Sequence record: NC_019725.1
Length of the DNA stretch: 50,552 bases
Source of the DNA: Escherichia phage ADB-2
Reading direction: 5' to 3' (one strand)
Position 1 is the first letter of the stretch. Every line of letters starts with the position of its first letter. Below the pieces are notes generated by a model. That model was not told the origin of the DNA and did not search any database. It was given only the letters and a program-made list of their open reading frames with translations. This document shows positions 1 to 50,552 of the stretch, in pieces. The position numbers were made by a program, and so were the translations under genes.

Positions 1-265
1 CTTTGAATGATTTTTTCATTGGGTTGCGATGGTCAAGCCCGGTGCACTTGAGCGTCTTTGTCTTCAGCTCAGTGAACTTCGCGAAGAAGATTTCATCAGA
101 TCCGTGAATCTGTAATTCATCATGCCTTTCAAGTTTTAAATACTTCCCGCATTTTAATTTTACTTCGCGAGTGCCATCATATCGCTCACGACCTTTGTAT
201 AGGTTGTTTACTTCAAATCCTGTGATTTTATCTGCGTAAGTACATTTCAGTTTGATTGATTTCAT
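1..265 (-). CDS. hypothetical protein, partial (3' end beyond window start)
   Basis: Open frame running off the window edge; ATG at 263-265 preceded by the recurring CCAATCAGGAG leader/RBS. Confidence 0.5.
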   Translation of the reverse strand, partial: MKSIKLKCTYADKITGFEVNNLYKGRERYDGTREVKLKCGKYLKLERHDELQIHGSDEIFFAKFTELKTKTLKCTGLDHRNPMKKSFK

Positions 266-345
266 CGCATTAACTCCTGATTGGTTATCTTGAATAAGGC
301 CACTTTATCAAATGACCTTACGGCAATATTAACAAATCGTGCTAT

Positions 346-555
346 TTACCAGGGAATATAATCGTCGTCGTCCTCATCAATATCATCGCCAGGTAACTCG
401 AAGTCTGGATTATATTCGCTTTCTGCATCCATATCCATATTCCCTAGCGCGTCCTCAAGTGTGATTTCTTTATATGCAACCTTGATACACCATTCCGCAC
501 TAAGCCCGGCATCAAGAGCGGCAAAATAACGAGTCCAGAAATTATCCCGTTCCAT
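346..555 (-). CDS. small acidic protein with SSB-C-terminus-like tail (ends ...GDDIDEDDDDYIPW)
   Basis: 69-aa ORF, GGAG RBS 7 nt upstream of ATG; C-terminal half strongly acidic and ends in D-rich tract + IPW, resembling the DDDIPF tip of bacterial SSB. Confidence 0.55.
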   Translation of the reverse strand: MERDNFWTRYFAALDAGLSAEWCIKVAYKEITLEDALGNMDMDAESEYNPDFELPGDDIDEDDDDYIPW

Positions 556-558
556 CAA

Positions 559-783
559 TTAACTCCATGAATTAATGTAAATTGAGCTAGCCTCAAGCGT
601 AGCGCGCACATCAGCATCTGTTGCATTTACTAAGCGAGAGCCTGGCGTGCTGCCGATAACGTTATTACCGTTACGAGTCTTAGTTACCGTCATTGAAATA
701 AAACCGGAAGACTTATCCATTTTGATAACTACACGGCCTTTCGCGTTCAGGTGCTTGATGATATTCTCAACTTTAATGCTCAT
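559..783 (-). CDS. hypothetical protein
   Basis: 74-aa ORF tightly packed with neighbours. Confidence 0.45.
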   Translation of the reverse strand: MSIKVENIIKHLNAKGRVVIKMDKSSGFISMTVTKTRNGNNVIGSTPGSRLVNATDADVRATLEASSIYINSWS

Positions 784-999
784 TTTTAATTCCTTTGTTT
801 GTTTGGTGTTGGAGTAATATACCTTACTCCCTGATGATTGTCTTTAGCTATTCGTGCTATCAGTACTCAGAAATTACTTTGCACTCTTTGATTGTGCCGC
901 CTAGAACTACTTTCTGCATCATTGCTTTTTGGTGGCTATCGTAAACGCGAACATTTTTTACGCTGTTAAATTTGCCAGTATAGAAAGTGTGAATATAAA

Positions 1000-1320
1000 T
1001 CATTTTTTACCGTCCCAAGTTTGATACGCCGTCACCAGGTTGATGCTATGGTCGAACTCATCAATGCTGAGCGATCCGATTCTAACTAATTCTTTGTCAT
1101 GCTTGATATCAATCATGCGGCTATATGGATGACCTGGCTCGTATTTGAACAGTCGCTTGCTGTCGGCAATGTCAGCGTTGATTCCGTAGAATCGACCTAC
1201 CGCAGCCTTCACGCGCTCCATGATGTTTTTTTCGTGAATTGCCGCCGCGTTATTTAGTGCCGCAACCGTGCTTCCGTTAATCTTCGGTGACTTCGTTGTG
1301 ATTTTGTAAGTGTGGTTCAT
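1000..1320 (-). CDS. hypothetical protein
   Basis: ORF with start moved to internal ATG (MNHTYK...) that has a G-rich RBS. Confidence 0.45.
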   Translation of the reverse strand: MNHTYKITTKSPKINGSTVAALNNAAAIHEKNIMERVKAAVGRFYGINADIADSKRLFKYEPGHPYSRMIDIKHDKELVRIGSLSIDEFDHSINLVTAYQTWDGKK

Positions 1321-1336
1321 TATTCCCCCTAACCAG

Positions 1337-1537
1337 TCAGGATAGCTTTCGCGCTTCATCAATGATAACAGGTTCGAGGCGCTCAAGTCGAACGCGGAAC
1401 GTGTTCATAAATCCCTCGTTGTTCTTCAATAATTCGAAGGCGTCCGTAGCTTCAATGGCGCTACTACCCATGTAAGCGATCACTCTCTTCTGTGTCTTGC
1501 GTGAGATCGCCACTACGCGGTAAATGTTATCACTCAT
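1337..1537 (-). CDS. hypothetical protein
   Basis: 66-aa ORF. Confidence 0.4.
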   Translation of the reverse strand: MSDNIYRVVAISRKTQKRVIAYMGSSAIEATDAFELLKNNEGFMNTFRVRLERLEPVIIDEARKLS

Positions 1538-1565
1538 ACAATGCCTCTCTTGTGGATATACGCGA

Positions 1566-1928
1566 TCATAATTTTTCTTCCATGATTTTACGAATACGGT
1601 TTATTGCGTCAATTTTATCACAATCCCACCTGGTCGTTCCTCTATCCGGTCGCTCTTCGAACGCGAGACTAACCTCTTCCAGTAAGTTGTCAATGATATC
1701 CTCCTTTTCGTAATCTTCCAGCTTTCCGAACTCAGCCGATCCGACGCATCTATTTATATAATCGACCATGCCTTGATATTCTTCAGTAGTAAAGATATCC
1801 GTGATACCAATCCCGGTATCGCGCTGAGTGATAATCACTCGATTACCAAAATTGCGATAGTAAATCTCAACGGTGAACCCTTTCTCACTTGCGTTGTCAA
1901 TTGCCGCTTGAAGTTTTGATGAAATCAT
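1566..1928 (-). CDS. hypothetical protein
   Basis: 120-aa ORF preceded by recurring element, hairpin and CCAATCAGGAGA leader. Confidence 0.5.
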   Translation of the reverse strand: MISSKLQAAIDNASEKGFTVEIYYRNFGNRVIITQRDTGIGITDIFTTEEYQGMVDYINRCVGSAEFGKLEDYEKEDIIDNLLEEVSLAFEERPDRGTTRWDCDKIDAINRIRKIMEEKL

Positions 1929-1983
1929 CTCGTCATTCTCCTGATTGGTTGATGTGTTAACTATACCCCGATTCCCTTCGGGC

Positions 1984-2002
1984 GTTTAGCAAAAAGTGCT
2001 AT
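1984..2002 (-). promoter_or_regulatory. conserved intergenic element TAGCAC-N5-TTGCTAAAC (copy 1)
   Basis: reverse complement reads ATAGCACTTTTTGCTAAAC; upstream of minus gene 1566..1928. Confidence 0.6.
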
Positions 2003-2188
2003 TTAGAATTTTACATCCTCAACAAGCTCAACCATTTTGTAACCAAGTCGATAGGAGTCGCCGAACAACAATAATCCCATAAATTCATCTTTGGTTATCG
2101 ACTCCTTACCAACTGTTCTAATCTCTCCGTTGTGAATCACAGTATCGCCGATCTTGATTTCTGATTTATGCACTAATTTCGTTTTCAT
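2003..2188 (-). CDS. hypothetical protein
   Basis: 61-aa ORF. Confidence 0.4.
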   Translation of the reverse strand: MKTKLVHKSEIKIGDTVIHNGEIRTVGKESITKDEFMGLLLFGDSYRLGYKMVELVEDVKF

Positions 2189-2203
2189 TTGTTAGTCCGT
2201 TAA

Positions 2204-2389
2204 TTAAAAGAATGCTACATAGTTTGCAATGCCTTTGGCGTCGTCGTTAGGCATTGCCTTGACAGCCAGGTCGTAACCAGCTTCTACCTTCTGCTTTGCT
2301 GATTCTTCGCTGTACCCCCAAATAACCAGAATTTTAACTACGTTTTCTTTGTTCAGGACTTTAAGGTCTTTAGTGATGCGACGTGCCAT
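2204..2389 (-). CDS. hypothetical protein
   Basis: ORF with start set at ATG (MARRITK...) having GAGGAAA RBS. Confidence 0.45.
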   Translation of the reverse strand: MARRITKDLKVLNKENVVKILVIWGYSEESAKQKVEAGYDLAVKAMPNDDAKGIANYVAFF

Positions 2390-2446
2390 TTTATTTTTCC
2401 TCAATCTCGTTTCGATGAGGTAATTATGACAAATCACACCGATCGA

Positions 2447-2467
2447 GTTTTAACAAAAAGTGCTATT
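2447..2467 (-). promoter_or_regulatory. conserved intergenic element (copy 2)
   Basis: rc = AATAGCACTTTTTGTTAAAAC. Confidence 0.6.
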
Positions 2468-3153
2468 TGCGATCGCTTTGAAAAAACCACGCGGCGACAG
2501 GGATCTTATCAGCTTCGTTTTGGCAGACTTGCCGCCAAGTTTGTTTTGCTGTGCAGAGTACCCGTCAGGCAGATTTACAGGTTTTCTCTCCGGCATGACA
2601 AAATCGTCAGAGGTCCACAGACAAGTTTTCTTCGGGTAAGCATCGCGCGGCGCAATATACATCGGGAACCAGGGGTGTGAGTCATTCTCAGGAAGATAGC
2701 CGCCATACTCCCAGGGATTGAAGGAGTGATTTGGTTTTCTCCACGCAGACGACAGGACGCTTACCGGATTCTCAATGATGTAAGTCACGCCTAGCTATCG
2801 CCAATGTTCGCAGCAATCCGGGCAGTAGCGACAGCCTTCTCCTGGAATAACGGATCGCGTTCACGCTTGCTTGCAAAATGGCGAGCGCCACTAACAGCCA
2901 GGTCAGTGCAAGGAGGGAAAGCCATAATGAAATCCGGCTTGCCATACACACCAGAGATAGCATCACGCTCAAACGCTGCGTCAATGAACACGTTCACATA
3001 CTCAATGTTCGGATGCTCCACTCTGGCATTGTACTTTGCGTAATCTCCGTGATCGGCTCCGTCAAAGTTGAAGCACATCACCTTATGACCTTGCTTTGCC
3101 AGTTCATAACCAGCAATCCCGGAACCGTCGAATAGCGACCAAATTAATTTCAT
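2450..3153 (-). pseudogene. cytosine-C5 DNA methyltransferase-like gene, frame-disrupted near 2790 (possible sequencing indel)
   Basis: N-terminal ORF has LFDGSGIAG (motif I-like) and FPPCTDLAVSG (PC motif IV-like); adjacent ORF in -1 frame begins YIIENPVS (ENV motif VI-like); spacing of motifs matches C5-MTases. Confidence 0.5.
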
Positions 3154-3213
3154 CGTGACTTCCTCTTCTGATTGGTTTATGTGCCGGACTATACCCGATC
3201 TACCCGACCGAGT

Positions 3214-3233
3214 CGTTAGCAAAAAATGCTATT
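3214..3233 (-). promoter_or_regulatory. conserved intergenic element (copy 3, variant TAGCAT)
   Basis: rc = AATAGCATTTTTTGCTAACG; upstream of methyltransferase-like gene. Confidence 0.55.
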
Positions 3234-3854
3234 CCAATAATTGCTCATTATTCCATCAGTGCTGTAATAGGTGGAATAATTTTGATTGTGATTGATTGTG
3301 AATGATGAAACGTGATTATTGCATGGTGTGCAACAGTTGGTTGATTTGTTGCTTAGAATGCAATGATTGTGAGAGGGGGGATTTAGTGTTACCCGGTTCG
3401 CCTGGTGGTCATCTCCATTTTTAGCAAAACGTGCTATCGATTACGGTTACACTTGACCGCGTGTTAACAGTTGTCTACAATTTGCCTGAATCTCAATAGT
3501 AGACAAAATTACACCAAATTACGCCTTATAATATACATATAGATATATGTATATATATAATATATAAGTATTTTTTTATTTGTATATATAGATACTATTA
3601 TCTGTAATATGGTTGTATAGCGTGTCTACTATGTTAATCGTTGGATGCTCTGATTATTGTATTCATGTTTATATATACAGTAGTTTTATCGGCTCATATT
3701 TATATGGGGAAAGCGATTAACACGATTAACACGATTAACCACACTTAAAATCGACCTGCAAGCCTTGACGCAGGCGGGTCGTCGTGTAACACTGCAATTA
3801 GAGACGCGCTGTTACGCGTTAATCATTGTGTATATTGAAAATAAGGAGAAACCT
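3223..3854. promoter_or_regulatory. AT-rich divergent intergenic region with short repeats (candidate regulatory hub / origin)
   Basis: 630 bp without convincing ORF between divergent gene blocks; TATATA-rich; 3 tandem copies of GATTAACAC (3714-3741); inverted TTGTCTAC/GTAGACAA; TGATTG repeats. Confidence 0.5.
3417..3437 (-). promoter_or_regulatory. conserved intergenic element (copy 4)
   Basis: rc = ATAGCACGTTTTGCTAAAAAT; no coding gene directly downstream on minus strand. Confidence 0.55.
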
Positions 3855-4319
3855 ATGAGTTCTTACCAATCAGATGCGGTTCAGGCAGCAATTCAGGCGG
3901 CTTACGAGAAGGCAGGGGTAACGGTTGAGCAGCGCCAGGAGGCTAAGGTGACTGATGTTATCCGGGCCGCTTGCGATCAGCTTTATGGTGATGGCGAGAA
4001 TACTGAGTTCACATTCGACGCTACTCAAATGGCTGAGGCCGCTGTAAGGAAGTCAATGCCAGACGCCGACGATTATGATGTTGTCGAGTGCGCTGGGTCG
4101 TGGTTGTTGGGTAAAACCGAAGAGATTAACGAGAAGTTTAAATCATCATTCATCACCCCGATCGTTTCTCGCCACTTCTCCAAAATCGGCAAATCGGTCA
4201 AGGTGAGCGTGACTATGAACGATGAGAAGTTGCGAGTAGTTACTATCTCAGTGAGTGATGAAGAGGTTCCGGTGAAGAAGCGCCGCAGCCGGAAAAAGTT
4301 AGCTTGGCTGATTGCTTGA
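3855..4319 (+). CDS. hypothetical protein
   Basis: 154 aa from ATG with AAGGAG RBS. Confidence 0.55.
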   Translation: MSSYQSDAVQAAIQAAYEKAGVTVEQRQEAKVTDVIRAACDQLYGDGENTEFTFDATQMAEAAVRKSMPDADDYDVVECAGSWLLGKTEEINEKFKSSFITPIVSRHFSKIGKSVKVSVTMNDEKLRVVTISVSDEEVPVKKRRSRKKLAWLIA

Positions 4320-4434
4320 TTCATTTGATGTTGATGTTAGCAAGCTATCCGATAGCGAGTTAATGGTTCGTGATGTGAATGAGATCGTGCGCCAGATGAA
4401 GGCACATATCGAAAAGTGTGGACTGTAAGGAGAG

Positions 4435-4680
4435 ATGAGTATGAGCAAAATTAAGCATGACGCCCTGAAAGGTATCTTGATGCGACTAAACCCAGGCGAA
4501 GCATTCCAGCTTAACCCCGAGACGTTTGGATTCAATGGTGATTATCGTACAACCTTCGAATTTGTAAGGTATGTAAAGAAAGAGTTTGGATTCGAAGTTA
4601 TTCACGCAGGTCTTATCAATGGCATCCAGACATTCATCTTTAAGCCAAATGAGATTCGTTGCTTCACACTGATGAAATAG
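4435..4680 (+). CDS. hypothetical protein
   Basis: 81-aa ORF, AGGAGAG RBS. Confidence 0.5.
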   Translation: MSMSKIKHDALKGILMRLNPGEAFQLNPETFGFNGDYRTTFEFVRYVKKEFGFEVIHAGLINGIQTFIFKPNEIRCFTLMK

Positions 4681-4695
4681 CACTTTTTGTTAAAG
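4676..4695 (+). promoter_or_regulatory. conserved intergenic element (copy 5)
   Basis: AATAGCACTTTTTGTTAAAG; TAG doubles as stop of upstream ORF. Confidence 0.6.
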
Positions 4696-4752
4696 ACCGG
4701 TCTAGCGGATCGGGTATTATCTTTTCATCGACACGATACAGAGGAAACGAAT

Positions 4753-4947
4753 ATGGAAACGCAAATTGACGTAGTGGTTGTTCAGCGCGACTCAACTCAT
4801 GAAAAGGGTCTGTTCAAGAAAGGAACCGAAATCACGATCGACCTTGAGGATATGGTTGCATATCACTCGGGCCTTACCTGGAACGTGGTGCGCGTAGGCA
4901 GCGACTACAAACTCAAAGGCTTTAACACTTACTTTGCAGAGGTTTAA
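4753..4947 (+). CDS. hypothetical protein
   Basis: 64 aa from ATG with GAGGAAA RBS. Confidence 0.5.
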   Translation: METQIDVVVVQRDSTHEKGLFKKGTEITIDLEDMVAYHSGLTWNVVRVGSDYKLKGFNTYFAEV

Positions 4948-4949
4948 TC

Positions 4950-5420
4950 ATGGCGACAATTACCGTATTCCTGGCTAAAGATGAGATTGATGGCGAAATG
5001 TCATTCTTCGCGTTTGAGCACAAAACCGGATCGCACTGGCATATGTACAGCCACTACACGGTCATCGATATCAACTCATACCGCGCAAACTCACTTACTG
5101 AAAAGCTGAGTTGCTTCATTGGAGCTATCAAGGTGAACAATGGCTGCGAGTGGGAAGATGAGCACGAAGAGCGCCGCATGTGCAATATGATTAACCCGGT
5201 CTATCTTGAGTCGTTCGAGCTTGATGCTGATGTGGCTATTAAGGTGAGAAAGTCGGGTGAGTTGTTGCCAGGGATGCGTGTGCTGACTGGTTACTCAGGT
5301 CGTAAGGTATGGCGCACTGTATCAAAGATTCGCCATCGTTCGGCAACATGCTATAGCGTATTCTTTGATGATGGTTGGAATATGATGTCCGGCAGTGAAG
5401 TAAAGTATCTCACCAAATAG
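4950..5420 (+). CDS. hypothetical protein
   Basis: 156-aa ORF. Confidence 0.5.
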   Translation: MATITVFLAKDEIDGEMSFFAFEHKTGSHWHMYSHYTVIDINSYRANSLTEKLSCFIGAIKVNNGCEWEDEHEERRMCNMINPVYLESFELDADVAIKVRKSGELLPGMRVLTGYSGRKVWRTVSKIRHRSATCYSVFFDDGWNMMSGSEVKYLTK

Positions 5421-5436
5421 CACGAATTGCTAAATC
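5416..5436 (+). promoter_or_regulatory. conserved intergenic element (copy 6)
   Basis: AATAGCACGAATTGCTAAATC; TAG = stop of 4950..5420. Confidence 0.6.
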
Positions 5437-5497
5437 AGCGCAGCAAGGAGGCTGTATATTAAACTAATTGAAACAAACGATTCTAGATGAGGAAAGA

Positions 5498-5758
5498 ATG
5501 AATAAGTCAGAGTTTATTGGAAGGGTAATTGATTGCAATTTAAGATTTGAAGTTAAAAAGGTGAGAGTGAACAAGGATAGAAATTATGGCCTTGACATTC
5601 AAACATACTCCCTCTGGCTGGTTGGCGAGCACAGCTCTGATGATACAATCACAATGGGGATTGATGCGCAGCCTCTTCTTGTAAAGTTTAGAAGCATTGA
5701 TAAAGCAAATAAAGAAGCTGAAAAGTTTAACAGATGGATAGGTAGCACGAATTGTTAA
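5498..5758 (+). CDS. hypothetical protein
   Basis: 86 aa, GAGGAAAGA RBS; C-terminus reads through the next element copy. Confidence 0.5.
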   Translation: MNKSEFIGRVIDCNLRFEVKKVRVNKDRNYGLDIQTYSLWLVGEHSSDDTITMGIDAQPLLVKFRSIDKANKEAEKFNRWIGSTNC

Positions 5759-5762
5759 AAAC
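5742..5762 (+). promoter_or_regulatory. conserved intergenic element (copy 7)
   Basis: GTAGCACGAATTGTTAAAAAC followed by hairpin GGGGTA...TACCCC carrying TATAGT. Confidence 0.6.
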
Positions 5763-5823
5763 GGATCGGGGTATCTTGCTATAGTTACCCCATCAAAACG
5801 AGATACCAATCAGAGGATTAACC

Positions 5824-6054
5824 ATGTCAATCGTCAAGAACCAACAAGCCATCGACTCAACCAGCCACAACCGCTTTGCTATTTTCATCACTCGCGACAA
5901 CAAGCGATTTGCTGTCAGGGCCGTGCCTGGTGGATACAAAACCTATATGGAAAATAACGGAAAATGGGTATGCTGCGACAACCTTGCCAACTTCCTGGTA
6001 TGGAACGCAGACCTGCAAGGATTCGATGATATCAGCACTTTAATTGAGGAATAA
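5824..6054 (+). CDS. hypothetical protein
   Basis: 76-aa ORF after CCAATCAGAGGA leader. Confidence 0.5.
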   Translation: MSIVKNQQAIDSTSHNRFAIFITRDNKRFAVRAVPGGYKTYMENNGKWVCCDNLANFLVWNADLQGFDDISTLIEE

Positions 6055-6060
6055 ATAATC

Positions 6061-6288
6061 ATGCCACGTTACAGTAACCTAACCAAACTAGTCCGCGTAA
6101 ACGGGCACATGATCCCGGCAAAATCTACTCACTGCGCTAAGGGAGCAAAGCACGGATTATATTTCAAGTGGCGCGGTCAGTGGAACTTCACGGCGGTGAG
6201 TAATTTCTACATGCGCGTTCCTGGTGACGATCCGCAATCGGTAGTAGAAAACTCAATCGGCGACAACAAGATCGAGGTACTAAAATGA
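6061..6288 (+). CDS. hypothetical protein
   Basis: 75-aa ORF. Confidence 0.45.
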   Translation: MPRYSNLTKLVRVNGHMIPAKSTHCAKGAKHGLYFKWRGQWNFTAVSNFYMRVPGDDPQSVVENSIGDNKIEVLK

Positions 6289-6395
6289 ACTTCAATACAA
6301 TAGCTCTATGGTCTGCCGTCTGGTTCTTCTGCATGGGTCACGTTATGGTCGGCATCGTGGTAATGCTTCTCCTGTGTGCGGGGGCGTTCGAATGA
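6285..6395 (+). CDS. small hydrophobic (membrane) peptide
   Basis: 36-aa ORF MNFNTIALWSAVWFFCMGHVMVGIVVMLLLCAGAFE; ATGA overlap with upstream stop. Confidence 0.4.
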   Translation: MNFNTIALWSAVWFFCMGHVMVGIVVMLLLCAGAFE

Positions 6396-6565
6396 TGCGA
6401 ATATTGATTTGCATGATGGCGGCGGTCGCCCTGGCTATCCTGGTAGTGTCAGGATGCGGAGAGGTCAGAGATAGCTGTCATAAGACCGGGAACCAGGTTA
6501 CTACGTTTGTGATGGTTGGCAATGTTTTGCTACCAATCACATCAAATGAAATCACTTGCGAATAG
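6392..6565 (+). CDS. small putative lipoprotein
   Basis: MMRILICMMAAVALAILVVSGC... signal peptide with lipobox-like VSGC; ATGA overlap with previous ORF. Confidence 0.4.
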   Translation: MMRILICMMAAVALAILVVSGCGEVRDSCHKTGNQVTTFVMVGNVLLPITSNEITCE

Positions 6566-6573
6566 AGGTTGAT

Positions 6574-6765
6574 ATGGCTGATTTTATGCACCAAATGATT
6601 GCAGTATTCAAAGGCAGTGATGACCAGGAAGTGAAAGAGTGCTTTACTGTCGACAAGACTTATAGTGCATCGCTAACCAGTTTCGGGAATATCTCATTAC
6701 TTGATGATAACGGCGACCCCTGGATATTCGACGAAGACACCGATTGCTTCGAAATTAAAGAATAG
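6574..6765 (+). CDS. hypothetical acidic protein
   Basis: 63 aa from ATG; stop TAG is part of next element copy. Confidence 0.45.
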   Translation: MADFMHQMIAVFKGSDDQEVKECFTVDKTYSASLTSFGNISLLDDNGDPWIFDEDTDCFEIKE

Positions 6766-6781
6766 CACTTTTTGTTAAAAA
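6761..6781 (+). promoter_or_regulatory. conserved intergenic element (copy 8)
   Basis: AATAGCACTTTTTGTTAAAAA then hairpin GGGGTT...AACCCC with TATAGT. Confidence 0.6.
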
Positions 6782-6836
6782 TAAATTCCGGGGTTGCGAT
6801 ATAGTAACCCCATCGACAACGAACGAGGACGAGAAC

Positions 6837-7355
6837 ATGAAAATTAAATTACTTTGCACTGGCGGTTACAAAGGCTTTACCCGAGATCTGGAAGCAGACC
6901 CTATCGTGGTTGATGCGGTGAAGTGTGATTCCAGTACCGGAGGCTACCGCGTTAAGGTTGACGATCTGGTTAAAGCTGGCGTGTACGATCTGGACTATGG
7001 ACTTTCGGTTAGCCCTGTATTTGGTCCGGCTGACTTTAACGAGAATGACGGAACGATGTTCTTCTTCGAATGGGAAGTCCAAGCAAATCCTAAGCCGCGC
7101 AAGGTTCGACTTCTCAGTAATGGCGGCTACCCGCTGCGACAAGGCTATGAGAACCGCACATTCCCAGTTATCGTGGACTTTGAAGAAATTACTAGCAATC
7201 TGGCATACGTTAACGATGAGCAGTTGCGAGCCGTTGGATTTGTCGGTGGGATGAATAAAGAGGCACTTTGCTTCTTCCACTGTAACGCCGAGCCGTTCGA
7301 TATTGAGTGCGAGTTAGTTACTAAGCACGAATTGTTAAAAGGGGATTCGTCCTGA
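6837..7355 (+). CDS. hypothetical protein
   Basis: 172-aa ORF. Confidence 0.5.
   Translation: MKIKLLCTGGYKGFTRDLEADPIVVDAVKCDSSTGGYRVKVDDLVKAGVYDLDYGLSVSPVFGPADFNENDGTMFFFEWEVQANPKPRKVRLLSNGGYPLRQGYENRTFPVIVDFEEITSNLAYVNDEQLRAVGFVGGMNKEALCFFHCNAEPFDIECELVTKHELLKGDSS
7322..7340 (+). promoter_or_regulatory. conserved intergenic element (copy 9)
   Basis: TAAGCACGAATTGTTAAAA; followed by hairpin GGGGATT...AATCCCC. Confidence 0.6.
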
Positions 7356-7356
7356 C

Positions 7357-7365
7357 TGGTATAAT
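7357..7365 (+). promoter_or_regulatory. extended -10-like box TGgTATAAT
   Basis: Perfect TGnTATAAT 31 nt upstream of the ATG at 7396, inside the hairpin following element copy 9. Confidence 0.4.
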
Positions 7366-7395
7366 CCCCACATCAACCACTAAGAGGAAAGCATC

Positions 7396-7902
7396 ATGTT
7401 AAAATTAGAAGACGTAAAATTCCCGATTAAATTTATCAGCCTGGGTCGCGGTGAAATTACATTCACCAGTGAAGATAAAGGCAAGTGGGCCACTGATGAG
7501 GTGTCTCAGCTTAAGTTGGATTGGTTTATCAATCGGCACAATGAAGTAAATCCTGAAAACTCAGCCAAGAAGGATTACCATTACATTATTAGTGGTAGTC
7601 AGGATGCGTACGAAAAGTATGATGGTTGGAAAACTGATCGATCCATCTTCCACCCCGCAAAGCCAGAAATTAAACCGATGTTACAATGCACTCAGATCGA
7701 GAACATGCCATTGAGCGCTACGCTAAAGGGCGTTCAACTTGATAGCGAATCCTGGATCGAGATTACCGCCACACCTAAAACTATTGAGGTGCATGATGAT
7801 GTAGTGATTCTCCTATTGCATTACGGCAGCTTTAAGCACAAAACGGTATCAGGTGAAATAAGCGTTAAGCGCGGAACACTTGTACGCTATGAGGTGAAAT
7901 AA
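7396..7902 (+). CDS. hypothetical protein
   Basis: 168-aa ORF. Confidence 0.5.
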   Translation: MLKLEDVKFPIKFISLGRGEITFTSEDKGKWATDEVSQLKLDWFINRHNEVNPENSAKKDYHYIISGSQDAYEKYDGWKTDRSIFHPAKPEIKPMLQCTQIENMPLSATLKGVQLDSESWIEITATPKTIEVHDDVVILLLHYGSFKHKTVSGEISVKRGTLVRYEVK

Positions 7903-8051
7903 TGGCGGCGTGGATTTTGATTATCTTGATGAGTACCGGGCCAGATCACGTATACATGGAAAGCCAACAATCATGCAACAAGGCTCGGGAAGTAATTGCA
8001 GAAAACAAGCCGTTCGGATACGAAGTAAAAACAATGTGCGTTAAACGATAG
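7902..8051 (+). CDS. small hydrophobic protein (49 aa)
   Basis: ATG overlapping upstream TAA (TAATG); hydrophobic N-terminus MAAWILIILMSTG; stop TAG is part of element copy 10; below the ORF-track size cutoff. Confidence 0.4.
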   Translation: MAAWILIILMSTGPDHVYMESQQSCNKAREVIAENKPFGYEVKTMCVKR

Positions 8052-8066
8052 CACGAATTGCTAAAC
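8048..8066 (+). promoter_or_regulatory. conserved intergenic element (copy 10)
   Basis: ATAGCACGAATTGCTAAAC then hairpin GGCCA...TGGCC with TGATATAGT. Confidence 0.6.
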
Positions 8067-8131
8067 CTTCCGCAAGGCCATTTGATATAGTGGCCTTATT
8101 GAAGCATGGCAACCAATCAGAGGAATCAGTT

Positions 8132-8344
8132 ATGGCTACACGACTAACTCAATGGCAGATTTACGACAAGGCATCTCGCCTTCGTGAATCACTTCGAGGT
8201 CTGACACCGAATGATCGCATGGAAATCATCGGTCATGCATTGCACGAACTCACGCCGCATGAAGTAACCTATCATTCTTGCGGCAATAAATTTTGGAACG
8301 TAACATTCGAGGTGAAGAAAGATGAGCAAGATTCACAAACTTAA
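8132..8344 (+). CDS. hypothetical protein
   Basis: 70 aa from ATG after CCAATCAGAGGA leader. Confidence 0.5.
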   Translation: MATRLTQWQIYDKASRLRESLRGLTPNDRMEIIGHALHELTPHEVTYHSCGNKFWNVTFEVKKDEQDSQT

Positions 8345-8609
8345 GATCAATCCTGTACATTTCATTGGTGTAATGAACGGAACCAAAACGGCAGAGTTCC
8401 GCATCAATGACCGCAACTTCCAGGTTGGTGATATCATTGAGCTACGCGAGTTCGATCGTGACGAGTTTACTGGGTGGGAAGTTCACGCAAGGGTATCCGA
8501 TGTTACCGATGTGACGCCATACATCAATCGCGGGTATGACGATCAGGAATGCGACTTCACGCAATACGTGATGTTATCAATCAAACCTTACAGGAAGGTT
8601 AGACCATGA
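8322..8609 (+). CDS. ASCH/DUF3850-like small protein (PUA-like fold candidate)
   Basis: 95 aa; N-terminal pattern KIHKLKINPVHF...GTKTAEFRINDRNFQVGDIIELRE resembles the DUF3850 family; recalled from memory, not searched. Confidence 0.45.
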   Translation: MSKIHKLKINPVHFIGVMNGTKTAEFRINDRNFQVGDIIELREFDRDEFTGWEVHARVSDVTDVTPYINRGYDDQECDFTQYVMLSIKPYRKVRP

Positions 8610-9007
8610 AATTTGAATGCGTATCAAGTAGCGGATCTGGCTTTAAGTGGGGAAAAATCTACGAAGGCGCTCGAATCAATGACGACAGCTTCGTTGTCGT
8701 GGATGAGAACGGCAGTAACGTGAACATCATCCGTCGTCACGAGTACCAGGAAATTTTCCTGCCGTATTGCGGTAGTTCAAAATATATCTTCCATCGAATC
8801 GTGGATGGTGTTAAATTTAGAGACGTAATCGAAGCAATCAATCAACTGCATAATAAAGAGGTAAAATTTATGAAATTTGAATGTATCAGTGATAATACCA
8901 AAAAATTTACTGTTGGCAAAATCTACGACGTTCCTACTGAGCACGCAAAGCACACTGTAGCGCTTACTGACGATACGCCGTCACCGCATTGCTACCGTAA
9001 CGCATAA
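8606..9007 (+). CDS. hypothetical protein with internal tandem duplication
   Basis: 133 aa; MKFECVSSSGSGFKWGKIYEG and MKFECISDNTKKFTVGKIYDV are repeated modules; the second is preceded by an in-frame AAAGAGG RBS + ATG at 8871. Confidence 0.45.
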   Translation: MKFECVSSSGSGFKWGKIYEGARINDDSFVVVDENGSNVNIIRRHEYQEIFLPYCGSSKYIFHRIVDGVKFRDVIEAINQLHNKEVKFMKFECISDNTKKFTVGKIYDVPTEHAKHTVALTDDTPSPHCYRNA

Positions 9008-9256
9008 TGGCGAAGGTCTGCGATGGAATAGCGGCGGCACTAAGTTTGCAACGTTCGGCAAGAAGCGTAAGCGCACTTTCTGCGTTAAAGGCAAGGTTGC
9101 AGCAAACAAGAACCACAGCGTCAAGCCAATCGAAGTTGATGGTAAAGTCAAGCCTAAGCTGACCAACAAGGACATTGATAATCTGGCGAACCTGGCTATG
9201 GCTACCGTGCTTCTTATTTCTCTTATCGTGCTGTTTTTCGTAGTTTAACTTAAAGT

Positions 9257-9288
9257 GGGAATCGTTCCTGAGCGGTTCCCTATTTTTA
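9257..9288 (+). terminator. rho-independent terminator-like hairpin
   Basis: GGGAATCG-loop-CGGTTCCC followed by TATTTTTA. Confidence 0.55.
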
Positions 9289-9298
9289 TGAGGTGAAT

Positions 9299-9421
9299 AT
9301 GAATAGCTTTATGCCTGACTTTAAGAACTGGAAAAACGAACCTCCATCATTTCAGGAGTTGCTATTCTGCCTCCTGGTCCTGACATTATCTCTTAAGGGT
9401 GTTTTATGGCTACTATCATGA
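9299..9421 (+). CDS. small membrane protein (40 aa)
   Basis: ATG with GAGGTGA RBS; hydrophobic C-terminal half LLFCLLVLTLSL; below ORF-track cutoff. Confidence 0.35.
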   Translation: MNSFMPDFKNWKNEPPSFQELLFCLLVLTLSLKGVLWLLS

Positions 9422-9624
9422 CAGCAGAAGATGCAGCACGTGAAGCAGTGGAAGGAATGCGACCAAATACCTCCAGAATCGCACACTACTACAAATTTGA
9501 CGTATCAGCAGTGCAATTGGTCCATGAAATTTTAAGGCTCCCACAAGTCGATTCAGCGCGCGTGGTGACGTGCTTAAAAAATTATTTTTGCATCACTATT
9601 AAAACGAATAGCACGAATTGCTAA
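9406..9624 (+). CDS. hypothetical protein
   Basis: 72-aa ORF; C-terminus reads through element copy 11. Confidence 0.45.
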   Translation: MATIMTAEDAAREAVEGMRPNTSRIAHYYKFDVSAVQLVHEILRLPQVDSARVVTCLKNYFCITIKTNSTNC

Positions 9625-9627
9625 AAC
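9607..9627 (+). promoter_or_regulatory. conserved intergenic element (copy 11)
   Basis: AATAGCACGAATTGCTAAAAC then hairpin AGGGGAAT...ATTCCCCT. Confidence 0.6.
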
Positions 9628-9681
9628 CTATCAAGGGGAATGCGCTATGATTCCCCTACACCAAAAAACGAGGAAGCACGA

Positions 9682-10128
9682 ATGAAACACCTAATCTGTA
9701 TTGAAGCACCTAACGACGAGTACACTCTGCATGGTTTAGGTATGTTCAAAGGTCACTACATTACAGCTAAGATTCAAGATGACAAGCTGGATGATGGCGA
9801 TCTGGAAATCACATCGAAAGATGTTAATCCTTACATCATGCAGAATCTTGGAAATAACGAATATATGGCCTACGGCTGCAATGCGGTGTACAAGCATGTC
9901 AATATCCGCAAACGCGTTGTTCGAGCGTTCAAGAAAATTGCAATGAAATACTGGAAGATGAGCAAGAAAGATGCCGGGCGCTGGGCGCGTAACGCTGCTG
10001 ATTTATACTTCTATAGCAGCGGAGAGCCAGCCAACTTCCTGATCGATGAAATGATGGAAAATTATAGCGGCACATTCTGCCAAAGTGACTTTGACGCCTG
10101 GGTTGGACGCGAGTTAGATTACTGGTAA
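9682..10128 (+). CDS. hypothetical protein
   Basis: 148 aa from ATG with GAGGAAG RBS. Confidence 0.5.
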   Translation: MKHLICIEAPNDEYTLHGLGMFKGHYITAKIQDDKLDDGDLEITSKDVNPYIMQNLGNNEYMAYGCNAVYKHVNIRKRVVRAFKKIAMKYWKMSKKDAGRWARNAADLYFYSSGEPANFLIDEMMENYSGTFCQSDFDAWVGRELDYW

Positions 10129-10147
10129 TAGCACGAATTACTAAAAC
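10127..10147 (+). promoter_or_regulatory. conserved intergenic element (copy 12)
   Basis: AATAGCACGAATTACTAAAAC then hairpin AAGGGCAT...ATGCCCTT. Confidence 0.6.
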
Positions 10148-10211
10148 TTGCTCAAGGGCATTTGTTAGAATGCCCTTCGTTGAGTTAAGCAACCAATCAG
10201 AGGAATAAATC

Positions 10212-10823
10212 ATGGATAAAATCACAATTTGGGGCCAGACAATCAACCTGTTTCTCGGTACGCGCCGCGTAGCAATCTTTGACTTTGATGGAACACTTAG
10301 CGATGGATCTGGTCGACTTCACCTGCTACCTACAAAGGATTTGCACTTAACTGAAAGCTGGTCCGAGTTTAACCGCGCGGCAATATTTGACAACCCTATC
10401 CAAAGCACGATCGATGTGATGAACTCTATGTTTGCCGCTGGATATCATGTAATAATTTTAACCGGGCGAAGTGATGAGGTGCGTTACGCATCTGAGTTAT
10501 GGCTTAAGCATCACGGCGCTCGATATGATTACCTGATTATGCGACCGCATACCGACAACCGCAAAGACACGGTAATGAAAGAAGAGGCAGTGCGCGCTAT
10601 CGGCATTGATAACATTCTTGCGGCATGGGATGACTCACCGCAAATTATTCCATTATTCCGCTCGCTTGGAATAACAACTTACGCTGTAGTTGACTATGGC
10701 GATAACGTTCACAATCATTTAAAATCTCACGGGGTAGATGAGGTTTGCAATCATGAACCATCTGAGCCGCTACCGCCATTTGGTGAGAAAATTTGCATTA
10801 AGTGCAAGGAGTTATTGAAGTGA
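10212..10823 (+). CDS. HAD-superfamily phosphatase (polynucleotide 3'-phosphatase or nucleotidase-like)
   Basis: AIFDFDGTLSDG (HAD motif I DxDGT), ILTGR (motif II), downstream K and WDDS (motif IV). Confidence 0.6.
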   Translation: MDKITIWGQTINLFLGTRRVAIFDFDGTLSDGSGRLHLLPTKDLHLTESWSEFNRAAIFDNPIQSTIDVMNSMFAAGYHVIILTGRSDEVRYASELWLKHHGARYDYLIMRPHTDNRKDTVMKEEAVRAIGIDNILAAWDDSPQIIPLFRSLGITTYAVVDYGDNVHNHLKSHGVDEVCNHEPSEPLPPFGEKICIKCKELLK

Positions 10824-10931
10824 ACCTATACGAATTTATTGCAGCGCATCCGGTATTAACGGTTATCATTCTGCTAATCATCAATCACACTATCATCAAT
10901 GTAGCAAAATTATTTTTAGGGAGATGCTAAC

Positions 10932-11504
10932 ATGAAAACAGCTATCATTTTAAACGGTGCACCTGGTGCTGGAAAGGACACTATCGGATGCATCCTGGCT
11001 GACACTTACGATCATGTAGCTTTGCGCAGCTTCAAAGCACCAATGTTTGAGATTGCTCGGGCAATCTTGGGTGAAACTAACTACGAGTATTTCATGTTCT
11101 TGTATGAGGACCGTAGTTACAAAGAAGAGCCAGCATCAATCCTGAACGGTAAAAGCCCGCGCCAGTTTATGATCTGGATTAGCGAGGAAGTCATCAAGCC
11201 GCAGTTCGGAAATCGATTCTTCGGTATGCGAGCGGAAAGCAAGGTGAAAGAGTCGCACTCACTTTCGGTATTTACTGACGGGGGATTCAAAGACGAGATC
11301 TTGCAAATGATTGAAGGAGATATCCAGGTCAAGCTATGCCGCATACATCGCAACGGTTGCAACTTCGATAACGACAGTCGCGATTATATCTATCTGGACG
11401 ATATGATCGGGGTTAACGGTTATCAGGAATGTGACTTCTTCTCTGTCGAAGGTCATCCAGAAATTACCGCTCAGCACATAGCCGCTACGTTCATCAACAA
11501 ATAG
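10932..11504 (+). CDS. P-loop nucleotide/nucleoside-monophosphate kinase-like protein
   Basis: N-terminal Walker A ILNGAPGAGKDT, reminiscent of phage dNMP kinases; adjacent to HAD phosphatase. Confidence 0.55.
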   Translation: MKTAIILNGAPGAGKDTIGCILADTYDHVALRSFKAPMFEIARAILGETNYEYFMFLYEDRSYKEEPASILNGKSPRQFMIWISEEVIKPQFGNRFFGMRAESKVKESHSLSVFTDGGFKDEILQMIEGDIQVKLCRIHRNGCNFDNDSRDYIYLDDMIGVNGYQECDFFSVEGHPEITAQHIAATFINK

Positions 11505-11520
11505 CACGAATTGCTAAAAC
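11499..11520 (+). promoter_or_regulatory. conserved intergenic element (copy 13)
   Basis: AAATAGCACGAATTGCTAAAAC; TAG = stop of kinase gene. Confidence 0.6.
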
Positions 11521-11576
11521 GTCGGTGGGGTGATTTGATATAGTTACCTCATCGACAACGAAGAGAGAAAATCGAA

Positions 11577-11786
11577 ATGATGGTATCAACTGATAAGTTT
11601 TTCACTTGCACTAAAACTTCTGAAGTATTCGAACTGGTTCATACTGATAACGGCGATTTCATGCATGACGGTTGCGACGTTTTCATTGAAGTGAAAGAAA
11701 GCGACTATGATGACGGGGTTTATTACAACCCGGCAGTGAACACTCAGTTTTTTACACCGATCGGAGATGAGGGAGAAGAGGCATGA
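11577..11786 (+). CDS. hypothetical protein
   Basis: 69-aa ORF. Confidence 0.45.
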   Translation: MMVSTDKFFTCTKTSEVFELVHTDNGDFMHDGCDVFIEVKESDYDDGVYYNPAVNTQFFTPIGDEGEEA

Positions 11787-12127
11787 TTACGATTAACCTG
11801 TCAGAGAAGCAAGCTCGTGAAATCCTTGATTCGATCGGCGACCAGTTGCATATAAAAGGAGCAGCCGCCGAGTTGCTAAACCAGATCGAAAAACAACTTA
11901 CTCCTGTGTCAACGAATCAAGCTGAGTTTGCAGCCTGGAAAAGCGAGCGAATCCTGCCCAATATCATCAAGGCATGGAAGCGCAAGCATAAAAAAGAAAT
12001 CAATGTTGATGACTTATTTACTGATGAATTAAGCCCTTCAAAGGTTGCTCAATATCAGTTGCGATACATGGAATCAGTTTGCAATCAGGTTTTAGGTGTT
12101 AATTTTTCATTTGGGAGAGGTAAATAA
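11783..12127 (+). CDS. hypothetical protein
   Basis: 114-aa ORF, start overlaps upstream stop. Confidence 0.5.
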   Translation: MITINLSEKQAREILDSIGDQLHIKGAAAELLNQIEKQLTPVSTNQAEFAAWKSERILPNIIKAWKRKHKKEINVDDLFTDELSPSKVAQYQLRYMESVCNQVLGVNFSFGRGK

Positions 12128-12330
12128 TGTTCGGTTTAAGTGAAGCGGAATGGAACGTAGTAAAGCGCGCAGCGAAGGAATTGAATAAATTCGTTAGCGG
12201 AATGAAGAAAGAAGATCGCAAAAACGAAAAGATTATGATTGATGTGATCTCAACTCATCACAAAAAGGTTGAGCTACTCATTGATCGATACAAGTTTGTA
12301 TGGACCGCCGGATATATTGCAGGCGCTTAG
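12127..12330 (+). CDS. hypothetical protein
   Basis: 67-aa ORF. Confidence 0.45.
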   Translation: MFGLSEAEWNVVKRAAKELNKFVSGMKKEDRKNEKIMIDVISTHHKKVELLIDRYKFVWTAGYIAGA

Positions 12331-12355
12331 GTAATAAAGAGGGGGATTACGAATA

Positions 12356-12559
12356 ATGGCTAACTTACCGAAGAAAGGTGATCAGGTTCGATGCATTACA
12401 TCACGCAATAGTGATGCTTTCTCAGCGGGATGCTCTTACGATGTGGAAAAGGTTAGTAAAGCAAAGAGACTCGTATATGTGTACGGCGACGATGGAAACT
12501 TGCATGAGATTGATTACCCGCAGGATATGACTAAGGGGCAATTCGAAATTAATGATTGA
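12356..12559 (+). CDS. hypothetical protein
   Basis: 67-aa ORF with AGGGGGA RBS. Confidence 0.5.
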   Translation: MANLPKKGDQVRCITSRNSDAFSAGCSYDVEKVSKAKRLVYVYGDDGNLHEIDYPQDMTKGQFEIND

Positions 12560-12723
12560 CCTGAATCGCTGAGCGGTGATAGTATTAATCCCGTAGACAA
12601 ACGAGGCGCAAAGAAGCGCAACGCGTGAGATGATTCTCACACTTTCAGCTAAAAAGCTCGGTTGCATAGTGGTTAAGCAACGCCGCAGACCCGTAAGCGG
12701 CAACAATTCCAGAGGATTGCATA

Positions 12724-12885
12724 ATGCAAAATATCAAAGACGAATCAGTCAAAATCGAAATTAAAGTAACTCGCAACGGCAAAACTACTCGTTATAAAAA
12801 GCGGTTAAATCCTGGAGAGGCCGTTATTGGTCGCATCGATGGCGTTATGATTAAGGCGCAAGAAGATGAAGCGATTCAAAGTTAA
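12724..12885 (+). CDS. small basic protein (53 aa)
   Basis: ATG-initiated ORF MQNIKDESVKIEIKVTRNGK...; weak RBS; below ORF-track cutoff. Confidence 0.3.
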   Translation: MQNIKDESVKIEIKVTRNGKTTRYKKRLNPGEAVIGRIDGVMIKAQEDEAIQS

Positions 12886-13051
12886 ATTAATCATTCGAAA
12901 GATGGGGATGTTTTGCCAATCATGCAAACAATCTTTCGAGACTGAATTATCAGCAACCAGTCAGGCAGAAGCCATCACGAAAGCCAAAAAACTTTCAGGC
13001 GCTAACCTCGACACTCACAAAATAAACATTGAATTAATTAAGGAGATTTAA
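12866..13051 (+). CDS. hypothetical protein (possible CxxC protein)
   Basis: 61-aa ORF; alternative start at 12902 (MGMFCQSC). Confidence 0.35.
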   Translation: MKRFKVKLIIRKMGMFCQSCKQSFETELSATSQAEAITKAKKLSGANLDTHKINIELIKEI

Positions 13052-13052
13052 C

Positions 13053-13280
13053 ATGACAGTTTTTTTATTGATTATCGCTGGTGTCATTATTTTTGGTGCT
13101 GGTTTGTTTGCTGGATTCGCGCTTGTTGCGGCGGCAATTGCGATGGACGCGAAGGATAAAACGGGTGTATGGCTTACCTACTCACCAAAGAAGGACCAAT
13201 GGGAAATGACTGGCGATCTTGCTCACTGCTACGCTAAAGCGCAGACTCACCCTAAAGGCATTAAACGACGATTATCGTGA
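13053..13280 (+). CDS. small membrane protein
   Basis: 75 aa with N-terminal hydrophobic helix MTVFLLIIAGVIIFGAGLFAGFALVAAAIA. Confidence 0.5.
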   Translation: MTVFLLIIAGVIIFGAGLFAGFALVAAAIAMDAKDKTGVWLTYSPKKDQWEMTGDLAHCYAKAQTHPKGIKRRLS

Positions 13281-13287
13281 TAAACAC

Positions 13288-13311
13288 TAACCCGCTTCGG
13301 CGGGTTTTTTT
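13288..13311 (+). terminator. rho-independent terminator
   Basis: CCCGCTTCGGCGGG hairpin + TTTTTTT. Confidence 0.8.
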
Positions 13312-13323
13312 ATGCCTGCAATA

Positions 13324-13332
13324 TGGTAAAAT
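13324..13332 (+). promoter_or_regulatory. extended -10-like box TGgTAAAAT
   Basis: Directly after terminator and overlapping start of element copy 14. Confidence 0.35.
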
Positions 13333-13349
13333 AGCACTAAATGTTAAAC
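13329..13349 (+). promoter_or_regulatory. conserved intergenic element (copy 14)
   Basis: AAATAGCACTAAATGTTAAAC immediately followed by RBS AAGAGGA and the terminase small subunit ATG. Confidence 0.6.
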
Positions 13350-13364
13350 AAAGAGGATGGATTT

Positions 13365-13888
13365 ATGACTGAACCTAAGAACGCCCCCGTTGTCCAGGGA
13401 GGTAATTTCAAAGAGCTATACAAGAAAAAGTTCGGCACTGTTCTTGCGAAGAATCGGGCAATGACTCCTGAGCAATTATTCGATCTGTCAGTGAAGTATT
13501 TTGAGTGGGCCGAAGATAATGCGATCAAGCGTCAGAATCAGCCAGCTTCCAGGGTGGCGTTTACGAGTCACTTGTTCATAAGCCGCGCGTCTTCACTTGG
13601 ACCGGATACCGACTATTCATAGGAGCAAGCGAGGCCGCAATCATTAAATGGAAACGAGAGGAAGAATACAGTGAGGTTATGGAGTTCGTGGAATCTGTAA
13701 TCAACGAGCAAAAATTCCAGCTTGCTGCCAACGGTGTGATTAACGCTTCCTTTATCGGTAAGGATTTGGGAATCGATAAGCCAGCCTCAATCAATATCGA
13801 AAACTCGTCAGCTTCCGCATCGACAGTAGTCGCCACTACTGAGGATGCAATGAAAGAGGCAGTAAACAGCATTCTTGATATGCTTTAA
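13365..13888 (+). CDS. terminase small subunit (frame disrupted near 13545-13600)
   Basis: N-terminal part (frame of 13365) and C-terminal part (...PRVFTWTGYRLFIGASEAAIIKW...) lie in frames offset by -1; first gene of the packaging/head cluster. Confidence 0.55.
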
Positions 13889-13926
13889 CGTTAGGGGCGC
13901 GCAAGCGCCCATACAGGAGAATTGAT

Positions 13927-15501
13927 ATGATTCAATGGGAAGAACTCGACGCAACTCAGAAGTTAGCGATCAAGAAAATGAGCGAGGCCAATTTCGAAAA
14001 AATGATTCGGATCTGGTTCCAGCTTATGCAGGCGCAGCAGTTCCAGCCTAACTGGCATCACCTTTACCTATGCCACGAAGTGGAGGAAATCATTGCAGGC
14101 CGACGCGGGAATACTATCTTTAACGTCACGCCCGGTTCCGGTAAGACTGAGGTGTTCTCAATCCACCTTCCGGTTTACGCGATGCTCAAGTGTAAGAAGG
14201 TGCGAAACCTTAACGTGTCGTTTGCCGATAGTCTGGTTAAGCGTAACAGTAAGCGAGTGCGTGAGATTATCAGTAGCAACGAGTTCCAGGAGCTATGGCC
14301 CTGTAAGTTCGGCACATCAAAAGACGAAGAGATGCAAGTCCTTAACAGCGACGGTAAGGTCTGGTTCGAACTAATCTCCGCAGCGGCTGGCGGTCGAATT
14401 ACAGGTTCGCGTGGCGGCTACATGACGCCAGGATTCTCCGGGATGGTAATGCTCGACGATATAGACAAGCCTGACGATATGTTCTCAAAGGTTAAGCGTG
14501 AGCGTACTCACATGCTATTGAAGAACACCATACGATCCCGTCGTATGCACAACGAGACGCCAATTATTGCAATCCAGCAGCGACTGCACGCGCAGGATTC
14601 AACTTGGTTTATGATGAATGGAGGTATGGGTATTGAGTTTGACCAGATCTCGATCCCGGCGCTGGTGACTGAAGAATACGGAAAGACACTTCCTGATTGG
14701 TTGCAGCCTTACTTTGAGCGTGATGTTTTAGCGTCTGAGTATGTAGAATTGGATGGTGTTAAGCATTACTCTTTTTGGCCCAGCAAGGAAAGCGTTCACG
14801 ACCTGTTAGCGTTACGAGAAGCAGATCAGTATACCTTTGATTCTCAGTATCAGCAGAAACCGATCGCGCTGGGTGGCTCCGTGTTTAACTCGGAGTGGTG
14901 GACTTATTACGGAAGCAGCCTTGACGCTGACGAGCCAGATCCTGGTAAATATGATTACCGTTTTATCACCGCTGATACCGCTCAGAAGACAGGTGAGCTA
15001 AACGACTACACAGTCTTTTGTTTGTGGGGTAAGAAAAACGATAAGGTTTACTTTATCGACGGCATTCGCGGTAAGTGGGAAGCGCCGGATATGGAGAAAC
15101 AATTTACCGCCTTTGTGAATCAGGCATGGAGGCACAATAAATCAATGGGCGTGCTTCGCAAAATCTACGTGGAAGATAAAGCGAGCGGAACGGGCTTGAT
15201 TCAGAACTTAAGGAAAAAGACTCCGATCTCTATCACTCCGTTGCAGCGTAACAAAGACAAAGTTACCCGCGCGATGGATGCTCAGCCAGTAATCAAGGCT
15301 GGGCGCGTAGTTCTTCCAGAAGAGCACCCTATGCTCGCGGAAATCATCGCAGAACATAGCGCGTTCACTTACGATGACACGCATCCGCACGACGATATTG
15401 TCGATAACTTCATGGACGCTGCAAACATTGAACTACTGACAATTGACGATCCTATCGAGAGAATGAAGCGACTCGCGGGATGGTTAAGCGGTAATAAATG
15501 A
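13927..15501 (+). CDS. terminase large subunit
   Basis: 524 aa; Walker A-like TPGSGKT near N-terminus; acidic nuclease-like C-terminal half; position before portal. Confidence 0.85.
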   Translation: MIQWEELDATQKLAIKKMSEANFEKMIRIWFQLMQAQQFQPNWHHLYLCHEVEEIIAGRRGNTIFNVTPGSGKTEVFSIHLPVYAMLKCKKVRNLNVSFADSLVKRNSKRVREIISSNEFQELWPCKFGTSKDEEMQVLNSDGKVWFELISAAAGGRITGSRGGYMTPGFSGMVMLDDIDKPDDMFSKVKRERTHMLLKNTIRSRRMHNETPIIAIQQRLHAQDSTWFMMNGGMGIEFDQISIPALVTEEYGKTLPDWLQPYFERDVLASEYVELDGVKHYSFWPSKESVHDLLALREADQYTFDSQYQQKPIALGGSVFNSEWWTYYGSSLDADEPDPGKYDYRFITADTAQKTGELNDYTVFCLWGKKNDKVYFIDGIRGKWEAPDMEKQFTAFVNQAWRHNKSMGVLRKIYVEDKASGTGLIQNLRKKTPISITPLQRNKDKVTRAMDAQPVIKAGRVVLPEEHPMLAEIIAEHSAFTYDDTHPHDDIVDNFMDAANIELLTIDDPIERMKRLAGWLSGNK

Positions 15502-15511
15502 GATATAATCA

Positions 15512-15539
15512 GGGCTGTCAATTGACGGCCCTTTTTATT
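15512..15539 (+). terminator. hairpin + T-run between terminase and portal (attenuator/terminator-like)
   Basis: GGGCTGTCAA/TTGACGGCCC stem (1 mismatch) + TTTTTATT. Confidence 0.45.
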
Positions 15540-15548
15540 GGAGGAAAC

Positions 15549-16831
15549 ATGAAAATTGTTAAGCATGATGGATATAACGATATCTTTAACGGCGGCGCGG
15601 ACGGATCGCCTAAGCCATTCTTTATGTCTGATGCATCATATCACGTCGGTTCTTTCTACAACGACAACGCAACCGCGAAGCGAATTGTGGATGTTATCCC
15701 GGAAGAGATGGTGACGGCTGGATTTAAAATGTCAGGTGTTAAGGATGAAAAAGAGTTCAAATCTTTATGGGATAGCTACAAACTTGATTCAAGTCTGGTG
15801 GATCTTCTTTGTTGGGCGCGACTTTACGGTGGCGCGGCGATGGTGGCAATCATCAACGACAACCGGATGTTAACCAGTCAGGCAAAGCCTGGAGCTAAAC
15901 TTGAAGGCGTCCGAGTTTACGATCGATTTGCTATCACTGTTGAAAAGCGAGTCACCAATGCAAGATCCCCTCGCTATGGTGAGCCTGAAATTTACAAGGT
16001 ATCCCCTGGCGACAATATGCAGCCGTATCTGATTCATCACTCAAGAGTCTTTATTGCTGATGGTGAACGAGTAACGCAACAGGCAAGAAAGCAGAATCAA
16101 GGATGGGGGCGTCGGTATTGAACAAGTCACTGATTGATGCAATCTGTGACTATGATTACTGTGAATCTCTGGCCACTCAGATCTTGCGACGTAAGCAACA
16201 GGCTGTATGGAAGGTCAAAGGTCTTGCCGAAATGTGTGATGATGATGATGCTCAGTATGCCGCTCGACTGCGACTTGCTCAGGTTGATGATAACTCCGGC
16301 GTAGGTCGTGCGATCGGTATCGATGCTGAGACTGAGGAATATGACGTTCTCAACTCTGATATCAGCGGAGTTCCTGAGTTCTTATCAAGCAAGATGGACC
16401 GCATCGTCTCCCTGTCAGGGATTCATGAGATTATCATCAAGAATAAGAACGTAGGTGGCGTATCAGCGAGCCAAAACACAGCGCTTGAGACTTTCTATAA
16501 GCTAGTCGACCGCAAGCGTGAGGAAGACTACAGGCCGCTTCTTGAGTTCTTGTTACCGTTCATTGTTGAAGAGGAAGAGTGGTCTATCGAGTTTGAGCCT
16601 TTGTCTGTTCCTAGCAAGAAAGAGGAATCAGAGATCACGAAGAATAACGTTGAGTCAGTCACAAAGGCTATCACTGAGCAAATCATCGATCTGGAAGAAG
16701 CTCGCGACACGTTGCGATCTATTGCCCCTGAGTTCAAACTCAAGGATGGAAATAACATCAACATTCGCGAACCTGAAGAAACAACCGAGCCGGAGCCTGG
16801 ATTAGGGGAGAAGTTAGAAGATGAAAATTAA
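15549..16831 (+). CDS. portal protein (frame disrupted at G-run ~16104-16110)
   Basis: Two adjacent ORFs offset by -1 at GGGGG run; combined ~430 aa with acidic C-terminus, directly downstream of terminase large subunit; GGAGGA RBS before ATG 15549. Confidence 0.7.
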
Positions 16832-17582
16832 TGGCGTTGCAACACAGTGGCGCTATCCTGAAATGAGCGAGCGCGCAATGTCGCGCTCCCTACAGGATGT
16901 TGCAGCCAAACTAACTGAGAAAATGCGTGACGAATTAAAGCCGATGAAATTTGACGCTACTGACGAAGAGATAGATCAGACAGAAAGGTCATTGCTTGAT
17001 TACGTCGAATCACTCATCGCGCCGATTATCGGTTCTCTATCATCCGTTGCGCTAACGATCTATAAATTCAACTCTAAGCAGTGGCTGCGTATCGCTCGCA
17101 ATGCTGGAGGCAAGAAGAATCAAGCCGTAATGCTACTTGCCCTGATTGGTCCTACCGCTGCCGAAAGCTGGTACTCAGTACAATATAATCTGTGGCGATC
17201 GCAGGTGACTACTTCTATCAGGAAATTTGCTGCCAACATGGTTACTGATTTCACTGATAAACTTCGTGCTGCATCCGGTCAGGGTAAAAGCAAGGATTTT
17301 GTTGTTGAAATTGCTAAGGAGCGATTTGGTATTTACCGTAGCTGGGCCAAAAATAGAGCTTCGGGAATTGTCGGAACCTGGAACAGCAGACTGATGCGGC
17401 AGCGCATAAAAGACGCTGGTGTATCTTACTATTTCTGGCGCGGGGTGATGGATTTACGCGAACGTGAAAAACATGTAAGATGGGAAGGTAAGCGCATAGC
17501 GGTAGATTCAGATCACGTATTCCCGGGTGAAGAATACAACTGCCGCTGTTGGGCTGTTCCAGACTTTTCTACAGGAGATTAA
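16821..17582 (+). CDS. head morphogenesis protein (SPP1 gp7 / Mu F-like)
   Basis: 253 aa following portal; C-terminal CRCW motif typical of this family. Confidence 0.6.
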   Translation: MKINGVATQWRYPEMSERAMSRSLQDVAAKLTEKMRDELKPMKFDATDEEIDQTERSLLDYVESLIAPIIGSLSSVALTIYKFNSKQWLRIARNAGGKKNQAVMLLALIGPTAAESWYSVQYNLWRSQVTTSIRKFAANMVTDFTDKLRAASGQGKSKDFVVEIAKERFGIYRSWAKNRASGIVGTWNSRLMRQRIKDAGVSYYFWRGVMDLREREKHVRWEGKRIAVDSDHVFPGEEYNCRCWAVPDFSTGD

Positions 17583-17584
17583 AA

Positions 17585-18697
17585 ATGAAGGCAAAGCAAA
17601 GATTCGATTCAGTAAAAATCAAGGCTCACTTTGATGATAACGGTTTTTTAGTTGACCGCCCAATCGTGGCGCGAATCGGCGCTCAGGTTTACAAAACGCC
17701 GCACGGCGATCGAGTTGAGTTCCGTCCGGCGTCCGAAGTTTTCAAGCAAGATTCCTTGCAAAGTTTTGCAGGCAAGCCGATCACAGTCGGTCACGTAACG
17801 GTGACACCCCAAAATGCTAAGGACGTTGTTGTTGGATCGTGTGCTGGCGCTGGTATTGCTTCAGGGGTTGGCGTTGAAGTTCCTTTGAGTATTTACAGCG
17901 ACTACGCGATCAGCAAAGCTAAAGCGAAGGAGGCCGGGGAATTATCTGTAGGGTATACGTCGGTAGATATTGATAAGCCCGGCTGGGGTTCAAATGAGAC
18001 TGGAGAATATATCTTCGAAGAGGATATGAAACAGGACGAAGCGCCGCCTGAAGGTTGGGTGAAATTCGACGCGGTACAAACTAATATCAAGGTCAACCAT
18101 ATTGCCCTAGTTTTTAAAGGTCGTGCGGGAATTGCTAAATTAAATCTTGATGCCGAGCAGGAGTTCCCGTATGATAATAACGTTCAATTAACTAACGAGG
18201 ACAAGCAAATGAAAAAAATTAAGATCGACTCAGTTGATGTGGAAGTAACCGAAGACGTTGCGAACCATATAGAAAAATTAACCGCGCAGATTGCCACCAT
18301 TCAGGGGAAGGCTGATGGCTTCGAAGCTGAGCGAGATGCGCTGAAGGTTAAGGTTGACTCTCTGCCGGAACTTGTGAAGGCCGAGGTAGAGAAGCAAAAA
18401 GCCGATGCCGCCGCACGCGCAGAAGTTACCGCAGTAGCAGAAACCGCAGGCGTCAAACATGATGGTCTTGATATCAAAGACGTCAAGATTGCCGTAGTTA
18501 AAGCCATGCTTGATAAAGATGTTAGTGAAAAATCAGACGCATATATCGACGCTATGTTTGATGTTGCTAAAGATTCTGATATCATGGCTATTCAGCGTAA
18601 AGCAGTAAAAGGCGACTCTATCGAAGGCGGTAAGCCGGAAGAGAAAAACGACGCCGCGCCTGTTACGCCAAATTCACGTTTAAGCAAAGTAATGTAA
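17585..18697 (+). CDS. scaffold protein (possibly with N-terminal prohead protease-like domain)
   Basis: 370 aa; C-terminal half is charged and predicted coiled-coil (KAEVEKQKADAAARAEV...); lies between morphogenesis and capsid genes. Confidence 0.55.
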   Translation: MKAKQRFDSVKIKAHFDDNGFLVDRPIVARIGAQVYKTPHGDRVEFRPASEVFKQDSLQSFAGKPITVGHVTVTPQNAKDVVVGSCAGAGIASGVGVEVPLSIYSDYAISKAKAKEAGELSVGYTSVDIDKPGWGSNETGEYIFEEDMKQDEAPPEGWVKFDAVQTNIKVNHIALVFKGRAGIAKLNLDAEQEFPYDNNVQLTNEDKQMKKIKIDSVDVEVTEDVANHIEKLTAQIATIQGKADGFEAERDALKVKVDSLPELVKAEVEKQKADAAARAEVTAVAETAGVKHDGLDIKDVKIAVVKAMLDKDVSEKSDAYIDAMFDVAKDSDIMAIQRKAVKGDSIEGGKPEEKNDAAPVTPNSRLSKVM

Positions 18698-18708
18698 GGG
18701 GGAATATC

Positions 18709-19185
18709 ATGGCACAAATTAATGCATCTTATCAGCGAGATATGGCGATTGCGCTTCCGGGTATGGTTGCGGATACTTCAAAGTACAATATTGACGGCGC
18801 TTGTGTCGTTAATGAAGGTGATGTTCTTGTTGGCGCTGCCGTACAGGTCGTTCAAGCTCAGGCGGTTGATGGTCATAAGTTGGTTAAGGCTCTTACTACC
18901 GGAACCACTCCTTACGGCGTGGCAATCCGATCTCACTGGCAGACTGTTAACGCTCAAAATCAGATGATTTACGAAGATGGCGGCGCTATCAACGTGATGA
19001 CTTCAGGCCGAGTATGGATGCTTTCCAAATCCACCGAAGCACCAACTTTCGGCTCTGCCGTTAAACTTGATGTTGATGGTCAGGAAAAATCTGATGGCAC
19101 GATTGAAACAACCTGGACCTACGCTGGCGGTTGGACTAAATACAAAGATATTCAGCTTGTTGAGGTTCAGTTGCATCAACTGTAA
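18709..19185 (+). CDS. capsid-associated protein (decoration/cement-like), paralog A
   Basis: 158 aa; shares DTSxYNIDGACV...GAAVQVV...TPYG...EAP...GGWTKxxDxxLVEVQ pattern with next gene. Confidence 0.45.
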   Translation: MAQINASYQRDMAIALPGMVADTSKYNIDGACVVNEGDVLVGAAVQVVQAQAVDGHKLVKALTTGTTPYGVAIRSHWQTVNAQNQMIYEDGGAINVMTSGRVWMLSKSTEAPTFGSAVKLDVDGQEKSDGTIETTWTYAGGWTKYKDIQLVEVQLHQL

Positions 19186-19201
19186 TTAGCGTTTAATATG
19201 G

Positions 19202-19232
19202 GGACTATCCTTTTTTGGATAGTCCTTTTTTT
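19202..19232 (+). terminator. rho-independent terminator
   Basis: GGACTATCC-TTTTTT-GGATAGTCC hairpin + T-run. Confidence 0.8.
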
Positions 19233-19246
19233 ATGGAGAAATCATT

Positions 19247-20014
19247 ATGGCTTACGAAAATTTAATGTTGCGCCCGGCGTGTCCGGGAAATCTTTCTGAT
19301 ACTTCAACCTACAATATTGATGGCGCTTGCGTGGCTCAAGGTGACATTGAGTTCGGCGCGGCGGTTCAGGTTGTCGGCATCGTTGATGGTGTAAAAGTCG
19401 TCAAAGTACTTTCTGATGGCGGGACTCCTTACGGTATCGCTTTCCGTTCTCAATATGAACACCTGAGCGGTAAAATTCTCGACGGCGAAGTTTGCAACGT
19501 CGTTTCTCACGGTCGCATGTGGGCGCTTACTTCTCTTGATGAGGCTCCCGGCTTGTTCTCAAAGTTGCAGTTTGGATCTGGTGGAGTTGTTACTGGTGGG
19601 TCTGGTTCCGCAGGATGGACCTTTGCTGGCGGCTTTGTTAAGCATGAAGATGGCTACATTATTGAGGTTCAGGTGAAACAAAATGCTTTCATTGTTCCAC
19701 CGCCGCCGCCCCCTGTCGTTCTTGTTGAATCCGCTACAATCACCACTGACAAGGAAAGCCCTCAGCCAAACAACGTTACGATCCAGTGTGTAGCTAATGT
19801 TATTCCAGCTAATGCAACTGATAAGACTGGCAAGTGGTCAATAGACGCTACCAATATCGCTACTATCGATCCTGACTCAGGTCTTGTAACTCCTGCTGGT
19901 GGAGAATCGGTCGGTGATTTCAATATCACATGGACGGCTAACGATGCCAGCAAGACGACGGCAACCATTGCTTATCGCGTAGAAGCAGTGCCAGAGCCAG
20001 AGGTTGATGCATAA
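19247..20014 (+). CDS. capsid-associated protein paralog B with C-terminal Ig-like (Big_2-type) domain
   Basis: 255 aa; N-terminal 150 aa paralogous to 18709..19185; PPPPPP linker; C-terminal NVTIQCVANVIPANATDKTGKWSIDATNIATIDPDSGLVTPAGGESVGDFNITWT matches bacterial Ig-like pattern. Confidence 0.55.
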   Translation: MAYENLMLRPACPGNLSDTSTYNIDGACVAQGDIEFGAAVQVVGIVDGVKVVKVLSDGGTPYGIAFRSQYEHLSGKILDGEVCNVVSHGRMWALTSLDEAPGLFSKLQFGSGGVVTGGSGSAGWTFAGGFVKHEDGYIIEVQVKQNAFIVPPPPPPVVLVESATITTDKESPQPNNVTIQCVANVIPANATDKTGKWSIDATNIATIDPDSGLVTPAGGESVGDFNITWTANDASKTTATIAYRVEAVPEPEVDA

Positions 20015-20042
20015 CATAAAAACACTTTGACGCTTTAACAAA

Positions 20043-20063
20043 AAGTGCTATTATTGAAGCCGT
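20043..20063 (-). promoter_or_regulatory. conserved intergenic element (copy 15, antisense to late genes)
   Basis: rc = TAATAGCACTTTTTGTTAAAG; located between plus-strand late genes. Confidence 0.5.
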
Positions 20064-20067
20064 GAAC

Positions 20068-20096
20068 ATAATCACGGCTTTTTTATTAACTACGGA
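20068..20096 (+). terminator. rho-independent terminator
   Basis: AGCCGTGA-loop-TCACGGCT + TTTTTT. Confidence 0.8.
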
Positions 20097-20105
20097 GAAG
20101 TAATC

Positions 20106-21065
20106 ATGACTACTAAAAAATTTGATGAAGCAGATAAAAGCAATGTTGAAATGTATCTGATCCAGGCTGGCGTAAAACAGGATGCAGCCGCAACGATGGG
20201 TATCTGGACCGCTCAGGAACTACACCGCATTAAAAGCCAGTCCTATGAAGAAGACTACCCGGTCGGCTCCGCTCTACGCGTATTCCCGGTTACAACCGAT
20301 CTTTCTCCGACTGATAAGACGTTTGAATACATGACCTTTGACAAGGTTGGTACGGCTCAGATTATCGCAGACTACACCGACGATCTTCCGCTGGTTGACG
20401 CCCTGGGTACTTCTGAGTTTGGCAAGGTGTTCCGTCTGGGTAACGCGTATCTGATCTCAATTGACGAAATCAAAGCAGGTCAGGCAACTGGTCGCCCACT
20501 ATCAACCCGTAAGGCAAGTGCGTGCCAGTTGGCTCATGATCAGCTTGTTAACCGCCTGGTGTTCAAAGGTTCCGCGCCGCACAAGATTGTGTCCGTGTTC
20601 AATCATCCGAACATCACCAAAATTACCTCCGGTAAGTGGATGGATGGCGCAACTCAGAAACCGGAAACGGCTGAAGCGGAATTGACTCAGGCGATCGAAA
20701 CCATTGAGACGATTACTCGAGGCCAGCACCGAGCTACCAACATTCTGATCCCGCCGTCCATGCGTAAGGTGCTGGCGATTCGTATGCCTGAGACTACCAT
20801 GTCTTATCTGGACTATTTCAAGTCTCAGAACTCAGGTATCGAAATCGACTCTATCGCAGAGCTTGAGGATATTGACGGCGCAGGCACCAAAGGCGTACTG
20901 GTGTACGAAAAGAATCCGATGAACATGTCCATCGAGATCCCTGAAGCATTTAACATGCTGCCAGCACAGCCGAAAGACTTGCACTTCAAAGTGCCTTGCA
21001 CCTCTAAGTGTACTGGTCTTACAATTTATCGCCCGATGACTATTGTCTTAATTACTGGCGTGTAA
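20106..21065 (+). CDS. major capsid protein
   Basis: 319 aa; position after scaffold/decoration genes; flanked by strong terminators suggesting high expression. Confidence 0.65.
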   Translation: MTTKKFDEADKSNVEMYLIQAGVKQDAAATMGIWTAQELHRIKSQSYEEDYPVGSALRVFPVTTDLSPTDKTFEYMTFDKVGTAQIIADYTDDLPLVDALGTSEFGKVFRLGNAYLISIDEIKAGQATGRPLSTRKASACQLAHDQLVNRLVFKGSAPHKIVSVFNHPNITKITSGKWMDGATQKPETAEAELTQAIETIETITRGQHRATNILIPPSMRKVLAIRMPETTMSYLDYFKSQNSGIEIDSIAELEDIDGAGTKGVLVYEKNPMNMSIEIPEAFNMLPAQPKDLHFKVPCTSKCTGLTIYRPMTIVLITGV

Positions 21066-21071
21066 TATTAT

Positions 21072-21099
21072 AGGGGCTAACTTAGTTAGTCCCTTTTTT
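21072..21099 (+). terminator. rho-independent terminator
   Basis: GGGGCTAAC-TTA-GTTAGTCCC hairpin + TTTTTT. Confidence 0.7.
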
Positions 21100-21114
21100 A
21101 TTGGAGAAATCAAA

Positions 21115-21402
21115 ATGGCTAAAGAAAAAACTGTTGTTATCGTAAACGTTGGTGTAGCTCTTCAGATGTTCCGTCTTGAAGATGGCTCCTTTGCTAAAGT
21201 TCTTCCAGATGAAGAGGTCACGCTTCCGGCGTCCGTTCTTGATTTGCCTGGCCTGCGTTGCTTAATTGCTCGCGAAGAAATCGAAGTTAAAGACGACAGT
21301 GCAACCAACCGCAAAATCCGTGCTGAAATGGCAAAGATCACGAAGCCAGATCCGTGGGATAGCAAAAGCGTTAAAGAGCTTGAGGACGGCGGCGAATATT
21401 AA
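21115..21402 (+). CDS. hypothetical structural-region protein
   Basis: 95-aa ORF between two terminators; GGAGAAA RBS. Confidence 0.5.
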   Translation: MAKEKTVVIVNVGVALQMFRLEDGSFAKVLPDEEVTLPASVLDLPGLRCLIAREEIEVKDDSATNRKIRAEMAKITKPDPWDSKSVKELEDGGEY

Positions 21403-21408
21403 TCATCA

Positions 21409-21433
21409 AGGCGCTCATGTAGCGCCTTTTTTA
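21409..21433 (+). terminator. rho-independent terminator
   Basis: AGGCGCT-CATGT-AGCGCCT + TTTTTT. Confidence 0.8.
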
Positions 21434-21445
21434 TGGGGGTAATTT

Positions 21446-21856
21446 ATGAATCAAGAAACTTTAATTGCAGTTGTTGAGCAAATGCGAAAGCTGGTTCCGG
21501 CACTTCGTAAGGTTCCAGATGAAACGCTTTATGCGTGGGTAGAAATGGCTGAGCTTTTTGTATGCCAGAAGACCTTTAAAGACGCATACGTCAAAGCGCT
21601 CGCTCTTTATGCATTGCACCTTGCTTTCCTTGACGGGGCGCTAAAAGGTGAAGATGAGGATCTGGAATCGTACTCACGACGAGTTACGTCATTCTCCCTG
21701 AGCGGTGAATTTAGCCAGACTTTCGGAGAGGTTACAAAGAACCAGTCAGGGAACATGATGCTTTCGACGCCGTGGGGTAAGATGTTCGAACAGCTTAAAG
21801 CGCGACGCCGTGGTCGATTCGCATTAATGACAGGACTCCGTGGAGGATGCCACTAA
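21446..21856 (+). CDS. head-tail connector/adaptor-like protein
   Basis: 136 aa; position between capsid and tail genes. Confidence 0.4.
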   Translation: MNQETLIAVVEQMRKLVPALRKVPDETLYAWVEMAELFVCQKTFKDAYVKALALYALHLAFLDGALKGEDEDLESYSRRVTSFSLSGEFSQTFGEVTKNQSGNMMLSTPWGKMFEQLKARRRGRFALMTGLRGGCH

Positions 21857-22662
21857 TGAACTACTCACAGATTGAAAGTATGGCTCGTAAAGGTGTGGCT
21901 TTCTTCACCGATCCGTCAAGACCTATGAACCTGATAAAGCAAGGTGAATACGGATATGATGAAAACGGATTCGAGATCCCACCGATGGAACAGGTTATTC
22001 CAATATCCGGCGCGACGCGAAGACCGAACGCGCGTGAGATTGACGGGGAAACCATACGCGCCTCAGATATTTTGGGGATCTTCAATAATGATCATGAAAT
22101 AAACGAAGGTGACTATATAGAGATTGATGGCATTCGTCATGTTGTCGTTGATGCTCGCCCGGTTCAGGCGTCACTGGAACCAGTTGCTATCGTCCAGTAT
22201 TGCGGAGGGTATCAGTCGGTGGCTAATTATCAGATTCGTAGATTTCAAGGCGAGATTGATGCGTGGATTAAGGCCGCTGAAAGCACGTTAGAACATGCCA
22301 TTGAAATATTCGTAAGGGATGTTCACGACGCTCTTGTTAGCCGCTCCCCTGTTGATACAGGTCGATTCAAGGGTAACTGGCAGATAACTTTTAACGAAAT
22401 CCCTAACCACGCATTAAACCGATACGATAAAACTGGCGGTGTCGTCAGAGGTGAGGAGCAGGCCAAAACTTATGGCATGTTCAGCCGTGGAGGTGCGATA
22501 ACATCAGTTCACTTTTCAAACATGTTGATTTATGCAAACGCTCTTGAGTACGGTCATTCACAGCAAGCGCCGAGCGGCGTTGTCGGTCTTGTGGCGTTAA
22601 GGCTGAGATCATATATGGCTGACGCAATCAAGCAGGCAAGGAGACAGCAAAATGCACTATGA
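21847..22662 (+). CDS. neck protein (head closure + HK97 gp10-like tail-completion domains)
   Basis: 271 aa; C-terminal TGRFKGNWQ motif typical of HK97 gp10-like proteins. Confidence 0.45.
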   Translation: MPLMNYSQIESMARKGVAFFTDPSRPMNLIKQGEYGYDENGFEIPPMEQVIPISGATRRPNAREIDGETIRASDILGIFNNDHEINEGDYIEIDGIRHVVVDARPVQASLEPVAIVQYCGGYQSVANYQIRRFQGEIDAWIKAAESTLEHAIEIFVRDVHDALVSRSPVDTGRFKGNWQITFNEIPNHALNRYDKTGGVVRGEEQAKTYGMFSRGGAITSVHFSNMLIYANALEYGHSQQAPSGVVGLVALRLRSYMADAIKQARRQQNAL

Positions 22663-23050
22663 GTTATCAGCGGCGGCGCGAGCCGCTTTTCTATCAAAGT
22701 ACAGAGACTTTCCTCACTACATGGAAAACAGAAATTTCACACCGCCGAAGGATGGCGGGATGTGGCTGAGGTTCAACTACATTGAAGGGGATACGCTTTA
22801 TCTATCCATTGACAGAAAGTGTAAATCTTACATCGCAATCGTTCAGATCGGCGTAGTGTTCCCTCCAGGCTCCGGCGTTGACGAAGCAAGATTGAAAGCA
22901 AAAGAGATTGCTGATTTTTTCAAAGATGGTAAAATGCTTAACGTTGGTTATATTTTCGAGGGTGCAATCGTGCATCAAATTGTTAAACATGAAAGCGGGT
23001 GGATGATTCCGGTTCGCTTTACAGTACGAGTAGACACAAAGGAGACTTAA
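22652..23050 (+). CDS. hypothetical tail-region protein (tail terminator/completion candidate)
   Basis: 132-aa ORF immediately upstream of major tail protein. Confidence 0.35.
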   Translation: MHYELSAAARAAFLSKYRDFPHYMENRNFTPPKDGGMWLRFNYIEGDTLYLSIDRKCKSYIAIVQIGVVFPPGSGVDEARLKAKEIADFFKDGKMLNVGYIFEGAIVHQIVKHESGWMIPVRFTVRVDTKET

Positions 23051-23052
23051 TT

Positions 23053-23720
23053 ATGCACTTACCAAATGGCGCACAAATTTTCGTGGAAACCTCTCGAGGG
23101 GTAGAGGTTGAGGCAACCGCTGTCACTAACGCAGAAAATCCTGTTGCTACAGTTGCATCTAAGGGTGACTTGGCAAAAGGTGATTACGTTATTGTAACTC
23201 AGTCAACTTGGGCAAAGATGGTTAGTCGAGTGCTAATTGTTACTGACGCTCAGGAAACAAGTATCACTCTTGCTGGAATTGACACCTCTGATACTCTTGT
23301 TTTCCCGACTGGCGGCACAATGAGCTTCGCAAAAATTACTGGATGGACTGAGATCCCTTGCGTACAGGAGATTGGTCAGGACGGCGGTGAGCAGCAGTAT
23401 TACACTTATCAGTGTTTGTCCGACGATAAAGAGCAGCAGATCCCAACGTTTAAATCTGCGATCTCGCTAACGTACACTTTCGCGCACGAATTTGATAACC
23501 CGATCTACCCTATTCTGCGTAAGCTGGATTCTTCTGGTCAGGTAACTGCGGTTCGGATGTATGTTCCAAAAGCGAACGAGATGCGCATGTGGCTGGTATC
23601 TTGTCTTTTAACGACATTCCATCTACGCAAGTAAACGAAATGGAAACGGTACAACTCGCCGTATCCCTGAAGGGTGATTTCACTTTCGTTTCATCCGCTC
23701 TGGCATCACCTGGTGCCTAA
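23053..23720 (+). CDS. major tail protein (frame disrupted near 23585)
   Basis: Starts at ATG 23053; the -1 frame continues as ...AHVAGILSFNDIPSTQVNEMETVQLAVSLKGDFTFVSSALASPGA to a stop at 23718-23720, followed by GC hairpin. Confidence 0.6.
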
Positions 23721-23733
23721 ATCATATCCACAG

Positions 23734-23760
23734 GGGGCTTGCGCCCCCTTATTCATTTCT
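23734..23760 (+). terminator. terminator-like GC hairpin
   Basis: GGGGGC-TTGC-GCCCCC followed by T-rich TTATTCATTTCT. Confidence 0.5.
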
Positions 23761-23792
23761 GTAAAATCATCGTATCAACTTTATTCGATTAA

Positions 23793-23813
23793 CTTTTAAC
23801 AAAAAATGCTATC
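23793..23813 (-). promoter_or_regulatory. conserved intergenic element (copy 16, antisense orientation)
   Basis: rc = GATAGCATTTTTTGTTAAAAG; lies just upstream of plus-strand chaperone gene but in opposite orientation. Confidence 0.5.
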
Positions 23814-23833
23814 AACCAATCAGGAGAAACATC

Positions 23834-24151
23834 ATGGCTAAATTCAATTTCGTGTTGGGCCAGCTTCCAGACTTCAAACTTCCGGTGACGTTCACCATGC
23901 CAAACGGCGAGGATGCAACTATTATTTTTACAGTGCGCCACCTTTCCAGTAAAGAAGTGCAAGATATGTATGCGAAGCAGGGCGAAATGAATGATAGCGA
24001 TTTCATCACTAAGATCGCGTCAGGCTGGAATCTGGAAGAAGAATTTAACGAAGAGAATACGCGTAAACTGGTACAGTATTATCCTTCCGCAGCGTACAAC
24101 CTGACGGCAACTTACATCAAGGCGCTTGCCGGACACCGCGCAAAAAACTAA
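23834..24151 (+). CDS. tail assembly chaperone (lambda G-like)
   Basis: 105 aa between major tail protein and tape measure; ends with slippery A_AAA_AAC. Confidence 0.7.
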   Translation: MAKFNFVLGQLPDFKLPVTFTMPNGEDATIIFTVRHLSSKEVQDMYAKQGEMNDSDFITKIASGWNLEEEFNEENTRKLVQYYPSAAYNLTATYIKALAGHRAKN

Positions 24152-24468
24152 AAAGGGCGGTTTATCTGTTATATCAGAAACCGCCGACAGAAGAGCAATT
24201 ACGATCGGTTGGCCTCAGTCTTTCTGACTATGAAGACGAGGAGCCGGAAACGATAATCGGCGATACTGAAATGGTGAAGGCGTGGAATGTTTTTACGTCA
24301 ATGCTCACTCAGTGGAGAAGTTCAGGCGCTGGAGCTTATGGTCTTGACTATAATGTTTTGCCTATGTTGTTCAAAATCTATAAAATAGAAGATGAAGAAC
24401 TGGCATTGCAGGACGTTAGAATCATGGAAGCGAAAGCGCTTGAAATGATTGCTAAGCAAAACAACTAA
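23834..24468 (+). CDS. tail assembly chaperone frameshift product (GT-like), via -1 shift at 24142-24148
   Basis: -1 frame is open from the slippery heptamer through 24468 (ORF 24271..24468 is its 3' part). Confidence 0.65.
24142..24148 (+). other. programmed -1 ribosomal frameshift slippery heptamer A_AAA_AAC
   Basis: X_XXY_YYZ heptamer in 0 frame (GCA AAA AAC TAA) at the 3' end of the chaperone gene. Confidence 0.7.
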
Positions 24469-24490
24469 GCCGCCGTTTGGCGGTTTTTTC
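24469..24490 (+). terminator. rho-independent terminator
   Basis: CCGCC-GTTT-GGCGG + TTTTTT. Confidence 0.7.
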
Positions 24491-24506
24491 GTATATAGGG
24501 GGTTAT

Positions 24507-27380
24507 ATGGTTGATAAGGTAGCAGGTCTGTCGCTTGACGTTGATGTGTCAACAGTGCAGCGCGCCGTCAAGTCACTGAAAGAGTTTTCAAAGGCCAACG
24601 ACCAGGCTGCTGATTCTATGGGTTCTTTAATCAATGAGTCAGAGGTTGCAAAACAGAAGGCCAAAGAACACGCTGAACAACTCAAGCGCCAGAGAAAAGA
24701 GTATGAGGCCGTGGAGAAGGCAATCGATCCTACAGTATCAAAAATGGAAAGGTTGAAGATTGCGTCTCAGCAGCTTGATAAACTCTGGCAGCAGGGAGTC
24801 GTTCCAGATGAGACATTTTTCCGTTTGGGTGAAATGCTGGATCTGCAAAACGCAAAACTTGCTCGTAGCCGGGCTATGCTTACGGAAGAAGGTCAGGCGG
24901 CATTGCAGGAAGCGAAAGCAAAAGAGCAGGCGGCAGCACGAAGCAAGGCGTTCATGGATGCCCTGAATGGTCAAGTTAACGCGATCGGCAAGACTCATGC
25001 TGAATTGATGGAACTGAAAGCGGCTGAGCTTGGTTTATCGAAAGAAGCAGCACCACTAATCGCAAAACTTAAAGATCAAGGCCGGGCTATGAATGCAGCA
25101 GGTATTAGCGCCGGGGAATACAGGCAAGCAATGCGAATGCTTCCTGCACAGATTACCGACGTCGTTACATCTCTTGCGTCCGGCATGCCAGTTTGGATGG
25201 TTGCCATCCAGCAAGGCGGTCAAATCAAGGACTCGTTCGGCGGGATTGGTAATACGTTTAAAGTGTTGCTGAGTTATATTAATCCAGTCACAGCAGGTAT
25301 TGGCGTTCTTGTTGGTTCTTTAGGTCTTCTGGCGAAAGCTGGTTATGACTCTTACAAGTCAATAACTGATATTCAGAATGCGCTTATTGAGACTGGCGGT
25401 TATGCGGGTGTTACGGCTGAAGAGCTTGATTCAGTGTCTAAAAAGATCGCGCAGACAAGCAACTCAACCATTGGGAGTATTCGCGAGATTGTAACGGAGT
25501 TGGCAAGTTCTGGTAAGTACACCCGAGAGCAGATCCAGAACATCACTAAGGCTACCGCAGAGTGGTCAGCGTCAACAGGAAAATCAGCAAGTCAAATTAT
25601 TGCTGAGTTCGACAAAATCGCAAGTGATCCGGTAAAAGGTCTGAAGAAGTTAAACGAGCAATATAATTTCCTTGAAAAAGGGCAGCTTACCTATATCGAT
25701 ACATTAAGCCGGACGAAAGGAGAAACTGAGGCTGTATCAGAGGCTACCAAACTATTCGCAGACGTAATGGAAAAGCGAATGAAGTCGATCGCGGATAACG
25801 CTACTCCTCTGGAAAAGATGTGGAGCGATATTAAACAATGGGCTTCGGACGCGTGGGGATGGGTTGGTGATCATACGCTTGGTGCGCTAAACCTGATTAT
25901 CGACGTTGTTCAGGGTACAGTGATTCAGGTTAAAATGATTCTTGCGAAGGGTGATGAGTACATCTCAAATTTTATCGCCTCAGCCATAAAGGCAACTCAG
26001 TCACTGCCTGGAATGAGTGATTTCGGCGCTGATGTGCTGAAGGAGCAGGAGAACATTGTAAAAAGTTCTCGCGACAACTACGATCAGTTAGCTTCAGAGC
26101 TTGACGCTATTAACGCTCGCGTAGAAAAAGGCGAGATGGGATACGTTGAAGCGATGAAGCAGCGTCGCACTCTTGAAAAGCAGTACAGCGAGGAAACTAA
26201 GGAAGCAATAAGGAAAGAAGCAGAAGAGATCGAGAAGCGAAACCGAGAACGAAATAAGCAGTCGAAAATTGTGCGCTCACCGACAGAGCAATTCGACAAG
26301 GAGTTAATTTCACTCAAGGCTCAACTTAAGGTATTGCAGGAGCACAAGGAGATCGGTCAAAAACTTTCCGCGCAGAGAAAAGCGCTGTTTACGACCGAGG
26401 CGACGATTGCTGTTCTTCGTGAAGCCAGTTCCAAGCGTCAGTTGTCTGCGGAAGAAAAAGCATTGTTGGCAAGTCAGGAGAAGGTTGTAGAACTTGCTAA
26501 ACAGAAGGCTGAGATTGGCGATCAGATTGTCAAGCAACAGCAGTTGAACGCACTTACCGACAAATCACTGAAGTTTGTCAATGAGATGACGGCGGCGACG
26601 GAACAGCTTAACGCTTCACGAGGTCTTAGTACTCGCGACATGGAACGACAAGCTGAACTAGCTAAAATCACCACTGATTACATCAACTCCGGCGGCGGTG
26701 AAGGAGACGAAAAACTCCAGAACATGATTAAGGCGCAAAATGATTACTACGCTGCGGAAGATGCCAAGCGAGCTGACTGGTTGGCAGGTGCTGAAAGTGC
26801 TTTTGCTGATTACGGTGATGCAGCAATGGATATGTACGGCAATGTTAACGAGATCGCGTCAAGTGCCCTTAACGGAATGTCAGATATGATGGTTCAATTT
26901 CTGACCACAGGAAAAGCGAACTTTGAGGACTTTGCGAAAAATATAATCGGCATGATTATAAAGATGATTGCTCAGATGGTAATCTTCAATACGATCTCAG
27001 GCATGATGGGCGGTAAGACGTGGAGCTTTGCTGGAGGGGCGTCGTCTGGTGCTTCTGCGGCATCACAGGCAACCCCTACGCCTGCCGTCTCTGGTTTTAG
27101 GTCTTTATCTTCAGGCGTCGCTGTTACCTCGCTTGCTGCCGCTGCGGGTAGTGTTGCAACATCTGGATTTAACGCATCTAAATCAGCACCGAAGGCAGTA
27201 AACCAATCAGCAGGCGGGACGGTCGTTGATGTTAGGGGTATGGAGGTTAAGGTTGATAACGGTTCAGATCCGAGAGGAATTTCTCAGGGCGTAGAAATTA
27301 TGTTCAAAAAAATGATTCGCGAGTCTTGTTCGCAGGGCGGTGAGGTTTATAATTACATTCAGGAAAAAACAGGAGGCTAA
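24507..27380 (+). CDS. tail tape measure protein
   Basis: 957 aa, long helical/coiled-coil regions, hydrophobic segment, position after G/GT chaperones. Confidence 0.85.
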
Positions 27381-27382
27381 TA

Positions 27383-27736
27383 ATGGCGACACTTGACACT
27401 TTCGGTTGGTGTACGCAGGTTCAAGGGGGCGGTGGCTCCCTTACCACTACCAATAATGACCGCTCCATCCAGTTTGGTAACGGCTACATGCAGCTTGCAT
27501 CATCTGGATTTAACACCACTCGACGCGAGTATTCAGTTGTCTATGCTGGGGAAGATTTCATGGCTGTTTACGACTTCTGCAACTCTCACCGCATTAAACC
27601 GTTCGCATGGACGCCGCCGGACGGGAAGATCGGAATATGGGTTGTCAAGCCCAACAGTTTGGGAGCGAAGCCAGTATCACGCGACGTGATGGAGATTAAC
27701 GTTACGTTTATGGAGCAGTTTACATCTATGGAGTAA
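27383..27736 (+). CDS. minor tail protein (lambda M-like)
   Basis: 117 aa immediately after tape measure, before L/K/I/J-like genes. Confidence 0.6.
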   Translation: MATLDTFGWCTQVQGGGGSLTTTNNDRSIQFGNGYMQLASSGFNTTRREYSVVYAGEDFMAVYDFCNSHRIKPFAWTPPDGKIGIWVVKPNSLGAKPVSRDVMEINVTFMEQFTSME

Positions 27737-27749
27737 CGACATATAACAA

Positions 27750-27775
27750 AAGCCCGCCTTGCGCGGGTTTTTTTG
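27750..27775 (+). terminator. rho-independent terminator
   Basis: CCCGCCTTGCGCGGG + TTTTTTT; followed by TGtAGAAT box. Confidence 0.8.
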
Positions 27776-27815
27776 TAGCTGTAGAATGGTTGCAGGTAAA
27801 CAAGAGGAAAAATCA

Positions 27816-28597
27816 ATGAGCGAAAACAAAAAACTTTATGATGAAGAAAGTGGAAGAAGCCTGTTTCACAACTGCCTACAATCACTGTATCCTGGTGAGA
27901 TAATCACCCTTATTGAGGTTGATGGTAGTAAGTTCGGCGCCAGGTGTACCGATTCCACGGTGAGAATATCCAGTACACTCCAGAAGAAATCATGCAGGCC
28001 CAGCAAACTGGAACGCTACCGCCGAAAGAAATTACATTCCGCGGCGAGAAATACGGGGCGCGACCTTTCGGTATATCCGGGATCTCATTTGACAGTTCAG
28101 GCAAGGCAACAAAACCACAATTAACGGTGGCAAACATTGATAGTCGCGTATCTGCGATGATTCGTGCATATAACGGACTAATGCAAGCTAAGGTGACTAT
28201 CTGGATAACTCAGCGTGATCTTATTAGCTCCGATGGCTCAATCGCTGATGGAGCTTACCGCAAACTGGTATACTATATCGAGCGTCCGAACTATGTTGAT
28301 AAAAGCGTTGCGCGGTTCGATCTCACATCACCTTACGATATGGACGGCATCATGATTCCGTCTCGACTCACGCAAAGCGTATGCTATTGGGCGCAGCGTG
28401 GATGGTATAAGACCGGGAAGGGCTGCGGATATAACGGGCAAAACGGTTACTTTGATAAAGACAATAATCCGGTAGATGATCCTTCACTGGACTTTTGCCC
28501 GGGTACGGTAACGTCCTGCCGCCTGAGATTCGGCGCAAACAATGAATTGGATTTTGGCGGTTGCGCTGTCGCTTCACTACAGAGGAAAAATCAATGA
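27816..28597 (+). CDS. minor tail protein (lambda L-like), frame disrupted near 27935-27945
   Basis: N-terminal ...IITLIEVDGSKFGA and continuation YRFHGENIQYTPEE...ITFRGEKYGARPFGISGISF...PQLTVANIDSRVSAM align to lambda gpL but in frames offset by -1. Confidence 0.65.
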
Positions 28598-29328
28598 TTA
28601 GTGCAAAAATTAAACTTGAAATTATGACTCACGCTCAGGAAGAATACCCCCGCGAATGCTGCGGGGTAGTCACCCAAAAGGGCCGCGTGCAAAAATACCA
28701 TCGCGTTGATAATGTACATCGCGATCCTGAGAATCACTTCATGATGGACGCAGTGCAATACGCATGTATTGAGGACGATGCGGAATCAACTACGATCGCA
28801 ATTGTTCATAGTCATACAGGAGACGGGGCTACAACTCTACCAAGCGCTCACGATACGTGCATGTGCAACGAGATGGAAGTTACCTGGATCATTGTTAGCG
28901 TGCCTGAAGGAGATATGCGATTTGTGAAGCCAGAGAAATTACCTCTGATTGGTCGTCCGTGGTCATTAGGATCATTCGACTGTTACGGTCTTGTTATGGC
29001 GTGGCACAAAGAGCACGGCGTAGAGTTACGCGATCGCCGATTGAATTTTGAATGGTGGAAACCGGAGTACGGAATTAATCTCTATCAGGATTATTACAAG
29101 CAAGATGGATTCGTTGAGATTCCAGATCAGAATAACCCATCATTCGGGGATATGGTAATCATGCAGATAGGGCAAAATGTTCCGGTATGGAACCACGCAG
29201 GCATTTACCTGGGTGATAATCAGATCTTGCATCACGCCTTTGGCAAACTTTCGCGACGCGATATCTATTCCGGCTGGTATCAGGATCATACTGTTTTAAT
29301 TGTTCGCCATAAGGATCTTAAATTATGA
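28594..29328 (+). CDS. tail protein (lambda K-like): JAB/MPN metalloprotease + NlpC/P60 domains
   Basis: JAMM motif HSHTGDGATTLPSAHD; C-terminal NlpC/P60-like FDCYGLV...H; ATGA overlap with upstream gene. Confidence 0.8.
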   Translation: MISAKIKLEIMTHAQEEYPRECCGVVTQKGRVQKYHRVDNVHRDPENHFMMDAVQYACIEDDAESTTIAIVHSHTGDGATTLPSAHDTCMCNEMEVTWIIVSVPEGDMRFVKPEKLPLIGRPWSLGSFDCYGLVMAWHKEHGVELRDRRLNFEWWKPEYGINLYQDYYKQDGFVEIPDQNNPSFGDMVIMQIGQNVPVWNHAGIYLGDNQILHHAFGKLSRRDIYSGWYQDHTVLIVRHKDLKL

Positions 29329-29924
29329 ATGATGTAAAAGTAATCAAATTATCAGGTTCACTTGGAAGGCGCTTCGGCGTCTTTCACAGATTCGCCGTTG
29401 ACTCTTACCCGGAAGCTATCCGGGCGCTATCCAGTCAGGTGGATGGATTCAAAGAATACATGCAAAGCGAGATAGGATCTCGTAGCAAGTTTGCAATATT
29501 TGTGGATGGCGTTAACGTTGGACACCATGAAGAGGAAAAATTCAAGTGCGCGAAAGAGATAAGAATCGTACCGATCCCTACTGGCTCTAAGACAGGAGGT
29601 CTATTCCAGGTTGTATTGGGCGCGGCAATAATGGTTGCAGCATTCTATACTGGCGGCGCGTCTCTGGCTTTAATGGGCACAATGTCCTCGTCTCTGTTTA
29701 TGATGGGCGGCGCTATGGTGCTGGGCGGCGTGATGCAGATGATTTCACCGCAGCCGGGTGGCGCAAACTTTGAAGTTCAATCAAGCAAGAATAAACCTTC
29801 GTACGCGTTCGGCGGTGCTGTCAATACGACGGCAGCGGGATACCCTCTCCCGGTCCCGTATGGATATCGCGCCGGAGGTGGCGCAACTTTCTCAGCAGGT
29901 TCTTATGCCGAGGATATGAGTTAA
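29325..29924 (+). CDS. tail assembly protein (lambda I-like)
   Basis: 199 aa; hydrophobic Gly/Ala-rich C-terminal half; position between K-like and J-like genes. Confidence 0.65.
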   Translation: MNDVKVIKLSGSLGRRFGVFHRFAVDSYPEAIRALSSQVDGFKEYMQSEIGSRSKFAIFVDGVNVGHHEEEKFKCAKEIRIVPIPTGSKTGGLFQVVLGAAIMVAAFYTGGASLALMGTMSSSLFMMGGAMVLGGVMQMISPQPGGANFEVQSSKNKPSYAFGGAVNTTAAGYPLPVPYGYRAGGGATFSAGSYAEDMS

Positions 29925-29929
29925 AATTA

Positions 29930-29953
29930 ACCCGCCTTGCGCGGGTTTTTTTT
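29930..29953 (+). terminator. rho-independent terminator
   Basis: CCCGCCTTGCGCGGG + TTTTTTTT. Confidence 0.8.
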
Positions 29954-29957
29954 CGCC

Positions 29958-29965
29958 TGTATAAT
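29958..29965 (+). promoter_or_regulatory. extended -10-like box TGtATAAT
   Basis: Immediately after terminator, 13 nt upstream of element copy 17 and 37 nt upstream of the J-like ATG. Confidence 0.4.
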
Positions 29966-29977
29966 GAGTCCACCGAT

Positions 29978-29998
29978 AAATAGCACAAAAAGGTAAAC
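29978..29998 (+). promoter_or_regulatory. conserved intergenic element (copy 17, degenerate)
   Basis: AAATAGCACAAAAAGGTAAAC. Confidence 0.45.
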
Positions 29999-30001
29999 AT
30001 C

Positions 30002-33000
30002 ATGATTCAAAAAGTGATAAGCGGATCTAAAGGCGGGTCACAGAAGCCTCATAACCCAGTTGAGATGGAGGACAATCTAATCTCAATCAACAAAATCAAG
30101 ATCCTGTTAGCTGTATCTGATGGTGAAATTGACGAAACATTCAGCCTGAAGCAGTTGATGTTTAACTCAGTTCCGGTGCAAAACGAGGATGGATCGTTCA
30201 ACTTTGAAGGGGTAAAGGCTGAGTTCAGCCGGGTACGCAGACTCAGGAATATATCAAGGGAATGGAAGATAGCTCTAGTGAGGTAACTGTAAATCGTGAG
30301 GTTACTACCGATAACCCATACACGATCTCAGTAACCAACAAAACGCTGTCGGCAATCCGTATAAAAATGTTCATGCCTCGCGGCGTACGAATTGAAAGTA
30401 ACGGCGATAAAAACGGCGTTCGCGTTGAGTACGAGGTGCAACAAGCTGTTGATGGTGGCTCGTTTGAGACGGTGCTCACCGATGTAATCGAAGGCAAAAC
30501 AATGTCAGGTTACGATAGAAGCCGTCGCGTAAACCTTCCGAACTTCAACAATCAGGTAATATTCAGAGTTGTTCGAAAGACTCCTGACTCCAGTGACTCG
30601 AATGTCGTTGATGCAATTCAGGTGAAAAGCTATGCCGAGGTGATTGATGCCAAATTCCGTTATCCTCTGACTGGTCTTCTTTTTGTCGAGTTTGATTCGA
30701 AAATGTTCCCAAATCAGCTACCTACGATCTCAATTCGTAAGCGCTGGAAGATTGTAAACGTTCCATCAAACTACGATCCGGAATCGCGAACCTACAACGG
30801 CAATTGGATGGGACTTTCAAGAAGGCGTGGACTAACAACCCGGCATGGGTTCTATACGACCTGATGATTAATCAGCGATACGGGCTGGATCAGAAGGAGC
30901 TTGGAATCTCCGTCGATAAATGGGCGCTTTATGAGGCGGCGCAATATTGCGACCAGATGGTTCCCGACGGGAAAGGTGGTACGGAGCCTCGCTACCTTTG
31001 CGACGTGATAATTCAGTCACAGACTGATGCGTACAAGGTGATTCGAGATATTTGCTCAATCTTTCGAGGTATGAGCTTTTGGAATGGCGAAAGCATTTCG
31101 GTAATCATCGACAGGCCGCGTGAACCTGCGTACATCTTCACTAACGACAACGTTGTTAATGGTGACTTCTCATATACGTTCGCAAGCGAAAAGAGTATGT
31201 ACACGACGTGTAACGTGATGTTTGATGATGAACAAAACATGTATCAGCAGGACGTTGAGCCAGTATTCGATCGTGAGGCTACTCTACGGTTTGGTAACAA
31301 CGTAACGAGTATTACGGCGATCGGATGCACGCGTCGAAGCGAGGCTAACCGACGAGGACGATGGATTCTGAAAACCAACCTCCGCAGCACTACGGTAAAC
31401 TTCGCGACCGGGCTTGAGGGCATGATCCCGACAATAGGTGATGTTGTGGCAATAGCCGACAACTTCTGGTCAAGCAACTTAACTATGAACCTATCAGGGC
31501 GCTTGCTTGAAGTGTCTGGAAGCCAGATTTTCTTGCCGTTCCGTGTGGATGCGCGCGCAGGTGACTTTATTATCGTAAATAAGCCCGACGGCAAGCCCGT
31601 GAAGCGCACAATCTCAAGTGTTAGTGCGGATGGTAAGACTATAGAGGTTAACATTGGCTTTGGCTTTCCTGTGAAGCCTAACACGGTATTCGCTATCGAC
31701 CGCACCGACATTGCGCTACAACAGTACGTCGTGACAAAAATCGATAAGGGCGATGATGACGAGGAATTTACCTACAAAATCACGGCGGTGGAGTACGATC
31801 CTAACAAGTACGACGAGATTGATTACGGTGTGAACATCGACGACCGACCGACGAGTATCGTTGAACCAGACCAAATCCCTAGACCGGAAAACGTGCAAGT
31901 GTCATCTGAGTCACGAATCGTCCAGGGGATGAGCGTAGAGACGATGATTGTTAGCTGGGATAAAGTTCCGTACGCTGTTTTCTATGACGTGCAGTGGCGA
32001 AAAGATAACGGAAACTGGCAAAATGTACCTCAGACGGCAAACAAAGAGGTTTACGTTGAGGGTATTTACGCTGGCAACTATCAGGTTCGCGTGCGCTCCG
32101 TCGCTGGTTCGGGTACGACTTCGGGCTGGTCAAATATCGTCGCGGCAACGTTGACGGGTAAACAGGGTGAACCGGGACGACCGATTAACCTTACAGCTAC
32201 GGATGATGTTGTTTTTGGTATCCGTACAAAATGGGGGTTCTCTGATGGTTCTGGAGATACGGCATATACAGAGTTGCAACAGTCACCAGATGGAACAGTG
32301 GATAACGCAAGTTTGCTTTCTTTGATTCCATACCCGCAGCATGAGTATTATCACTCACCGATGCCGGGAGGGAATATTGTGTGGTATCGGGTAAGGACGG
32401 TTGACAGGATCGGTAACGTGTCTCAGTGGACTGATTTTGTCAGAGGCATGGCATCAACAAACGTTGACGATATCATTGGGGAGATTTCTGTCGATATCGA
32501 AAACTCGCCGGGTTACGAGTGGCTTGTTGATAACGCAACCGACAACGCGGCGCAGAACGCAGCGAACGCAGAGGCAGCAATTGAGAACGCACTAGCTAAT
32601 GACAAAGACGCGATCTACATGAAGAAGGAGAACGGAAAACGAAAAGCAGAGTACACCAAATCACTGCAACTAATTGCTGATGAGACTCAGGCGCGAGTAA
32701 CAGCAGTCGAGCAATTGAAGGCAAGTTTTGGAGATCAGATTAGCGCAAGCAACAGCGAATTGCGTGAAGTTATCGCAACTGAAACTGAGGCTTTATCGAG
32801 TGAGATTGATCAGCTTAAGGCTCAGATTGGTGACGATATTCAGGCGAGTTTGACCGATATCCGCAAGGCTATCGCAAATGAAACTGAGGCGAGAACGCAA
32901 GCCGACTTGGCGTTAAGTGCGAGGCTTGGGGATAATGAGGCGGCGCTTGCTCAAAAATTAGACTCTTGGAGCAATGCCAGTTCTACCGGGGCAATGTACG

Positions 33001-33419
33001 GCGTCAAGCTGGGTCTGAAATACAACGGGCAGGAATATAGCGCAGGCATGGCTATGTCTCTGATTGGTTCCGGCGCAGCTGTTAAGGCGCAAATTCTATT
33101 CGAGGCGTCACGATTTGCAATCATGACAGGGATGAACGGTCAGACTCAGTATCCTTTCGTTGTTGAAGGTAATCAGGTGATTCTTAATAGCGCCATCATT
33201 AAGAACGGATTCATCACGAATGCGATGATTGGTAATGTTATTCAATCGAATAACTATGTCGTTAACAAGGCTGGCTGGAGACTTGACAAGGGTGGAACAT
33301 TCGAAAACTACGGAAGTGACGGTGAGGGTGCAATGAAACAAACTAACACCACAATATCTGTTAGGGATGCGAATGGTCGCCTGAGGGTTCAGATTGGCAG
33401 GTTGACTGGCTCATGGTAA
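30002..33419 (+). CDS. central tail fibre / host specificity protein (lambda J-like), two frame disruptions (~30232 and ~30808)
   Basis: Three consecutive ORFs in frames each offset by -1; segments align colinearly to lambda gpJ (e.g. SRTYNGNW|DGTFKKAWTNNPAWVLYDLM vs lambda QYSGIWDGTFKPAYSNNMAWCLWDML; DKWALYEAAQYCDQMVPDGKGGTEPRY). Confidence 0.8.
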
Positions 33420-33425
33420 TATCAA

Positions 33426-33450
33426 GGGCATCGAGAGATGCCTTTTTTTG
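33426..33450 (+). terminator. rho-independent terminator
   Basis: GGCATC-GAGA-GATGCC + TTTTTTT. Confidence 0.8.
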
Positions 33451-33461
33451 GAGGATTTATT

Positions 33462-33766
33462 ATGGCGTACGGTATATCAACTTGGGACGCAAATGGCGTT
33501 TATAATAACTATGGAATTAAGCCCGTTACGGTTGTTGGTTGGAACTTCTTGTCAGCAGGCCAGAATTCAGCATCGTTCAGCTATCAAGTGCCTCCTGGTA
33601 TGCATGTGACTACGTTATAAGCCTTGACGATGGCGCCATTAGTGGGCCTGGCAGGAAAATTATTGCTAGCGGTAATACGATAACAGTAACGCCAACAAAC
33701 TCACCTGGGCCAAACGTGTACCCATCATCAAACTGCTACTTAATAGCATATCTGGAGAATGATTAA
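33462..33766 (+). CDS. hypothetical tail-associated protein (frame disrupted ~33608), paralog of next gene
   Basis: MAYGISTWDANG... N-terminus similar to MSYGAFIDVNGN... of 33766..34455; two ORF pieces offset by -1. Confidence 0.4.
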
Positions 33767-34455
33767 TGTCATACGGTGCTTTTATAGATGTAAACGGAAA
33801 CCCATTCATAACCCCGTTATCCACGCCATTCGCCTTATATGCGAGAGGGGAAATTCAATCAGTAAATGTTAGTGGTTCACAGGTTGCGGAGAGATATGTT
33901 CGGATACCTACAGGTGTTCCGGTTATAGCTTTTTGCAAAACAACAAACACGCAGCAGGGGACCGCGCTTTCAGCCTTTACTTTCAGAAGCGGACCCAATG
34001 TTGGAACTGTTTATATAAGGGGGACAAATCCAGCAAACCAATCATACACGCTAACATATTACATATTTGCCATATTTGAGCAGTCACTACCGAGCTGGGG
34101 TATGGCAATATGGGATGCGTCAGGAAAGCTAGTGCTGACAAATGAGACAAAAGTCCTTAGTGATTTGGTTACAATCGGCACTCCTGGGTACGCTGGCGGT
34201 GGGCTAAACATAGACGCAACACTCAGCGGAAGCTACGCAGTTGTCCCAACTATACTTGGCAACTATCAAGTTGTTATCGGCAGATTGCCAACTGGGCAAC
34301 CCATAATAGGAAACTCGACAGCAGGCAGTTCATGCAGATACAACGGGAGCACAACGAGAATAAATGCAGCAGCAACCACTGCGGCAGGTCAGATAATGAA
34401 CACTACGAATAATGGAAATATTATAACAGCAATAAAAACGGCAGCATACGACTAA
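33766..34455 (+). CDS. hypothetical tail-associated protein (possible receptor-binding accessory)
   Basis: 229 aa, Gly/Thr/Asn-rich; last gene of tail block. Confidence 0.45.
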   Translation: MSYGAFIDVNGNPFITPLSTPFALYARGEIQSVNVSGSQVAERYVRIPTGVPVIAFCKTTNTQQGTALSAFTFRSGPNVGTVYIRGTNPANQSYTLTYYIFAIFEQSLPSWGMAIWDASGKLVLTNETKVLSDLVTIGTPGYAGGGLNIDATLSGSYAVVPTILGNYQVVIGRLPTGQPIIGNSTAGSSCRYNGSTTRINAAATTAAGQIMNTTNNGNIITAIKTAAYD

Positions 34456-34480
34456 GCCCCTTTCGGGGCTTTTCTTTTAC
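34455..34480. terminator. terminator hairpin between convergent genes
   Basis: AGCCCC-TTTC-GGGGCT + TTTCTTTT. Confidence 0.65.
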
Positions 34481-34704
34481 ATCGAGCAATCGTGAGACTT
34501 GAAGTTATTCTCTGATACGTAATGGAATGAGAATGGATACCCAGCACGTAACAGCATCTCATCACCGCGCATCTTTGATCCAAAAACGGAAACCAAGTAC
34601 TCTGCGTCACCTGATTCATAAATCGCAGTACAAGTGCGCTCAGGCATCGATGAGCAACCAGTCAGGATGAATGCCGCAGCAATAATGGTGATTAATTTTT
34701 TCAT
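34477..34704 (-). CDS. small lipoprotein, candidate superinfection-exclusion protein (Cor/Llp-like)
   Basis: MKKLITIIAAAFILTGC... lipoprotein signal with lipobox LTGC; 75 aa; located directly after tail genes on opposite strand as in T1/phi80/T5. Confidence 0.6.
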   Translation of the reverse strand: MKKLITIIAAAFILTGCSSMPERTCTAIYESGDAEYLVSVFGSKMRGDEMLLRAGYPFSFHYVSENNFKSHDCSM

Positions 34705-34770
34705 TTGCACGTCCTCGTCGTTAGTGTGATTGCATTGTATGTCGCATTTACTTTTATTGCAATAGCGCAA

Positions 34771-35230
34771 TTACAATTTTTTCGTGTAACGGGTGTCTAT
34801 TTTTGTAATCGGAGATGGTGTTACAAAATCCACCCCATCAGAACGCAGGTAGATATGATAAAAACTCTATATAATATATATAGATAGATAATATTTAATT
34901 TTAGCTTTATATATATAATTATTGTTGTGTAACAGTTGTCTATCATGTAACAGGTGATTTGATTGATTCGTCAAATTTCTATCATATATGTTCAAAATTT
35001 AATCAATCTTGATTCTATTCATGGATATCTGTGTATTTCTAAGAAAAAGCGGTTACAAGTATTACGAAATAGACACCACATAAAAACAGGATTAAGCCAT
35101 TGATTCTGTTGATGCTGATTGTAACTTGAACGATATAGACACGCTATTACACACCAATTACATGTATCCGATTGACTAAACGCTGTTAATGGCTATAATG
35201 GATTCATCGTAAACGAAGGAGATAAGCGCA
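34771..35230. promoter_or_regulatory. second AT-rich repeat-rich intergenic region
   Basis: No convincing ORF; shares GTGTCTAY/ATAGACAC, TAACAGTTGTCTA and GATTGATTG words with region 3223..3854. Confidence 0.5.
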
Positions 35231-36295
35231 ATGTTCCAGGTATTCACATCAAGTCAGCTTTCTAATGACGAGTATCATAGCAACGAAGGTTGGGCGGCAG
35301 AGTATGTAAGCGGATCGAGCCTTGCAGAAATTTATCAAACTTGCCCGGCTAACTGGCGATTCAAGAAGAACGAGACTACTAAAGCGCTGGAGTTCGGTAC
35401 TCAGTCGCACACTAACTTTGAGAGTCGAGATCTGTTTACTGCAACGTATGCGCGTTGTCCTGCTCCGTCAGAGTTTAAAGATCTTATTACTTCGCAAACG
35501 GCACTGGCAGCAAAATTAAAATCTTTTGGCCTGAAAGGTACATCCGGTAAGCAGTACCCTGACCTCATCAAAATGATGGTTGATTGCGGTGAAGATCTCA
35601 ATGTTCAATATCTTATTGAACTGATTGCTGAAGCTGAGGCGCGCGCTGAAGGAAAGCAACTGGTTGACGCTGATAAATATGATGCCTGTATGAAGATGAG
35701 GGCCATTCTTGAGCAAAATCCCGATCATGAAGCGTGCATCAATAGCGAAACTGCGCAGCGTGAGATCTCAATCTTCGGTGAGATATCCGGCGTCAAGGTT
35801 AAGGTTAGACTTGACCATCTGGACTACAAAGAGAATGTACCAGGTCGTGTGCTGACTGGTTATGATGAGAATGGAGATCCGGTATTCGAAGACGTTATTT
35901 TCCCGGAAGCACTGATTATCACCGACTTCAAAACAACGATGAGCGCAAATCCGTTGGAGTTCCCGCGCCTTGCATATAATCACGGGTATTATCTGAAAAT
36001 GGCCTTGCAGCATGATCTGCTACGACGCGCAATCCAGGCTGGCGCTTTTGAAGGCAACTTCCCTGAAGATATCCCGATCGTAGTTAGATTGCTTGCGCAG
36101 GAGAAAAAAGAGCCTTATATCGCACTGGCTTACCGTATGACTATGGAGCAAATCAGGATCGGTCGTAACCAGTACATTAGCGTAGTCCACACTTACAAGG
36201 CTTGCTCTGAAATGGATGTTTGGCCTGGGTACGCTGGCGACGCAAGCGAGATCGAACTTGAAACGCCATCATGGGTGCGTTACCAAAATAAGTAA
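35231..36295 (+). CDS. PD-(D/E)XK-family recombination exonuclease
   Basis: 354 aa; RLDHLDY...ITDFKTT resembles D...(D/E)xK nuclease core; first gene of exonuclease-Erf-SSB module. Confidence 0.6.
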   Translation: MFQVFTSSQLSNDEYHSNEGWAAEYVSGSSLAEIYQTCPANWRFKKNETTKALEFGTQSHTNFESRDLFTATYARCPAPSEFKDLITSQTALAAKLKSFGLKGTSGKQYPDLIKMMVDCGEDLNVQYLIELIAEAEARAEGKQLVDADKYDACMKMRAILEQNPDHEACINSETAQREISIFGEISGVKVKVRLDHLDYKENVPGRVLTGYDENGDPVFEDVIFPEALIITDFKTTMSANPLEFPRLAYNHGYYLKMALQHDLLRRAIQAGAFEGNFPEDIPIVVRLLAQEKKEPYIALAYRMTMEQIRIGRNQYISVVHTYKACSEMDVWPGYAGDASEIELETPSWVRYQNK

Positions 36296-36369
36296 ACGGC
36301 ACAAATAGCTAAACAAATAATTAATGAGGTGTTATAATGCACCTCATACACCAATCAGGAGAAGTTAAG

Positions 36370-37017
36370 ATGCAATTATCACCAGAAACAAACGAAATCC
36401 TTCCGGCTCTGTTCAACGCTCGCAACAAATTTGCTAAAGCAAAGAAGGATGCAAAAAACAATCACCTGAAAAATTCATACGCAACGCTTGATGCGATGAT
36501 GGCGGCAGTAAGCCCAGCGCTAACCGATAACGATATCATGATCCTGCAATCAATGCTGGATACAAGCACGGAAACGACCTTCCACCTTGAAACTATGCTG
36601 ATTCACAAATCCGGGCAGTGGGCCAAATTCTTCATGATGATGCCTATTGCAAAACGCGATCCGCAAGGCGTAGGATCTGCAATGACTTACGCTCGACGCT
36701 ACTCACTCGCTGCGGCGTTGGGGATTAGTCAGAGTGATGACGATGCTCAGCTTGCAGTGAAATCTGTAAAGGACTGGAAAAAAGAACTTGATGCGTGTGA
36801 AGACATCGAATCACTGAAAGATGTGTGGGCCAACGCTTACCGACAGACGGACACGGCGAGCAAGTCAATCATTCAGGATCACTACAACGCACTTAAGGCT
36901 AAGTTTGAGATCGGTAAAGCTCGTGGCATTCGCCCAGCGCAACCGGAACAGAAAAAACAGGTTGAAGCAACGAGCGCGAAGACTGTACAATCTCAATCAA
37001 TCACCAACTTCGAATAA
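36370..37017 (+). CDS. erf: ERF-family single-strand annealing protein
   Basis: GSAMTYARRYSLAAALGI hallmark of ERF superfamily; preceded by CCAATCAGGAGA leader. Confidence 0.75.
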   Translation: MQLSPETNEILPALFNARNKFAKAKKDAKNNHLKNSYATLDAMMAAVSPALTDNDIMILQSMLDTSTETTFHLETMLIHKSGQWAKFFMMMPIAKRDPQGVGSAMTYARRYSLAAALGISQSDDDAQLAVKSVKDWKKELDACEDIESLKDVWANAYRQTDTASKSIIQDHYNALKAKFEIGKARGIRPAQPEQKKQVEATSAKTVQSQSITNFE

Positions 37018-37062
37018 TCACCAGGCGACTTCGGTCGCCCATAAATTTTAGGAGAGAAAATC

Positions 37063-37479
37063 ATGCATATTATCACTGGCGAGATCAGAAAAGAACCTAA
37101 GATTCTGGAACGTAACGGCGGGAATACTTATATCATCGAACTGGCAGAAAGCTACAAGCCTCGTGATGGCGATCGCGAATACACAAACTATACATTCTTT
37201 TTTAGTGACGGTGGAAAGCCCGGACTTGCTGACTGGTATCGTGATGCATTCCAAGTTGGTAGAGTGATCTCAGTATCTTGCGAGACGTTGAAGATCTCAT
37301 CCCGCGAGCACAACGGAACGGTTTACAATTCATTGCAGGCTGCTGATTTTCCTAAGTTGGTATTCAGCCAACGAGGGCAAGGTAATCAACAACACCGAGC
37401 ACCTCAGCAACAACAAAGCGCCCAGCAACAGCCACAACCAAATCCTCAGTCAACTTTTGACGATGATATCCCATTCTGA
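37063..37479 (+). CDS. ssb: single-stranded DNA-binding protein
   Basis: 138 aa; Gln/Pro-rich linker and canonical C-terminal tip DDDIPF. Confidence 0.85.
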   Translation: MHIITGEIRKEPKILERNGGNTYIIELAESYKPRDGDREYTNYTFFFSDGGKPGLADWYRDAFQVGRVISVSCETLKISSREHNGTVYNSLQAADFPKLVFSQRGQGNQQHRAPQQQQSAQQQPQPNPQSTFDDDIPF

Positions 37480-37484
37480 CAACA

Positions 37485-37508
37485 AAAAGGGGCCAACTGG
37501 CCCCTTTC
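37485..37508. terminator. bidirectional terminator between convergent ssb and tail-fibre genes
   Basis: AGGGGCCAACTGGCCCCT hairpin; T-run on the minus strand side. Confidence 0.7.
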
Positions 37509-37510
37509 AT

Positions 37511-39373
37511 CTACCCTCTCAATTCTGAAATTATCTCCTTGAGTTCTTCAATTTCTGCCGCCATTCTCTTACATTCACGAATCGCATATTGTGCGCACCC
37601 CATCAAGTCCATCACGATAGGGTTAACGTCTACCGATGGACGGTCGCGCGTCTTACCCCCGACGATGGCGTTAGTCTCGGGGTCCACCTCCACATCGTAC
37701 GTCTCCTCACGGTGTTTGATGTATTGAGGTGCAATCTCTTCGGCCTCTTCGGCAATTATGCCGAAGCGGACGCGCTCCTGCACATCGTCCTTATATACGT
37801 AGTGCACCATGCGCATTTGTTCAATGCGTGCAACCGCTTCTGTAACGTCTGCATCGGAGATATCTTTCTTAAAGTCCCGCCCCGATGTGCCTTGCAAGGC
37901 AAGAACACCACCAGATGAAGGCCAATTGACCGTAAAGCCAGTGCCGTCGCCCTTCTCAAAATATTTATAGATGAGGTTACTATTGATGTTAACCGTATCC
38001 CACATCGTACGAAAGTTACCAGCCGGTACTGACTCTTTCCCGTTGTTTAGGACGAAAGACAACACTGAAGCTGTCGCTGTTGGGCGGACCGTGATATCTC
38101 GATGACAAACCAGGCCGCTCACCCCCGATCCAGAGATCTCCATAAAGGTATCGCGGTACGCGCCCGACGCGTCATATGCGTGCCACTTAAAATTACCCGC
38201 GGCGTCGTTAATCCCCATGCGCCAGCGTACTTTATCGGCGGAATCAGCCCAACATACGCCACCAAAGCCCGACCCGCTCTGCTTAAGGATTAATCCATCT
38301 TGGGAGTCTCCGTTAGATTTGAATTGGCGGAACTCGGCGACGTTATCGACGCGCCCGGTGCCACCTGATCCAATCGGCAGCGGAATAGCTTTTCCGCTGG
38401 CATTATCCCAAGCCCCCCAATCACTATTATCTTTTATGTAAATCCATTTTGATTTAGATTTTGTTTTTACCTGCGTCTCTCCGTTATTCTCAGATTGAAC
38501 AAACCTATCTACACCTAAATTCTCCACTGCCGCACCAATACTTGATAAGTCGCTTAGGTTGGCATTCTTCTTAAGAAGATTGGATGCATCAACGCTATTT
38601 GCTGCGTCTTTAGCTTCCTGTGCGCTGACTGCCGCTGCATCTTTTGCGCTAACCGCTGTATCACGCGCCGACTGTGCATCATTTTTTGCTGAGGTTGCAG
38701 TTTGCGCAGCCGTCTGAGCATTGTTAACGTAGACTGACAGATCGCCTTTTGCGTCATTGATTGCCTGAATTGCCGCCGCCTCTTCTGTGTCGATGTGCGC
38801 AACCGCCGCTGATTCTTTAGCGCCTACATCTGTGATAGCTTGGTCTTTTGCTGCATTGATGCTACCGACCGCTCCGTCAACAATTTGCTGTACCTGACCT
38901 TTAGTGGCATTAGCCTCGTCACGCGCTGCATTCGCTGAGTCGCGAGCAAGTTCAGCTTGATTCTGTGCAGATTCAGCGGCTGATTTGTTAGCCTTAATTT
39001 CTTCAACGATGCGGTTAAGGTTATCCATATCCAGGCTCGCAATGATATCCATTGCCCCTGCAATCTCAGTCTCTTTGCTTTGATAGTACCGAAGCGTCTC
39101 GGCAACGTTTTGAGCCAATCCGTTAACAGTCAGTGAATCGTTAAGCAAGATCACATACTTTCCGTCAGCGGCAGTCTGACCATCAGTAGAGATAGCCTTT
39201 AACTCTGTGTCGCTCACGATGTCGCTGATTACCGCCAGCTTAATCGGTTGCTCTAGGAATACGATAGTTGCACCGACTCTAATCAGAGCAAGCTGATCTT
39301 TCCATTTTGTGTCGGTTCCGTGAACCGTTCCGTCTGCATCCATTGATGCTGTGCCGCGTCTATATAAAGCCAT
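37511..39373 (-). CDS. tail fibre protein with C-terminal intramolecular-chaperone (peptidase S74-like) domain
   Basis: 620 aa; Ala/Asp/Gln-rich repetitive shaft; C-terminal ...RFGIIAEEAEEIAPQYI... resembles the self-cleaving chaperone domains of T5 L-shaped fibre/endosialidases; AAGGAG RBS. Confidence 0.7.
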   Translation of the reverse strand: MALYRRGTASMDADGTVHGTDTKWKDQLALIRVGATIVFLEQPIKLAVISDIVSDTELKAISTDGQTAADGKYVILLNDSLTVNGLAQNVAETLRYYQSKETEIAGAMDIIASLDMDNLNRIVEEIKANKSAAESAQNQAELARDSANAARDEANATKGQVQQIVDGAVGSINAAKDQAITDVGAKESAAVAHIDTEEAAAIQAINDAKGDLSVYVNNAQTAAQTATSAKNDAQSARDTAVSAKDAAAVSAQEAKDAANSVDASNLLKKNANLSDLSSIGAAVENLGVDRFVQSENNGETQVKTKSKSKWIYIKDNSDWGAWDNASGKAIPLPIGSGGTGRVDNVAEFRQFKSNGDSQDGLILKQSGSGFGGVCWADSADKVRWRMGINDAAGNFKWHAYDASGAYRDTFMEISGSGVSGLVCHRDITVRPTATASVLSFVLNNGKESVPAGNFRTMWDTVNINSNLIYKYFEKGDGTGFTVNWPSSGGVLALQGTSGRDFKKDISDADVTEAVARIEQMRMVHYVYKDDVQERVRFGIIAEEAEEIAPQYIKHREETYDVEVDPETNAIVGGKTRDRPSVDVNPIVMDLMGCAQYAIRECKRMAAEIEELKEIISELRG

Positions 39374-39392
39374 AGTATAAACTCCTTAAGTA

Positions 39393-39412
39393 AATAGCAC
39401 GAATTGCTAAGC
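39393..39412 (+). promoter_or_regulatory. conserved intergenic element (copy 18, plus-oriented between minus-strand genes)
   Basis: AAATAGCACGAATTGCTAAGC. Confidence 0.5.
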
Positions 39413-39452
39413 ATAGATTTTATCATTGTGATACACGCCTTGCAATGGGCAA

Positions 39453-39474
39453 TAAAAAACCGCCCGAAGGCGGT
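39453..39474 (-). terminator. rho-independent terminator after primase gene
   Basis: minus strand reads ACCGCCTTCGGGCGGT + TTTTTTATT. Confidence 0.75.
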
Positions 39475-40409
39475 TAGAGTAGGTCACTTGCTGAGAATAA
39501 CTTGGATTGCATTCCTGAGCGGTATCCTCCAGGGTTCGGGATTATTATTTTTAATTGTCGGTCGTCTGCCATGTATAAAGTCTCCTTGTCCGAAGGTTCG
39601 CACGCCACTCTTACTTCTCGATCACCTTTATACCTGTACGCAACCATTTCTAAGTTTTCAGGAGTGAAGCAGGCCCATACCTCTTGCTTTGTGTGAAATG
39701 CAATATGCTGAGCATCAATCCAATTAAGGCATAAGTAGATCGCCTTCTCAGTTTTACCAGTCACGGCAACCGAGCAACTCGTATATTTCTTCGCGTAAAA
39801 TGATTCTCTTCCTTCCTCATCAATAATCAAAATATTGCAAAACTCATCATCAAGCCCGTCCTCATGCACAAGTTGACACGGAATGGTGTGAAACACGCTC
39901 TCCCCGCCATCTTCTCGACGTTTTACGCCAACGTCGAATGATTCAGTGGGTAGTGACTCAAAAATACTTAGGGGTGTGTTTACGCGCTTCTCTGTACGCT
40001 CCATAACTTTCATTACCGCCTCATGATCTGCCATCATGACATTGACACCTGATACCGGAGTTCGGCGCGCTTTCTTGTTTGCCTTGACAATGTATTCCTG
40101 CGGAACCTTGCCGAGAAATCTACCCAGGATATTTATGCATTCGCTATACGGCATACCAGTTAATTTCATCAACCAACCTATCCCGGAGTCGTTACCGCAT
40201 GAGTTGCAGATCGCGCCGCCGTCGCCTGGAGTGTTAAGATTGTCAGTCCAGCGAAAGCGGTCCTTACCTCCGCAGTTAGGGCAGGGCTGGTGTTTCTTGT
40301 TGAATACCTCGTTCGGCAACCCGCAGACTGACTGAAAAGCATCGCGCCATAAACCTTTCATGTACGGCAAAACATCCTCTTTCTGAAACATCATAAATTC
40401 TTCGTTCAC
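39474..40409 (-). CDS. DNA primase (zinc-ribbon + Toprim-type)
   Basis: 311 aa; CPNCGGKDRFRW...CNSCGN zinc-binding motif typical of phage primases; GGAGA RBS before GTG start. Confidence 0.65.
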   Translation of the reverse strand: MNEEFMMFQKEDVLPYMKGLWRDAFQSVCGLPNEVFNKKHQPCPNCGGKDRFRWTDNLNTPGDGGAICNSCGNDSGIGWLMKLTGMPYSECINILGRFLGKVPQEYIVKANKKARRTPVSGVNVMMADHEAVMKVMERTEKRVNTPLSIFESLPTESFDVGVKRREDGGESVFHTIPCQLVHEDGLDDEFCNILIIDEEGRESFYAKKYTSCSVAVTGKTEKAIYLCLNWIDAQHIAFHTKQEVWACFTPENLEMVAYRYKGDREVRVACEPSDKETLYMADDRQLKIIIPNPGGYRSGMQSKLFSASDLL

Positions 40410-40431
40410 TTCCAGATCTCCAAAATAAAAA

Positions 40432-40462
40432 ACGCGTAGAAGGATGTTAACCCGCTACGCGT
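40432..40462 (-). terminator. hairpin with flanking T-run between regulator-like gene and primase (attenuator-like)
   Basis: ACGCGTAG...CTACGCGT 8-bp stem, 15-nt loop; T-rich on minus strand after stem. Confidence 0.35.
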
Positions 40463-40467
40463 CGTTT

Positions 40468-40488
40468 GTTTTAACTAAAAATGCTATT
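40468..40488 (-). promoter_or_regulatory. conserved intergenic element (copy 19)
   Basis: rc = AATAGCATTTTTAGTTAAAAC; overlaps stop of 40471..40923. Confidence 0.55.
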
Positions 40489-40923
40489 AGTCGTTCCGAT
40501 ATCTTCCTTCTTCACGACGCGCATAAATTTCTTGTTCTTGCATCGCTTCTCAAGGCACTTGCCGTTACCGTCAAACTTCAGGTCGAATCGCAACCATGCG
40601 GCCCTAAACCCTTTACACCCCTGTCGGCGGTAAGCGCGATGCGCAGCTTCAGCACCTTGCCATGAAATCATATTGCGTTCTTTCCAGCCTTGCACCGTCT
40701 GATTGCTAACTTTTAGAGCCTTTGCGCAGGCCGCTGGGCCACCGTAATATTCGATAAGAGCATCAAGTCGCGCTCGCAGTCCGGCGCGTGTTTCTTCTTT
40801 ATGAATATAGAACCCACATCTCTGGCGAGGCCTTTTGTCTTTACCTCGTCGCGTTCCGTTGTTACCATTAATGTGACGTTTATCGATTTCACCAGTTGAC
40901 TCTGCGATACGTTGCATATTCAT
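40471..40923 (-). CDS. putative DNA-binding regulator (HTH-like segment, Cys-rich C-terminus)
   Basis: 150 aa from ATG with AGGAGAA RBS; segment GGPAACAKALKVSNQTVQGWKERN resembles Cro/YdaS-type HTH; basic; transcribed divergently from helicase. Confidence 0.4.
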   Translation of the reverse strand: MNMQRIAESTGEIDKRHINGNNGTRRGKDKRPRQRCGFYIHKEETRAGLRARLDALIEYYGGPAACAKALKVSNQTVQGWKERNMISWQGAEAAHRAYRRQGCKGFRAAWLRFDLKFDGNGKCLEKRCKNKKFMRVVKKEDIGTTNSIFS

Positions 40924-40935
40924 CTCAATTCTCCT

Positions 40936-40956
40936 GTAGCACTTTTTGCTAAAAAC
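40936..40956 (+). promoter_or_regulatory. conserved intergenic element (copy 20)
   Basis: GTAGCACTTTTTGCTAAAAAC, 15 nt upstream of TGtATTAT box (40972-40979). Confidence 0.6.
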
Positions 40957-41017
40957 GTTTACTGTATGTCGTGTATTATAGCGTAAACGATACAACGATT
41001 CAAAGGATTAAATAGCC

Positions 41018-43035
41018 GTGACAATTAACATCAAAAAGCAAATCGCATTACTTGGCGATGACTACATAAAACGCACTCAAGATCGATTCACTGTCGGCGA
41101 GGTCGTTCCTTACCCGTACCAAGTTGTTGCTTATGCCGAGATCGCGAAACGCCTATCAAATTATGAGCATCCATTCTTCGTTAAAGCGTCTGTATCAGCA
41201 GGTAAGACAATCATCTTCGCTATGGTGGCAAAGCAGTGTCAGAAAATGGGCTTAAAAATGCTCGTTCTTGCTCGTCAGGGTGAGATTGTCGATCAGGATA
41301 GTGAGGAGATTGACAACTTCGGGGTAACTAATTCCATATTCTCAGCCTCATTAGGTATTAAGTCCTGCTACTTCCCGATCGTGTTGGATCTGAGGGTACG
41401 GTTGCAAATGGCCTAGATAATGAGTTGGCTGACTTCGTCCCGCATGTAATTGGGATCGACGAATGTCATCAGGTGGATTGGGAAGACCTTGCGCAAGCCA
41501 TTGATGGCAAGGAAACAATGGAACAAATGAGGGGCGAGAAAGGGAAAATTATCATGGACGGAGATATTCCTCTGATTGGTAATGATGGAAAACCTCTTCT
41601 TGGAACTAAGCGCAGCCAGTACACTATAGTAATCATGGAAATGATGCGACGCTGTAAAGAGGTTCACGGGCACGATCTTAGAATATTTGGTATGACTGGA
41701 TCTGAATTTCGTGGCGTAGTTCCTATTCTGGTAGAGAATCCGAAAGCATTGGGATTCTGGCGTGAGCGAGTAACTGATATCGACACAAACTATCTGATTG
41801 AGTTCGGCTCTGTCGTTCCGACTATATTCGGATCAACAGACGGAGTTCATTACGATCTGGATAAGTTCAAGGCGTCGAGCGAGGACGGAGTGCAGGACTT
41901 TACAGAGAAAGACATGAAGGCTATGGAAGATGAGATCCTTCATGATAAATCTCTTACTCAGCGAATCATGCAAATGGTTGCCAAAAAGGCTGAAGAGCGT
42001 AACGCGGTACTGATTACATGCGCCGGGGTGCGTCACTGTAAAGAGGCGGCGGCTGCACTTCCACCTGGAAGTACCTATGCAATTATCACTGGCGAAACAG
42101 ACACCAAAACGCGCAAGAAGATTCTGGACGATGTAAGGGCAGGAAAAATTAAATACACCTTTCAGGTAATGGCGCTCACTACTGGCGTTAACGTTCCAAA
42201 TTGGGATTTCAGTGTCATACTCCGCAAGATAGGGTCGCTAACACTGTTGATTCAACTTTTGGGTAGGGGTATGCGTCTGCTTAAATCATGGCAGGTTGCT
42301 GAGGGAATGGTTAAGCAGGACCATCTGGTATGGGATTTCGCAGGTACGATGGATGAGTTGGGTCAGCTTTATTTCGATCCGATACTTGAGCAGGCGCAAT
42401 TCCAAAAGCGTTTTGAAAACGGAAAAGACCCGAAAACGTGTCCGAAGTGTGGTTGCGTAAATAGCTTCTACGCTCGCAGATGCATTAACGTCATCGACGG
42501 CGAGCGTTGCGATCATTTCTGGACTTCTCAGATTTGTGAGGACCAGGTTGACGAGCGCACAGGAAAAATCCTTGTTAAAGGATGCGGTGCAGAGAATGAC
42601 GTTGTGGCCCGAGTCTGTCGTTGTTGTGATGTTTCGCTTGTCGATCCTAACCTGAAGTTATCCGGTAAGGCGTACACTAAGAATGACTGGTATGAAGTAA
42701 AGAATTTTGAGGTTACGCTAACCAAAAACCAGAAAGGCATAATATACAAATACACGCTGATTAACGACGATGGTGATGAGTTCAAGGCGTATGAAAAATT
42801 CTTCCCCGAGTCAGACTCTAAGATTTGCGGTACGCTATGGAAAACGAAAGGTGTATTACCTCATGTGTCAGATCCTAAAATGCGTCGCTACTTTATCGGA
42901 ATGAAGAACGCTATCAAGATCGTGCAATACTCTCATCATATAGCGCATCCGGTACGCGTTACTCATAGGCGCAACCAGAAGAAGGAAGATATTATTTCAC
43001 GCAAAGATTTCGGTATGGAGGATATCCCGGAATGA
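41018..43035 (+). CDS. superfamily-2 DNA helicase with C-terminal zinc-ribbon (frame disrupted near 41365-41400)
   Basis: N-terminal ORF has Walker A SAGKT; continuation in -1 frame has DExH box GIDECHQ and later CPKCGC/CRCCD zinc-ribbon motifs. Confidence 0.75.
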
Positions 43036-43448
43036 TTACAGATAAAGGCGATTACCTAGAGTTTTACGAGCGAGATCCTAGCGATACGCGAAAGGAGGAC
43101 GCTCATCAAGTAGACTGCGTGTCTTGGTTGAAATACAATTTTCCTCAGCTTCTATTTTGGCACACAGTTAACGAAGGTGAAAAAACAATCACTTCGGCAC
43201 TTAGGGATGAGCAGGCTGGATTGCTTAAAGGCGTATCAGACTTCGTTATCCTGATAGGTGTAAACTCACGCTACCCGTTTGCAGCTATCGAACTCAAGCG
43301 AGTTAATAAGTCCGGAAAAGGAAAGGCATCACCAGTCAGCGATAAGCAAAGGGAGTTTCTCAAAAAGGTTCGGGATCGCGGTGGATTCTCTGCCGTTGCA
43401 TACGGATTTGAGCAATTCAAGCTGGCGATATACGATTTAACTAAATAG
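43032..43448 (+). CDS. VRR-NUC domain nuclease
   Basis: 138 aa; VSDFVILIG...AIELKR (D...E-x-K) pattern; immediately downstream of helicase. Confidence 0.65.
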   Translation: MITDKGDYLEFYERDPSDTRKEDAHQVDCVSWLKYNFPQLLFWHTVNEGEKTITSALRDEQAGLLKGVSDFVILIGVNSRYPFAAIELKRVNKSGKGKASPVSDKQREFLKKVRDRGGFSAVAYGFEQFKLAIYDLTK

Positions 43449-43464
43449 CACTTTTTGTTAAAAC
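43443..43464 (+). promoter_or_regulatory. conserved intergenic element (copy 21)
   Basis: AAATAGCACTTTTTGTTAAAAC; TAG = stop of VRR-NUC gene. Confidence 0.6.
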
Positions 43465-43515
43465 TGCCGGAATGGAATCTGGCATTATTATCTCACCGAA
43501 ACGAGAGGATTAAAA

Positions 43516-44229
43516 ATGAAAGACTTTAATGATATCGAAACAATCGACTTTGCAGAAACTGGGTGCTCATTCACTCGCGAAGCAATAGCATCAGGAGGTT
43601 ATTATCAAGCATTGAAAACGCCAACCTGCAAAGAGATTTCAGGACGTCGATACAAGGGAACCAATACACCTGACGCAGTTCGTGATTTATGGTCAACCCC
43701 ACGCGAGGTTATCGCATACCTTGAGGGTCGCTACGGAAAATATGATCTCGACGCTGCGGCAAGCGAAGAAAATAAAGTTTGCGAGAAGTTTTATTCCCAG
43801 GAAACAAACTGCTTAAAACGTTGGTGGGGTAAAAATAAGCACGTATGGTTAAATCCTCCTTACAGTCGACCTGATATATTCGTCAAGAAAGCGATTGAGC
43901 AAATGGAGCACAACAACCAGATCGATATTCTTTTACCTGCCGATAACTCGACGGCGTGGTTTACTGAGGCTCGACAGCACGCGGCTGAAATCATCTGGAT
44001 TGAAGCTGATTTGACTGAGGATATTGACGGCAATGAATACGCACGATCCGGTCGTCTAGCTTTCATATCCGGTGAAACTGGAAAAGCCGTAGACGGCAAT
44101 AACAAAGGTTCGGTTATTTTTATTATGCGCGAACTTAAAGAAGGTGAGACGCAACAGACTCACTACATCCCAATCACAAGTATTTGTCCTTCCGTTAAAA
44201 ACAAACGAGCAAAGGTGAGAAAAGTATGA
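43516..44229 (+). CDS. dam: DNA N6-adenine methyltransferase (phage Dam type)
   Basis: DLDAAAS and NPPYS motifs characteristic of phage Dam MTases. Confidence 0.75.
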   Translation: MKDFNDIETIDFAETGCSFTREAIASGGYYQALKTPTCKEISGRRYKGTNTPDAVRDLWSTPREVIAYLEGRYGKYDLDAAASEENKVCEKFYSQETNCLKRWWGKNKHVWLNPPYSRPDIFVKKAIEQMEHNNQIDILLPADNSTAWFTEARQHAAEIIWIEADLTEDIDGNEYARSGRLAFISGETGKAVDGNNKGSVIFIMRELKEGETQQTHYIPITSICPSVKNKRAKVRKV

Positions 44230-44477
44230 TGAGCGAAAAAATGGTTCCTGTTAAATTAACTGATCAAGGGTTATGGCTTCTTTATCGCGCTACGTGCTGC
44301 GAAATTATGGAGCGAAACGGATTAACTAAAGATGTTATTGGTTGCGATTTATGGGAGTTTACAAGTTCTCTTGATATGTCGTTCGATGAGATAAAGAATA
44401 AACACATCGAGCATTGGCCTTCAATCATTCAGAAAGACGTAGAAGAACTTAAATCCGACACGATCTTACAGCACTAA
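44226..44477 (+). CDS. hypothetical protein
   Basis: 83-aa ORF overlapping upstream stop; C-terminus reads into element copy 22. Confidence 0.45.
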   Translation: MMSEKMVPVKLTDQGLWLLYRATCCEIMERNGLTKDVIGCDLWEFTSSLDMSFDEIKNKHIEHWPSIIQKDVEELKSDTILQH

Positions 44478-44487
44478 TTGCTAAAAC
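44468..44487 (+). promoter_or_regulatory. conserved intergenic element (copy 22)
   Basis: ACAGCACTAATTGCTAAAAC followed by hairpin TACCCG...CGGGTA and TATAGT. Confidence 0.55.
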
Positions 44488-44543
44488 TACCCGGCGAAAG
44501 TCGGGTATAGTTATTTCATCAAAACGAAATGAGGAATAAGAAG

Positions 44544-44753
44544 ATGGCACGCATTAACGCAAACTTTTTCAATATCGCTCAACAGTCCGCAAAAATGGCT
44601 GTTCATATCACTGACAAGAAAGGCGGTAACTTTGATTGGGATATTGCTATGAACTTCCTTAAAATGGCTTATTACCTCTGCTCAGTCAAAGATGTTGAGT
44701 GTTTTATTGAAAGCGTGGAGAAACTAACCAATGCTGATAAAAAAACAAGGTAA
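44544..44753 (+). CDS. hypothetical protein
   Basis: 69 aa from ATG with GAGGAAT RBS. Confidence 0.5.
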   Translation: MARINANFFNIAQQSAKMAVHITDKKGGNFDWDIAMNFLKMAYYLCSVKDVECFIESVEKLTNADKKTR

Positions 44754-45003
44754 ACGAGAGGTTTGGGAGCACGCGAAGGAATGCGGAATCTCAGACGATA
44801 TAGCACTAATAGCGAAATATTTCGATATAAAGGATGTTAGCATTATCTCAAATGGCAAGATTTCATTTATGGAAGATATGCCGAGAAAAATGCATAGAGT
44901 GCCAGCAACTCCGTCACTTGAGTTTTATCGTGAAGAGGGAAAGAGAATTGAGAGAGAACGAAAAGCAGCAAAGAACAACAAGCCTTCCAGGCTTAAACAT
45001 TAA
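44731..45003 (+). CDS. hypothetical protein
   Basis: 90-aa ORF. Confidence 0.45.
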   Translation: MLIKKQGKREVWEHAKECGISDDIALIAKYFDIKDVSIISNGKISFMEDMPRKMHRVPATPSLEFYREEGKRIERERKAAKNNKPSRLKH

Positions 45004-45235
45004 CGAAGACGATTACCAGACCATATGGATCGGAAAGAAGCAGGTTAAGAAAATACCTTTCTCTGATTGGTTGCCTCCTGACTTCGCAAACGTGCTGTGT
45101 ACCATAGGGATCGATCAGGAGTTGCATATAGGTTATTACTCACCTGGTAGAAACAGTATGATGCTTGAGGTTGACGGAAAGCTGGTTGAGTTTAAATCGT
45201 CAGATCTAGGATTCTGGTTAAAGGCTGTGGCATGA
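44948..45235 (+). CDS. hypothetical protein (TTG start proposed; alternatively fused to upstream ORF)
   Basis: Open frame ...LNINEDDYQTIWIGKK...; GAGGGA RBS 8 nt before TTG at 44948; no ATG available. Confidence 0.3.
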   Translation: MRENEKQQRTTSLPGLNINEDDYQTIWIGKKQVKKIPFSDWLPPDFANVLCTIGIDQELHIGYYSPGRNSMMLEVDGKLVEFKSSDLGFWLKAVA

Positions 45236-45313
45236 ATCTTTATTTTGCTGTAGTATTAACACCGCTAATTTCATTTTCAGTAATGTATTTCATTATCATG
45301 TAAGGATTAAAAT

Positions 45314-46465
45314 ATGTCACAAGCTAAAATCACTACCGAGCAACTTATCGAAGAGCGCATGAGCGGCCTTACACTTCGCGAGATCGCGGAAAAGTACGGT
45401 ATGCACATCCGCACAGTTGAAGCGCGTCACGCCAAACTTGCAAAAGAAGGTCACTTCCACGGTAACGAGCATGTTGCTAAGAACGTACCGGAAGGATTCA
45501 TGGTAAAAGGCACATCAACGATGATTCGCGGCGATGGGACCGAGGTAGTGCGATGGGTTAAGACCGATCAGGACCGTGAGAAGATTGCGGCAATGATGGA
45601 AGCAGCGCGTATTGCATTCTGTGAAGACTTGCCGAGAGCAAAACCAACTGAGCTACTCACATCGCAAGGGCTTACAACCGCTATTGGCAAGCTGGCACTC
45701 TACCCGGTGTTCGATCTTCACATTGGCGCGCTTGCTCACAAGCATGAATGCGGAGAGAACTACTCTACAGACGTAGCGGAAAAAGTGCTGAATGACTTCT
45801 TTAGCTACGCGATCGATATTGCCCCGAGCGCAGAGAAGGCTGTTCTGTTAATCGGCGGCGACTTCCTTCACTCAGACGGTCTTGATGCTGTTACCCCGGC
45901 AAGCGGTCACGTTCTGGATCAGGATTCACGATATGCGAAATTGGTGCATGTGGCTATTCGATCGGTGCGACGAGCTATCGACAAAATGCTGACTAAACAC
46001 AAAGAGGTCGAAGTTCAGGTTATCGAAGGGAACCACGACCAGGCCGGAATGATTTGGCTACGCGCTGCAATGGCTGCATACTATGAGGACGAGCCGCGAG
46101 TATTCGTTGACGTTAGTCCTATGATTCTGCATAAGACCCGCTGGGGAAATACCTTGTTGGGATACACTCACGGTCACACGATGAAAAAGGCAGACACGCG
46201 ACTTGCAGCGATGGCAGCAGACTTCCGTGCAGACTTCGGTGAAAGCAAATACGTGTATACTCACAGTGGACACTGGCACCATCAAACAATCACAGAACAC
46301 TCGTTAGGTATTGATGAGGTTCACGGGCAGTTAGGCGCGAAAGACGCATATGCTGCGCGCGGAGGGTGGAGATCATATCGCCAGGCTGCGGTAATCATTT
46401 ACGATAAGCAGTTTGGTGAAATCGGTCGATTCATCTATCGTCCAGAAATGACAGGATCGCACTAA
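45314..46465 (+). CDS. calcineurin-like metallophosphoesterase with N-terminal HTH-like segment
   Basis: 383 aa; GDFLHSD, GNHD, GHTH/GHWHH metal-binding motifs; N-terminal LTLREIAEKYGMHIRTVEARHAKL looks like a helix-turn-helix. Confidence 0.65.
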   Translation: MSQAKITTEQLIEERMSGLTLREIAEKYGMHIRTVEARHAKLAKEGHFHGNEHVAKNVPEGFMVKGTSTMIRGDGTEVVRWVKTDQDREKIAAMMEAARIAFCEDLPRAKPTELLTSQGLTTAIGKLALYPVFDLHIGALAHKHECGENYSTDVAEKVLNDFFSYAIDIAPSAEKAVLLIGGDFLHSDGLDAVTPASGHVLDQDSRYAKLVHVAIRSVRRAIDKMLTKHKEVEVQVIEGNHDQAGMIWLRAAMAAYYEDEPRVFVDVSPMILHKTRWGNTLLGYTHGHTMKKADTRLAAMAADFRADFGESKYVYTHSGHWHHQTITEHSLGIDEVHGQLGAKDAYAARGGWRSYRQAAVIIYDKQFGEIGRFIYRPEMTGSH

Positions 46466-46476
46466 TCGCCAAAAAC
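46456..46476 (+). promoter_or_regulatory. conserved intergenic element (copy 23, degenerate)
   Basis: ATCGCACTAATCGCCAAAAAC followed by hairpin CCCGAA..TTCGGG and TATATT. Confidence 0.45.
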
Positions 46477-46528
46477 TCCCGAAGGGATTCGGGTATATTG
46501 ACCACATAGAAAACAAAGAGGGTATTTC

Positions 46529-46705
46529 ATGAAACGAGTTAAGTGCATCCGAAATGATTCCAAAACTCTTCCATTCCGCGTAAATCAGATCTATAGTGTT
46601 GGTTATGATTTCGGTGGTGGATTGTTTGAGATTTACGATGGCAGAGGTTCAACAATCCAAGCCCCTCTGAACGGTCATTACCTGGAATTTATTGAGCTAG
46701 ATTAA
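46529..46705 (+). CDS. small hypothetical protein (58 aa)
   Basis: ATG with AGAGGG RBS; below ORF-track cutoff. Confidence 0.4.
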   Translation: MKRVKCIRNDSKTLPFRVNQIYSVGYDFGGGLFEIYDGRGSTIQAPLNGHYLEFIELD

Positions 46706-46823
46706 CAATATCATTCATAACCTTACGGGCTGGCATGGTTTACATGCTGGCCTTTTTGCGTTGTATCAAGTAAACTTGAAGGTTAAAATCAACTCACTTG
46801 TTCAAAAAATATATGGTGATATT

Positions 46824-47039
46824 ATGAAAGAATTTTTAACAGCGGCTACGTCAAGCACGGGCGGCGCTTCATTGGTAGGGGCGGCGACAGGGCAACTTTA
46901 TATTGCTGGCGCTACATTCATTTGCTTTCTGCTTTTTGGTGCATGGGGCGCATACTGGAAGTATCGTGACAGTAAGGCAATTCAGGAAGCGTTAAACGAT
47001 GGCGATCTAAATAAGGCGCTTAAGATTAGGGGGAGATAA
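46824..47039 (+). CDS. putative holin
   Basis: 71 aa with hydrophobic segment [21 protein letters not shown] and charged C-terminus; immediately upstream of endolysin. Confidence 0.5.
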
Positions 47040-47527
47040 TGAGTTTAAAAAATAACGTTATAGGCGCATCGATCGGGGCCGCTTTGACGTTGACACCTAC
47101 TCTACTGGAACGAATCGAAGGTATAGAGTACGAGGTGTATTACGATATCGCCGGAGTACCTACCGTATGCAGCGGAATAACCGGGCCTGACGTAATACCT
47201 GGTAAGAAATACACTAAGCGAGAATGCGATGCATTGCTGATAAAACATATCGGAGTCGCTCAGCGATACGTTGACAAAAAGGTGAATGTTGATATTCCGG
47301 TAACGATGCGCGCGTCACTGTACAGCTTCACTTTCAACGTTGGTACTGGCGCGTTCGGATCTTCTACAATGCTTAAGCTAATAAATCAGAGTAAGCACAA
47401 GGAAGCGTGCAATCAGTTATGGCGATGGGTATACTACTACAACCCAAAAACCAAAAAGCGAGAAGTGTCTAGAGGACTCAAGAACCGACGCGCTGAAGAA
47501 TACGCGTATTGCGTTAAGGAATTATGA
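47039..47527 (+). CDS. endolysin, GH24 lysozyme with N-terminal signal-anchor-release (SAR)-like domain
   Basis: N-terminal Gly/Ala-rich weakly hydrophobic segment [17 protein letters not shown] followed by catalytic E...D...T pattern ([22 protein letters not shown]). Confidence 0.75.
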
Positions 47528-47927
47528 TGAAACTGAAGAAAATGTGCATTGCGATTACAGTGGCTGTTGGTGTTATTTCTCTATCCGGTTGCTCGACGGC
47601 ATCTGCCTGAGCGGTTTAATCGGATCTAAACCGGAAGTTACAGCACAAATCGGAGAGGAGAACACAAAGCAATTAGCAGGAGTAACCGCAAAATCCGAAG
47701 ATAAGCGAGATGTTAAAGTTGAGAAGTCCAACGTGGGAAAGATTGACTCTTCCTTGAAGAAGTCAATTGAAGTGTCAACCATTCAGGCTAACACGGTTAA
47801 CGCTGAAAGCATCACAGTAACAAAACCGGAAAACTGGTACGATGCAATTGTAGGATGGACTCTCGTTTTCATTGGCCTGTTGCTGGTTTATTTTTCAATT
47901 CGTAAGGACGAAAAAAAGGAGGCGTAA
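47524..47927 (+). CDS. unimolecular spanin candidate: lipoprotein signal + C-terminal membrane anchor (frame disrupted ~47605)
   Basis: [22 protein letters not shown] lipobox signal in one frame; remainder in -1 frame ends with hydrophobic [15 protein letters not shown] + KDEKKEA; last gene of lysis cassette. Confidence 0.5.
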
Positions 47928-47942
47928 GCCTCCTTTTCTTTT
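47910..47942. terminator. bidirectional terminator between convergent genes
   Basis: AGGAGGCGTAAGCCTCCT hairpin flanked by A-run upstream and T-rich tract downstream. Confidence 0.7.
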
Positions 47943-48156
47943 ATGCATCAGCCCACATGTAACTTTCGTTCGTGAGTTTTGCGTATTCGCGAACTTCAAT
48001 TTCACAGGTGTCTCCGTACATCTCAGCGACCTTTTTCTCATTCGCTACCGCTGATTCCTCGGTCCATCCATCAGCTTTGCTGTATAGGGTAGGAATTTCA
48101 CTGCTAGTGCCGTCAGAGTGATTGTAAACGCGAACTACTAAAAATTTGTTAGCCAT
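47941..48156 (-). CDS. hypothetical protein
   Basis: 71 aa from ATG with GAAGGA RBS; downstream of element copy 24. Confidence 0.45.
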   Translation of the reverse strand: MANKFLVVRVYNHSDGTSSEIPTLYSKADGWTEESAVANEKKVAEMYGDTCEIEVREYAKLTNESYMWADA

Positions 48157-48216
48157 GATGATTTCCTTCATGTCGTTTCATTTCGATAAAACAAATATAC
48201 CCGATACGAGATCGGC

Positions 48217-48238
48217 GTTTTAACAAAAAGTGCTATTT
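48217..48238 (-). promoter_or_regulatory. conserved intergenic element (copy 24)
   Basis: rc = AAATAGCACTTTTTGTTAAAAC; its TAG is the stop of minus ORF 48233..48436. Confidence 0.6.
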
Positions 48239-48344
48239 GTATCTTTTGACATGGAGAAGTAACTCACCTTCCTGGTCGCAAAGATTGTGCTCACTGTCGT
48301 TGTTGGCCCTCATCGAAGTGAGCAGTAGGCTAAGTAATCCTTGC

Positions 48345-48752
48345 TCAAATTCTTCTTTCGTAAGCTGGAGCCTTGCGCACAATTCGACGTTCCGATCTAT
48401 CAACGTTTCTACGTTCGCCAAACAATTCTTCATCACTCATTTCTCCAATGTGCATCATTTCCCACGTATATCGATTGTTGTAGCCATCAATACACATCAG
48501 CTTCATCATTACCGGGCGCTTGATCTTTCCCTTGCACCAGTAAACTCCATCCTTGCGATCTAAGTAACCCTCAGTCACGCAACGAGCGCAAAACTCCTTA
48601 GATAGCGAGCTTGTAAATTCACGGCGAGTCATTCCAGCAGCCTTAGCAAATCGCTCACTTTCCTTGTGGGCGTATATAAATTTCGCTATGTGCTGTCGTG
48701 TGTATTTGTCGTAACCTTCGCAGAACCTGAACAGATCTAAAAGAAGAAGCAT
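48345..48752 (-). CDS. hypothetical protein
   Basis: 135-aa ORF; downstream ORF 48233..48436 overlaps in another frame and may be its continuation or a separate small gene. Confidence 0.4.
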   Translation of the reverse strand: MLLLLDLFRFCEGYDKYTRQHIAKFIYAHKESERFAKAAGMTRREFTSSLSKEFCARCVTEGYLDRKDGVYWCKGKIKRPVMMKLMCIDGYNNRYTWEMMHIGEMSDEELFGERRNVDRSERRIVRKAPAYERRI

Positions 48753-48756
48753 ATTA

Positions 48757-50325
48757 TTAACCCATCAGTCGAGGGTTTATGAAAACAATATCATCAATCC
48801 GGCAAGTGTAGTTCATCTCTTCGAGCGTGATCAGCAGGCTGTCGATTCTCTCAGATACTTTCTGTTGACCGTTGAACGGCGTAACATTCCGGCACTTTGC
48901 AACAATGCTATGAATCGGAGCGCGCCCTTTGTTCTTCTTTGCGATCTCAGTGATAACATCAATCAGCTTACGAGATTCAGCCTCATCACCAGCATACCCG
49001 GCAGCGCTGGCAGACGACAGATAAGTCCTGGAAAGCTCATTGAAGATCATGATTGCTTCCTGCATCGTTTCAAGGTCAATCTCACGGTTGGAACGGTTCG
49101 GTGATTCACCCTCCCAATTCTTGATCGTGTGGAGAACTGAAGCAATACGCAAGGCGTGCTTATCGAACTTGCCGAGATGACCGCGTAGCATTGAGTGAGA
49201 GTATTTCCCACCTGCGGCGAAATCCGGTTCCATCGCCTGACGCGCAAGGTTTAATTCACGCATAGCATTACGGCTTACAGAGAGAACAACGTTTTCCTCC
49301 TTCATAATGTTGTGCACGAGTCGATAATATTTACTCACCAATCCTCGATCGACTTCCTTATACAGCGCATCACCATTTTCATCACAAAGAATACGAGTAC
49401 CTAAAAGCGGTTCCTCACGAACTAAAAGGAAACGCTCAGATACGCCGATGCCTCGTTGGCCTGCGTCCATGATACCCTTGATTGTTTCATCCTGCGCAAT
49501 AACGCAGATGGAACCGACCGGGCAAAGTGATAGGTTGTTATCCTGGTTGGAACGCGCTACCTCCATGTGGTTTTTATCCCACGCCTTAAGGATAAGTTCA
49601 CTGTTTGACTTCTTGTCTGAACCGCCATAAGTCAGGCCGAGCAATGTGTTGATTGCTGTCGCCTCATCAGAGATTACGGAGAAGTGACCTTGAACAGCCG
49701 CCACCTTCGCAAGACCTTCAGGTGTAGGATCTGATACCGCGAAAACAATATCAGCCATCTTCTTGATCTTCTCTTCCAGTTTTTCTTTGTCCTCGTACAG
49801 CGCCGCCGTCGTGTTACCCTTCGGGTCGTTTTTAATTTCCTTCTCGACCTGACGTAGCTGACTGGTTAATCGGGTGCGTTCCTTTTTGCGCTCTTCATTC
49901 AGTCGCTGAATTTCTGCACGCATAGGCGTAATCGCTGCGGAGTTAATCGCAGATTTACCTGTTGAAGGTGGCTGGCTGATTACCATGTAAAGAGCGGTAG
50001 GTTGTTCTTCTCCGTGATATTGAACCCAAAACTTCCCGAGCATCGCGGCTGAGATGCACCCAATGAAATGAGCGTAAGCAGACGAAACAGGAAACTGTAC
50101 AGACTCAGCCTTTGCCTTTGCATATTCGAATACCAGGTTATCGCCACCTAACGAAATCAGAGGGAACTTATCGTTGCCGCTATTGATATCGATCGGATCT
50201 TGCCAAAATGAAACTGAGTCACCATAGCTGTTTTCACGAATTGCGATCGCCACCGGATTAACTCCAGTGCTATTGGCGATCTCAATAATCTGTTGGTAAT
50301 TCAGTTTTGGCTTAATATTAAACAT
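48757..50325 (-). CDS. putative P-loop ATPase (DUF3987-like, replication-associated?)
   Basis: 523 aa from ATG with AAGGAG RBS; Walker A-like PPSTGKS and possible Walker B VISDEA. Confidence 0.4.
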   Translation of the reverse strand: MFNIKPKLNYQQIIEIANSTGVNPVAIAIRENSYGDSVSFWQDPIDINSGNDKFPLISLGGDNLVFEYAKAKAESVQFPVSSAYAHFIGCISAAMLGKFWVQYHGEEQPTALYMVISQPPSTGKSAINSAAITPMRAEIQRLNEERKKERTRLTSQLRQVEKEIKNDPKGNTTAALYEDKEKLEEKIKKMADIVFAVSDPTPEGLAKVAAVQGHFSVISDEATAINTLLGLTYGGSDKKSNSELILKAWDKNHMEVARSNQDNNLSLCPVGSICVIAQDETIKGIMDAGQRGIGVSERFLLVREEPLLGTRILCDENGDALYKEVDRGLVSKYYRLVHNIMKEENVVLSVSRNAMRELNLARQAMEPDFAAGGKYSHSMLRGHLGKFDKHALRIASVLHTIKNWEGESPNRSNREIDLETMQEAIMIFNELSRTYLSSASAAGYAGDEAESRKLIDVITEIAKKNKGRAPIHSIVAKCRNVTPFNGQQKVSERIDSLLITLEEMNYTCRIDDIVFINPRLMG

Positions 50326-50377
50326 CACAATAAACTCCTTAGTTGACGGTGTAAATGATACACTGCCAATGGTATAC

Positions 50378-50398
50378 GCTTTTTGCAAAAGTGCTATT
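50378..50398 (-). promoter_or_regulatory. conserved intergenic element (copy 25, variant)
   Basis: rc = AATAGCACTTTTGCAAAAAGC; immediately after stop of partial gene. Confidence 0.5.
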
Positions 50399-50400
50399 GG

Positions 50401-50552
50401 TTATAAGTATTTGGCCTCAAAGGTTGTGCCGTCAGCTATGCTAAAGCCGATCTCTTCGCGAAACAATGTCCAACGGCAACCATCCTCATCAAAAATATAA
50501 CCAGCTACGCCGCCGAGAGCGCGACCGCTTTCAACCTGGTAACGCTTGCCAA
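50401..50552 (-). CDS. hypothetical protein, partial (5' end beyond window)
   Basis: Open minus-strand frame ending ...EAKYL-TAA at 50401-50403. Confidence 0.4.
   Translation of the reverse strand, partial: GKRYQVESGRALGGVAGYIFDEDGCRWTLFREEIGFSIADGTTFEAKYL

What the first reader, a model, noticed from the sequence alone, without database searches (positions are those of the whole stretch)
346..555. Small acidic protein ending in an SSB C-terminal-tip-like motif (...MDMD...DDIDEDDDDYIPW)
The 69-aa product has an extremely acidic C-terminal half and terminates in D-rich residues followed by I-P-aromatic, closely resembling the conserved bacterial SSB tip (...MDFDDDIPF). The phage's own SSB (37063..37479) ends in the canonical DDDIPF. 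The SSB tip is the docking site for many SSB-interacting proteins, so a free-standing tip mimic could titrate host SSB partners or act as a decoy for host defences that sense SSB. I am not aware of this being a described phage protein class.
Basis: partly seen in the sequence, partly recalled or inferred. Interest (0 to 1): 0.75.

Follow-up and report, generated by a model that had tools for sequence, protein, structure and literature searches.

The report
Phage mini-protein with SSB-like tail tip
A 69-residue early protein of a T1-like phage has no DNA-binding fold, yet it ends in the same kind of docking peptide that bacterial SSB uses to recruit repair and replication enzymes, and relatives that otherwise cannot be aligned keep that tip, so it is probably a natural plug or adaptor for an SSB-partner pocket.

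Summary
The minus-strand ORF 346..555 encodes a 69-aa protein of pI 4.05 that ends ...DEDDDDYIPW. The phage SSB (37063..37479) ends DDDIPF. They are the only two of 867 ORFs in the window with a hydrophobic-Pro-aromatic C-terminus.

- **Family:** It belongs to phrog_9085/9323, found in about 455 Drexlerviridae records, all annotated 'hypothetical'.
- **Architecture:** A conserved helical N-domain of about 45 residues, then a hypervariable linker (acidic, or a four-Cys knuckle), then a tip.
- **Tip conservation:** 17 of 19 representatives at 50% identity end in [ILFM]-P-[F/W], sometimes with one extra residue.
- **W-ending tips are natural:** Viral metagenome contigs hold true SSBs ending DDIPW, and also helicases, an AAA ATPase, a dNMP kinase and DUF6511 proteins with that ending.
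- **Accessory, not core:** The gene is absent from about half of the phages that carry the neighbouring helicase. One pair of phages from the same genus, isolated on the same host strain, differs by a clean cassette deletion that removes it.
- **No known relatives:** There is no Pfam, NCBIfam, PDB or Foldseek match, and no paper describes such a protein.

Best reading: a bipartite competitor or adaptor that docks into an SSB-tip pocket. The target is unknown and binding is untested. I rate it a new variant of a known kind.

The parts
346..555 (-). CDS of the 69-aa acidic protein, stop codon 346..348 included. Member of phrog_9085. Identical to 'hypothetical protein B508_00010' of Escherichia phage ADB-2.
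415..555 (-). Conserved N-terminal domain, residues 1-47. Predicted helices at 6-15, 20-27 and 33-36, followed by the near-invariant ALG(D/N)MDMDxES motif. The same domain also occurs inside roughly 165-aa Ackermannviridae proteins.
361..414 (-). Variable acidic linker, residues 48-65 (YNPDFELPGDDIDEDDDD). No predicted secondary structure. Other lineages replace it with a four-Cys knuckle. It contains a second recurrent short motif, E[FY][DN]P[DN]F.
349..360 (-). C-terminal tip YIPW, residues 66-69. It is an SSB-Ct-like hydrophobic-Pro-aromatic-COOH motif, invariant in all close homologues.
563..566 (-). GGAG ribosome-binding site, 7 nt upstream of the ATG. The gene is translationally coupled to the upstream gene, whose stop is at 559..561.
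559..783 (-). Upstream neighbour: a basic 74-aa protein (pI 10.1, phrog_4344, function unknown). It is syntenic with the tip protein in most lineages.
1..265 (-). 5' part of the downstream neighbour, a basic 138-aa protein (pI 9.2, phrog_2684, function unknown). The gene runs off the window start and continues at 50552..50402, because the genome is circularly permuted. The DUF3987 helicase follows at 48757..50325 (-).
37063..37479 (+). Comparator: the phage SSB (138 aa), whose tip DDDIPF is encoded at 37459..37476.

Best explanation
The gene encodes a small accessory protein. It sits in the leftward unit that also holds the methylase and helicase genes, which I take to be early. The protein has two working ends. 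The first is a helical N-terminal domain of about 45 residues that binds an unknown partner. The second is a flexible, net-acidic tail that ends in a hydrophobic-Pro-aromatic-COOH tip, the same kind of peptide as the SSB C-terminal tip (DDDIPF).

The tip most likely inserts into the hydrophobic pocket and basic rim that SSB-interacting proteins use to dock on SSB. The protein would then compete with host and phage SSB for that pocket. The most probable effect is to keep an SSB-recruited host enzyme (a nuclease, helicase or restart factor) away from phage ssDNA intermediates, or to re-route it. The N-domain would supply specificity or a second contact.

Shown here: the architecture, selection on the tip, absence of an OB fold, the accessory distribution, and natural SSBs with W-ending tips. 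Inferred: that the tip binds an SSB-Ct pocket, the identity of the target, and the inhibitory direction.
For: - **Tip conserved across an unalignable linker.** 17 of 19 representatives at 50% identity end in [ILMFV]P[FW](W). Chance is 5.7e-4 per protein. In 64 of 66 full-length IMG/VR Drexlerviridae members a tip of this kind is present.
- **Purifying selection.** Tip codons vary synonymously while the amino acids are kept.
- **Specific to SSB and this family.** In 7 family-positive Drexlerviridae genomes, the SSB (always D[DS]DIPF) and this family account for essentially all ORFs with such an end.
- **W is a natural SSB tip.** True SSBs ending DDIPW exist. The same tip sits on phage helicases, an AAA ATPase, a dNMP kinase, DUF6511 and Pam3_Gp34-like proteins, sometimes on neighbouring genes. 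The tip therefore behaves as a portable docking module.
- **Structure fits a tethered peptide.** AF2 gives short helices in residues 6-36 and no structure in 37-69. A class-C homologue gives the same picture.
- **All tails are net acidic**.
- **The phage depends on SSB-centred host machinery.** It has a helicase, primase, Erf, a RecE-like exonuclease and an SSB with the host-type tip. None of the proteins I scanned was a DNA polymerase, but I did not scan every ORF.
- **Accessory distribution fits host modulation, not an essential replisome part.** About 455 records carry it against 899 with the helicase. It is absent from Webervirus KLPN7 and from a Braunvirinae genome. KLPN6 and KLPN7 differ by a clean cassette deletion.
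- **Precedent.** The acidic tail and terminal Phe of T7 gp2.5 dock on the T7 polymerase and helicase-primase (as stated in bioRxiv 10.64898/2026.02.22.705581).
Against: - No binding was tested.
- The residues before the tip are not SSB-like in most lineages, for example CKRCFPF and CRECIPF.
- Webervirus adds a residue after PF (IPFW, VPFW, VPFL), which should displace the Phe carboxylate that canonical pockets read.
- The tip differs between lineages that infect the same hosts, whereas host SSB pockets are constant. This could instead mean a co-evolving phage partner.
- A few members lack the tip: CGYWEA-type ends, CFQF and ISF.
- The most conserved part of the protein is the N-domain with the ALGDMDMDxES motif, not the tail. 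Ackermannviridae homologues keep that domain without the tip.
Confidence: 0.45

Rival explanations
1. Positive adaptor. The tip docks on a phage-encoded SSB partner (Erf annealase, RecE-like exonuclease, primase or DUF3987 helicase) or on host Pol III chi. This would bring whatever the N-domain binds to the phage replication or recombination machinery, in the way T7 gp4 and gp2.5 share a tail to reach the T7 polymerase.
For: - The gene lies in the same leftward unit as the helicase, and the basic 74-aa and 138-aa neighbours are conserved.
- The Ackermannviridae homologue sits next to the DNA polymerase gene.
- The lineage-specific tip variants (YIPW, CFPF, IPFW) look like co-evolution with a phage partner.
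- Other viral contigs have several neighbouring replication-type proteins that share such tips.
Against: - The gene is dispensable. About half of the helicase-bearing relatives lack it, including one member of a same-genus, same-host-strain pair.
- No partner has been identified.
- The phage SSB tip stays DDDIPF in lineages where the small protein's tip differs.
Confidence: 0.2
2. Tail acting as an ssDNA or SSB-tail mimic on an OB fold or a basic protein. The acidic tail and tip would bind in trans to the ssDNA-binding surface of host or phage SSB, as SSB and gp2.5 tails do in cis, or to the basic neighbour proteins. This would modulate ssDNA binding rather than block partner pockets.
For: - The tail is strongly net acidic in every lineage.
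- It is flanked by two basic proteins, of pI 10.1 and 9.2, and is translationally coupled to the first.
- Tail-to-OB-fold back-binding is established knowledge for E. coli SSB, T7 gp2.5 and T4 gp32 (my own knowledge, not tested here).
Against: - The strict conservation of the last three residues, while charge density varies widely, argues for a pocket rather than an electrostatic surface.
- AF2 shows no folded DNA-like charge array.
Confidence: 0.12
3. The tip has nothing to do with SSB. It would be a C-terminal ligand for another pocket, such as a protease degron or adaptor site, a ClpP-type hydrophobic pocket, the FtsZ-tail binding sites or the sliding clamp, or simply a structural cap of the Cys knuckle.
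For: - An LPF C-terminus is a ClpXP degron in Streptococcus mutans (PMC5143411).
- The flanks of the tip are not SSB-like in most lineages, and IPFW breaks the canonical register.
Against: - GFP-DDDLPF is not degraded by E. coli ClpXP (PMC5143411).
- The tip does not fit the clamp motif QL[SD]LF or the FtsZ tail DIPAFL beyond two residues (my own knowledge).
- Class A has no Cys at all, so the tip is not a knuckle cap.
- The only other protein in each genome with this ending is the SSB.
Confidence: 0.15
4. A chance resemblance in a fast-evolving small ORF with no function for the tail.
For: Short acidic phage ORFs are common, and the linker is hypervariable.
Against: The tip is kept over deep divergence, with synonymous codon variation. 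It is present in 17 of 19 representatives against 5.7e-4 expected per protein.
Confidence: 0.02

Closest known systems
[quoted passage not shown]
   Same: It sits at the extreme C-terminus, with a hydrophobic residue at -2, Pro at -1 and an aromatic last residue. An acidic run lies before it in this phage's version, and a disordered linker precedes it. Many homologues end in exactly IPF.
   Different: - The carrier has no OB fold and is not an SSB.
- The last residue here is Trp, and a Tyr separates the acidic run from the IP.
- In most family members the acidic residues are replaced by a Cys knuckle.
- Some members add a residue after PF.
- Binding to any partner is untested.
Acidic C-terminal tails of phage T7 gp2.5 (SSB) and gp4 (helicase-primase), both ending in Phe and both docking on T7 DNA polymerase
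   Same: This is a precedent for one phage placing the same acidic, aromatic-ended tail on its SSB and on a non-SSB protein so that both reach one docking site.
   Different: The T7 tails lack the I-P motif. The T7 target is the phage's own polymerase, and I identified no DNA polymerase gene in this phage (not every ORF was scanned). The carrier here is a 69-aa protein with no enzymatic domain.
Bas52_0087, a phage SSB-like protein with an FDDDIPF tip that triggers the DRT10 defence system (bioRxiv 10.64898/2026.04.29.721553)
   Same: It is a phage-encoded protein carrying the host-type SSB tip, and the authors propose that it interfaces with host DNA-processing factors such as ExoI/SbcB.
   Different: Bas52_0087 has two predicted OB folds and is a true SSB-like protein. 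The protein here has none.
Other viral proteins ending in DDIPW found here (DUF6511, SF2 helicases, an AAA_5 ATPase, Pam3_Gp34-like proteins, a Vilniusvirus dNMP kinase)
   Same: They are non-SSB carriers of an SSB-type tip. DUF6511 is also a small protein of about 110 aa with an unstructured tail.
   Different: Their sequences and folds are unrelated, they come from different phage groups, and none has been characterised.
Synthetic SSB-Ct peptides and small-molecule SSB-Ct mimetics used as inhibitors of SSB-partner interactions
   Same: The proposed mode of action is the same: occupying the SSB-Ct pocket to displace SSB.
   Different: Those are man-made. This would be a natural, genetically encoded version with an added targeting domain.

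Membership tests
SSB family (OB-fold ssDNA-binding proteins, Pfam SSB / TIGR00621) | An OB-fold ssDNA-binding domain detectable by sequence or structure | tested here: not met
   There was no Pfam or NCBIfam SSB hit. AF2 gives only short helices in residues 6-36. A PDB profile search and a Foldseek search found nothing.
SSB family (OB-fold ssDNA-binding proteins, Pfam SSB / TIGR00621) | A disordered C-terminal linker ending in an acidic tip | tested here: met
   Residues 37-69 have no secondary structure and pLDDT of about 60. The last 34 residues hold 14 D/E and no K/R.
SSB-Ct-type C-terminal docking motif (D-D-D-[IL]-P-F-COOH) | The motif lies at the very C-terminus with a free carboxylate | tested here: met
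   YIPW is followed directly by the stop codon. The exception is Webervirus members, which add W or L after PF.
SSB-Ct-type C-terminal docking motif (D-D-D-[IL]-P-F-COOH) | Pro at -1 and an aliphatic or hydrophobic residue at -2 | tested here: met
   I-P in this protein. [ILFMV]-P in 17 of 19 representatives.
SSB-Ct-type C-terminal docking motif (D-D-D-[IL]-P-F-COOH) | The terminal residue is Phe | tested here: inconclusive
   It is Trp here, and Phe in most other lineages. Genuine SSBs ending DDIPW exist in viral contigs, for example L180 and L168, so W is a natural variant. Whether enterobacterial pockets accept it was not tested.
SSB-Ct-type C-terminal docking motif (D-D-D-[IL]-P-F-COOH) | Acidic residues at -3 to -5 | tested here: inconclusive
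   This protein has D at -4 to -7 but Y at -3. Across the family this is not conserved: CRECIPF, CKRCFPF, FMGIPF.
SSB-Ct-type C-terminal docking motif (D-D-D-[IL]-P-F-COOH) | Binds the hydrophobic pocket and basic rim of SSB-interacting proteins | not testable with these tools
No multimer or docking tool was available.
T7 gp2.5/gp4-type acidic tails | An acidic tail with an aromatic last residue that docks on the phage's own DNA polymerase | tested here: not met
   The tail features are present, but none of the window proteins I scanned was a DNA polymerase (not every ORF was scanned).
DNA-mimic inhibitors (Ocr, ArdA, T7 gp5.9) | A folded protein whose surface carboxylates imitate the DNA backbone, or homology to a known mimic | tested here: not met
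   There is no homology. The acidic part is predicted to be unstructured and is replaced by a Cys knuckle in most relatives.
PHROG families phrog_9085 / phrog_9323 (function unknown) | A full-length profile match | tested here: met
   phrog_9085 at E = 8.5e-46 over residues 1-69. phrog_9323 at 2.4e-22 over the N-domain only. Other lineages match phrog_9323 over their full length.

The most novel reading that the evidence does not exclude
This would be the first natural, genetically encoded mimic of the bacterial SSB C-terminal tip. The phage mini-protein would use a host-type short linear motif plus a small targeting domain to plug the SSB-binding pocket of a specific host genome-maintenance or defence-linked enzyme, and so rewire the SSB interaction hub during infection. 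It would be one example of a wider, unrecognised habit of phages of attaching SSB tips to non-SSB proteins.
Probability: 0.35. Interest if true: 0.8.

Novelty: new variant of a known kind. Interest (0 to 1): 0.62.

Why it matters
SSB's tip is the hub through which bacteria recruit replication, repair and restart enzymes, and it is a proposed antibiotic target. Several newly described defence systems respond to phage SSBs.

A natural protein that carries only the tip plus a targeting domain would show that phages exploit this hub by motif mimicry. It would give a ready-made, evolution-tuned inhibitor scaffold. It would also assign a testable function to a gene present in phage T1 itself and in hundreds of phages isolated for therapy or found as laboratory contaminants.

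The side observation also matters. Helicases, ATPases, kinases and small DUFs in environmental phages end in DDIPW. This suggests that tip-sharing is a general wiring principle of phage replisomes that has only been worked out for T7.

Tried and rejected
- **Family and structure searches found nothing.** Pfam, NCBIfam and PDB sequence searches, and Foldseek on the AF2 model, gave no meaningful hit. The weak SgrT, BSD and SbcC_Walker_B hits (E > 0.04) are noise.
- I built a paired alignment of the upstream 74-aa protein fused to the tip protein from 25 phages.
- **'Core replisome adaptor' was rejected.** It was my working idea because of the adjacency to the helicase. The helicase is in 899 records against about 455 with this gene, and two genomes plainly lack the gene.
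- **ClpXP degron was considered and down-weighted.** The DDDLPF tag is not recognised by E. coli ClpXP (PMC5143411).
- **FtsZ C-terminal peptide, sliding-clamp motif and ClpP IGF-loop mimicry were considered from memory and set aside.** The match does not go beyond two residues.
- **DNA mimicry of the Ocr or gp5.9 type was rejected as the main idea.** The acidic run is lineage-specific and predicted to be unstructured.
- **Co-variation with the phage SSB tip was checked and not seen.** The SSB tip is constant (D[DS]DIPF) while the small protein's tip varies.
- **Nine literature searches found no described phage SSB-tip mimic**.

Full report
**What is there**

The window is a complete, circularly permuted genome of a T1-like phage (Tunavirus, Drexlerviridae). 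It is about 91% identical to Shigella phage ISF002 over the first 3 kb.

The finding is a minus-strand gene, with its ATG at 555 and its stop at 346..348. It has a GGAG ribosome-binding site 7 nt upstream, and starts 4 nt after the stop of the preceding gene.

The product is 69 aa with a pI of 4.05. Its last 34 residues hold 14 D/E and no K/R, and it ends DEDDDDYIPW. The identical protein is deposited as 'hypothetical protein B508_00010' of Escherichia phage ADB-2, and every named member of its cluster is 'hypothetical'.

The phage SSB at 37063..37479 ends STFDDDIPF. Of 867 stop-to-stop ORFs of at least 30 aa in the window, these two alone end in [ILVMF]-P-[FWY]. The chance of that ending is 5.7e-4 per protein.

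**The family and the conserved tip**

Close relatives (60 clusters, 61-97% identical) all keep YIPW, while the acidic stretch before it drifts.

A profile search of 1.84 billion representative proteins gave 27 hits, and a second indexed search gave more. These relatives share the first 45 or so residues: F.R...A.DAGLN.EW..KVA....TL.EALGDMDMD.ES. After that they cannot be aligned. The linker is either acidic or carries a C-x-C...C-x-x-C knuckle.

Almost all of them nonetheless end in IPF, IPW, LPF, FPF or MPF, and in Klebsiella Webervirus in IPFW, VPFW or VPFL.
- 17 of 19 small-protein representatives at 50% identity have [ILMFV]-P-[FW](W).
- 64 of 66 full-length Drexlerviridae members from IMG/VR have a tip of this kind.
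- Tip codons vary synonymously while the residues stay fixed.
- A few members have lost the tip: CGYWEA-type ends, one CFQF and one ISF.

In seven Drexlerviridae genomes that carry the family, the SSB always ends D[DS]DIPF. The family member is essentially the only other ORF with such an end.

**What the protein is not**

It has no OB fold.
- Pfam, NCBIfam, a PDB profile search and Foldseek give nothing.
- AlphaFold2 with a 48-sequence alignment gives three short helices (6-15, 20-27, 33-36; pLDDT about 76). Residues 37-69 have no secondary structure.
- A Cys-knuckle homologue gives the same picture, with one extra helix.

The N-domain also occurs inside roughly 165-aa proteins (phrog_4823) of Ackermannviridae. 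There it is followed by a different C-terminal region without the tip, and the gene lies beside the DNA polymerase gene. The protein is therefore bipartite: an independent small domain joined to a tethered peptide.

**Is a Trp-ended tip still an SSB tip?**

Of those hits, 112 close ORFs of at least 40 aa, and these fall into 26 sequence clusters.
- Some have canonical SSB-like N-termini and Q/P-rich linkers, for example L180 and L168.
- Others are SF2 helicases, an AAA_5 ATPase, Pam3_Gp34-like proteins, DUF6511 and a Drexlerviridae dNMP kinase.
- Some contigs carry two neighbouring proteins with such tips.

Two things follow. W is a natural variant of the SSB tip. Placing SSB-type tips on non-SSB proteins is also recurrent in phages. 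The worked-out precedent is T7, where the acidic, Phe-ended tail of gp2.5 docks on the polymerase and the helicase-primase (as stated in bioRxiv 10.64898/2026.02.22.705581).

**Genomic context and distribution**

The gene lies in a leftward unit that runs from a divergent promoter-like region near 3450-3590, with no terminator-like site on that strand. The unit runs through the DNA methylase and small ORFs to a basic 74-aa protein, then this gene. After it come a basic 138-aa protein, the DUF3987 helicase and a 135-aa protein.

The phage also encodes a RecE-like exonuclease, an Erf annealase, the SSB and a primase. None of the proteins I scanned was a DNA polymerase. I did not scan every ORF in the window, so absence of a polymerase gene is not shown. 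If there is none, the phage must work with the host's SSB-centred machinery.

The gene is not core. The helicase is found in 899 phage records but this family in about 455. Webervirus KLPN7 and a Braunvirinae genome have no family member by an unfiltered HMM search and no second tip-bearing ORF. KLPN6 and KLPN7 were isolated on the same host strain. They differ by a clean two-gene cassette that contains this gene. That pattern suits an accessory host-modulating or counter-defence gene better than an essential replisome part.

**Mechanism**

The best-supported reading is that the tip docks in an SSB-Ct-type pocket. The protein would then act as a competitor, or less likely as a recruiter, with the N-domain giving specificity.
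- Steps shown: the architecture, selection on the tip, its uniqueness in the genome alongside the SSB, natural W-ended tips on real SSBs, and the accessory distribution.
- Steps inferred: actual binding to an SSB-partner pocket, the identity of the target, and the inhibitory direction.

Three things count against a strict mimic.
- Most lineages lack acidic residues directly before the tip (CRECIPF, CKRCFPF).
- Webervirus has an extra residue after PF.
- Tips differ between lineages that infect the same hosts, which could point to a co-evolving phage partner.

The rival explanations were weighed as follows.
- A positive adaptor to phage replication or recombination proteins.
- A tail acting in trans on an OB fold or on the basic neighbour proteins.
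- A non-SSB pocket. The degron version is weak, because DDDLPF is not a ClpXP tag in E. coli (PMC5143411).
- Chance, which the conservation data effectively exclude.

**Comparison with what is known, and novelty**

Nine full-text searches found no natural phage protein described as an SSB-tip mimic. The nearest report is Bas52_0087, which has an FDDDIPF tip and is proposed to interface with SbcB. It has two OB folds, however, so it is an SSB-like protein.

The protein here fails membership of the SSB family because it has no OB fold. It meets most, but not all, sequence features of the SSB-Ct motif. I rate it a new variant of a known kind: an SSB or T7-type C-terminal docking tail on a novel, non-SSB mini-protein.

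**Limits**

The structural models have only moderate confidence (pLDDT about 66). The 455-versus-899 comparison rests on tblastn with short, divergent queries, although two negative genomes were checked directly with an HMM.

Noticed in passing
L003 45918-46535 (Klebsiella phage KLB19) and L115; the window homologue is at 10932..11504: A Vilniusvirus dNMP kinase copy ends ...HHVDWSDDIPW, which is an SSB-type tip. The homologous kinase in this window ends ...AATFINK, with no tip. KLB19 also appears to carry a partial duplicate of the kinase gene.
   Followed up: partly
L083-L202 (IMG/VR contigs): DDIPW-COOH closes at least 112 viral ORFs in 26 clusters. These include canonical-looking SSBs, a family of about 90-100 aa (42 members), a 197-aa family (17 members), Pam3_Gp34-like proteins, DUF6511, SF2 helicases and an AAA_5 ATPase. 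SSB-type tips on non-SSB phage proteins seem common and undescribed.
   Followed up: partly
L105, L107, L108, L166 and L180: Neighbouring genes both end in acidic-[I]P[FW] tips. A 527-aa protein ending ...GGTEEEIPF sits next to a 274-aa protein ending ...DDIPW, and an SSB ending ...DDDIPW sits next to a 257-aa protein ending ...LELDEIPF. This suggests several proteins share one docking site.
   Followed up: no
L082 3471-3998 (Klebsiella phage Menlow gp022) and L077-L081: Ackermannviridae proteins of about 165-175 aa (phrog_4823) contain the same N-domain and ALGDMDMD motif. It is followed by an acidic stretch and a conserved C-terminal region (...GGxAAWExQNEKNAWLDSRL) instead of the tip. The gene lies next to the DNA polymerase gene, transcribed divergently from it.
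   Followed up: partly
window 1..265 plus 50402..50552 (-): The 138-aa gene downstream of the finding is split by the window ends, so the window is a circularly permuted complete genome. The 138-aa protein (phrog_2684, pI 9.2) and the upstream 74-aa protein (phrog_4344, pI 10.1) are both basic, conserved and of unknown function.
   Followed up: partly
L004 9614-9967 versus L203 (Webervirus KLPN6 and KLPN7): The cassette missing from KLPN7 also holds a 117-aa protein with a Cys-rich C-terminus (...CCEAPGCGAVYKV...KTCSKSCAASL). It may be functionally linked to the tip protein in Webervirus.
   Followed up: no
P0060 (Shigella phage vB_SsoS_008): This is an annotated 98-aa ORF that fuses the C-terminal part of the upstream 74-aa protein to the N-domain and stops after MDMD. 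It is probably a sequencing or frameshift artefact, but it is the only fusion of the two neighbours that I saw.
   Followed up: no
window 361..414 (-) and homologues: A second short motif, E[FY][DN]P[DN]F, recurs just after the N-domain in several otherwise different linker classes. It appears as GFDPDL in the Ackermannviridae homologues.
   Followed up: no
window 37063..37479 (+): The phage SSB matches the canonical ssb model TIGR00621 only through its linker and tip, and below the cut-off. Pfam gives it no SSB domain, although phrog_44 matches well. Its DNA-binding core is very divergent.
   Followed up: no

Follow-up and report, generated by a model that had tools for sequence, protein, structure and literature searches.

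The marbox (mar/sox/rob box, robbox) is an asymmetric site for the monomeric AraC-family activators MarA, SoxS and Rob, and for RamA in Klebsiella. In the middle promoters of phage T4, a MotA box replaces the −35 hexamer upstream of a normal σ70 −10 box at many promoters, and Arbiol et al. reportedly described, in 2010, the PeSL (promoter-early stem-loop) cassettes of T4-type phages. [quoted passage not shown] Rob, which is expressed constitutively and at a high level, activates micF via an A site, GCAC, and a B site, CAAA, overlapping −35 (PMC9178005). The re-annotation of phage TLS (German et al. 2024, PMC11447400) described a 21-nt repeat, aaATAGCACnnnTTGnTAAAA, in TLS, T1, Rtp and Rogue1, divided into A, T and G subgroups by its central triplet, and offered a stoperator, an enhancer site or a UP element as its role, without a fixed −10 partner or a marbox identity.

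The window, which is the whole stretch of 50,552 nucleotides analysed here, comes from a T1-like phage of the Drexlerviridae and carries the same element, which lies ~76 nt 5' of start codons and is co-oriented with transcription in those phages. The initial annotation did not take it for a described motif, although the repeat was already published (PMC11447400). All of the 25 positions that it listed were recovered within a few bases by a scan allowing up to 5 mismatches, and the pattern AATAGCAC-N3-TTGYTAAAAC matched the window 21 times with no more than 3 mismatches, against 0.13 expected from shuffles (largest 2). The listed copies at 3214, 7322, 29978, 46456 and 50378 were degenerate, and three copies had been overlooked, at 326-346 (−), 841-861 (−) and 36295-36315 (+). 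Most copies did face the downstream gene, but our recount gave 21 of 25 instead of 22, the exceptions being 3418, 20032, 23793 and 39393. Of 29 copies examined, 21 contained or abutted the stop codon of an upstream ORF with 45 or more codons. The TAG of ATAGCAC served as this stop, as had been noted, in 8 copies (7 without a doubtful 67-codon ORF at 48219), while the remaining stops were TAA and two TGA.

The repeat had also been proposed as a phage-specific promoter element, but its sequence matched the consensus of the host marbox. [quoted passage not shown] The window contained 23 hits of at least 14 bits (0.91 expected from shuffles, largest 4). Two published consensus sequences gave similar counts, with 23 matches at up to one mismatch against 1.72 expected for GCAHWWWWTGYYAAA (PMC6900184) and 21 against 1.07 for AYnGCACnnWnnRYYAAAY (PMC3709825). 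Marbox-type promoters are conserved across the family: T1 and Rtp have 18 each, TLS has 17 and Klebsiella phage KP36 has 16, against 1 in lambda. On the sequence, the marbox identity and the fixed −10 partner are new for this repeat, while the repeat itself is already known.

The 21-mer forms just the 5' part of a longer cassette, ~52 bp from the element through the predicted start, in which the element is followed by 18 nt, a (TG)nTATAnT −10 box, 6 C-rich nt and A(+1); the view that the repeat marks transcription units was borne out, the repeat being a promoter-associated element. In 22 copies, a forward marbox centred at about −41 takes the place of the −35 hexamer. The distance from the marbox core to the TATAnT −10 box was 19–21 nt, mostly exactly 20, and the extended −10 G was usual. 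Among 98 hits of at least 14 bits in five Drexlerviridae genomes, a −10-like hexamer followed the core after exactly 20 nt in 69 cases, with 9 more at 19 nt and 5 at 21 nt, over a background of ~1 per offset. When 75 promoters were aligned, the 19-mer covered −50 to −32 with its centre at −41, G−14 was present in 63 (84%) and A at +1 in 65, the predicted start being the conserved A 7 nt after the −10 box, and the sequence that separates the box from the −10 was not conserved. Canonical −35/−10 promoters were not enriched (33 against 31.0 expected; 20 against 22.5 expected), and likewise only three canonical promoters were found by the TLS authors (PMC11447400). The phage boxes were far less degenerate than chromosomal marboxes and had extra conserved bases, AA, at −52/−51. 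The promoters predicted in the window, with two lesser copies, are as follows.

295..346, −: predicted class II marbox promoter; element 346-326, −10 TAAAGT 307-302, +1 295; core GCACGATTTGTTAAT, the weakest tail in the set
809..861, −: predicted class II marbox promoter; element 861-841, −10 TATATT 821-816, +1 809; 15.6 bits; spacing 21 nt
1953..2003, −: predicted class II marbox promoter; element 2003-1983, −10 TATAGT 1965-1960, +1 1953; 17.2 bits
2416..2467, −: predicted class II marbox promoter; element 2467-2447, −10 TGtCATAAT 2428-2423, +1 2416; 15.5 bits; exact match to the published consensus
3181..3233, −: predicted class II marbox promoter; element 3233-3213, −10 TATAGT 3193-3188, +1 3181; 11.4 bits
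4676..4727, +: predicted class II marbox promoter; −10 TATTAT 4715-4720, +1 4727; 15.5 bits
5416..5467, +: predicted class II marbox promoter; −10 TATATT 5455-5460, +1 5467; 17.1 bits
5741..5792, +: predicted class II marbox promoter; −10 TGcTATAGT 5780-5785, between arms GGGGTA/TACCCC, +1 5792; 15.5 bits
6761..6812, +: predicted class II marbox promoter; −10 TATAGT 6800-6805, between arms GGGGTT/AACCCC, +1 6812; 15.5 bits; fold z −4.6
7321..7372, +: predicted class II marbox promoter in the 3' end of ORF 6837-7355; −10 TGgTATAAT 7360-7365, +1 7372; 15.5 bits
8047..8098, +: predicted class II marbox promoter; −10 TGaTATAGT 8086-8091, +1 8098; 17.1 bits; arms AAGGCCA/TGGCCTT
9607..9658, +: predicted class II marbox promoter; −10 TATGAT 9646-9651, +1 9658; 17.1 bits; arms AGGGGAA/TTCCCCT
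10127..10178, +: predicted class II marbox promoter 5' of the polynucleotide kinase/phosphatase gene; −10 TGtTAGAAT 10166-10171, +1 10178; 13.9 bits
11500..11551, +: predicted class II marbox promoter; −10 TGaTATAGT 11539-11544, +1 11551; 17.1 bits; fold z −6.3
36295..36345, +: predicted class II marbox promoter 5' of the Erf-like annealing protein gene; −10 TGtTATAAT 36333-36338, +1 36345; 16.4 bits
40437..40488, −: predicted class II marbox promoter 5' of the primase gene; −10 TAACAT 40449-40444; 12.6 bits
40935..41003, +: predicted class II marbox promoter of the helicase gene; −10 TATTAT 40974-40979, +1 40986; 17.2 bits
43444..43495, +: predicted class II marbox promoter 5' of the Dam methylase gene; −10 TGgCATTAT 43483-43488, +1 43495; 15.5 bits; spacer hairpin 43465-43484
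43835..43887, +: weaker copy within the Dam gene; TATATT at 21 nt; 14.2 bits; conserved in T1 and TLS
44467..44518, +: predicted class II marbox promoter; −10 TATAGT 44506-44511, +1 44518; 18.0 bits; spacer hairpin 44488-44507
46455..46506, +: predicted class II marbox promoter; −10 TATATT 46494-46499, +1 46506; 14.7 bits
48187..48237, −: predicted class II marbox promoter; −10 TATATT 48199-48194, +1 48187; 15.5 bits; spacer hairpin 48215-48201
50348..50398, −: degenerate class II copy 5' of the DUF3987 gene; −10 TATCAT 50360-50355, +1 50348; T1 equivalent 16.9 bits

The promoter at 3181..3233 (−) is the first leftward promoter beside the non-coding region, and the gene after 9607..9658 probably has its true start at 9682. 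The −10 box of the primase promoter (40449-40444) is located in the loop of the hairpin ACGCGTAG/CTACGCGT, with a T-run after it, and the T1 equivalent of this promoter carries a terminator annotation. The helicase promoter overlaps face to face with the canonical promoter from which the regulator gene would be read leftward, TTGAAT 41003-17-TATAAT 40980-40975.

The micF and other class II marbox promoters of E. coli, Salmonella and Klebsiella share with these cassettes the consensus (GCAC, 7 bp, AAA and the AAAAC tail), the forward orientation, the centre at about −41, the overlapped and missing −35 and the core-to-−10 distance of exactly 20 nt; in E. coli micF, which serves as the model for this class, the core GCACTGAATGTCAAA is followed after 20 nt by TAGAAT and has the same AAAAC tail as the phage boxes. 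Host marboxes are scattered over the chromosome, whereas ~22 near-consensus copies are found here in one 50-kb virulent phage genome. The sequence identity with the marbox, the orientation, the spacing, the missing −35 hexamer and the conservation in the family were observed directly. Since the box matches the marbox and is placed as in a known class of host promoters, a regulator of the host is probably needed at ~22 phage promoters, and we favour, as the likely explanation, class II marbox promoters under the control of host activators, probably Rob. The TAAA end of the box would sit at the position of the −35 hexamer, with the (extended) TGnTATAnT −10 box 20 nt past the 15-bp core. As suggested by the solved micF complexes, one helix-turn-helix of the activator would be placed on GCAC and the other on (T)AAA, and the bound activator would touch the α C-terminal domain and σ70 region 4, by which host RNA polymerase would be recruited without a −35 hexamer. 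We infer the start sites, the protein binding and the in vivo activator dependence from these features.

A search with MarA against all 564 six-frame ORFs of the phage by phmmer gave no AraC-like activator (best E-value 0.7), and Pfam found no AraC-family domain in the 20 larger uncharacterised ORFs, which makes the host the most likely source of the protein. Rob would be the best candidate in unstressed cells because of its constitutive, high-level synthesis, and under stress MarA, SoxS or RamA would add to it. T4 likewise has an activator box for the −35 hexamer in many promoters, but it uses its own activator MotA with the co-activator AsiA, and its box is centred at −30 and has another sequence; in the present phage, no encoded activator was found and the box is that of the host. 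When Keio single knockouts were screened with the TLS-like phage LL5, rob, marA and soxS were not listed among the required genes (PMC7229145); redundancy of the three regulators or basal promoter activity could hide an effect of their loss. Unstressed cells contain little MarA or SoxS, and most of the Rob is sequestered (PMC10268841); that T1-like phages thrive in ordinary cultures despite this speaks against host activation. The extended −10 G, present in 84% of the copies, could make the promoters partly activator-independent.

Several copies differ from this layout and are located as follows.

3418..3488, +: predicted class I-type promoter; marbox 3418-3438 reversed; TTGACC(3453)-17-TACAAT(3476-3481), start 3488; 16.2 bits
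13330..13350, +: late-type forward marbox directly after terminator 13289-13306 and TGgTAAAAT; 15.2 bits; no −10 downstream
20032..20052, −: copy reversed relative to the late genes; 15.5 bits; conserved in T1 and TLS
23793..23813, −: reversed copy directly 5' of the ribosome-binding site of late gene 23834; 14.1 bits; own-strand TACGAT at 20 nt
29979..29999, +: late-type degenerate forward marbox after a terminator and TGTATAAT; 11.9 bits; same position in T1 and TLS
39393..39445, −: tail-fibre gene promoter with marbox; TTGCAA-17-TGaTAAAAT (39445-39417); 11.6 bits

The box at 3418-3438 is the sole reverse-oriented copy without its own −10. It is centred at −60/−61 from the predicted start of a canonical promoter (10/12), which is the geometry of a class I marbox and is present in T1 too. 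The late copies at 13330 and 29979 do lie downstream of a terminator and a TGnTAAAAT/TGTATAAT box, as first described, and the element there would be transcribed. The former directly precedes the ribosome-binding site of the small terminase gene, whose ATG is at 13365, and the latter ends 4 nt 5' of the ATG of the tail-tip gene (30002). The marbox 39393-39413 (+ strand notation) covers about +1 to +14 of the tail-fibre transcript, just 5' of the ribosome-binding site. An activator role does not fit those copies that closely follow late promoters (13330, 29979, 39393 and 23793). The copy at 20032 is between the gene end at 20014 and a terminator hairpin seen by eye at ~20059-20079, with the major head gene (20106) downstream.

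The operator-like position of copies just after late promoters and in the 5' UTR of the regulator gene itself would suit a DNA-binding protein of the phage, for which the element would be an activator or operator site and the likeness to the marbox a convergence or mimicry. The binder would be an uncharacterised early protein or the product of the only recognisable DNA-binding regulator gene.

40471..40923, −: regulator gene; one Cro-like helix-turn-helix, residues 55-83

This product matched the PHROG transcriptional regulator (E 3e-76) and, under the curated cut-off, Pfam P22_Cro (E 4.5e-5), and in the PDB only P22 Cro, weakly (E 0.83). A single regulator gene is conserved in all relatives, the element contains the partial dyad TAGCA-N5-TGYTA, and host marboxes vary more than the phage boxes do; the uniformity of the phage boxes, together with the extra AA at −52/−51, could reflect a different protein of narrower specificity. 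A protein with one Cro-type helix-turn-helix should, however, prefer a symmetric site, and the initial reading of the element as a dyad for a dimeric protein did not hold in the aligned promoters, where A−50, C−44, T−40, A−34 and A−33 were near-invariant without mirror partners and the G/C of the right arm was T in 31 of the 75 copies. A monomer that reads DNA with two different helix-turn-helix motifs would be expected to have such an asymmetric site, and an AraC-like protein of this kind was not found in the phage ORFs searched by phmmer and Pfam. Moreover, the earliest promoters must fire ahead of any phage protein, and the exact micF-type spacing would be a coincidence. We therefore regard a phage-encoded binder as unlikely, and host activation of class II marboxes is preferred.

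The consensus of UP elements consists of A/T only. The invariant G−47, C−46, C−44 and G−38 are alien to it, and the conserved pattern is that of two marbox recognition elements 7 bp apart, which makes it quite improbable that the element is a UP-element-like contact for the α C-terminal domain boosting extended −10 promoters with no need of an activator, even though it occupies −52 to −31, where UP elements are located, is A/T-rich at both ends and is accompanied by G−14 in 84% of the copies, and the TLS authors proposed this role (PMC11447400). Action as RNA or a block to transcription is very improbable, whether the element formed a weak hairpin, signalled processing or translation where genes end, or halted elongation in the manner of the stoperators raised by the same authors (PMC11447400): upstream genes have their stop codons inside the element, so that it is transcribed with their 3' ends, C-to-T variation in TGYTA retains a G·U pair and the late-region copies place it in the 5' UTR, but the stem would have only 5 bp, Rfam gave no match, the rigid 20-nt distance to a DNA −10 box has no RNA rationale, the phages are virulent and without an L5-type repressor, and the 5'-UTR role first suggested is unlikely for the ~22 promoter copies since they lie upstream of the predicted start. 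The stoperators of mycobacteriophage L5 are also many asymmetric, transcription-oriented sites in short intergenic regions, but they bind the repressor of a temperate phage and have no tie to a −10 box, whereas the present element is locked to the −10 at 20 nt in a virulent phage.

In most cassettes a stem-loop is superimposed on the spacer or the −10 box, unlike in host marbox promoters, and activator binding here is predicted; at 4676..4727 the spacer hairpin (4697-4713) was flagged as terminator-like. The PeSL cassettes are likewise repeated intergenic units of ~50-80 bp, promoter plus stem-loop, at gene boundaries, but their stem-loop precedes an ordinary σ70 early promoter, whereas here it lies inside an activator-type promoter. 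Cassettes of this kind could promote modular gene shuffling.

The repeated element of the ADB-2 genome was confirmed by motif counting. The pattern AATAGCAC-N3-TTGYTAAAAC had 21 matches with at most three mismatches against 0.13 expected, and at five mismatches all 25 positions listed in the initial annotation were recovered together with three further copies at 326, 841, and 36295. Its identification as a marbox, arranged as in class II promoters and in one copy as in class I, was strongly supported by sequence, orientation, spacing, and family-wide conservation. The marbox consensus AYnGCACnnWnnRYYAAAY (PMC3709825) matched the window 21 times with no more than one mismatch (1.07 expected), and a second consensus, GCAHWWWWTGYYAAA (PMC6900184), matched 23 times at the same threshold (1.72 expected), 11 of these matches being perfect. 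Scanning with a weight matrix built from 87 Salmonella MarA/SoxS/Rob/RamA ChIP-seq sites (PMC10268841) gave 23 matches of at least 14 bits in the window, compared with 0.91 in shuffles. On this matrix the phage copies scored 14-18 bits, and the ChIP sites had a median of 11.2 with 17.9 as the highest value; the copy at 44471 was identical to the matrix consensus.

Marbox recognition is attributed to two elements, GCAC and (T)AAA, with seven A/T-rich bases between them (PMC8811837, PMC9178005). The conservation among 75 aligned phage copies showed GCAC and (Y)AAA flanking a 7-bp W-rich centre, in agreement with PMC8811837. The residues G-47, C-46, A-45, A-35, and A-34 were invariant in the 75 copies, and C-44 and A-33 were conserved in 70 and 74 of them, respectively.

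Structural features of the flanking sequences indicated that the element was part of a promoter. In the window, a TATAnT hexamer was located 18 nt past the 21-mer, which corresponds to 20 nt past the 15-bp core GCAC...AAA. Among 98 strong cores pooled from five Drexlerviridae genomes, a -10-like hexamer was found at 20 nt in 69, at 19 nt in nine, and at 21 nt in five, with a background of about one per offset elsewhere. Alignment of 75 gap-free promoters gave the consensus AAATAGCAC-K-W-W-TTG-Y-TAAAAC, followed by 13 unconserved bases, (T)G-n-TAtAaT, six C-rich bases, and A. The G at -14, the mark of an extended -10, was present in 63 of the 75, and the A seven bases past the hexamer, a typical start point, in 65. 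A-11 and T-7 had been used for selecting this set, so their invariance is no evidence, and it is the other positions and the offset peak that count. The box and the -10 were conserved but the intervening 13 bases were not, as is characteristic of two elements that are recognised separately and kept at a constant spacing. Class II marboxes are forward boxes that overlap the -35 region, with the centre near -41 and no recognisable -35 hexamer (PMC10268841, PMC12052159, PMC8811837). Relative to the start predicted from the -10 in the 75 promoters, the phage 19-mer spanned -50 to -32 with its centre at -41; the consensus at -36 to -30 was TAAAACn, and TAAAAC agreed with TTGACA at only two to three of six positions. 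The sequence of E. coli micF, the model class II promoter, reads acaGCACTGAATGTCAAAACaaaaccttcactcgcaacTAGAATaactcccG(+1), and its 20 nt from core to -10 (TAGAAT) and its AAAAC tail were the same in the phage cassettes, the units of about 52 bp that run from the element through the -10 to the predicted start. The window contained 22 copies with this architecture, all 22 facing the downstream gene, with predicted 5' UTRs of about 20-33 nt. Canonical -35/-10 promoters were not enriched in the two early regions (33 found, 31.0 expected; 20 found, 22.5 expected). The element is very probably the activator-site half of σ70 extended -10 promoters.

Other identities of the element were weighed against the same alignment. 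One was a dyad operator of a dimeric helix-turn-helix protein, the initial annotation having proposed a dimeric site, since TAGCA and TGYTA are symmetric. The symmetry was limited to these arms, the right one reading TGTTA in 31 of the 75 copies, and the near-invariant A-50, C-44, T-40, A-34, and A-33 had no mirror partner. Such asymmetric conservation suits a monomer with two different helix-turn-helix motifs and not a dimeric operator, which was ruled out by the lack of two-fold symmetry across the 75 copies. A site for Lrp, whose consensus we take to be YAGHAWATTWTDCTR, fitted the phage element at the outer bases only and left C-44 and A-34/A-33 unexplained. The UP element has an A/T-only consensus from -59 to -38 and was ruled out by the invariant G/C at -47, -46, -44, and -38. 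TTGYTA cannot be a canonical σ70 -35 hexamer because it lies 22 nt from TATAnT, and 16-18 bp are required. An extended -10 at TGYTAAAAC, which would put the stem-loop into the 5' UTR, was ruled out by the final hexamer base, which was T in none of the 75 promoters, and was also opposed by the nearly universal TATAnT at 20 nt. A search of the window against Rfam gave no matches at the gathering score.

The motif itself is already known; the novelty lies in recognising it as a marbox, an identification that was not found in the literature searched. The initial annotation was wrong in regarding the motif as undescribed: phage TLS, as re-annotated in 2024, has 21 copies of a direct repeat of 21 nt, aaATAGCACnnnTTGnTAAAA, of which 18 are intergenic, and the repeat is co-oriented with transcription and located some 76 nt ahead of start codons (PMC11447400). 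The same authors noted the repeat in T1, Rtp, and Rogue1, found only three σ70-like promoters in TLS, and suggested that the repeat could be a stoperator, an enhancer-binding site, or an UP element (PMC11447400). In the literature searched, no function was assigned to the repeat, no paper tied the marbox, MarA, SoxS, or Rob to T1-like phages, and no start-site or transcriptome data were found for the T1 family.

The arrangement was shared by relatives belonging to different subfamilies and genera. Marboxes with a correctly spaced -10 numbered 18 in T1, 17 in TLS, 18 in Rtp, and 16 in Klebsiella phage KP36, compared with one in lambda. An exact pattern, consisting of the perfect consensus, 20 nt, and a hexamer with A at position 2 and T at position 6, occurred 8-10 times per T1-like genome and was not found in lambda or in E. 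coli loci. In viral contigs, multiple copies of the exact pattern were present almost only on contigs of 41-54 kb, among the matches listed. The 52-nt cassette as a query retrieved 856 phage records, nearly all with Klebsiella, Escherichia, Shigella, Salmonella, Citrobacter, or Enterobacter hosts. The same cassettes were carried by PP134917.1, "Pseudomonas phage PsgS01F". This record matched Escherichia phage vB_EcoS_UALMA_PCEc3 at 100% identity (over 83% of the query) and CEB_EC3a at 99.4%, which makes its Pseudomonas host label doubtful; as an E. coli phage by identity, it is uninformative on host dependence. In the late region of Rtp, inserted HNH endonuclease genes (6319, 21396) each had a marbox cassette of their own, which suggests that cassettes travel with mobile genes.

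In the window, the stop codon of the upstream gene lay inside or abutted the element in 21 of 29 copies, so the intergenic space is essentially the cassette alone. The frequent use of the TAG of the element as this stop, described in the initial annotation, held for eight copies, in which it is the TAG of ATAGCAC (seven without a doubtful 67-codon ORF); the remaining stops were TAA and two TGA.

No phage protein of the MarA type was detected. A phmmer search with MarA against 564 six-frame ORFs of at least 40 residues gave a best E-value of 0.7; Pfam revealed no AraC-family domain in the 20 larger uncharacterised ORFs of the window, and PHROGs no MarA-like protein in the same ORFs. The sole recognisable regulator was the product of 40471-40923 (minus strand), with a single Cro-like helix-turn-helix. 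Since the earliest promoters need to work with host proteins alone, and since the listed hosts are enterobacteria that bear these regulators, the protein binding the phage boxes would probably be host MarA, SoxS, or Rob (RamA in Klebsiella). Constitutive expression at a high level (PMC9178005) makes Rob a natural choice when cells are unstressed. The solved micF complex shows one Rob molecule at the -35 position in contact with the α C-terminal domain and σ70 region 4 (PMC9178005). Against a host activator, most Rob is believed to be sequestered when inducers are absent (PMC10268841). Moreover, a screen of single Keio knockouts with the TLS-like phage LL5 yielded only the receptor, LPS, and two chaperone genes (PMC7229145), so none of rob, marA, and soxS is singly essential; three-way redundancy or activator-independent activity of the extended -10 could explain this result. 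There is room for a dedicated phage protein with marbox-like specificity, in favour of which the phage boxes are far more uniform than chromosomal marboxes.

In addition to the class II promoters, several copies occupied other positions. Class I marboxes are reverse boxes about 50-73 bp upstream of the start and are accompanied by a good -35 hexamer (PMC12052159, PMC10268841, PMC6900184). One copy was of this type, and four or five lay just downstream of late promoters:

3418-3438, box reverse: class I-type copy, with promoter TTGACC-17-TACAAT at 3453-3481 and predicted start at 3488
13330-13350: late copy after the terminator at 13289-13306 and TGgTAAAAT, directly 5' of the small terminase ribosome-binding site
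23793-23813: copy in the 5' UTR of gene 23834
29979-29999: late copy after a terminator and TGTATAAT, ending 4 nt ahead of the tail-tip ATG
39393-39413: tail-fibre promoter TTGCAA-17-TGaTAAAAT, with the copy at about +1 to +14 and in either orientation
40935-40955: box of the helicase promoter, inside the 5' UTR of the divergently transcribed regulator gene

The box at 3418-3438 had no -10 of its own, lay 60-61 bp upstream of the predicted start, and was followed by a -35 (TTGACC) matching at five of six positions. The arrangement of 3418-3488 was also found at the left end of T1, and because the two phages are close relatives it counts as one observation, not two. The late copies at 13330 and 29979 did follow a terminator and a TGnTATAAT-like box, as described in the initial annotation, and T1 and TLS had a copy at the site equivalent to 29979-29999. 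The canonical promoter of the regulator and the class II promoter of the helicase shared a palindromic -10. At 40958-41003 the two promoters face each other across the common -10 TATTATA, which is flanked by the 7-bp inverted repeat CGTTTAC/GTAAACG, and they are probably mutually exclusive. Judging by the positions of boxes past the late and regulator promoters, the same protein may also act as a brake there, and perhaps as part of a titration switch.

These points can be joined into a wider reading, which as a whole is unlikely. The entire early programme of Drexlerviridae would be wired to host MarA/SoxS/Rob/RamA, and boxes located between about +1 and +30 of the late and regulator-gene promoters would act as brakes. 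Upon replication, hundreds of genomes with about 25 near-consensus boxes each would titrate a limited activator pool, by which early promoters would be switched off and late ones released, giving a temporal switch without a phage-encoded regulator. The same titration would also drain the mar/sox/rob defence response of the host, and antibiotics, oxidants, and bile salts would modulate phage development.

T1 belongs to the original T phages, and to our knowledge none of its promoters has been identified so far. The class II marbox reading offers a concrete hypothesis for this gap in the T1 family. If it is true, a virulent phage family would rely on a host stress-response activator for most early transcription, and phage growth would be linked to the regulators driving multidrug resistance (acrAB-tolC, micF). 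It would then bear on phage therapy combined with antibiotics and on Klebsiella phages (weberviruses) via RamA, and would provide a source of compact, strong, activator-responsive promoters.

Stem-loops were a further common feature of these promoters. In the five genomes, a helix of at least 4 bp was present between the box and +6 in 79 of 90 promoters; it flanked or involved the -10, with the -10 in or beside the loop, in 62 and lay wholly in the spacer in 17. The arms differed between copies yet remained complementary (GGGGTT/AACCCC, AAGGCCA/TGGCCTT, AAGGGCA/TGCCCTT, AGGGGAA/TTCCCCT). Stem-loops in the window were located as follows:

4697-4713: stem-loop
6775-6796: stem-loop
8059-8082: stem-loop
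9619-9642: stem-loop
10139-10162: stem-loop
36309-36332: stem-loop
43465-43484: stem-loop
44488-44507: stem-loop
40431-40463, minus strand: stem-loop
48201-48215, minus strand: stem-loop

Since the helices of the copies sit in different registers, fold z-scores against shuffles were used instead of common-register covariation, and their mean was -2.9. The sense strand folded better than the antisense strand (z of -2.88 vs -1.66, p = 3e-11), which points to G.U pairs and hence to selection on RNA. The predicted start lies past the 3' arm, so the folded RNA would belong to read-through transcripts begun further upstream. Most likely, the helices serve the preceding message as terminators, attenuators, or 3'-end stabilisers and are superimposed on the promoter that follows. 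A terminator scan flagged four of the 22 cassettes (4697, 43465, 44488, and 48215), with the -10 region as the T-rich tail; in the cassette at 40437-40488, a stem followed by a T-run was read by eye, and four annotated T1 terminators sat in marbox-promoter spacers. Most cassette stems had no T-run, a terminator being defined as a G+C-rich stem followed by a T-run.

The window represents a T1-like siphophage of the Tunavirus group of Drexlerviridae, 88-94% identical to the Shigella/Escherichia phages ISF002, pSf-2, SH6, and JMPW1, with a gene order common to all:

0-3.2 kb and 47.9-50.5 kb, minus strand: small early genes
3.2-3.8 kb: non-coding region
from the non-coding region to 13.3 kb, plus strand: early genes
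13.3-34 kb: packaging, head, and tail genes
35-48 kb: recombination, replication, methylase, and lysis genes

The 530-bp non-coding region (3234-3764) separates the divergent early gene blocks and corresponds to the genome end (terminal repeat region) of T1. It carries AT-rich "atatatac" runs, GATTGTG repeats (about 3284-3305), and three tandem CGATTAACA units (3716-3742), and may contain a pac site or an origin.

Compared with ISF002, single-base indels break the genes of the small terminase (13365-13888), portal (15498-16831), helicase (41018-43035), and tail tip (30002-33419) into two or three ORFs each, with one or two gaps per gene, and the DNA methyltransferase gene (2450-3153) may be split likewise. 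These indels are likely sequencing errors in the record and not biology, and the motif analysis was unaffected by them. The starts given by the ORF caller at 9640, 4687, 36337, and 8090 fall upstream of the predicted transcription start; the true gene starts would be later ATGs preceded by a ribosome-binding site, such as 9682 and 4753. The cassette leaders were conserved as A(+1)TCGAAACGAG or ATCAACCAATCAGGAG (for example 11551-11576, 8098-8128, and 1953-1929 on the minus strand), and the ribosome-binding context ACCAATCAGRRG occurred at least nine times, including at a late gene (23814-23833).

What the first reader, a model, noticed from the sequence alone, without database searches (positions are those of the whole stretch)
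2450..3153. Frame-disrupted cytosine-C5 methyltransferase-like gene in the early region
Two adjacent minus-strand ORFs together carry C5-MTase-like motifs in the correct order and spacing: LFDGSGIAG (motif I), FPPCTDLAVSG (PC motif IV) and, in the -1 frame, IIENPVS (motif VI). The break is at about 2790-2796. At ~233 aa the protein would be short for a C5-MTase with a target-recognition domain. It is either a sequencing indel in an intact orphan MTase, a decaying gene, or an unusual short MTase-fold enzyme that modifies something else.
Basis: partly seen in the sequence, partly recalled or inferred. Interest (0 to 1): 0.55.

Follow-up and report, generated by a model that had tools for sequence, protein, structure and literature searches.

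The report
Phage Dcm methylase gene, probable sequencing frameshift
This is the short Dcm-like cytosine DNA methyltransferase gene that T1-like phages commonly carry. Its frame break is a single missing base, most likely one of many sequencing deletions in this assembly, so the finding is ordinary.

Summary
On the minus strand, 3153-2791 (120 codons, then TAG) and 2794-2450 (114 codons in the other frame) together encode a 234-aa protein with C5-methyltransferase motifs I, IV and VI.

The protein belongs to a very large phage family of 225-250 aa enzymes (phrog_757, E 7e-84). The short length is therefore normal. A 56%-identical homologue, phage K42/KarlJaspers Dcm, has the same C82, E128 and K175/K176. 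It has been shown to make 5mC at CCWGG and to trigger retron Ec86/Eco1. The predicted fold matches DNMT3B, M.HhaI and other C5-MTases.

The break is one missing C, and none of the 37 other orthologues inspected lacks it. dN/dS is 0.04-0.08 on both sides of the break, so the gene shows no decay. There is no slippery site.

The decisive point is that the same assembly has at least 14 other 1-2-nt deletions that break conserved genes. These include terminase small subunit, portal, major tail protein, tail-tip J (twice) and a helicase. A viable phage cannot carry these, so the dcm frameshift is most likely (about 0.8) a sequencing artefact.

A real recent loss (about 0.18) is not excluded. dcm is a dispensable cassette: T1 and other relatives lack it, and several relatives carry independent lesions. 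Interest is low and the family is already known.

The parts
2450..3153 (-). Whole dcm-like gene (704 bp as given; 705 bp / 234 codons in intact orthologues).
   Evidence: phrog_757 E 6.9e-84.
2791..3153 (-). N-terminal reading frame: 120 codons plus a premature TAG (2793-2791). It carries motif I (F8-x-G10-S11-G12, 3135-3109) and motif IV (P80-P81-C82, 2919-2887, with catalytic Cys codon 2910-2908).
   Evidence: G10, S11, G12, P80 and C82 are invariant in the 28-sequence family alignment. C82 is the putative catalytic residue, assigned by AlphaFold2/DNMT3A alignment, in the K42 Dcm study.
2450..2794 (-). C-terminal 114 codons in the other frame. The mechanical ORF starts at GTG 2788. It carries motif VI E128-N129-P130 (Glu codon 2773-2771), K175-K176 (2632-2627) and the conserved C-terminal block I216-R217-S218-L219..R222-G223.
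   Evidence: Invariant columns are listed. The numbering is aligned with Bas06 Dcm.
2794..2795 (-). Site of the single missing base. Orthologues read GAT AGC CTG GGC (or GAC GCA CTG GGC) and the window reads GAT AGC -TA GGC. No slippery heptamer is present.
   Evidence: Alignments. None of the 27, 8 or 2 other orthologues lacks this base.
3154..3168 (-). Shine-Dalgarno-like GAGGA (3165-3161), 7 nt upstream of ATG 3153.
   Evidence: Read directly.
3204..3233 (-). Upstream copy of an imperfect direct repeat that flanks the dcm cassette (AATAGCATTTTTTGCTAACGACTCGGTCGG).
   Evidence: alignment A3. The dcm-less relative L054 has one hybrid copy of the repeat.
2439..2467 (-). Downstream copy of the same repeat. 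It overlaps the last codons and the stop of dcm (AATAGCACTTTTTGTTAAAACTCGATCGG).

Best explanation
The locus is the Dcm-like orphan C5-cytosine DNA methyltransferase gene of a T1-like phage (Tunavirus, Drexlerviridae). The protein is a compact one-domain enzyme of 234 aa. By homology it binds SAM through motif I, attacks cytosine C6 with Cys82 (motif IV), uses Glu128 (motif VI) and Lys175/Lys176, and makes 5-methylcytosine, probably at CCWGG.

The inferred function is protective methylation of phage DNA (89 CCWGG sites in this genome). As a side effect, the enzyme is the trigger sensed by retron Ec86/Eco1.

The frame break is one missing C at 2794/2795. It is most probably an error of this assembly rather than a property of the phage. 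In that case the real gene is an intact 705-bp ORF.

Shown here: family membership, fold, motif conservation, absence of the deletion from every other orthologue inspected, lack of decay, and the many similar deletions in essential genes. Inferred: CCWGG specificity, the biological role, and that the dcm deletion belongs to the same error class.
For: Family and fold:
- phrog_757 'DNA methyltransferase', E 6.9e-84.
- 4844 homologous clusters, nearly all 225-250 aa; 937 representatives at the 50% level; present in 1522 of 50,697 phage records.
- The relatives annotate an intact 705-bp CDS, e.g. SH6 gp82, EF3-1 gp46 and LeonhardEuler bas13_0055 'Dcm-like C5 cytosine methyltransferase'.
- 56% identity (E 8e-88) to Bas06 KarlJaspers Dcm with identical numbering of C82, E128 and K175/K176. 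K42 Dcm makes 5mC, the CCWGG site of the msDNA is required, and it triggers retron Ec86 (cited).

No decay:
- dN/dS 0.04-0.08 on both sides of the break; 8 private substitutions, 5 of them synonymous.

Artefact:
- Relative to T1 proteins, the window splits TerS (13529), portal (16108), major tail protein (23590), minor tail protein (27940), J (30228 and 30805), ST32 (33609), helicase (41383) and spanin (47606). It also truncates TerL (15476), ST44 (22186) and ST59 (12323).
- The portal is called as two ORFs of 207 and 242 aa.
- Isolated 1-nt indels are 23 deletions against 3 insertions.
- Window 13300-17000 is 3701 nt against 3705 nt in AV106, SH6, JMPW1, IME167, phi2013, T1 and CLB_P3. Window 22900-31000 is 8101 nt against 8105-8107 nt in relatives.
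- At about one frame-breaking deletion per 2-3 kb, a 705-bp gene is hit with a probability of about 0.2-0.3.
Against: - The raw reads are not available, so the error cannot be shown directly.
- dcm really is lost or broken in some relatives. T1 has none. L054 lost it cleanly between flanking repeats. Other relatives have a different cassette there. DELF2 has a nonsense codon, and phiD2-2 and FCWL1 share a +1 insertion.
- Laboratory escapers from retron Ec86 carry exactly this kind of 1-bp deletion in dcm.
- Five database products of 112 aa start at the same GTG, so other assemblies have a lesion somewhere in codons 78-122.
- The deletion is not in a long homopolymer (CC to C).
- Sequence-only tests for the canonical family are weak: Pfam PF00145 scores 14.6 bits against a cut-off of 22, with no NCBIfam hit and no PDB sequence hit.
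- CCWGG specificity is extrapolated from a 56%-identical enzyme whose residues 183-210 differ.
Confidence: 0.78

Rival explanations
1. The deletion is real. This phage recently lost Dcm function through a 1-nt frameshift. Either the cassette is dispensable, or loss was selected on a host carrying a methylation-sensing defence such as retron Ec86/Eco1 (native in E. coli B/BL21).
For: - Escapers from Ec86 disrupt dcm, one of them by a 1-bp deletion.
- 8 of 27 other Tunavirus orthologues carry a lesion at 7 different sites; 6 of these are severe. They include IME18 and FCWL1, both isolated on BL21(DE3).
- T1 and several assemblies lack dcm altogether.
- The absence of decay fits a recent event as well as an error.
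Against: - The same assembly has at least 14 deletions of the same type in indispensable genes, which cannot be real. An error is therefore the simpler cause.
- IME167, also grown on BL21(DE3), has an intact gene, so the host association is weak.
- Some of the lesions in relatives may also be errors: IME18 is 1 nt short in the terminase-portal block.
Confidence: 0.18
2. The two ORFs are expressed together. This could happen by a programmed -1 ribosomal frameshift. It could also happen by termination-reinitiation at TAG-GC-GTG, giving a two-piece enzyme that reassembles, as natural or engineered split C5-MTases do (M.AquI, split M.HhaI; from my own knowledge).
For: The GTG at 2788 lies 2 nt after the TAG at 2793-2791, so coupling is geometrically possible.
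Against: - There is no X XXY YYZ slippery heptamer at GGC GAT AGC TAG, and no Shine-Dalgarno sequence before the GTG.
- The arrangement is not conserved: 29 of the 37 other orthologues are single ORFs and none shares the break.
- The split falls between motif IV and motif VI, inside the catalytic core, not in the variable region where known split enzymes are cut.
Confidence: 0.02
3. The protein is not a DNA C5-methyltransferase. It is a short MTase-fold enzyme that acts on another substrate (RNA, a nucleotide) or transfers another group.
For: - It is below the Pfam PF00145 threshold.
- The target-recognition region is very small.
Against: - LC-MS showed 5mC on msDNA after expression of the 56%-identical K42 Dcm. 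The effect was lost in the C82A/E128A/K175A/K176A mutant and when the CCTGG site was mutated.
- All four of those residues are conserved here.
- The top structural matches are DNA C5-MTases.
Confidence: 0.03

Closest known systems
Dcm of phage K42 / KarlJaspers (Bas06, bas06_0055), the trigger of retron Ec86/Eco1 (bioRxiv 10.1101/2023.08.16.553469)
   Same: Same family and size (236 vs 234 aa). 56% identity over 229 residues, with identical positions of C82, E128 and K175/K176. It also sits in a Drexlerviridae early-gene block next to small ORFs. Escapers lose it by the same kind of 1-bp deletion.
   Different: Different subfamily (Hanrivervirus vs Tunavirus). Residues 183-210, the likely DNA-recognition stretch, diverge. 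CCWGG specificity and retron triggering are therefore inferred for the window enzyme, not shown.
Tunavirus orthologues: SH6 gp82, EF3-1 gp46, LeonhardEuler bas13_0055 'Dcm-like C5 cytosine methyltransferase'
   Same: 90-94% DNA identity and 94-97% protein identity. Same position and same neighbouring genes.
   Different: They are uninterrupted 705-bp ORFs. The window lacks one C and has 8 private substitutions.
Canonical C5-cytosine DNA methyltransferases (M.HhaI, M.HaeIII, DNMT3A/3B catalytic domain; Pfam PF00145)
   Different: About 100 residues shorter. Only a rudimentary target-recognition region lies between the K175-K176 block and the C-terminal helix. KK replaces the usual RxR of motif VIII. 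It scores below the Pfam gathering threshold.
E. coli Dcm / M.EcoRII (CCWGG C5-MTases; from my own knowledge)
   Same: Probably the same target sequence and product (C-5mC-WGG), if the K42 result transfers.
   Different: The host enzymes are about 470 aa with a large TRD and an N-terminal extension. No detectable sequence similarity beyond the core motifs was seen in any search here.

Membership tests
Phage Dcm-like short C5-MTase family (phrog_757; K42/Bas06 Dcm) | Significant full-length match to the family profile | tested here: met
   phrog_757 E 6.9e-84, 281.8 bits, residues 1-231. 56% identity to Bas06 Dcm.
Phage Dcm-like short C5-MTase family (phrog_757; K42/Bas06 Dcm) | Length of about 225-250 aa with a single domain | tested here: met
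   234 aa once the missing base is restored. Family lengths are listed.
Phage Dcm-like short C5-MTase family (phrog_757; K42/Bas06 Dcm) | Residues whose combined alanine substitution abolished K42 Dcm activity: C82, E128, K175, K176 | tested here: met
   All four are present at the same numbering. C82, E128 and K175 are invariant and K176 is at least 90% conserved in 28 family members.
Phage Dcm-like short C5-MTase family (phrog_757; K42/Bas06 Dcm) | One uninterrupted ORF | tested here: not met
   As given, the window has a 1-nt deletion and a TAG at codon 121. This is judged a probable assembly error because essential genes carry the same defect.
Phage Dcm-like short C5-MTase family (phrog_757; K42/Bas06 Dcm) | 5mC formation at CCWGG and activation of retron Ec86/Eco1 | not testable with these tools
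   Shown for K42 Dcm only. The window has 89 CCWGG sites, which are not depleted.
C5-cytosine DNA methyltransferase superfamily (Pfam PF00145) | Score above the Pfam gathering threshold | tested here: not met
   14.6 bits (N-terminal half) or 12.5 bits (restored protein), against a cut-off of 22. Only a few family members carry a precomputed PF00145 hit.
C5-cytosine DNA methyltransferase superfamily (Pfam PF00145) | Motif I (FxGxG), motif IV (PC) and motif VI (ENV-like) in canonical order | tested here: met
   F8-D-G10-S-G12, P81-C82 and E128-N-P130.
C5-cytosine DNA methyltransferase superfamily (Pfam PF00145) | C5-MTase fold | tested here: met
C5-cytosine DNA methyltransferase superfamily (Pfam PF00145) | Motif VIII (QxRxR) and a target-recognition domain between motifs VIII and IX | tested here: inconclusive
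   Y-P-K175-K176-T-C-L-W occupies the motif VIII position. Only about 30 poorly conserved residues (183-210, pLDDT 73-82) follow, before the conserved K-T-K-x-I-R-S-L block.
Programmed -1 ribosomal frameshift gene | Slippery heptamer, and conservation of the two-frame arrangement in relatives | tested here: not met
   No slippery site at 2800-2788. No other orthologue has the break.

The most novel reading that the evidence does not exclude
The missing base is real. This isolate would then be a natural dcm-null variant of a T1-like phage, that is, a field example of the escape route from methylation-sensing defences (retron Ec86/Eco1) so far seen only in laboratory escapers. This would fit the recurrent independent lesions and clean cassette losses of dcm in relatives. 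A still less likely variant is that the two halves reassemble as a split methyltransferase.
Probability: 0.18. Interest if true: 0.3.

Novelty: already known. Interest (0 to 1): 0.12.

Why it matters
This is mainly a curation point. The gene should not be annotated as a pseudogene or as two hypothetical proteins before the assembly is polished, because the same record breaks the terminase, portal and tail genes in the same way.

Whether dcm is intact has practical value. In this phage family the enzyme is the known trigger of retron Ec86/Eco1, and it is a candidate protection against CCWGG-specific restriction. Its status therefore helps predict host range on E. coli B/BL21-type strains.

The survey also shows that dcm is a dispensable, repeat-flanked cassette that is often lost or damaged in T1-like phages. 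This is consistent with a trade-off between anti-restriction and being sensed, though that trade-off is already described in the literature.

Tried and rejected
- **Programmed frameshift.** There is no slippery site and the arrangement is not conserved.
- **Long-term pseudogene decay.** dN/dS is 0.04-0.08 in both halves, and the private substitutions resemble those of intact relatives.
- **Sequence-only placement in curated families.** Pfam is below threshold, NCBIfam gives nothing, and PDB sequences give nothing with either the single sequence or the profile. Placement rests on PHROGs, the fold and the literature.
- **Avoidance of CCWGG in the genome.** There are 89 sites against 74-96 expected, so there is no depletion.
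- **Nanopore-type miscalls at Dcm or Dam motifs as the source of the errors.** CCWGG is conserved between T1 and the window in 55% of sites. The figures are 61% for same-composition 5-mers and 49% for CCSGG. None of 76 CCWGG sites and none of 220 GATC sites is hit by a window deletion. This was rejected.
- **Association of broken dcm with BL21(DE3) hosts, which carry retron Ec86.** IME18 and FCWL1 are broken but IME167 is intact. The sample is too small to decide.
- **Fetching the contigs that encode the 112-aa products starting at the same GTG.** Searches through neighbouring proteins did not reach them.
- **Searching with the 120-aa N-terminal ORF.** No identical truncated product was found.

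Full report
**What is in the sequence**

The window is a T1-like phage genome (Tunavirus, Drexlerviridae). The best DNA matches to 2200-3400 are Shigella phage SH6, IME18, ISF002 and about 140 other records at 87-92% identity.

On the minus strand an ORF starts at ATG 3153. It is preceded by GAGGA 7 nt upstream and ends at TAG 2793-2791 after 120 codons. A second frame is open from 2794, has its first start codon (GTG) at 2788 and ends at TAA 2452-2450. The first ORF carries LFDGSGIAG and FPPCTDLAVSG, and the second carries IIENPVS. tblastn with an intact relative maps residues 1-120 to 3153-2794 in one frame and residues 121-234 to 2794-2453 in the other.

**What the break is**

Orthologues in SH6, EF3-1 and many other phages are single 705-bp CDSs of 234 codons. 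The window has 704 bp. Alignment shows one missing C in GAT AGC CTG GGC, which becomes GAT AGC -TA GGC.

None of 27 other Tunavirus orthologues aligned lacks this base. The same holds for 8 further assemblies and 2 more. There is no slippery heptamer at the site and no Shine-Dalgarno sequence before the GTG. A programmed frameshift or a deliberately split gene is therefore very unlikely.

**What the gene is**

The restored protein hits phrog_757 'DNA methyltransferase' at E 6.9e-84 over its whole length. It has 4844 homologous 90% clusters, almost all of 225-250 aa, and 937 representatives at the 50% level. It occurs in 1522 of 50,697 phage records, including Drexlerviridae, Dhillonvirus-like siphoviruses, Klebsiella phages and large myoviruses.

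Curated sequence models do not reach it. Pfam PF00145 scores 12.5-14.6 bits against a cut-off of 22. NCBIfam gives no hit, and PDB sequences give none with either a single sequence or a profile.

**Link to experimental work**

A preprint on retron Ec86 (bioRxiv 10.1101/2023.08.16.553469) identified the 711-bp dcm gene of phage K42 as the trigger of the retron. K42 is a 95% genome relative of KarlJaspers/Bas06.

- Expression of Dcm produced 5mC on the msDNA by LC-MS.
- The effect needed the CCTGG site of the msDNA.
- It was lost in a C82A/E128A/K175A/K176A mutant.
- All four escaper phages had lesions affecting dcm, one of them a 1-bp deletion frameshift.

A 2026 paper restates this mechanism. 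I fetched Bas06 and compared its 'Dcm-like C5 cytosine methyltransferase' (40087-40797) with the restored window protein. Identity is 56%, E 8e-88, with C82, E128 and K175/K176 at identical numbering.

The BASEL paper notes that such C5-MTases are abundant in Drexlerviridae, but found no simple link to restriction resistance. So the enzymatic activity of the family is shown for a homologue. The specificity of the window enzyme (residues 183-210 differ) and its protective role are inferences. The genome has 89 CCWGG sites, which is not a depletion.

**Is the gene decaying?**

No. Nei-Gojobori dN/dS between the window and seven intact relatives is 0.04-0.08, and is the same upstream and downstream of the break. 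The window has 8 private substitutions (5 synonymous, 3 conservative), which is no more than intact relatives have, and there is no second lesion. The break is therefore either very recent or not real.

**The decisive control**

I translated 67 annotated T1 genes and searched them against the window. Genes that are 93-100% identical to T1 are split between two frames in the window:

| Gene | Window position of the deletion |
|---|---|
| Terminase small subunit | 13529 |
| Portal | 16108 |
| Major tail protein | 23590 |
| Minor tail protein ST36 | 27940 |
| Tail-tip protein J | 30228 and 30805 |
| ST32 | 33609 |
| Helicase ST22 | 41383 |
| Spanin | 47606 |

TerL (15476), ST44 (22186) and ST59 (12323) lose their C-termini in the same way.

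DNA alignment shows each case is a 1-nt deletion in the window. Among isolated 1-nt indels there are 23 deletions and 3 insertions. The ORF list confirms that the portal is split into 207- and 242-aa pieces.

The deletions are absent from every other relative compared. Window 13300-17000 is 3701 nt against 3705 nt in AV106, SH6, JMPW1, IME167, phi2013, T1 and CLB_P3. Window 22900-31000 is 8101 nt against 8105-8107 nt.

A plaque-forming virulent phage cannot have frameshifted terminase, portal, tail tube and tail-tip genes, so these are assembly errors. They occur at about one per 2-3 kb. A 705-bp gene would be hit with a probability of about 0.2-0.3, and the dcm lesion is of the same type (CC to C, as at 15476 and 22186).

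I tested whether the errors cluster at Dcm or Dam motifs, as nanopore miscalls do. They do not.

**Why a real loss is not excluded**

dcm is clearly dispensable and unstable in this clade.

- T1 itself has no homologue.
- One 43-kb assembly (L054) lost the gene exactly between an imperfect ~30-nt direct repeat. In the window this repeat lies at 3233-3204 and 2467-2439.
- Other assemblies carry nothing, two small ORFs or an HNH endonuclease in the same slot.
- Among 27 other orthologues, 8 have lesions at 7 different sites:
  - IME18, -1 at nt 581
  - LHE71, +2 at nt 271
  - phiD2-2 and FCWL1, a shared +1 at nt 538 (FCWL1 also has a 152-nt deletion)
  - DELF2, a nonsense codon at 62
  - JMPW2, a nonsense codon at 229
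  - vB_SsoS_008, four deletions
  - SH2, +1 at nt 700
- Database products of 112 aa that start at the same GTG show that further assemblies are broken somewhere in codons 78-122. I could not fetch their DNA.

Some of these lesions are probably errors too: IME18 is also 1 nt short in the terminase-portal block. A substitution to a stop codon and a lesion shared by two records look real. Two of three BL21(DE3)-propagated phages have a broken gene and one has it intact, which is suggestive but far too few.

**Verdict**

The object is a member of an already known and experimentally characterised family of compact phage Dcm-like C5-cytosine DNA methyltransferases. The frame disruption is confirmed in the sequence as given. 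I put the readings at about 0.8 for an assembly artefact, about 0.18 for a genuine recent null allele, and about 0.02 for any expression mechanism that bridges the break. Interest is low. The useful outputs are:

- the correct annotation of the gene
- a warning that the whole assembly needs polishing
- the side observation that dcm is a repeat-flanked, frequently lost cassette in T1-like phages

Noticed in passing
window 4292/4314, 8977, 12323, 13529, 15476, 16108, 22186, 23590, 27940, 30228, 30805, 33609, 41383, 47606: 1-2-nt deletions, absent from every relative compared, break or truncate conserved and mostly essential genes: TerS, TerL C-terminus, portal, major and minor tail proteins, J twice, helicase and spanin. 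Isolated 1-nt indels against T1 are 23 deletions and 3 insertions. The assembly needs polishing.
   Followed up: yes
window 3204-3233 and 2439-2467; L054 2370-2470: dcm is flanked by an imperfect ~30-nt direct repeat (AATAGCAyTTTTTGyTAA..ACTCGrTCGG). A 43-kb relative (SRR20302979 contig) has a single hybrid copy and no dcm. This suggests cassette loss or gain by recombination between the repeats.
   Followed up: partly
L046 (T1), L057-L059, L063, L064: The slot that holds dcm is polymorphic in Tunaviruses. T1 and T1-like assemblies have nothing there, L057 has two small ORFs, and L059 has an HNH endonuclease.
   Followed up: partly
L011/L053 (DELF2), L012 (JMPW2), L014 (IME18), L021 (vB_SsoS_008), L032 (LHE71), L033 (phiD2-2), L034 (FCWL1), L036 (SH2): Eight of 27 other Tunavirus dcm orthologues carry independent lesions: frameshifts at nt 271, 538 (shared by two records), 581 and 700, nonsense codons at 62 and 229, and multiple deletions. 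It is unclear how many are real and how many are sequencing errors. IME18 and FCWL1 were grown on BL21(DE3), which has retron Ec86.
   Followed up: partly
proteins P0273, P0274, P0276, P0277, P0279 (Logan contigs of about 47 kb): 112-aa gene products start at the same GTG (MTYIIENPVS) as window ORF B and are about 95% identical to it. They differ among themselves by scattered P-to-Q and L-to-M changes. They imply a lesion in codons 78-122 in other assemblies, but their DNA could not be fetched.
   Followed up: partly
window 43516-44226 (+): An intact Dam-like N6-adenine methyltransferase gene, 99% identical to T1 ST20. The genome has 245 GATC sites against about 193 expected from base composition.
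   Followed up: no
window 2-265 and 50404-50550 (-): The homologue of T1 ST7 (138 aa) is cut by the ends of the window. The record is therefore a circularly permuted or arbitrarily opened linearisation, not the physical genome ends.
   Followed up: no
window, relative to T1 5465-5959, 42028-42510 and 46085-46624: The three HNH homing-endonuclease genes of T1 are absent from the window, or reduced to a short remnant at 50328-50390.
   Followed up: no
P0002 (Shigella phage vB_SflS-ISF001 orthologue): This intact-length orthologue is only 84-86% identical. It has unusual replacements at otherwise conserved positions, for example PPC to PQC at motif IV and WFP to KFP. The record has the same length (50,552 bp) as SH6 and as this window.
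   Followed up: no

Follow-up and report, generated by a model that had tools for sequence, protein, structure and literature searches.

[quoted passage not shown] These breaks are almost certainly single-base deletion errors of unpolished Ion Torrent sequencing, a data-quality artefact and not biology, and the corresponding genes are almost certainly intact in the real phage. The deletions are private to the ADB-2 record, run in one direction and are biased toward homopolymers, and their repair gives full-length proteins. Systematic deletion error, proposed by an earlier sequence-only reading of this DNA, fits the platform, the privacy of the sites, their homopolymer context and placement, the pattern of selection and the viability of the phage, and is given a probability of about 0.95 as the explanation of the frame breaks. 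We infer that the deletions originated at base-calling or consensus, and likewise the identity of the true base at each site.

ADB-2 was sequenced on the Ion Torrent PGM only, using a 200-bp kit, assembled with Newbler 2.6 and annotated with RAST; neither polishing nor Sanger finishing is described in its announcement, and the record is that of a flow-platform genome without independent polishing (PMC3622963). Exact protein matches tie the window to ADB-2. The virus was plaque-isolated, propagated and CsCl-purified (PMC3622963), and such plaque-forming material upholds the earlier argument that a viable phage cannot carry so many inactivated essential genes. In PGM data, indels dominate and substitutions are approximately 10-fold rarer, high-frequency indel errors occur at about 1 per kb of reference, and in reads overall insertions exceed deletions and short runs are over-called (Bragg et al. 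2013, PMC3623719). In the mechanism proposed here, the length of short identical-base runs would have been under-called at about 20 places in the ADB-2 sequence, leaving each run one base short (two bases at one place) in the Newbler consensus; some 16 of these deletions lie within 14–15 genes, whose reading frames they break or change.

Splits were identified by tblastn of T1 and SH2 proteins against the window, as two adjacent HSPs with a frame step of −1. All ten frame breaks originally named are real at the protein level, with both halves 92–100% identical to the T1 or SH2 homolog, except as given for the spanin versus T1 (Table 1). The genes do continue in the −1 frame with the expected protein, as the HSP steps show, and a missing base at each site agrees with the extra base in relatives and with the full-length proteins restored by repair. 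Positions had been given exactly or within 15 nt, save for TerS (placed at ~13570, 41 nt from the actual site). "About ten" breaks was an undercount, the whole-window censuses finding ~20 private deletions, and the suspicion that small-ORF boundaries elsewhere are affected was well founded (4292/4316, 6565, 7318, 8976, and 12323).

Table 1. Private deletions in the ADB-2 record. Identities are for the two parts of each split gene; the last column gives the extra bases in aligned relatives.
Feature	Position	Strand	Deletion	Location	ORFs and frames	Identity	Relatives
Terminase small subunit (TerS)	13529	+	1 nt, GG to G	aa 55/174	13341–13622 and 13679–13888, frame 3 to 2	98%/99%	+1 in 19/19
Portal protein	16108	+	1 nt	aa 187/427	15498–16121 and 16103–16831	99%/97%	+1 in 17/17
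Major tail protein	23590–23592	+	1 nt, GGG to GG	aa 180/222	22999–23634, then frame 3 to 23717	98%/93%	+1 in 55/55
Lambda-L-like minor tail protein	27940	+	1 nt	aa 43/260	27759–28124 and 27944–28597	95%/98%	+1 in 46/47, +4 in one
J-like tail tip protein, first break	30227–30228	+	1 nt	aa 75/1172	30002–30286 and 30262–30864, frame 2 to 1		+1 in 29/30
J-like tail tip protein, second break	30805–30807	+	1 nt, GGG to GG	~aa 270/1172	30262–30864 and 30804–33419, frame 1 to 3		+1 in 37/38
T1 gp32 homolog (N15 gp22-like small protein)	33608–33609	+	1 nt, AA to A	~aa 50/101	33438–33620 and 33539–33766	C-terminal part 98%	+1 in 14/16, +3 in two
ATP-dependent helicase (T1 gp22 homolog)	41383–41385	+	1 nt	aa 123/672	41018–41416 and 41425–43035	98%/98%	+1 in 27/27
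Unimolecular spanin (T1 gp11 homolog)	47605–47607	+	1 nt, CCC to CC	aa 27/133		T1 96%/75%; SH2 93%/97%	+1 in 12/12
Dcm-like C5 cytosine methyltransferase	2793–2796	−	1 nt	~aa 120/243	2791–3222 and 2450–2788, frames −3 to −2	94%/96% (SH2 gp79)	+1 in 12–15 of 12–15
T1 gp77 homolog	4292–4318	+	two of 1 nt	~aa 150–155 of 191	3765–4319, frame 3 to 1		net +2 in 5/5
ORF boundary	6565	+	1 nt	stop codon/boundary	6308–6565 / 6556–6765		+1 in 7/7
T1 gp71 homolog	7318–7319	+	1 nt	last codon(s)	6837–7355		+1 in 14/14; whole-window census 17/17
212-aa early gene	8976–8977	+	2 nt, GGG to G	truncation at ~aa 124	8606–9007, frame 2 to 3		net +2 in 18/18; whole-window census 19/19
T1 gp59 homolog	12323	+	1 nt, GGG to GG	aa 66/76	12127–12330		+1 in 19/19; whole-window census 20/20
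Terminase large subunit (TerL)	15476	+	1 nt, CC to C	4–5 codons before end	13927–15501		+1 in 20/20
T1 gp44 homolog	22186–22187	+	1 nt, CC to C	aa 111/123			+1 in 29/31, other two differ by 3 nt
Intergenic	37020–37023		1 nt, GGG to GG	few bases past Erf-like gene stop			+1 in 27/31, +2 in four
Intergenic	48213		1 nt, GGG to GG	apparently upstream of SH6 gp68 homolog start			+1 in 8/8; second set 7/7
Intergenic	50386		1 nt, A5 to A4	upstream of DUF3987 helicase (T1 gp9 homolog) start			+1 in 11/11; second set 7/7

Among the structural genes, the J-like protein is divided into three parts (100%, 96.5%, and 94% identical to the homolog), and repair restores 1172/1172 residues. The repaired gp32 homolog aligns over 101/101 residues at 99%, and the helicase is intact at 672 aa on eight contigs. 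At the portal break, the record lacks a base within a G run that would occupy the third, 4-fold-degenerate position of a Gly codon; the GGGGG noted there does exist, but it was made by the deletion, relatives having GGGGAG. In the L-like gene, the base that is missing likewise belongs to the third, 4-fold-degenerate position, here of an Ala codon. In the spanin gene the deletion severs the lipoprotein signal from ORF 47544–47927, a defect already put down to probable sequencing error (Kongari et al. 2018, PMC6139136). The name of the Dcm-like methyltransferase is taken from the LeonhardEuler annotation.

Outside these ten breaks, the gp77 homolog has one deletion that shortens A6 to A5 at 4292–4297 and a second at 4314–4318; repair gives a 191/191 alignment. 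The gp71 homolog is matched over aa 1–161 of 162, repair of the gp59 homolog restores 76/76, and the early gene broken at 8976 is the homolog of SH6 gp15 and LeonhardEuler bas13_0070. The TerL deletion gives a unique 524-aa form, found on one contig only, the listed relatives having 522 aa and JMPW1 and IME167 having 527 aa. The deletion in the gp44 homolog results in an in-frame fusion to the homolog of gp43 (neck/tail completion), producing an artefactual 271-aa ORF (21847–22662); in relatives, these are separate genes of 123 aa and 147 aa. The DUF3987 helicase downstream of the site at 50386 is itself intact (522/522). Sites 13926 and 21432 appeared private against four relatives but, with more relatives, were ordinary intergenic length polymorphisms. 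Split matches at 784–818, 23040, 47928, and 48519 in an exhaustive protein scan had other sources: ORFs in antisense, polymorphisms that are not private, or an artefact where the record of a relative ends.

The whole-window censuses count ~20 deletions that are private to the window, 19 removing a single nucleotide and the other 2 nt; this amounts to about 1 per 2.4 kb. Clear private insertions are absent. Private net-frameshifting events number 17–21 across censuses, every one a deletion, and for ~20 events this single direction has a binomial p of 2e-6. A possible private insertion cluster at 4695–4741 was left uncounted, as it rests on 3–4 divergent alignments. With 4–55 relatives aligned per site in the first panel, none shares an ADB-2 deletion at any site where relatives align. 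As a control, T1, SH2, CLB_P3, JMPW2, and SH6 each carry 2–5 private frameshifting indels of mixed sign, against 17 clusters in the window, and the excess of deletions in ADB-2 is far beyond chance. Placement differs as well: nearly all private indels of the five relatives are intergenic or at gene ends, and by a hand classification from the annotations of these relatives, ~14/20 ADB-2 deletions are gene-internal versus ~3/17 of the relatives' private indels (Fisher p = 0.003). The share of ADB-2 deletions that lies in gene bodies follows coding density, as though they went unseen by selection.

The nearest relatives are ~93–95% identical to ADB-2, and a look-up with an early-region protein returned no near-identical relative. 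Fourteen independent contigs from Logan/ENA/NCBI, 91–95% identical to ADB-2 and with a capsid or VRR-NUC protein that matches exactly, have intact genes of canonical length. SH6, a separate phage ~95% identical to ADB-2, likewise has intact genes.

Homopolymer context was found at 17/19 sites, against a null of 45% (p = 8e-5). The two exceptions, portal 16108 and L-like 27940, are the 4-fold-degenerate positions described above, at which a 6-G or 3-C run, respectively, would result from a synonymous G or C. The deletion rate per run is 0.0001, 0.0009, 0.005, 0.007, and 0.024 for run lengths of 1, 2, 3, 5, and 6, respectively, and the difference between runs of ≥2 and those of length 1 is significant (p = 1e-8). 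None of the 434 runs of four bases showed an error, and the six A's at 24142 were read at their correct length. A loss of 2 nt, as at 8976, is atypical of a one-flow under-call. Site contexts were also viewed by eye for methylation-motif errors (GATC/CCWGG), and no such pattern was seen; sensitivity to methylation is not known for Ion Torrent.

Insertion of one base per site yields a single full-length alignment for every gene. The repaired ADB-2 genes have a dN/dS of 0.057 versus T1 (0.041–0.066 for relatives) and contain no premature stops arising from substitutions. Segments upstream of the breaks have a dN/dS of 0.031 and those downstream one of 0.036. Substitutions reflect normal purifying selection before and after each break; downstream values do not near 1, as relaxed selection would have it, although very recent mutations could escape this test.

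It is conceivable, but unlikely, that most breaks are errors and that one or several of those in dispensable genes are true ADB-2 mutations. This could apply to the Dcm-like methyltransferase (2793), to the early genes broken at 4292–4318 and 8976, and to the altered C-termini at 12323 and 15476. None of the genes concerned is obviously essential, private indels turn up now and then in relatives, close to the ends of genes or within accessory ones (SH2 at 5363 and 7661, and a 50-bp duplication in JMPW2), and the size of the 8976 deletion, unlike a single-flow under-call, favors a genuine mutation there. However, the candidates match the essential-gene breaks in direction, size, and homopolymer context, sequence downstream of them is 85–96% identical to homologs after repair, and they are indistinguishable from demonstrable artefacts. 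A shade less probable still is that at least one break in a dispensable gene (candidates 2793 and 8976) is a natural inactivation, or that the gp44–gp43 fusion at 22187 is real.

That every deletion is real, the sequenced DNA coming from a defective or degenerating genome with many frameshifts (pseudogenes), is scarcely credible. The deposited sequence leaves no doubt about the frame breaks, as this explanation needs, but plaque-isolated, CsCl-purified phage cannot lack TerS, portal, major tail protein, L, J, and helicase together, the essentiality of all six being established knowledge of siphovirus assembly. Moreover, dN/dS downstream of the breaks is as low as upstream, the breaks are common to no relative, and zero insertions together with homopolymer bias speak for a technical cause.

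Equally remote is the idea that the breaks are recoding sites, at which programmed ribosomal frameshifting or transcriptional slippage yields full-length proteins: ADB-2 does use recoding at least once, a −1 programmed frameshift in its tail assembly chaperone pair at 24142, but that site is conserved in 72/76 relatives, while no relative has a frame change at the ~20 break sites, reading past a missing base would require a +1-direction shift at ~16 unrelated sequences, and the break contexts inspected show short runs only, with no obvious common motif. A heptamer scan, confined to the chaperone overlap, located the slippery sequence A_AAA_AAC at 24142–24148, and the relatives that conserve it show no length difference. 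This genuine frameshift must stay unrepaired when the error sites are corrected.

Under-calling in an unpolished flow-based assembly offers no biological novelty, and the value of recognizing it lies in database hygiene. The ADB-2 sequence has RefSeq status (NC_019725), and its truncated, fused, and mis-terminated proteins, such as the 524-aa form of TerL next to TerS, are present in NCBI and UniRef; these proteins also serve as "similar to" references in later Tunavirus genome annotations. The listing of ADB-2 as "spanin-less" is a consequence of the broken spanin in the record (Kongari et al. 2018, PMC6139136). Analyses of pangenomes, core genes, or domain architecture could be led astray by the gp44–gp43 fusion and by the splits in the genes for portal, J, and helicase. 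The repaired coordinates permit a corrected ADB-2 annotation.

In its overall make-up, the ADB-2 record resembles under-call errors of flow-based platforms (Ion Torrent PGM and 454), sharing indels only, clean substitutions, and a preference for homopolymers that grows stronger in longer runs, at a density in the order of one per 1–2.5 kb, like that of flow-based high-frequency indel errors. It differs from read-level PGM data in having deletions only, mostly in 2–3-base runs, as opposed to a surplus of insertions and over-called short runs. Given this departure from the textbook read-level profile, the errors must be of the consensus or high-frequency indel type, or reflect Newbler behavior. 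The chaperone −1 frameshift, of the lambda G/GT type, resembles the breaks in its apparent −1 continuation between adjacent ORFs; in contrast to them, it has a canonical heptamer, is conserved, and involves no indel, whereas the breaks are private and relatives hold the base. The Tunavirus phages T1, SH2, JMPW2, CLB_P3, SH6, and LeonhardEuler share with ADB-2 a collinear gene order and ~94–95% nucleotide identity in the structural module, and after repair ADB-2 proteins align with those of Tunavirus relatives over their full length at 80–99% identity. Unlike in ADB-2, the TerS, portal, tail, and helicase genes of these relatives are intact.

Each gene named in the sequence-only reading, which had proposed about ten single-base frame disruptions caused by missing bases, is split by tblastn with T1 proteins and the SH2 methyltransferase into neighboring HSPs with a frame step of -1, and the ORF map displays adjacent or overlapping ORF pairs at every one (table). 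Each half of a broken gene matches a homolog at 92-100% identity; for the C-terminal part of the spanin the figures are 75% against T1 and 97% against SH2. The split HSPs confirm all ten breaks at the protein level, with positions accurate to within 41 nt, the largest offset being at TerS. The count, however, was too low. Base-level indel censuses, against four genomes, then five full genomes, and then 151 loci, give approximately 20 deletions private to the window and no convincing private insertion. Two sites from the four-genome comparison, 13926 and 21432, were rejected as ordinary intergenic length polymorphisms once more relatives were included.

Frame breaks and further private deletions in the ADB-2 window
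Feature	Position (nt)	Strand	Location or effect	Method
TerS	13529		aa 55/174	tblastn
Portal	16108		aa 187/427	tblastn
Major tail protein	23592		aa 180/222	tblastn
L-like tail protein	27940		aa 43/260	tblastn
J-like tail protein	30227, 30806		aa 75 and ~270 of 1172	tblastn
gp32-like	33608		~aa 50/101	tblastn
Helicase	41383		aa 123/672	tblastn
Spanin	47606		aa 27/133	tblastn
Dcm-like methyltransferase	2793	minus	aa 120/243	tblastn
T1 gp77 homolog	4292, 4316		coding	indel census
Early gene, 212 aa	8976 (2 nt)		coding	indel census
gp59 homolog	12323		coding	indel census
TerL	15476		4-5 codons before end	indel census
gp44 and gp43 homologs	22187		fused into 271-aa ORF 21847-22662	indel census
gp71 homolog	7318		last codon	indel census
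Intergenic or boundary	6565, 37023, 48213, 50386			indel census

Genomes of coliphage T1 and other members of Tunavirus (Drexlerviridae) are collinear with the window over its structural half, at ~94.8% identity. Exact protein matches were found for the ADB-2 large terminase (524 aa, AFV50930.1/YP_007112700.1) and tail fiber (620 aa, AFV50959.1); the terminase length is unique because the TerL deletion lies close to the gene end. The 271-aa ORF is an in-frame fusion of the gp44 (123 aa) and gp43 (147 aa, neck/tail completion) homologs, two separate genes joined artefactually by the deletion, and risks being read as a novel domain architecture. Two other Tunavirus records, KX828710 (SH6) and MG049919 (vB_SflS-ISF001), match ADB-2 exactly in length, at 50,552 bp. 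SH6 is clearly a distinct phage (~95% identity, genes intact), and in the early region ISF001 aligns at only 87% and its sibling ISF002 at 91%.

None of the coding-site deletions is common to any relative. The extra base is present in all aligned IMG/VR and GenBank loci, 4-55 per site in the first panel, a figure that overstates the number of independent genomes, as certain contigs contribute several overlapping loci. A further 14 independent contigs (Logan, ENA, NCBI), chosen because their capsid or VRR-NUC protein matches that of the window exactly, and at most ~95% identical to ADB-2, all carry canonical intact genes (TerS 174 aa, TerL 522, portal 427, major tail protein 222, L 260, helicase 672, spanin 133, with gp44 and gp43 separate) and the extra base at all sites covered. 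As a control, the identical private-frameshift census gave two events in T1, five in SH2, five in CLB_P3, three in JMPW2, and two in SH6, in both directions and, by the annotations of these five relatives, nearly all intergenic or no more than roughly 12 codons from a gene end. In contrast, the window yields 17 clusters, all of them deletions (direction p = 2e-6), and ~14 of its 20 events are gene-internal (placement versus relatives, Fisher p = 0.003); its indels are thus placed as though unseen by selection. JMPW2 itself has a private 50-bp duplication (31870-31969) in an exonuclease VIII gene with no annotated CDS and a split Dam methylase (39259-39972), while private single-base indels lengthen two small genes of SH2 (5363 and 7661); these records probably also hold errors or real lesions.

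With a single base added at each site, and two at 8976, every affected protein aligns in one piece over its full length: among others, the portal has 99% identity over 427/427 residues, J 95% over 1172/1172, the helicase 98.5% over 672/672, and gp32 99% over 101/101. Against T1, dN/dS for repaired ADB-2 over 27 genes (~8,250 codons, none with a substitution-derived stop) is 0.057, indistinguishable from SH2, CLB_P3, JMPW2, and SH6 (0.041-0.066), and 1,330 of 1,611 differences fall in third positions. The broken genes give 0.031 upstream of the breaks and 0.036 downstream, so full purifying selection has acted on the parts past the breaks when read in the restored frame.

Were the breaks recoding sites, relatives might be expected to share them, but none changes frame there, and no slippery motif is obvious in the printed site contexts. 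The tail-assembly-chaperone pair differs: its G-like ORF (23834-24151) shares 85 nt with a -1 frame that has no stop over 24067-24468, with a canonical A_AAA_AAC heptamer at 24142-24148, just 5' of the stop, kept at unchanged length in 72 of 76 relatives. From its sequence, this pair is a candidate for genuine programmed -1 frameshifting, and it must be left as it is when the errors are repaired. The other four relatives, among loci aligned to 24139-24151, have five A in place of six, possibly homopolymer errors of those assemblies. A few breaks in dispensable genes could conceivably be real, an unlikely mixture that nothing supports. A truly defective genome, having lost TerS, portal, major tail protein, L, J, and helicase together, cannot be reconciled with a phage that forms plaques and was propagated and purified, and it conflicts with the selection data.

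The frame breaks are not a biological feature. Private, deletion-only, and homopolymer-biased, they occur alongside normal purifying selection and yield whole proteins on repair, and missing-base error is supported at a probability of about 95%. If the missing base is taken to be the one most relatives carry, 17 of 19 deletions make a homopolymer shorter (from 2 to 1, 3 to 2, 5 to 4, or 6 to 5), against a random-base expectation of 45% (p = 8e-5). The other two, at 16108 in the portal gene and 27940 in L, hit four-fold-degenerate third positions (of Gly GGN and Ala GCN codons), where GGGGGG and CCC would arise if the true base were the synonymous G or C. Deletion rate per run climbs with length, being 0.0001 for single bases, 0.0009 for runs of two, 0.005 for three, 0.007 for five, and 0.024 for six; the 434 four-base runs in the window have zero errors. 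Overall density is one error per 2.4 kb.

A T1-like siphovirus is not expected to encode a tail sheath protein or DNA-directed RNA polymerases, and they are absent from the relatives' annotation tables examined. The ADB-2 announcement names both, together with "2 RNA genes" and an "endolysin without holin" (PMC3622963). Over the whole window ARAGORN detects neither tRNA nor tmRNA genes, and an ORF at 46761-47039, immediately before the lysozyme gene (47039-47527), occupies the site of the 71-aa T1-type holin (PF27028) in relatives; a predicted ADB-2 holin, B508_00375, has been mentioned (Kongari et al. 2018, PMC6139136). The same study places ADB-2 among "spanin-less" phages, describing B508_00385 as like the T1 u-spanin but without a lipoprotein signal, probably "because of a sequencing error". 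That previously published error is now placed at 47605-47607 and is one of about twenty. The breaks matter only in that a RefSeq reference genome holds ~16 coding errors, which spread to protein databases and to later annotations citing ADB-2 proteins. Annotation notes of ISF002 and SA12KD give ADB-2 RefSeq proteins as "similar to" references, so erroneous gene models serve as annotation evidence.

Indel artefacts of flow sequencing are a well-known class, to which the ADB-2 breaks almost certainly belong. The phage, from poultry feces, was plaque-isolated, CsCl-purified, sequenced by Ion Torrent PGM with a 200-bp kit (229,781 reads, 45.5 Mb), assembled into one contig with Newbler 2.6, and annotated by RAST; the description includes no finishing or polishing step (PMC3622963). 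With the same kit, nearly all PGM errors are indels, substitutions being an order of magnitude rarer; under-calling grows with run length, single-base under-calling is "not improbable", and high-frequency indel errors dominate reads at approximately one site per kb of reference (Bragg et al., PMC3623719). ADB-2 resembles these reads in its indel errors and in under-calling that rises with run length. However, PGM insertions outnumber deletions overall and short runs are over-called (Bragg et al., PMC3623719), whereas ADB-2 has deletions only, a pattern that for this reason presumably originates in a consensus-level class of error or in the assembler.

What the first reader, a model, noticed from the sequence alone, without database searches (positions are those of the whole stretch)
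3223..3854. 630-bp AT-rich divergent control region with iteron-like repeats
This region separates the minus-strand and plus-strand early blocks and has no convincing ORF. It contains TATATA-rich tracts, three tandem copies of GATTAACAC (3714-3741), the inverted pair TTGTCTAC/GTAGACAA (3463-3510), a further GTGTCTAC (3620), TGATTG repeats (3280-3305) and a G7 run (3374-3380). Such architecture is typical of replication origins or divergent promoter hubs bound by a regulator. An orphan element copy (3417-3437) points into it on the minus strand.
Basis: seen in the sequence. Interest (0 to 1): 0.6.

Follow-up and report, generated by a model that had tools for sequence, protein, structure and literature searches.

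The report
T1-type packaging-start and early-promoter region
This 700-bp gene-free stretch is the T1-family phage "left-end" control region: it most likely holds the site where DNA packaging starts plus the promoters of the first genes, and its short repeats look like binding sites that travel with the neighbouring gene rather than a proven replication origin.

Summary
The repeats are real and far beyond chance. The window is a T1-like phage (Tunavirus, probably ADB-2). The gene-free stretch is 3154-3854, between a leftward Dcm-like methylase gene and the first rightward gene, gp1.

It splits into two parts at 3437/3438.

Left part (3212-3437): conserved in all 19 relatives examined. It holds the densest GATT(T)G cluster of the genome. 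The phage T1 record, annotated with a terminal repeat at 1-2800, begins at the position matching window 3318. The restriction-mapped pac of phage TLS lies in an equivalent cluster.

Right part (3438-3854): an exchangeable module with two sigma-70-like rightward promoters, a 90% AT tract and short motif arrays. Three Tunavirus lineages keep the same layout (an inverted copy, then tandem copies about 90 nt on) but use different motifs: GATTAAC, CTAGACA, CGGTTGCA. Primase, helicase, the Cro-like regulator and terminase are 95-100% identical across these lineages. Only gp1 changes with the motif.

An origin bound by the conserved replication proteins is therefore unlikely. An origin activated by transcription, or one specified by gp1, remains possible. 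Interest is moderate.

The parts
3188..3234 (-). Leftward promoter of the methylase operon: 21-nt T1-family repeat element (3214-3234) plus a -10 TATAGT (3193-3188), 23 nt after TTGCTA.
   Evidence: 21 of 26 element copies have a -10 hexamer 21-23 nt downstream, against 6.4% at random positions. for coordinates. The -10 ('ATACCC' on the plus strand) is conserved in relatives.
3233..3416 (.). Conserved left block, the candidate pac (packaging initiation) region, bracketed by the two leftward repeat elements.
   Evidence: Aligns without indels in 10 of 11 aligned phages, whatever the flanking genes or right-hand module. The T1, JMPW1, JMPW2, phi2457T, FCWL1 and Chapo records start at the position matching window 3318. 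Shfl1 starts at 3372, S2_02 at about 3373, SH2 at 3386, and IME167 and Henu5_2 at about 3406. The T1 records annotate repeat_region 1-2800.
3282..3372 (+). GATT(T)G / TGATTGTGA repeat cluster (3283-3291, 3293-3301, 3364-3372, plus 3289 and 3342). Proposed terminase small-subunit recognition repeats flanking the T1 end position 3317|3318.
   Evidence: It is the densest 100-nt GATT(T)G cluster of the genome on the rightward strand in 6 of 6 Tunavirus genomes; AV106 has an equal cluster on the other strand. The TLS record, whose pac was mapped by restriction analysis (PMC11447400), starts inside an equivalent cluster with 5 copies between -12 and +34. A similar cluster exists in the Webervirus phage KW1.2.
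3247..3280 (.). Conserved inverted repeat ATTATTCCA / TGGAATAAT, upstream of the leftward promoter.
   Evidence: I19. Conserved in all relatives and recognisable in the Webervirus phage KW1.2. Function unknown.
3419..3439 (-). 'Orphan' copy of the 21-nt T1-family repeat (ATAGCACGTTTTGCTAAAA on the minus strand). It has no -10 at the usual spacing and no gene follows. Its right edge is the mosaic breakpoint between the conserved left block and the exchangeable right module.
   Evidence: one of 5 copies without a -10. Matches the TLS consensus aaATAGCACnnnTTGnTAAAA. Relatives diverge from 3438 onward. The palindrome centre at 3429 lies about 60 nt upstream of the predicted P1 start.
3453..3481 (+). 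Rightward sigma-70-like promoter P1 (TTGACC-17 nt-TACAAT).
   Evidence: 10 of 12 matches. The same offsets carry TTGATT-17-TATGAT (T1), TTGTCA-17-TAGAAT (lineage B) and TTGTAA-17-TACCAT (lineage C).
3471..3506 (.). Inverted repeat TTGTCTAC ... GTAGACAA spanning the P1 -10 and predicted start; operator-like.
   Evidence: I9. T1 and JMPW2 read TTGTATA ... TATACAA, a change on both arms. Lineages B and C keep TTGTC...GACAA and TTGTA...TACAA at the same place. LHE71 and ULIM2 are mismatched intermediates.
3527..3600 (.). AT-rich tract (90.5% AT) with TATATA runs.
   Evidence: Nearly identical in lineages A and B. Replaced in lineage C, TLS and Webervirus by a different but equally AT-rich tract at the same position.
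3622..3640 (.). TGTCTAC copy (3623-3629) followed by an inverted copy of the array motif, GTTAATCG (3633-3640).
   Evidence: (I13, I17, I21). Lineage B has TTGTCTAGCG and lineage C GTGCAACCG at the equivalent place, each the reverse complement of that lineage's own tandem motif.
3714..3741 (+). Tandem array CGATTAACA CGATTAACA CGATTAACC (9-bp period), 24-51 nt upstream of the P2 -35.
   Evidence: Identical in all six lineage-A phages. Lineage B has CTAGACAG CTAGACAA and lineage C has CGGTTGCAT CGGTTGCAC TGGTTACAA at the same offset.
3765..3793 (+). Rightward sigma-70-like promoter P2 (TTGACG, 16-17 nt, TAACAC(T)).
   Evidence: Read from the sequence. TTGAC(A/G) is conserved in all lineages. 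Lineage B reads TTGACA-17-CACAAT, lineage C TTGACG-18-TAACAT, Webervirus TTGACT-17-TATTAT and TLS TTGACG-17-TAATAT. The window's own -10 is weak.
3818..3824 (-). Fifth copy of the array motif (GTTAATC, inverted), in the gp1 leader.
   Evidence: Lineage B has a direct TAGACAA copy at the same offset, so the position is kept but the orientation is not.
3843..4319 (+). Ribosome-binding site AAGGAGA and gp1 (ATG 3855), the first rightward gene. It is the only protein whose variant follows the motif lineage. It is truncated here by a 1-nt deletion in an A run (4293-4297).
   Evidence: (phrog_11083, function unknown).

Best explanation
The stretch 3154-3854 is the composite left-end control region of a T1-family phage. 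It has two independently inherited halves.

(1) Left half, 3212-3437. This holds the packaging initiation (pac) region. The invariant P22-gp3-like small terminase is proposed to assemble on the GATT(T)G repeat cluster. The large terminase then cuts nearby, at about 3318 by homology with T1, and headful packaging runs rightward, giving the roughly 2.8-kb terminal redundancy. The same half carries the leftward repeat-element promoter of the methylase operon.

(2) Right half, 3438-3854. This is an exchangeable immediate-early promoter module. Host RNA polymerase starts at P1 (3453-3481) and P2 (3765-3793) to express gp1 and the downstream early genes. The AT tract acts as bent, easily melted upstream DNA. 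The short motif copies (GATTAAC x5, TGTCTAC x3) are operator-like sites for a factor specific to this module. The only candidate is gp1 itself, which would make this an autoregulatory circuit, possibly looping the roughly 90 bp between the inverted copy and the tandem copies.

Shown: the anatomy, the conservation, the swapping of motifs between lineages and the association with gp1. Inferred: terminase binding, the exact cut position, promoter activity and which protein binds the motifs.
For: pac:
- T1 records begin at the position matching window 3318 and annotate 1-2800 as the terminal repeat.
- About ten further phage records begin between 3318 and 3406, all reading rightward.
- The SU57 paper states that the T1-family pac lies in this untranslated region.
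- TLS pac, mapped by restriction analysis, starts in an equivalent GATTTG cluster.
- The cluster is the genome-wide maximum on the rightward strand in 6 of 6 Tunavirus genomes.
- TerS is 98-100% identical in these genomes, and the left block is the only part of the region conserved in all of them.

Promoters:
- -35 and -10 hexamers sit at fixed offsets in three otherwise unalignable lineages.
- The first rightward repeat-element promoter is only at 4677, so gp1 and the next gene depend on these sigma-70-like promoters.

Operator-like sites:
- Each lineage has its own 7-9-mer at conserved offsets: an inverted copy at about 177-196 and tandem copies at about 268-295 nt from the orphan element.
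- The motifs are concentrated here: CTAGACAA occurs 3 of 3 times here in lineage-B genomes and never in lineage-A or lineage-C genomes.
- TLS and Webervirus have a similar arrangement (inverted and direct motif copies around the AT tract) with yet other motifs.
- Across six genomes, only gp1 follows the lineage. No conserved protein has more than 3 lineage-diagnostic residues.
Against: - No experimental end-mapping exists for this phage. The T1 start position is taken from record annotation, and the original T1 genome paper could not be read. Several records may simply copy the T1 convention.
- gp1 is adjacent to the motifs, so the association could be plain linkage.
- gp1 is frameshifted here and much shorter in phage vB_SsoS_008, which suggests it is dispensable.
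- The P2 -10 in this window is weak.
- No transcription start data are available.
Confidence: 0.55

Rival explanations
1. Replication origin. Either transcription from P1 into the 90% AT tract opens the DNA for the phage primase and helicase (as at the T7 primary origin or T4 oriF), or gp1 is a lineage-specific initiator that binds the tandem and inverted motifs (as lambda O or P4 alpha bind their iterons) and recruits the conserved helicase through its more conserved C-terminal part.
For: - A promoter, an AT tract and a short-repeat array in this order are kept in five lineages.
- The P4 origin is annotated with 8-bp repeats in tandem and inverted orientation plus three 10-bp tandem repeats, so short motifs are compatible with an origin.
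- The T1 primase is annotated as P4-alpha-like.
- The TLS tandem motif shares the 7-mer GTGAACA with the P4 iteron.
- The N-terminal part of gp1 is lineage-specific and its C-terminal part is more conserved.
- No origin has been identified for T1-like phages.
Against: - Primase, helicase and the Cro-like regulator are 95-99% identical across the three motif lineages, with no lineage-diagnostic residues, so they cannot read the motifs.
- gp1 shows no similarity to P4 alpha or to any initiator family.
- gp1 is truncated or frameshifted in some phages, which is unexpected for an essential initiator.
- There are no exact DnaA boxes, no IHF-site excess and no GATC clustering.
- GC skew follows gene orientation and cannot discriminate.
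Confidence: 0.2
2. The inverted and direct motif copies pair with each other within the long 5' leader RNA made from P1, or in single-stranded DNA. They would form a lineage-specific long-range stem that controls stability, processing or read-through to gp1. No protein reads the motif sequence itself.
For: - The window leader 3488-3860 folds far better than shuffled sequence (z = -6.5; -5.9), and the plus strand folds better than the minus strand.
- In the minimum-energy fold every inverted copy pairs with a direct copy.
- The pairing between the arm at about 180-195 and the arm at about 276-290 is kept through three unrelated sequences, and Webervirus has a perfect 15-nt pair about 110 nt apart start to start.
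- The two single-copy variants seen (IME18 A>G, LHE71 C>T) would both give G-U pairs.
Against: - Strong folding is not conserved: T1 z = -2.1, LeonhardEuler z = -0.8.
- Copies at about offset 380 have opposite orientations in lineages A and B, and copies at offset 25-34 lie upstream of the predicted start.
- Tandem triplication is not needed for a stem.
- A 9-10-bp AU-rich stem closing an 80-nt loop is weak.
- Rfam has no match.
Confidence: 0.12
3. The repeats are non-functional low-complexity or slippage products in an AT-rich spacer.
For: AT-rich non-coding DNA accumulates simple repeats. An 8-nt inverted pair within 50 nt is not by itself improbable (own estimate, about 0.5 expected in the region).
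Against: - Three exact 8-mers at a 9-bp period are expected about 1e-5 times in 50 kb (own estimate).
- The motifs are invariant within each lineage.
- Their positions are kept across lineages while the sequence is replaced.
Confidence: 0.03

Closest known systems
Left-end non-coding region of coliphage T1 (NC_005833: 48675-48836 joined to 1-538)
   Same: Homologous, at about 90% identity over 3319-3854, with the same length of about 700 bp. It has the same two repeat elements, GATTG cluster, AT tract, three CGATTAAC repeats and first gene (ST77). The T1 record start and terminal repeat 1-2800 define the packaged left end.
   Different: The left-flanking gene differs: a Dcm-like methylase here, ST1 in T1. 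The left-block allele and the P1 inverted-repeat variant also differ. No function is annotated inside the T1 region beyond the terminal repeat.
pac region of phage TLS (Tlsvirus), mapped by restriction analysis (PMC11447400)
   Same: A gene-free 588-nt stretch at the start of the record. A GATT(T)G repeat cluster lies at the assigned pac. Then come an AT tract, a tandem short motif with inverted copies upstream, and a sigma-70-like promoter before the first gene.
   Different: The sequence is not alignable and the motif is different (CGTGAACA). The authors placed the exact TLS pac by resemblance to P22 pac (AGATTT), not by end sequencing.
pac sites built from short repeats flanking the cut (P1 pac hexamers; SPP1 pacL/pacC/pacR). 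Recalled from memory, not tested here.
   Same: Several copies of a 5-9-bp motif lie on both sides of the end position, within a region of about 100-200 bp.
   Different: Here pac would lie about 10 kb upstream of the terminase genes, not inside or next to terS as in P22 and SPP1. The GATC/Dam control seen in P1 is not evident in this window.
Satellite phage P4 origin (ori type-1 repeats TGTTCACC, type-2 repeats)
   Same: 8-bp motifs in tandem (10-11-bp period) and inverted orientation, plus three tandem 10-mers, in a 62% AT region. The T1-family primase is annotated as alpha-like.
   Different: The binder in P4 is the C-terminal domain of alpha. T1-family phages have no detectable counterpart, and their replication proteins do not vary with the motif.
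Lambdoid ori/O specificity modules and operator/regulator immunity modules. Recalled from memory.
   Same: A cis-acting repeat set and the adjacent gene are exchanged together between otherwise near-identical phages.
   Different: Lambda iterons are 19 bp long and lie inside the O gene. Here the motifs are 7-9 bp, lie upstream of the gene, and the gene product has no known DNA-binding fold.
T1-family 21-nt intergenic repeats (TLS 'DR' elements, PMC11447400)
   Same: The copies at 3214-3234 and 3419-3439 match aaATAGCACnnnTTGnTAAAA and point in the direction of leftward transcription.
   Different: The 3419-3439 copy has no -10 at 22 +/- 1 nt and no gene within about 76 nt.

Membership tests
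Headful pac site | A preferred end of packaged DNA maps to the site. | tested here: inconclusive
   Only by homology. The T1 record start, with repeat_region 1-2800, matches window 3318, and other records start at 3372-3406. There are no reads or virion DNA for this phage.
Headful pac site | Recognition sequence bound by the small terminase, conserved along with the terminase. | tested here: inconclusive
   TerS is 98-100% identical in six genomes, and the left block with its GATT(T)G cluster is the part conserved in all of them. Binding was not tested.
Headful pac site | Sub-molar pac fragment and a limited series of permuted genomes. | not testable with these tools
   Reported for TLS and, from memory, for T1. 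Not available for this phage.
Iteron-type replication origin (lambda, P4, plasmid oriV) | Array of repeated sites next to an AT-rich unwinding region. | tested here: met
   CGATTAAC x3 at 3714-3739 plus two inverted copies, and an AT tract at 3527-3600. The tract lies 114 nt from the array, not adjacent to it.
Iteron-type replication origin (lambda, P4, plasmid oriV) | A cognate initiator protein whose specificity matches the repeats. | tested here: not met
   Primase, helicase and regulator do not vary with the motif lineage. The only co-varying protein, gp1, has no initiator-like sequence or confident fold match.
Iteron-type replication origin (lambda, P4, plasmid oriV) | Replication initiates here. 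| not testable with these tools
   Needs marker-frequency analysis, 2D gels or a plasmid amplification assay.
oriC-like origin | Clustered DnaA boxes and GATC sites. | tested here: not met
   No exact DnaA box; four one-mismatch matches against 1.3 expected. One GATC site against about 3.4 expected.
Sigma-70 promoter region | -35 and -10 hexamers with 16-18-nt spacing, conserved in position in relatives. | tested here: met
   P1 3453-3481 matches 10 of 12 positions, with equivalent hexamers at the same offsets in lineages A, B and C. The P2 TTGAC(A/G) is conserved. In this region the scan count alone equals the shuffle expectation (4 against 4.0), so conservation is the real evidence.
Sigma-70 promoter region | Mapped transcription start. 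| not testable with these tools
   No transcriptome data found.
T1-family 21-nt intergenic repeat | Match to aaATAGCACnnnTTGnTAAAA in the direction of transcription, about 76 nt before a start codon. | tested here: met
   The copy at 3214-3234 has a -10 at 23 nt and the ATG 63 nt beyond the element. The orphan copy 3419-3439 meets the sequence criterion only.
Known structured RNA (Rfam) | Covariance-model match at or near the gathering score. | tested here: not met
   Only two snoRNA-model matches, at E about 0.9 and far below threshold. No tRNA found.

The most novel reading that the evidence does not exclude
The motif array and gp1 form an exchangeable cis/trans specificity module in a virulent phage. 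gp1, a protein of unknown fold family, would read a lineage-specific 7-9-mer as DNA or leader RNA. Through it gp1 would control either initiation of replication at the adjacent AT tract (the still-unidentified T1-family origin) or the immediate-early transcription switch. Co-infecting T1-like phages of different lineages would then be insulated from each other.
Probability: 0.2. Interest if true: 0.6.

Novelty: new member of a known kind. Interest (0 to 1): 0.35.

Why it matters
T1-like phages (Drexlerviridae) are common laboratory contaminants, therapy candidates and generalized transducers. Published analyses of T1-like phages state that no origin was found and that the function of the 21-nt repeats is unknown, and I found no published pac sequence. 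This analysis does four things.
- It places the likely pac determinants in a defined, invariant 184-bp block (3233-3416) containing a GATT(T)G cluster.
- It separates that block from an exchangeable early-promoter module.
- It shows that the 'iterons' cannot be read by the conserved replication proteins.
- It names one testable candidate binder, gp1.

It also gives concrete fragments for engineering, such as pac-bearing plasmids for transduction and early promoters. None of this overturns current understanding. The kind of element is familiar and the region's homologue in T1 has long been on record.

Tried and rejected
- Small coding genes inside the region. The Cys-rich 40-aa ORF 3302-3424 is interrupted in T1. 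The minus-strand ORF that ULIM2 annotates is closed by a stop codon here. The 119-aa ORF annotated in phiL is not open in other lineage-C phages. Rejected.
- Known RNA families and tRNAs: none.
- Conserved structured leader RNA: a strong z-score here and in DELF2, but not in T1 or LeonhardEuler. Kept only as a minor rival.
- oriC-like signals (DnaA boxes, IHF sites, GATC clusters): absent.
- GC skew: follows gene orientation and is uninformative.
- Association of the motif lineage with primase, helicase, Cro-like regulator, terminase or any other conserved protein: none.
- Association of left-block alleles with TerS: none, because TerS is invariant.
- Similarity of gp1 or TLS gp01 to P4 alpha: none.
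- More lineages from IMG/VR and metagenome contigs: these returned only the same isolates or truncated contigs.
- Literature. The T1 genome paper (PMID 14972552) is not held. Searches for a T1 pac sequence, a T1-family origin or a transcriptome found nothing beyond the TLS and SU57 papers.

Full report
**What the window is**

The region matches Tunavirus phages (Drexlerviridae). ISF001 and ISF002 match at about 96%, and T1 and JMPW2 at about 90%. A 154-aa protein identical in length to the window's first rightward gene product is on record for phage ADB-2, on a 50,552-bp contig. The window is therefore probably ADB-2.

The finding lies in the one large gene-free stretch of the genome, 3154-3854. 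It sits between a leftward Dcm-like methylase gene (ATG at 3153) and the first rightward gene, gp1 (ATG at 3855). All relatives have a gene-free stretch here, 665-702 nt long in ten of the eleven aligned, whatever gene lies on the left.

**Check of the observation**

The repeats are present, with small corrections:
- CGATTAAC occurs three times exactly at a 9-bp period (3714-3739).
- The inverted pair is at 3471-3478 and 3499-3506.
- GTGTCTAC is at 3622-3629.
- TTGATTGTGA x2.5 is at 3282-3306, with a third TGATTGTGA at 3364-3372.
- The G run is G6 (3375-3380), not G7, and is not conserved.
- The AT core 3527-3600 is 90.5% AT.

The 'orphan element' is a copy of the 21-nt intergenic repeat already described for T1-like phages (TLS paper). 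The pattern has 22 matches in the window against 2.25 expected.

No ORF in the region is conserved. No Rfam family or tRNA is present.

**Two halves with different histories**

An alignment of 11 relatives, extended to 19-21 sequences, shows that 3212-3437 is conserved in all of them. The sequence to the right of 3437 falls into three lineages:
- A: window, ISF002, T1, JMPW2, ULIM2, LHE71.
- B: BIFF, IME18, JMPW1, the Sfin phages, pSf-2, Shfl1, LeonhardEuler and others.
- C: DELF2, AV106, Chapo, phiL, SH6.

BLAST coverage breaks at exactly these points. Matches to lineage-C phages end at 3437, and matches to lineage-B phages end at 3687.

The left block itself exists in two allelic forms. These assort independently of lineages A, B and C. 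Recombination therefore separates the halves at the conserved orphan element.

**The left half is most likely pac**

- The T1 records start at the position matching window 3318 and annotate 1-2800 as the terminal repeat.
- JMPW1, JMPW2, phi2457T, FCWL1 and Chapo start at the same place.
- Shfl1, S2_02, SH2, IME167 and Henu5_2 start at 3372-3406, all reading rightward. Some of these may follow the T1 convention, but the spread of positions argues that not all do.
- The SU57 paper states that the T1-family pac lies in this untranslated region.
- The block contains the densest GATT(T)G cluster of the genome on the rightward strand in six of six Tunavirus genomes.
- TLS, whose pac was located by restriction mapping, begins inside an equivalent cluster. 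A Webervirus has one too.
- TerS is 98-100% identical in the six genomes. This fits a recognition site that is also invariant.

I infer that TerS binds these repeats and that cutting occurs nearby, with packaging running rightward. Binding and the exact cut are not shown.

**The right half is an early-promoter module with lineage-specific motif arrays**

P1 is TTGACC-17-TACAAT at 3453-3481. It has counterparts at identical offsets in all three lineages despite sequence divergence. P2 (3765-3793) keeps TTGAC(A/G) everywhere. An inverted repeat brackets the P1 -10 and predicted start in all lineages, and T1 shows a change on both arms.

The first rightward repeat-element promoter is at 4677. gp1 and the next gene therefore depend on these sigma-70-like promoters.

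Each lineage has its own 7-9-mer. It appears as an inverted copy about 177-196 nt from the orphan element and as tandem copies at about 268-295 nt. Lineages A and B have further copies at about 25-34 and 380 nt:
- Lineage A: GATTAAC.
- Lineage B: CTAGACA(A).
- Lineage C: CGGTTGCA.

The motifs are concentrated here. CTAGACAA occurs only here in lineage-B genomes and never in lineage-A or lineage-C genomes. TLS (CGTGAACA) and a Webervirus (a 15-nt inverted pair) show a similar design, with inverted and direct motif copies around the AT tract. Positions kept while sequence is replaced is the signature of a specific recognition system, not of chance repeats.

**Who reads the motifs?**

I ran tblastn with all window ORFs against five complete genomes (T1, LeonhardEuler, BIFF, DELF2, AV106). 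With the window itself this gives two genomes of each lineage.
- Primase, the Cro-like regulator, helicase, TerS and TerL are 95-100% identical across lineages.
- No conserved protein has more than three lineage-diagnostic residues.
- Only gp1 follows the lineage: 89% identity to T1, 48% to lineage B, and no hit in lineage C.

gp1 is thus the only candidate, but an unproven one. Linkage alone could explain the association.

**Origin hypothesis**

The architecture resembles phage origins. The P4 record annotates 8-bp repeats in tandem and inverted orientation plus three tandem 10-mers at its origin. However:
- The conserved replication proteins cannot be the readers of lineage-specific motifs.
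- gp1 is truncated or frameshifted in some phages.
- oriC-type signals are absent.
- GC skew follows gene orientation.

An origin that works by transcription into the AT tract cannot be excluded. No T1-family origin is known. I give this rival 0.2.

**RNA-stem hypothesis**

The window's putative leader folds unusually well (z = -6.5 and -5.9), with motif copies pairing to each other. The property is not conserved: T1 gives -2.1 and LeonhardEuler -0.8. Copy orientation at offset 380 also differs between lineages. I give this rival 0.12.

**The 21-nt elements**

In 21 of 26 copies a -10 hexamer lies 22 +/- 1 nt after TTGnTA, against 6.4% at random positions. This places the TAGCA-N5-TGCTA palindrome at about -42, the position of a class II activator site.

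The copy at 3214-3234 fits this pattern and serves the methylase operon. The orphan copy at 3419-3439 does not. It marks the mosaic boundary and lies about 60 nt upstream of the P1 start.

**Verdict**

This is a real, conserved, composite control region. It most likely combines pac, divergent promoters and module-specific operator-like repeats. It is homologous to the long-known T1 left end. It is of moderate interest, mainly as a set of well-defined, testable hypotheses.

Noticed in passing
window-wide, e.g. 4677-4693, 8048-8064, 11501-11517 (26 copies): The 21-nt T1-family repeat looks like the upstream half of a promoter class. In 21 of 26 copies a -10 hexamer lies 22 +/- 1 nt after TTGnTA (6.4% at random positions), often inside a GGGG...CCCC palindrome. 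The TAGCA-N5-TGCTA palindrome then sits at about -42, like a class II activator site. This bears on a question the TLS authors left open.
   Followed up: partly
40471-40995 (-): The ST23-like 'transcriptional regulator' has a sub-threshold P22 Cro-type helix-turn-helix match (E = 5.5e-5). It is 95-98% identical in all the phages compared, which makes it a candidate binder of the invariant 21-nt palindromic repeats.
   Followed up: partly
4290-4319 and downstream to about 4430: gp1 is cut short (154 against 191 aa) by a 1-nt deletion in an A run (A5 here, A6 in ISF002). The +1 frame continues with a C-terminus identical to the lineage-B form (LeonhardEuler). The gene is therefore an A/B chimera, and the frameshift may be a homopolymer sequencing error.
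   Followed up: partly
2450-2788 / 2791-3153 (-); 41018-41416 / 41425-43035 (+); about 13341-13870 (+): Several genes that are intact in relatives are split here. The Dcm-like methylase and the 672-aa helicase each fall into two ORFs. The T1 TerS aligns only from residue 55 onward. These could be real pseudogenes or systematic indel errors in this assembly.
   Followed up: no
4687-4947 (+): The third rightward early gene matches Pfam PF25180, 'phage antiviral trigger protein Gp54' (E = 6.6e-36). This fits the idea that the pac-proximal early region is a host-interaction and anti-defence region.
   Followed up: no
L043 (TLS) 412-428; L045 (P4) 9310-9413: The TLS tandem motif CGTGAACA CGTGAACA shares the 7-mer GTGAACA with the P4 ori type-1 iteron (TGTTCACC, reverse complement GGTGAACA). 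No P4-alpha-like DNA-binding domain was found in gp1 or TLS gp01.
   Followed up: partly
L040, L041, L042 (metagenome contigs): Three metagenome contigs, one a full-length 50,364-nt genome, end 44-70 nt to the right of the orphan element, matching window 3481-3507. This could be an assembly break at the AT tract or a physical end. Unexplained.
   Followed up: no
3233-3416: The left block has two allelic forms: TTGATTGTGATTGATTG... and CGATC..GATTGATCTC.... The second form carries GATC sites where the window has none. The forms assort independently of the right-module lineages A, B and C.
   Followed up: partly
L010 (vB_SsoS_008) about 2040-2114: This phage has a lineage-B array followed by a duplicated hybrid leader, a lineage-A-like GTTAATCATGG...GGAGAAAGCT and then a lineage-B leader. 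It also has a shortened first gene and a deletion in the left block. It shows that the region tolerates rearrangement.
   Followed up: no
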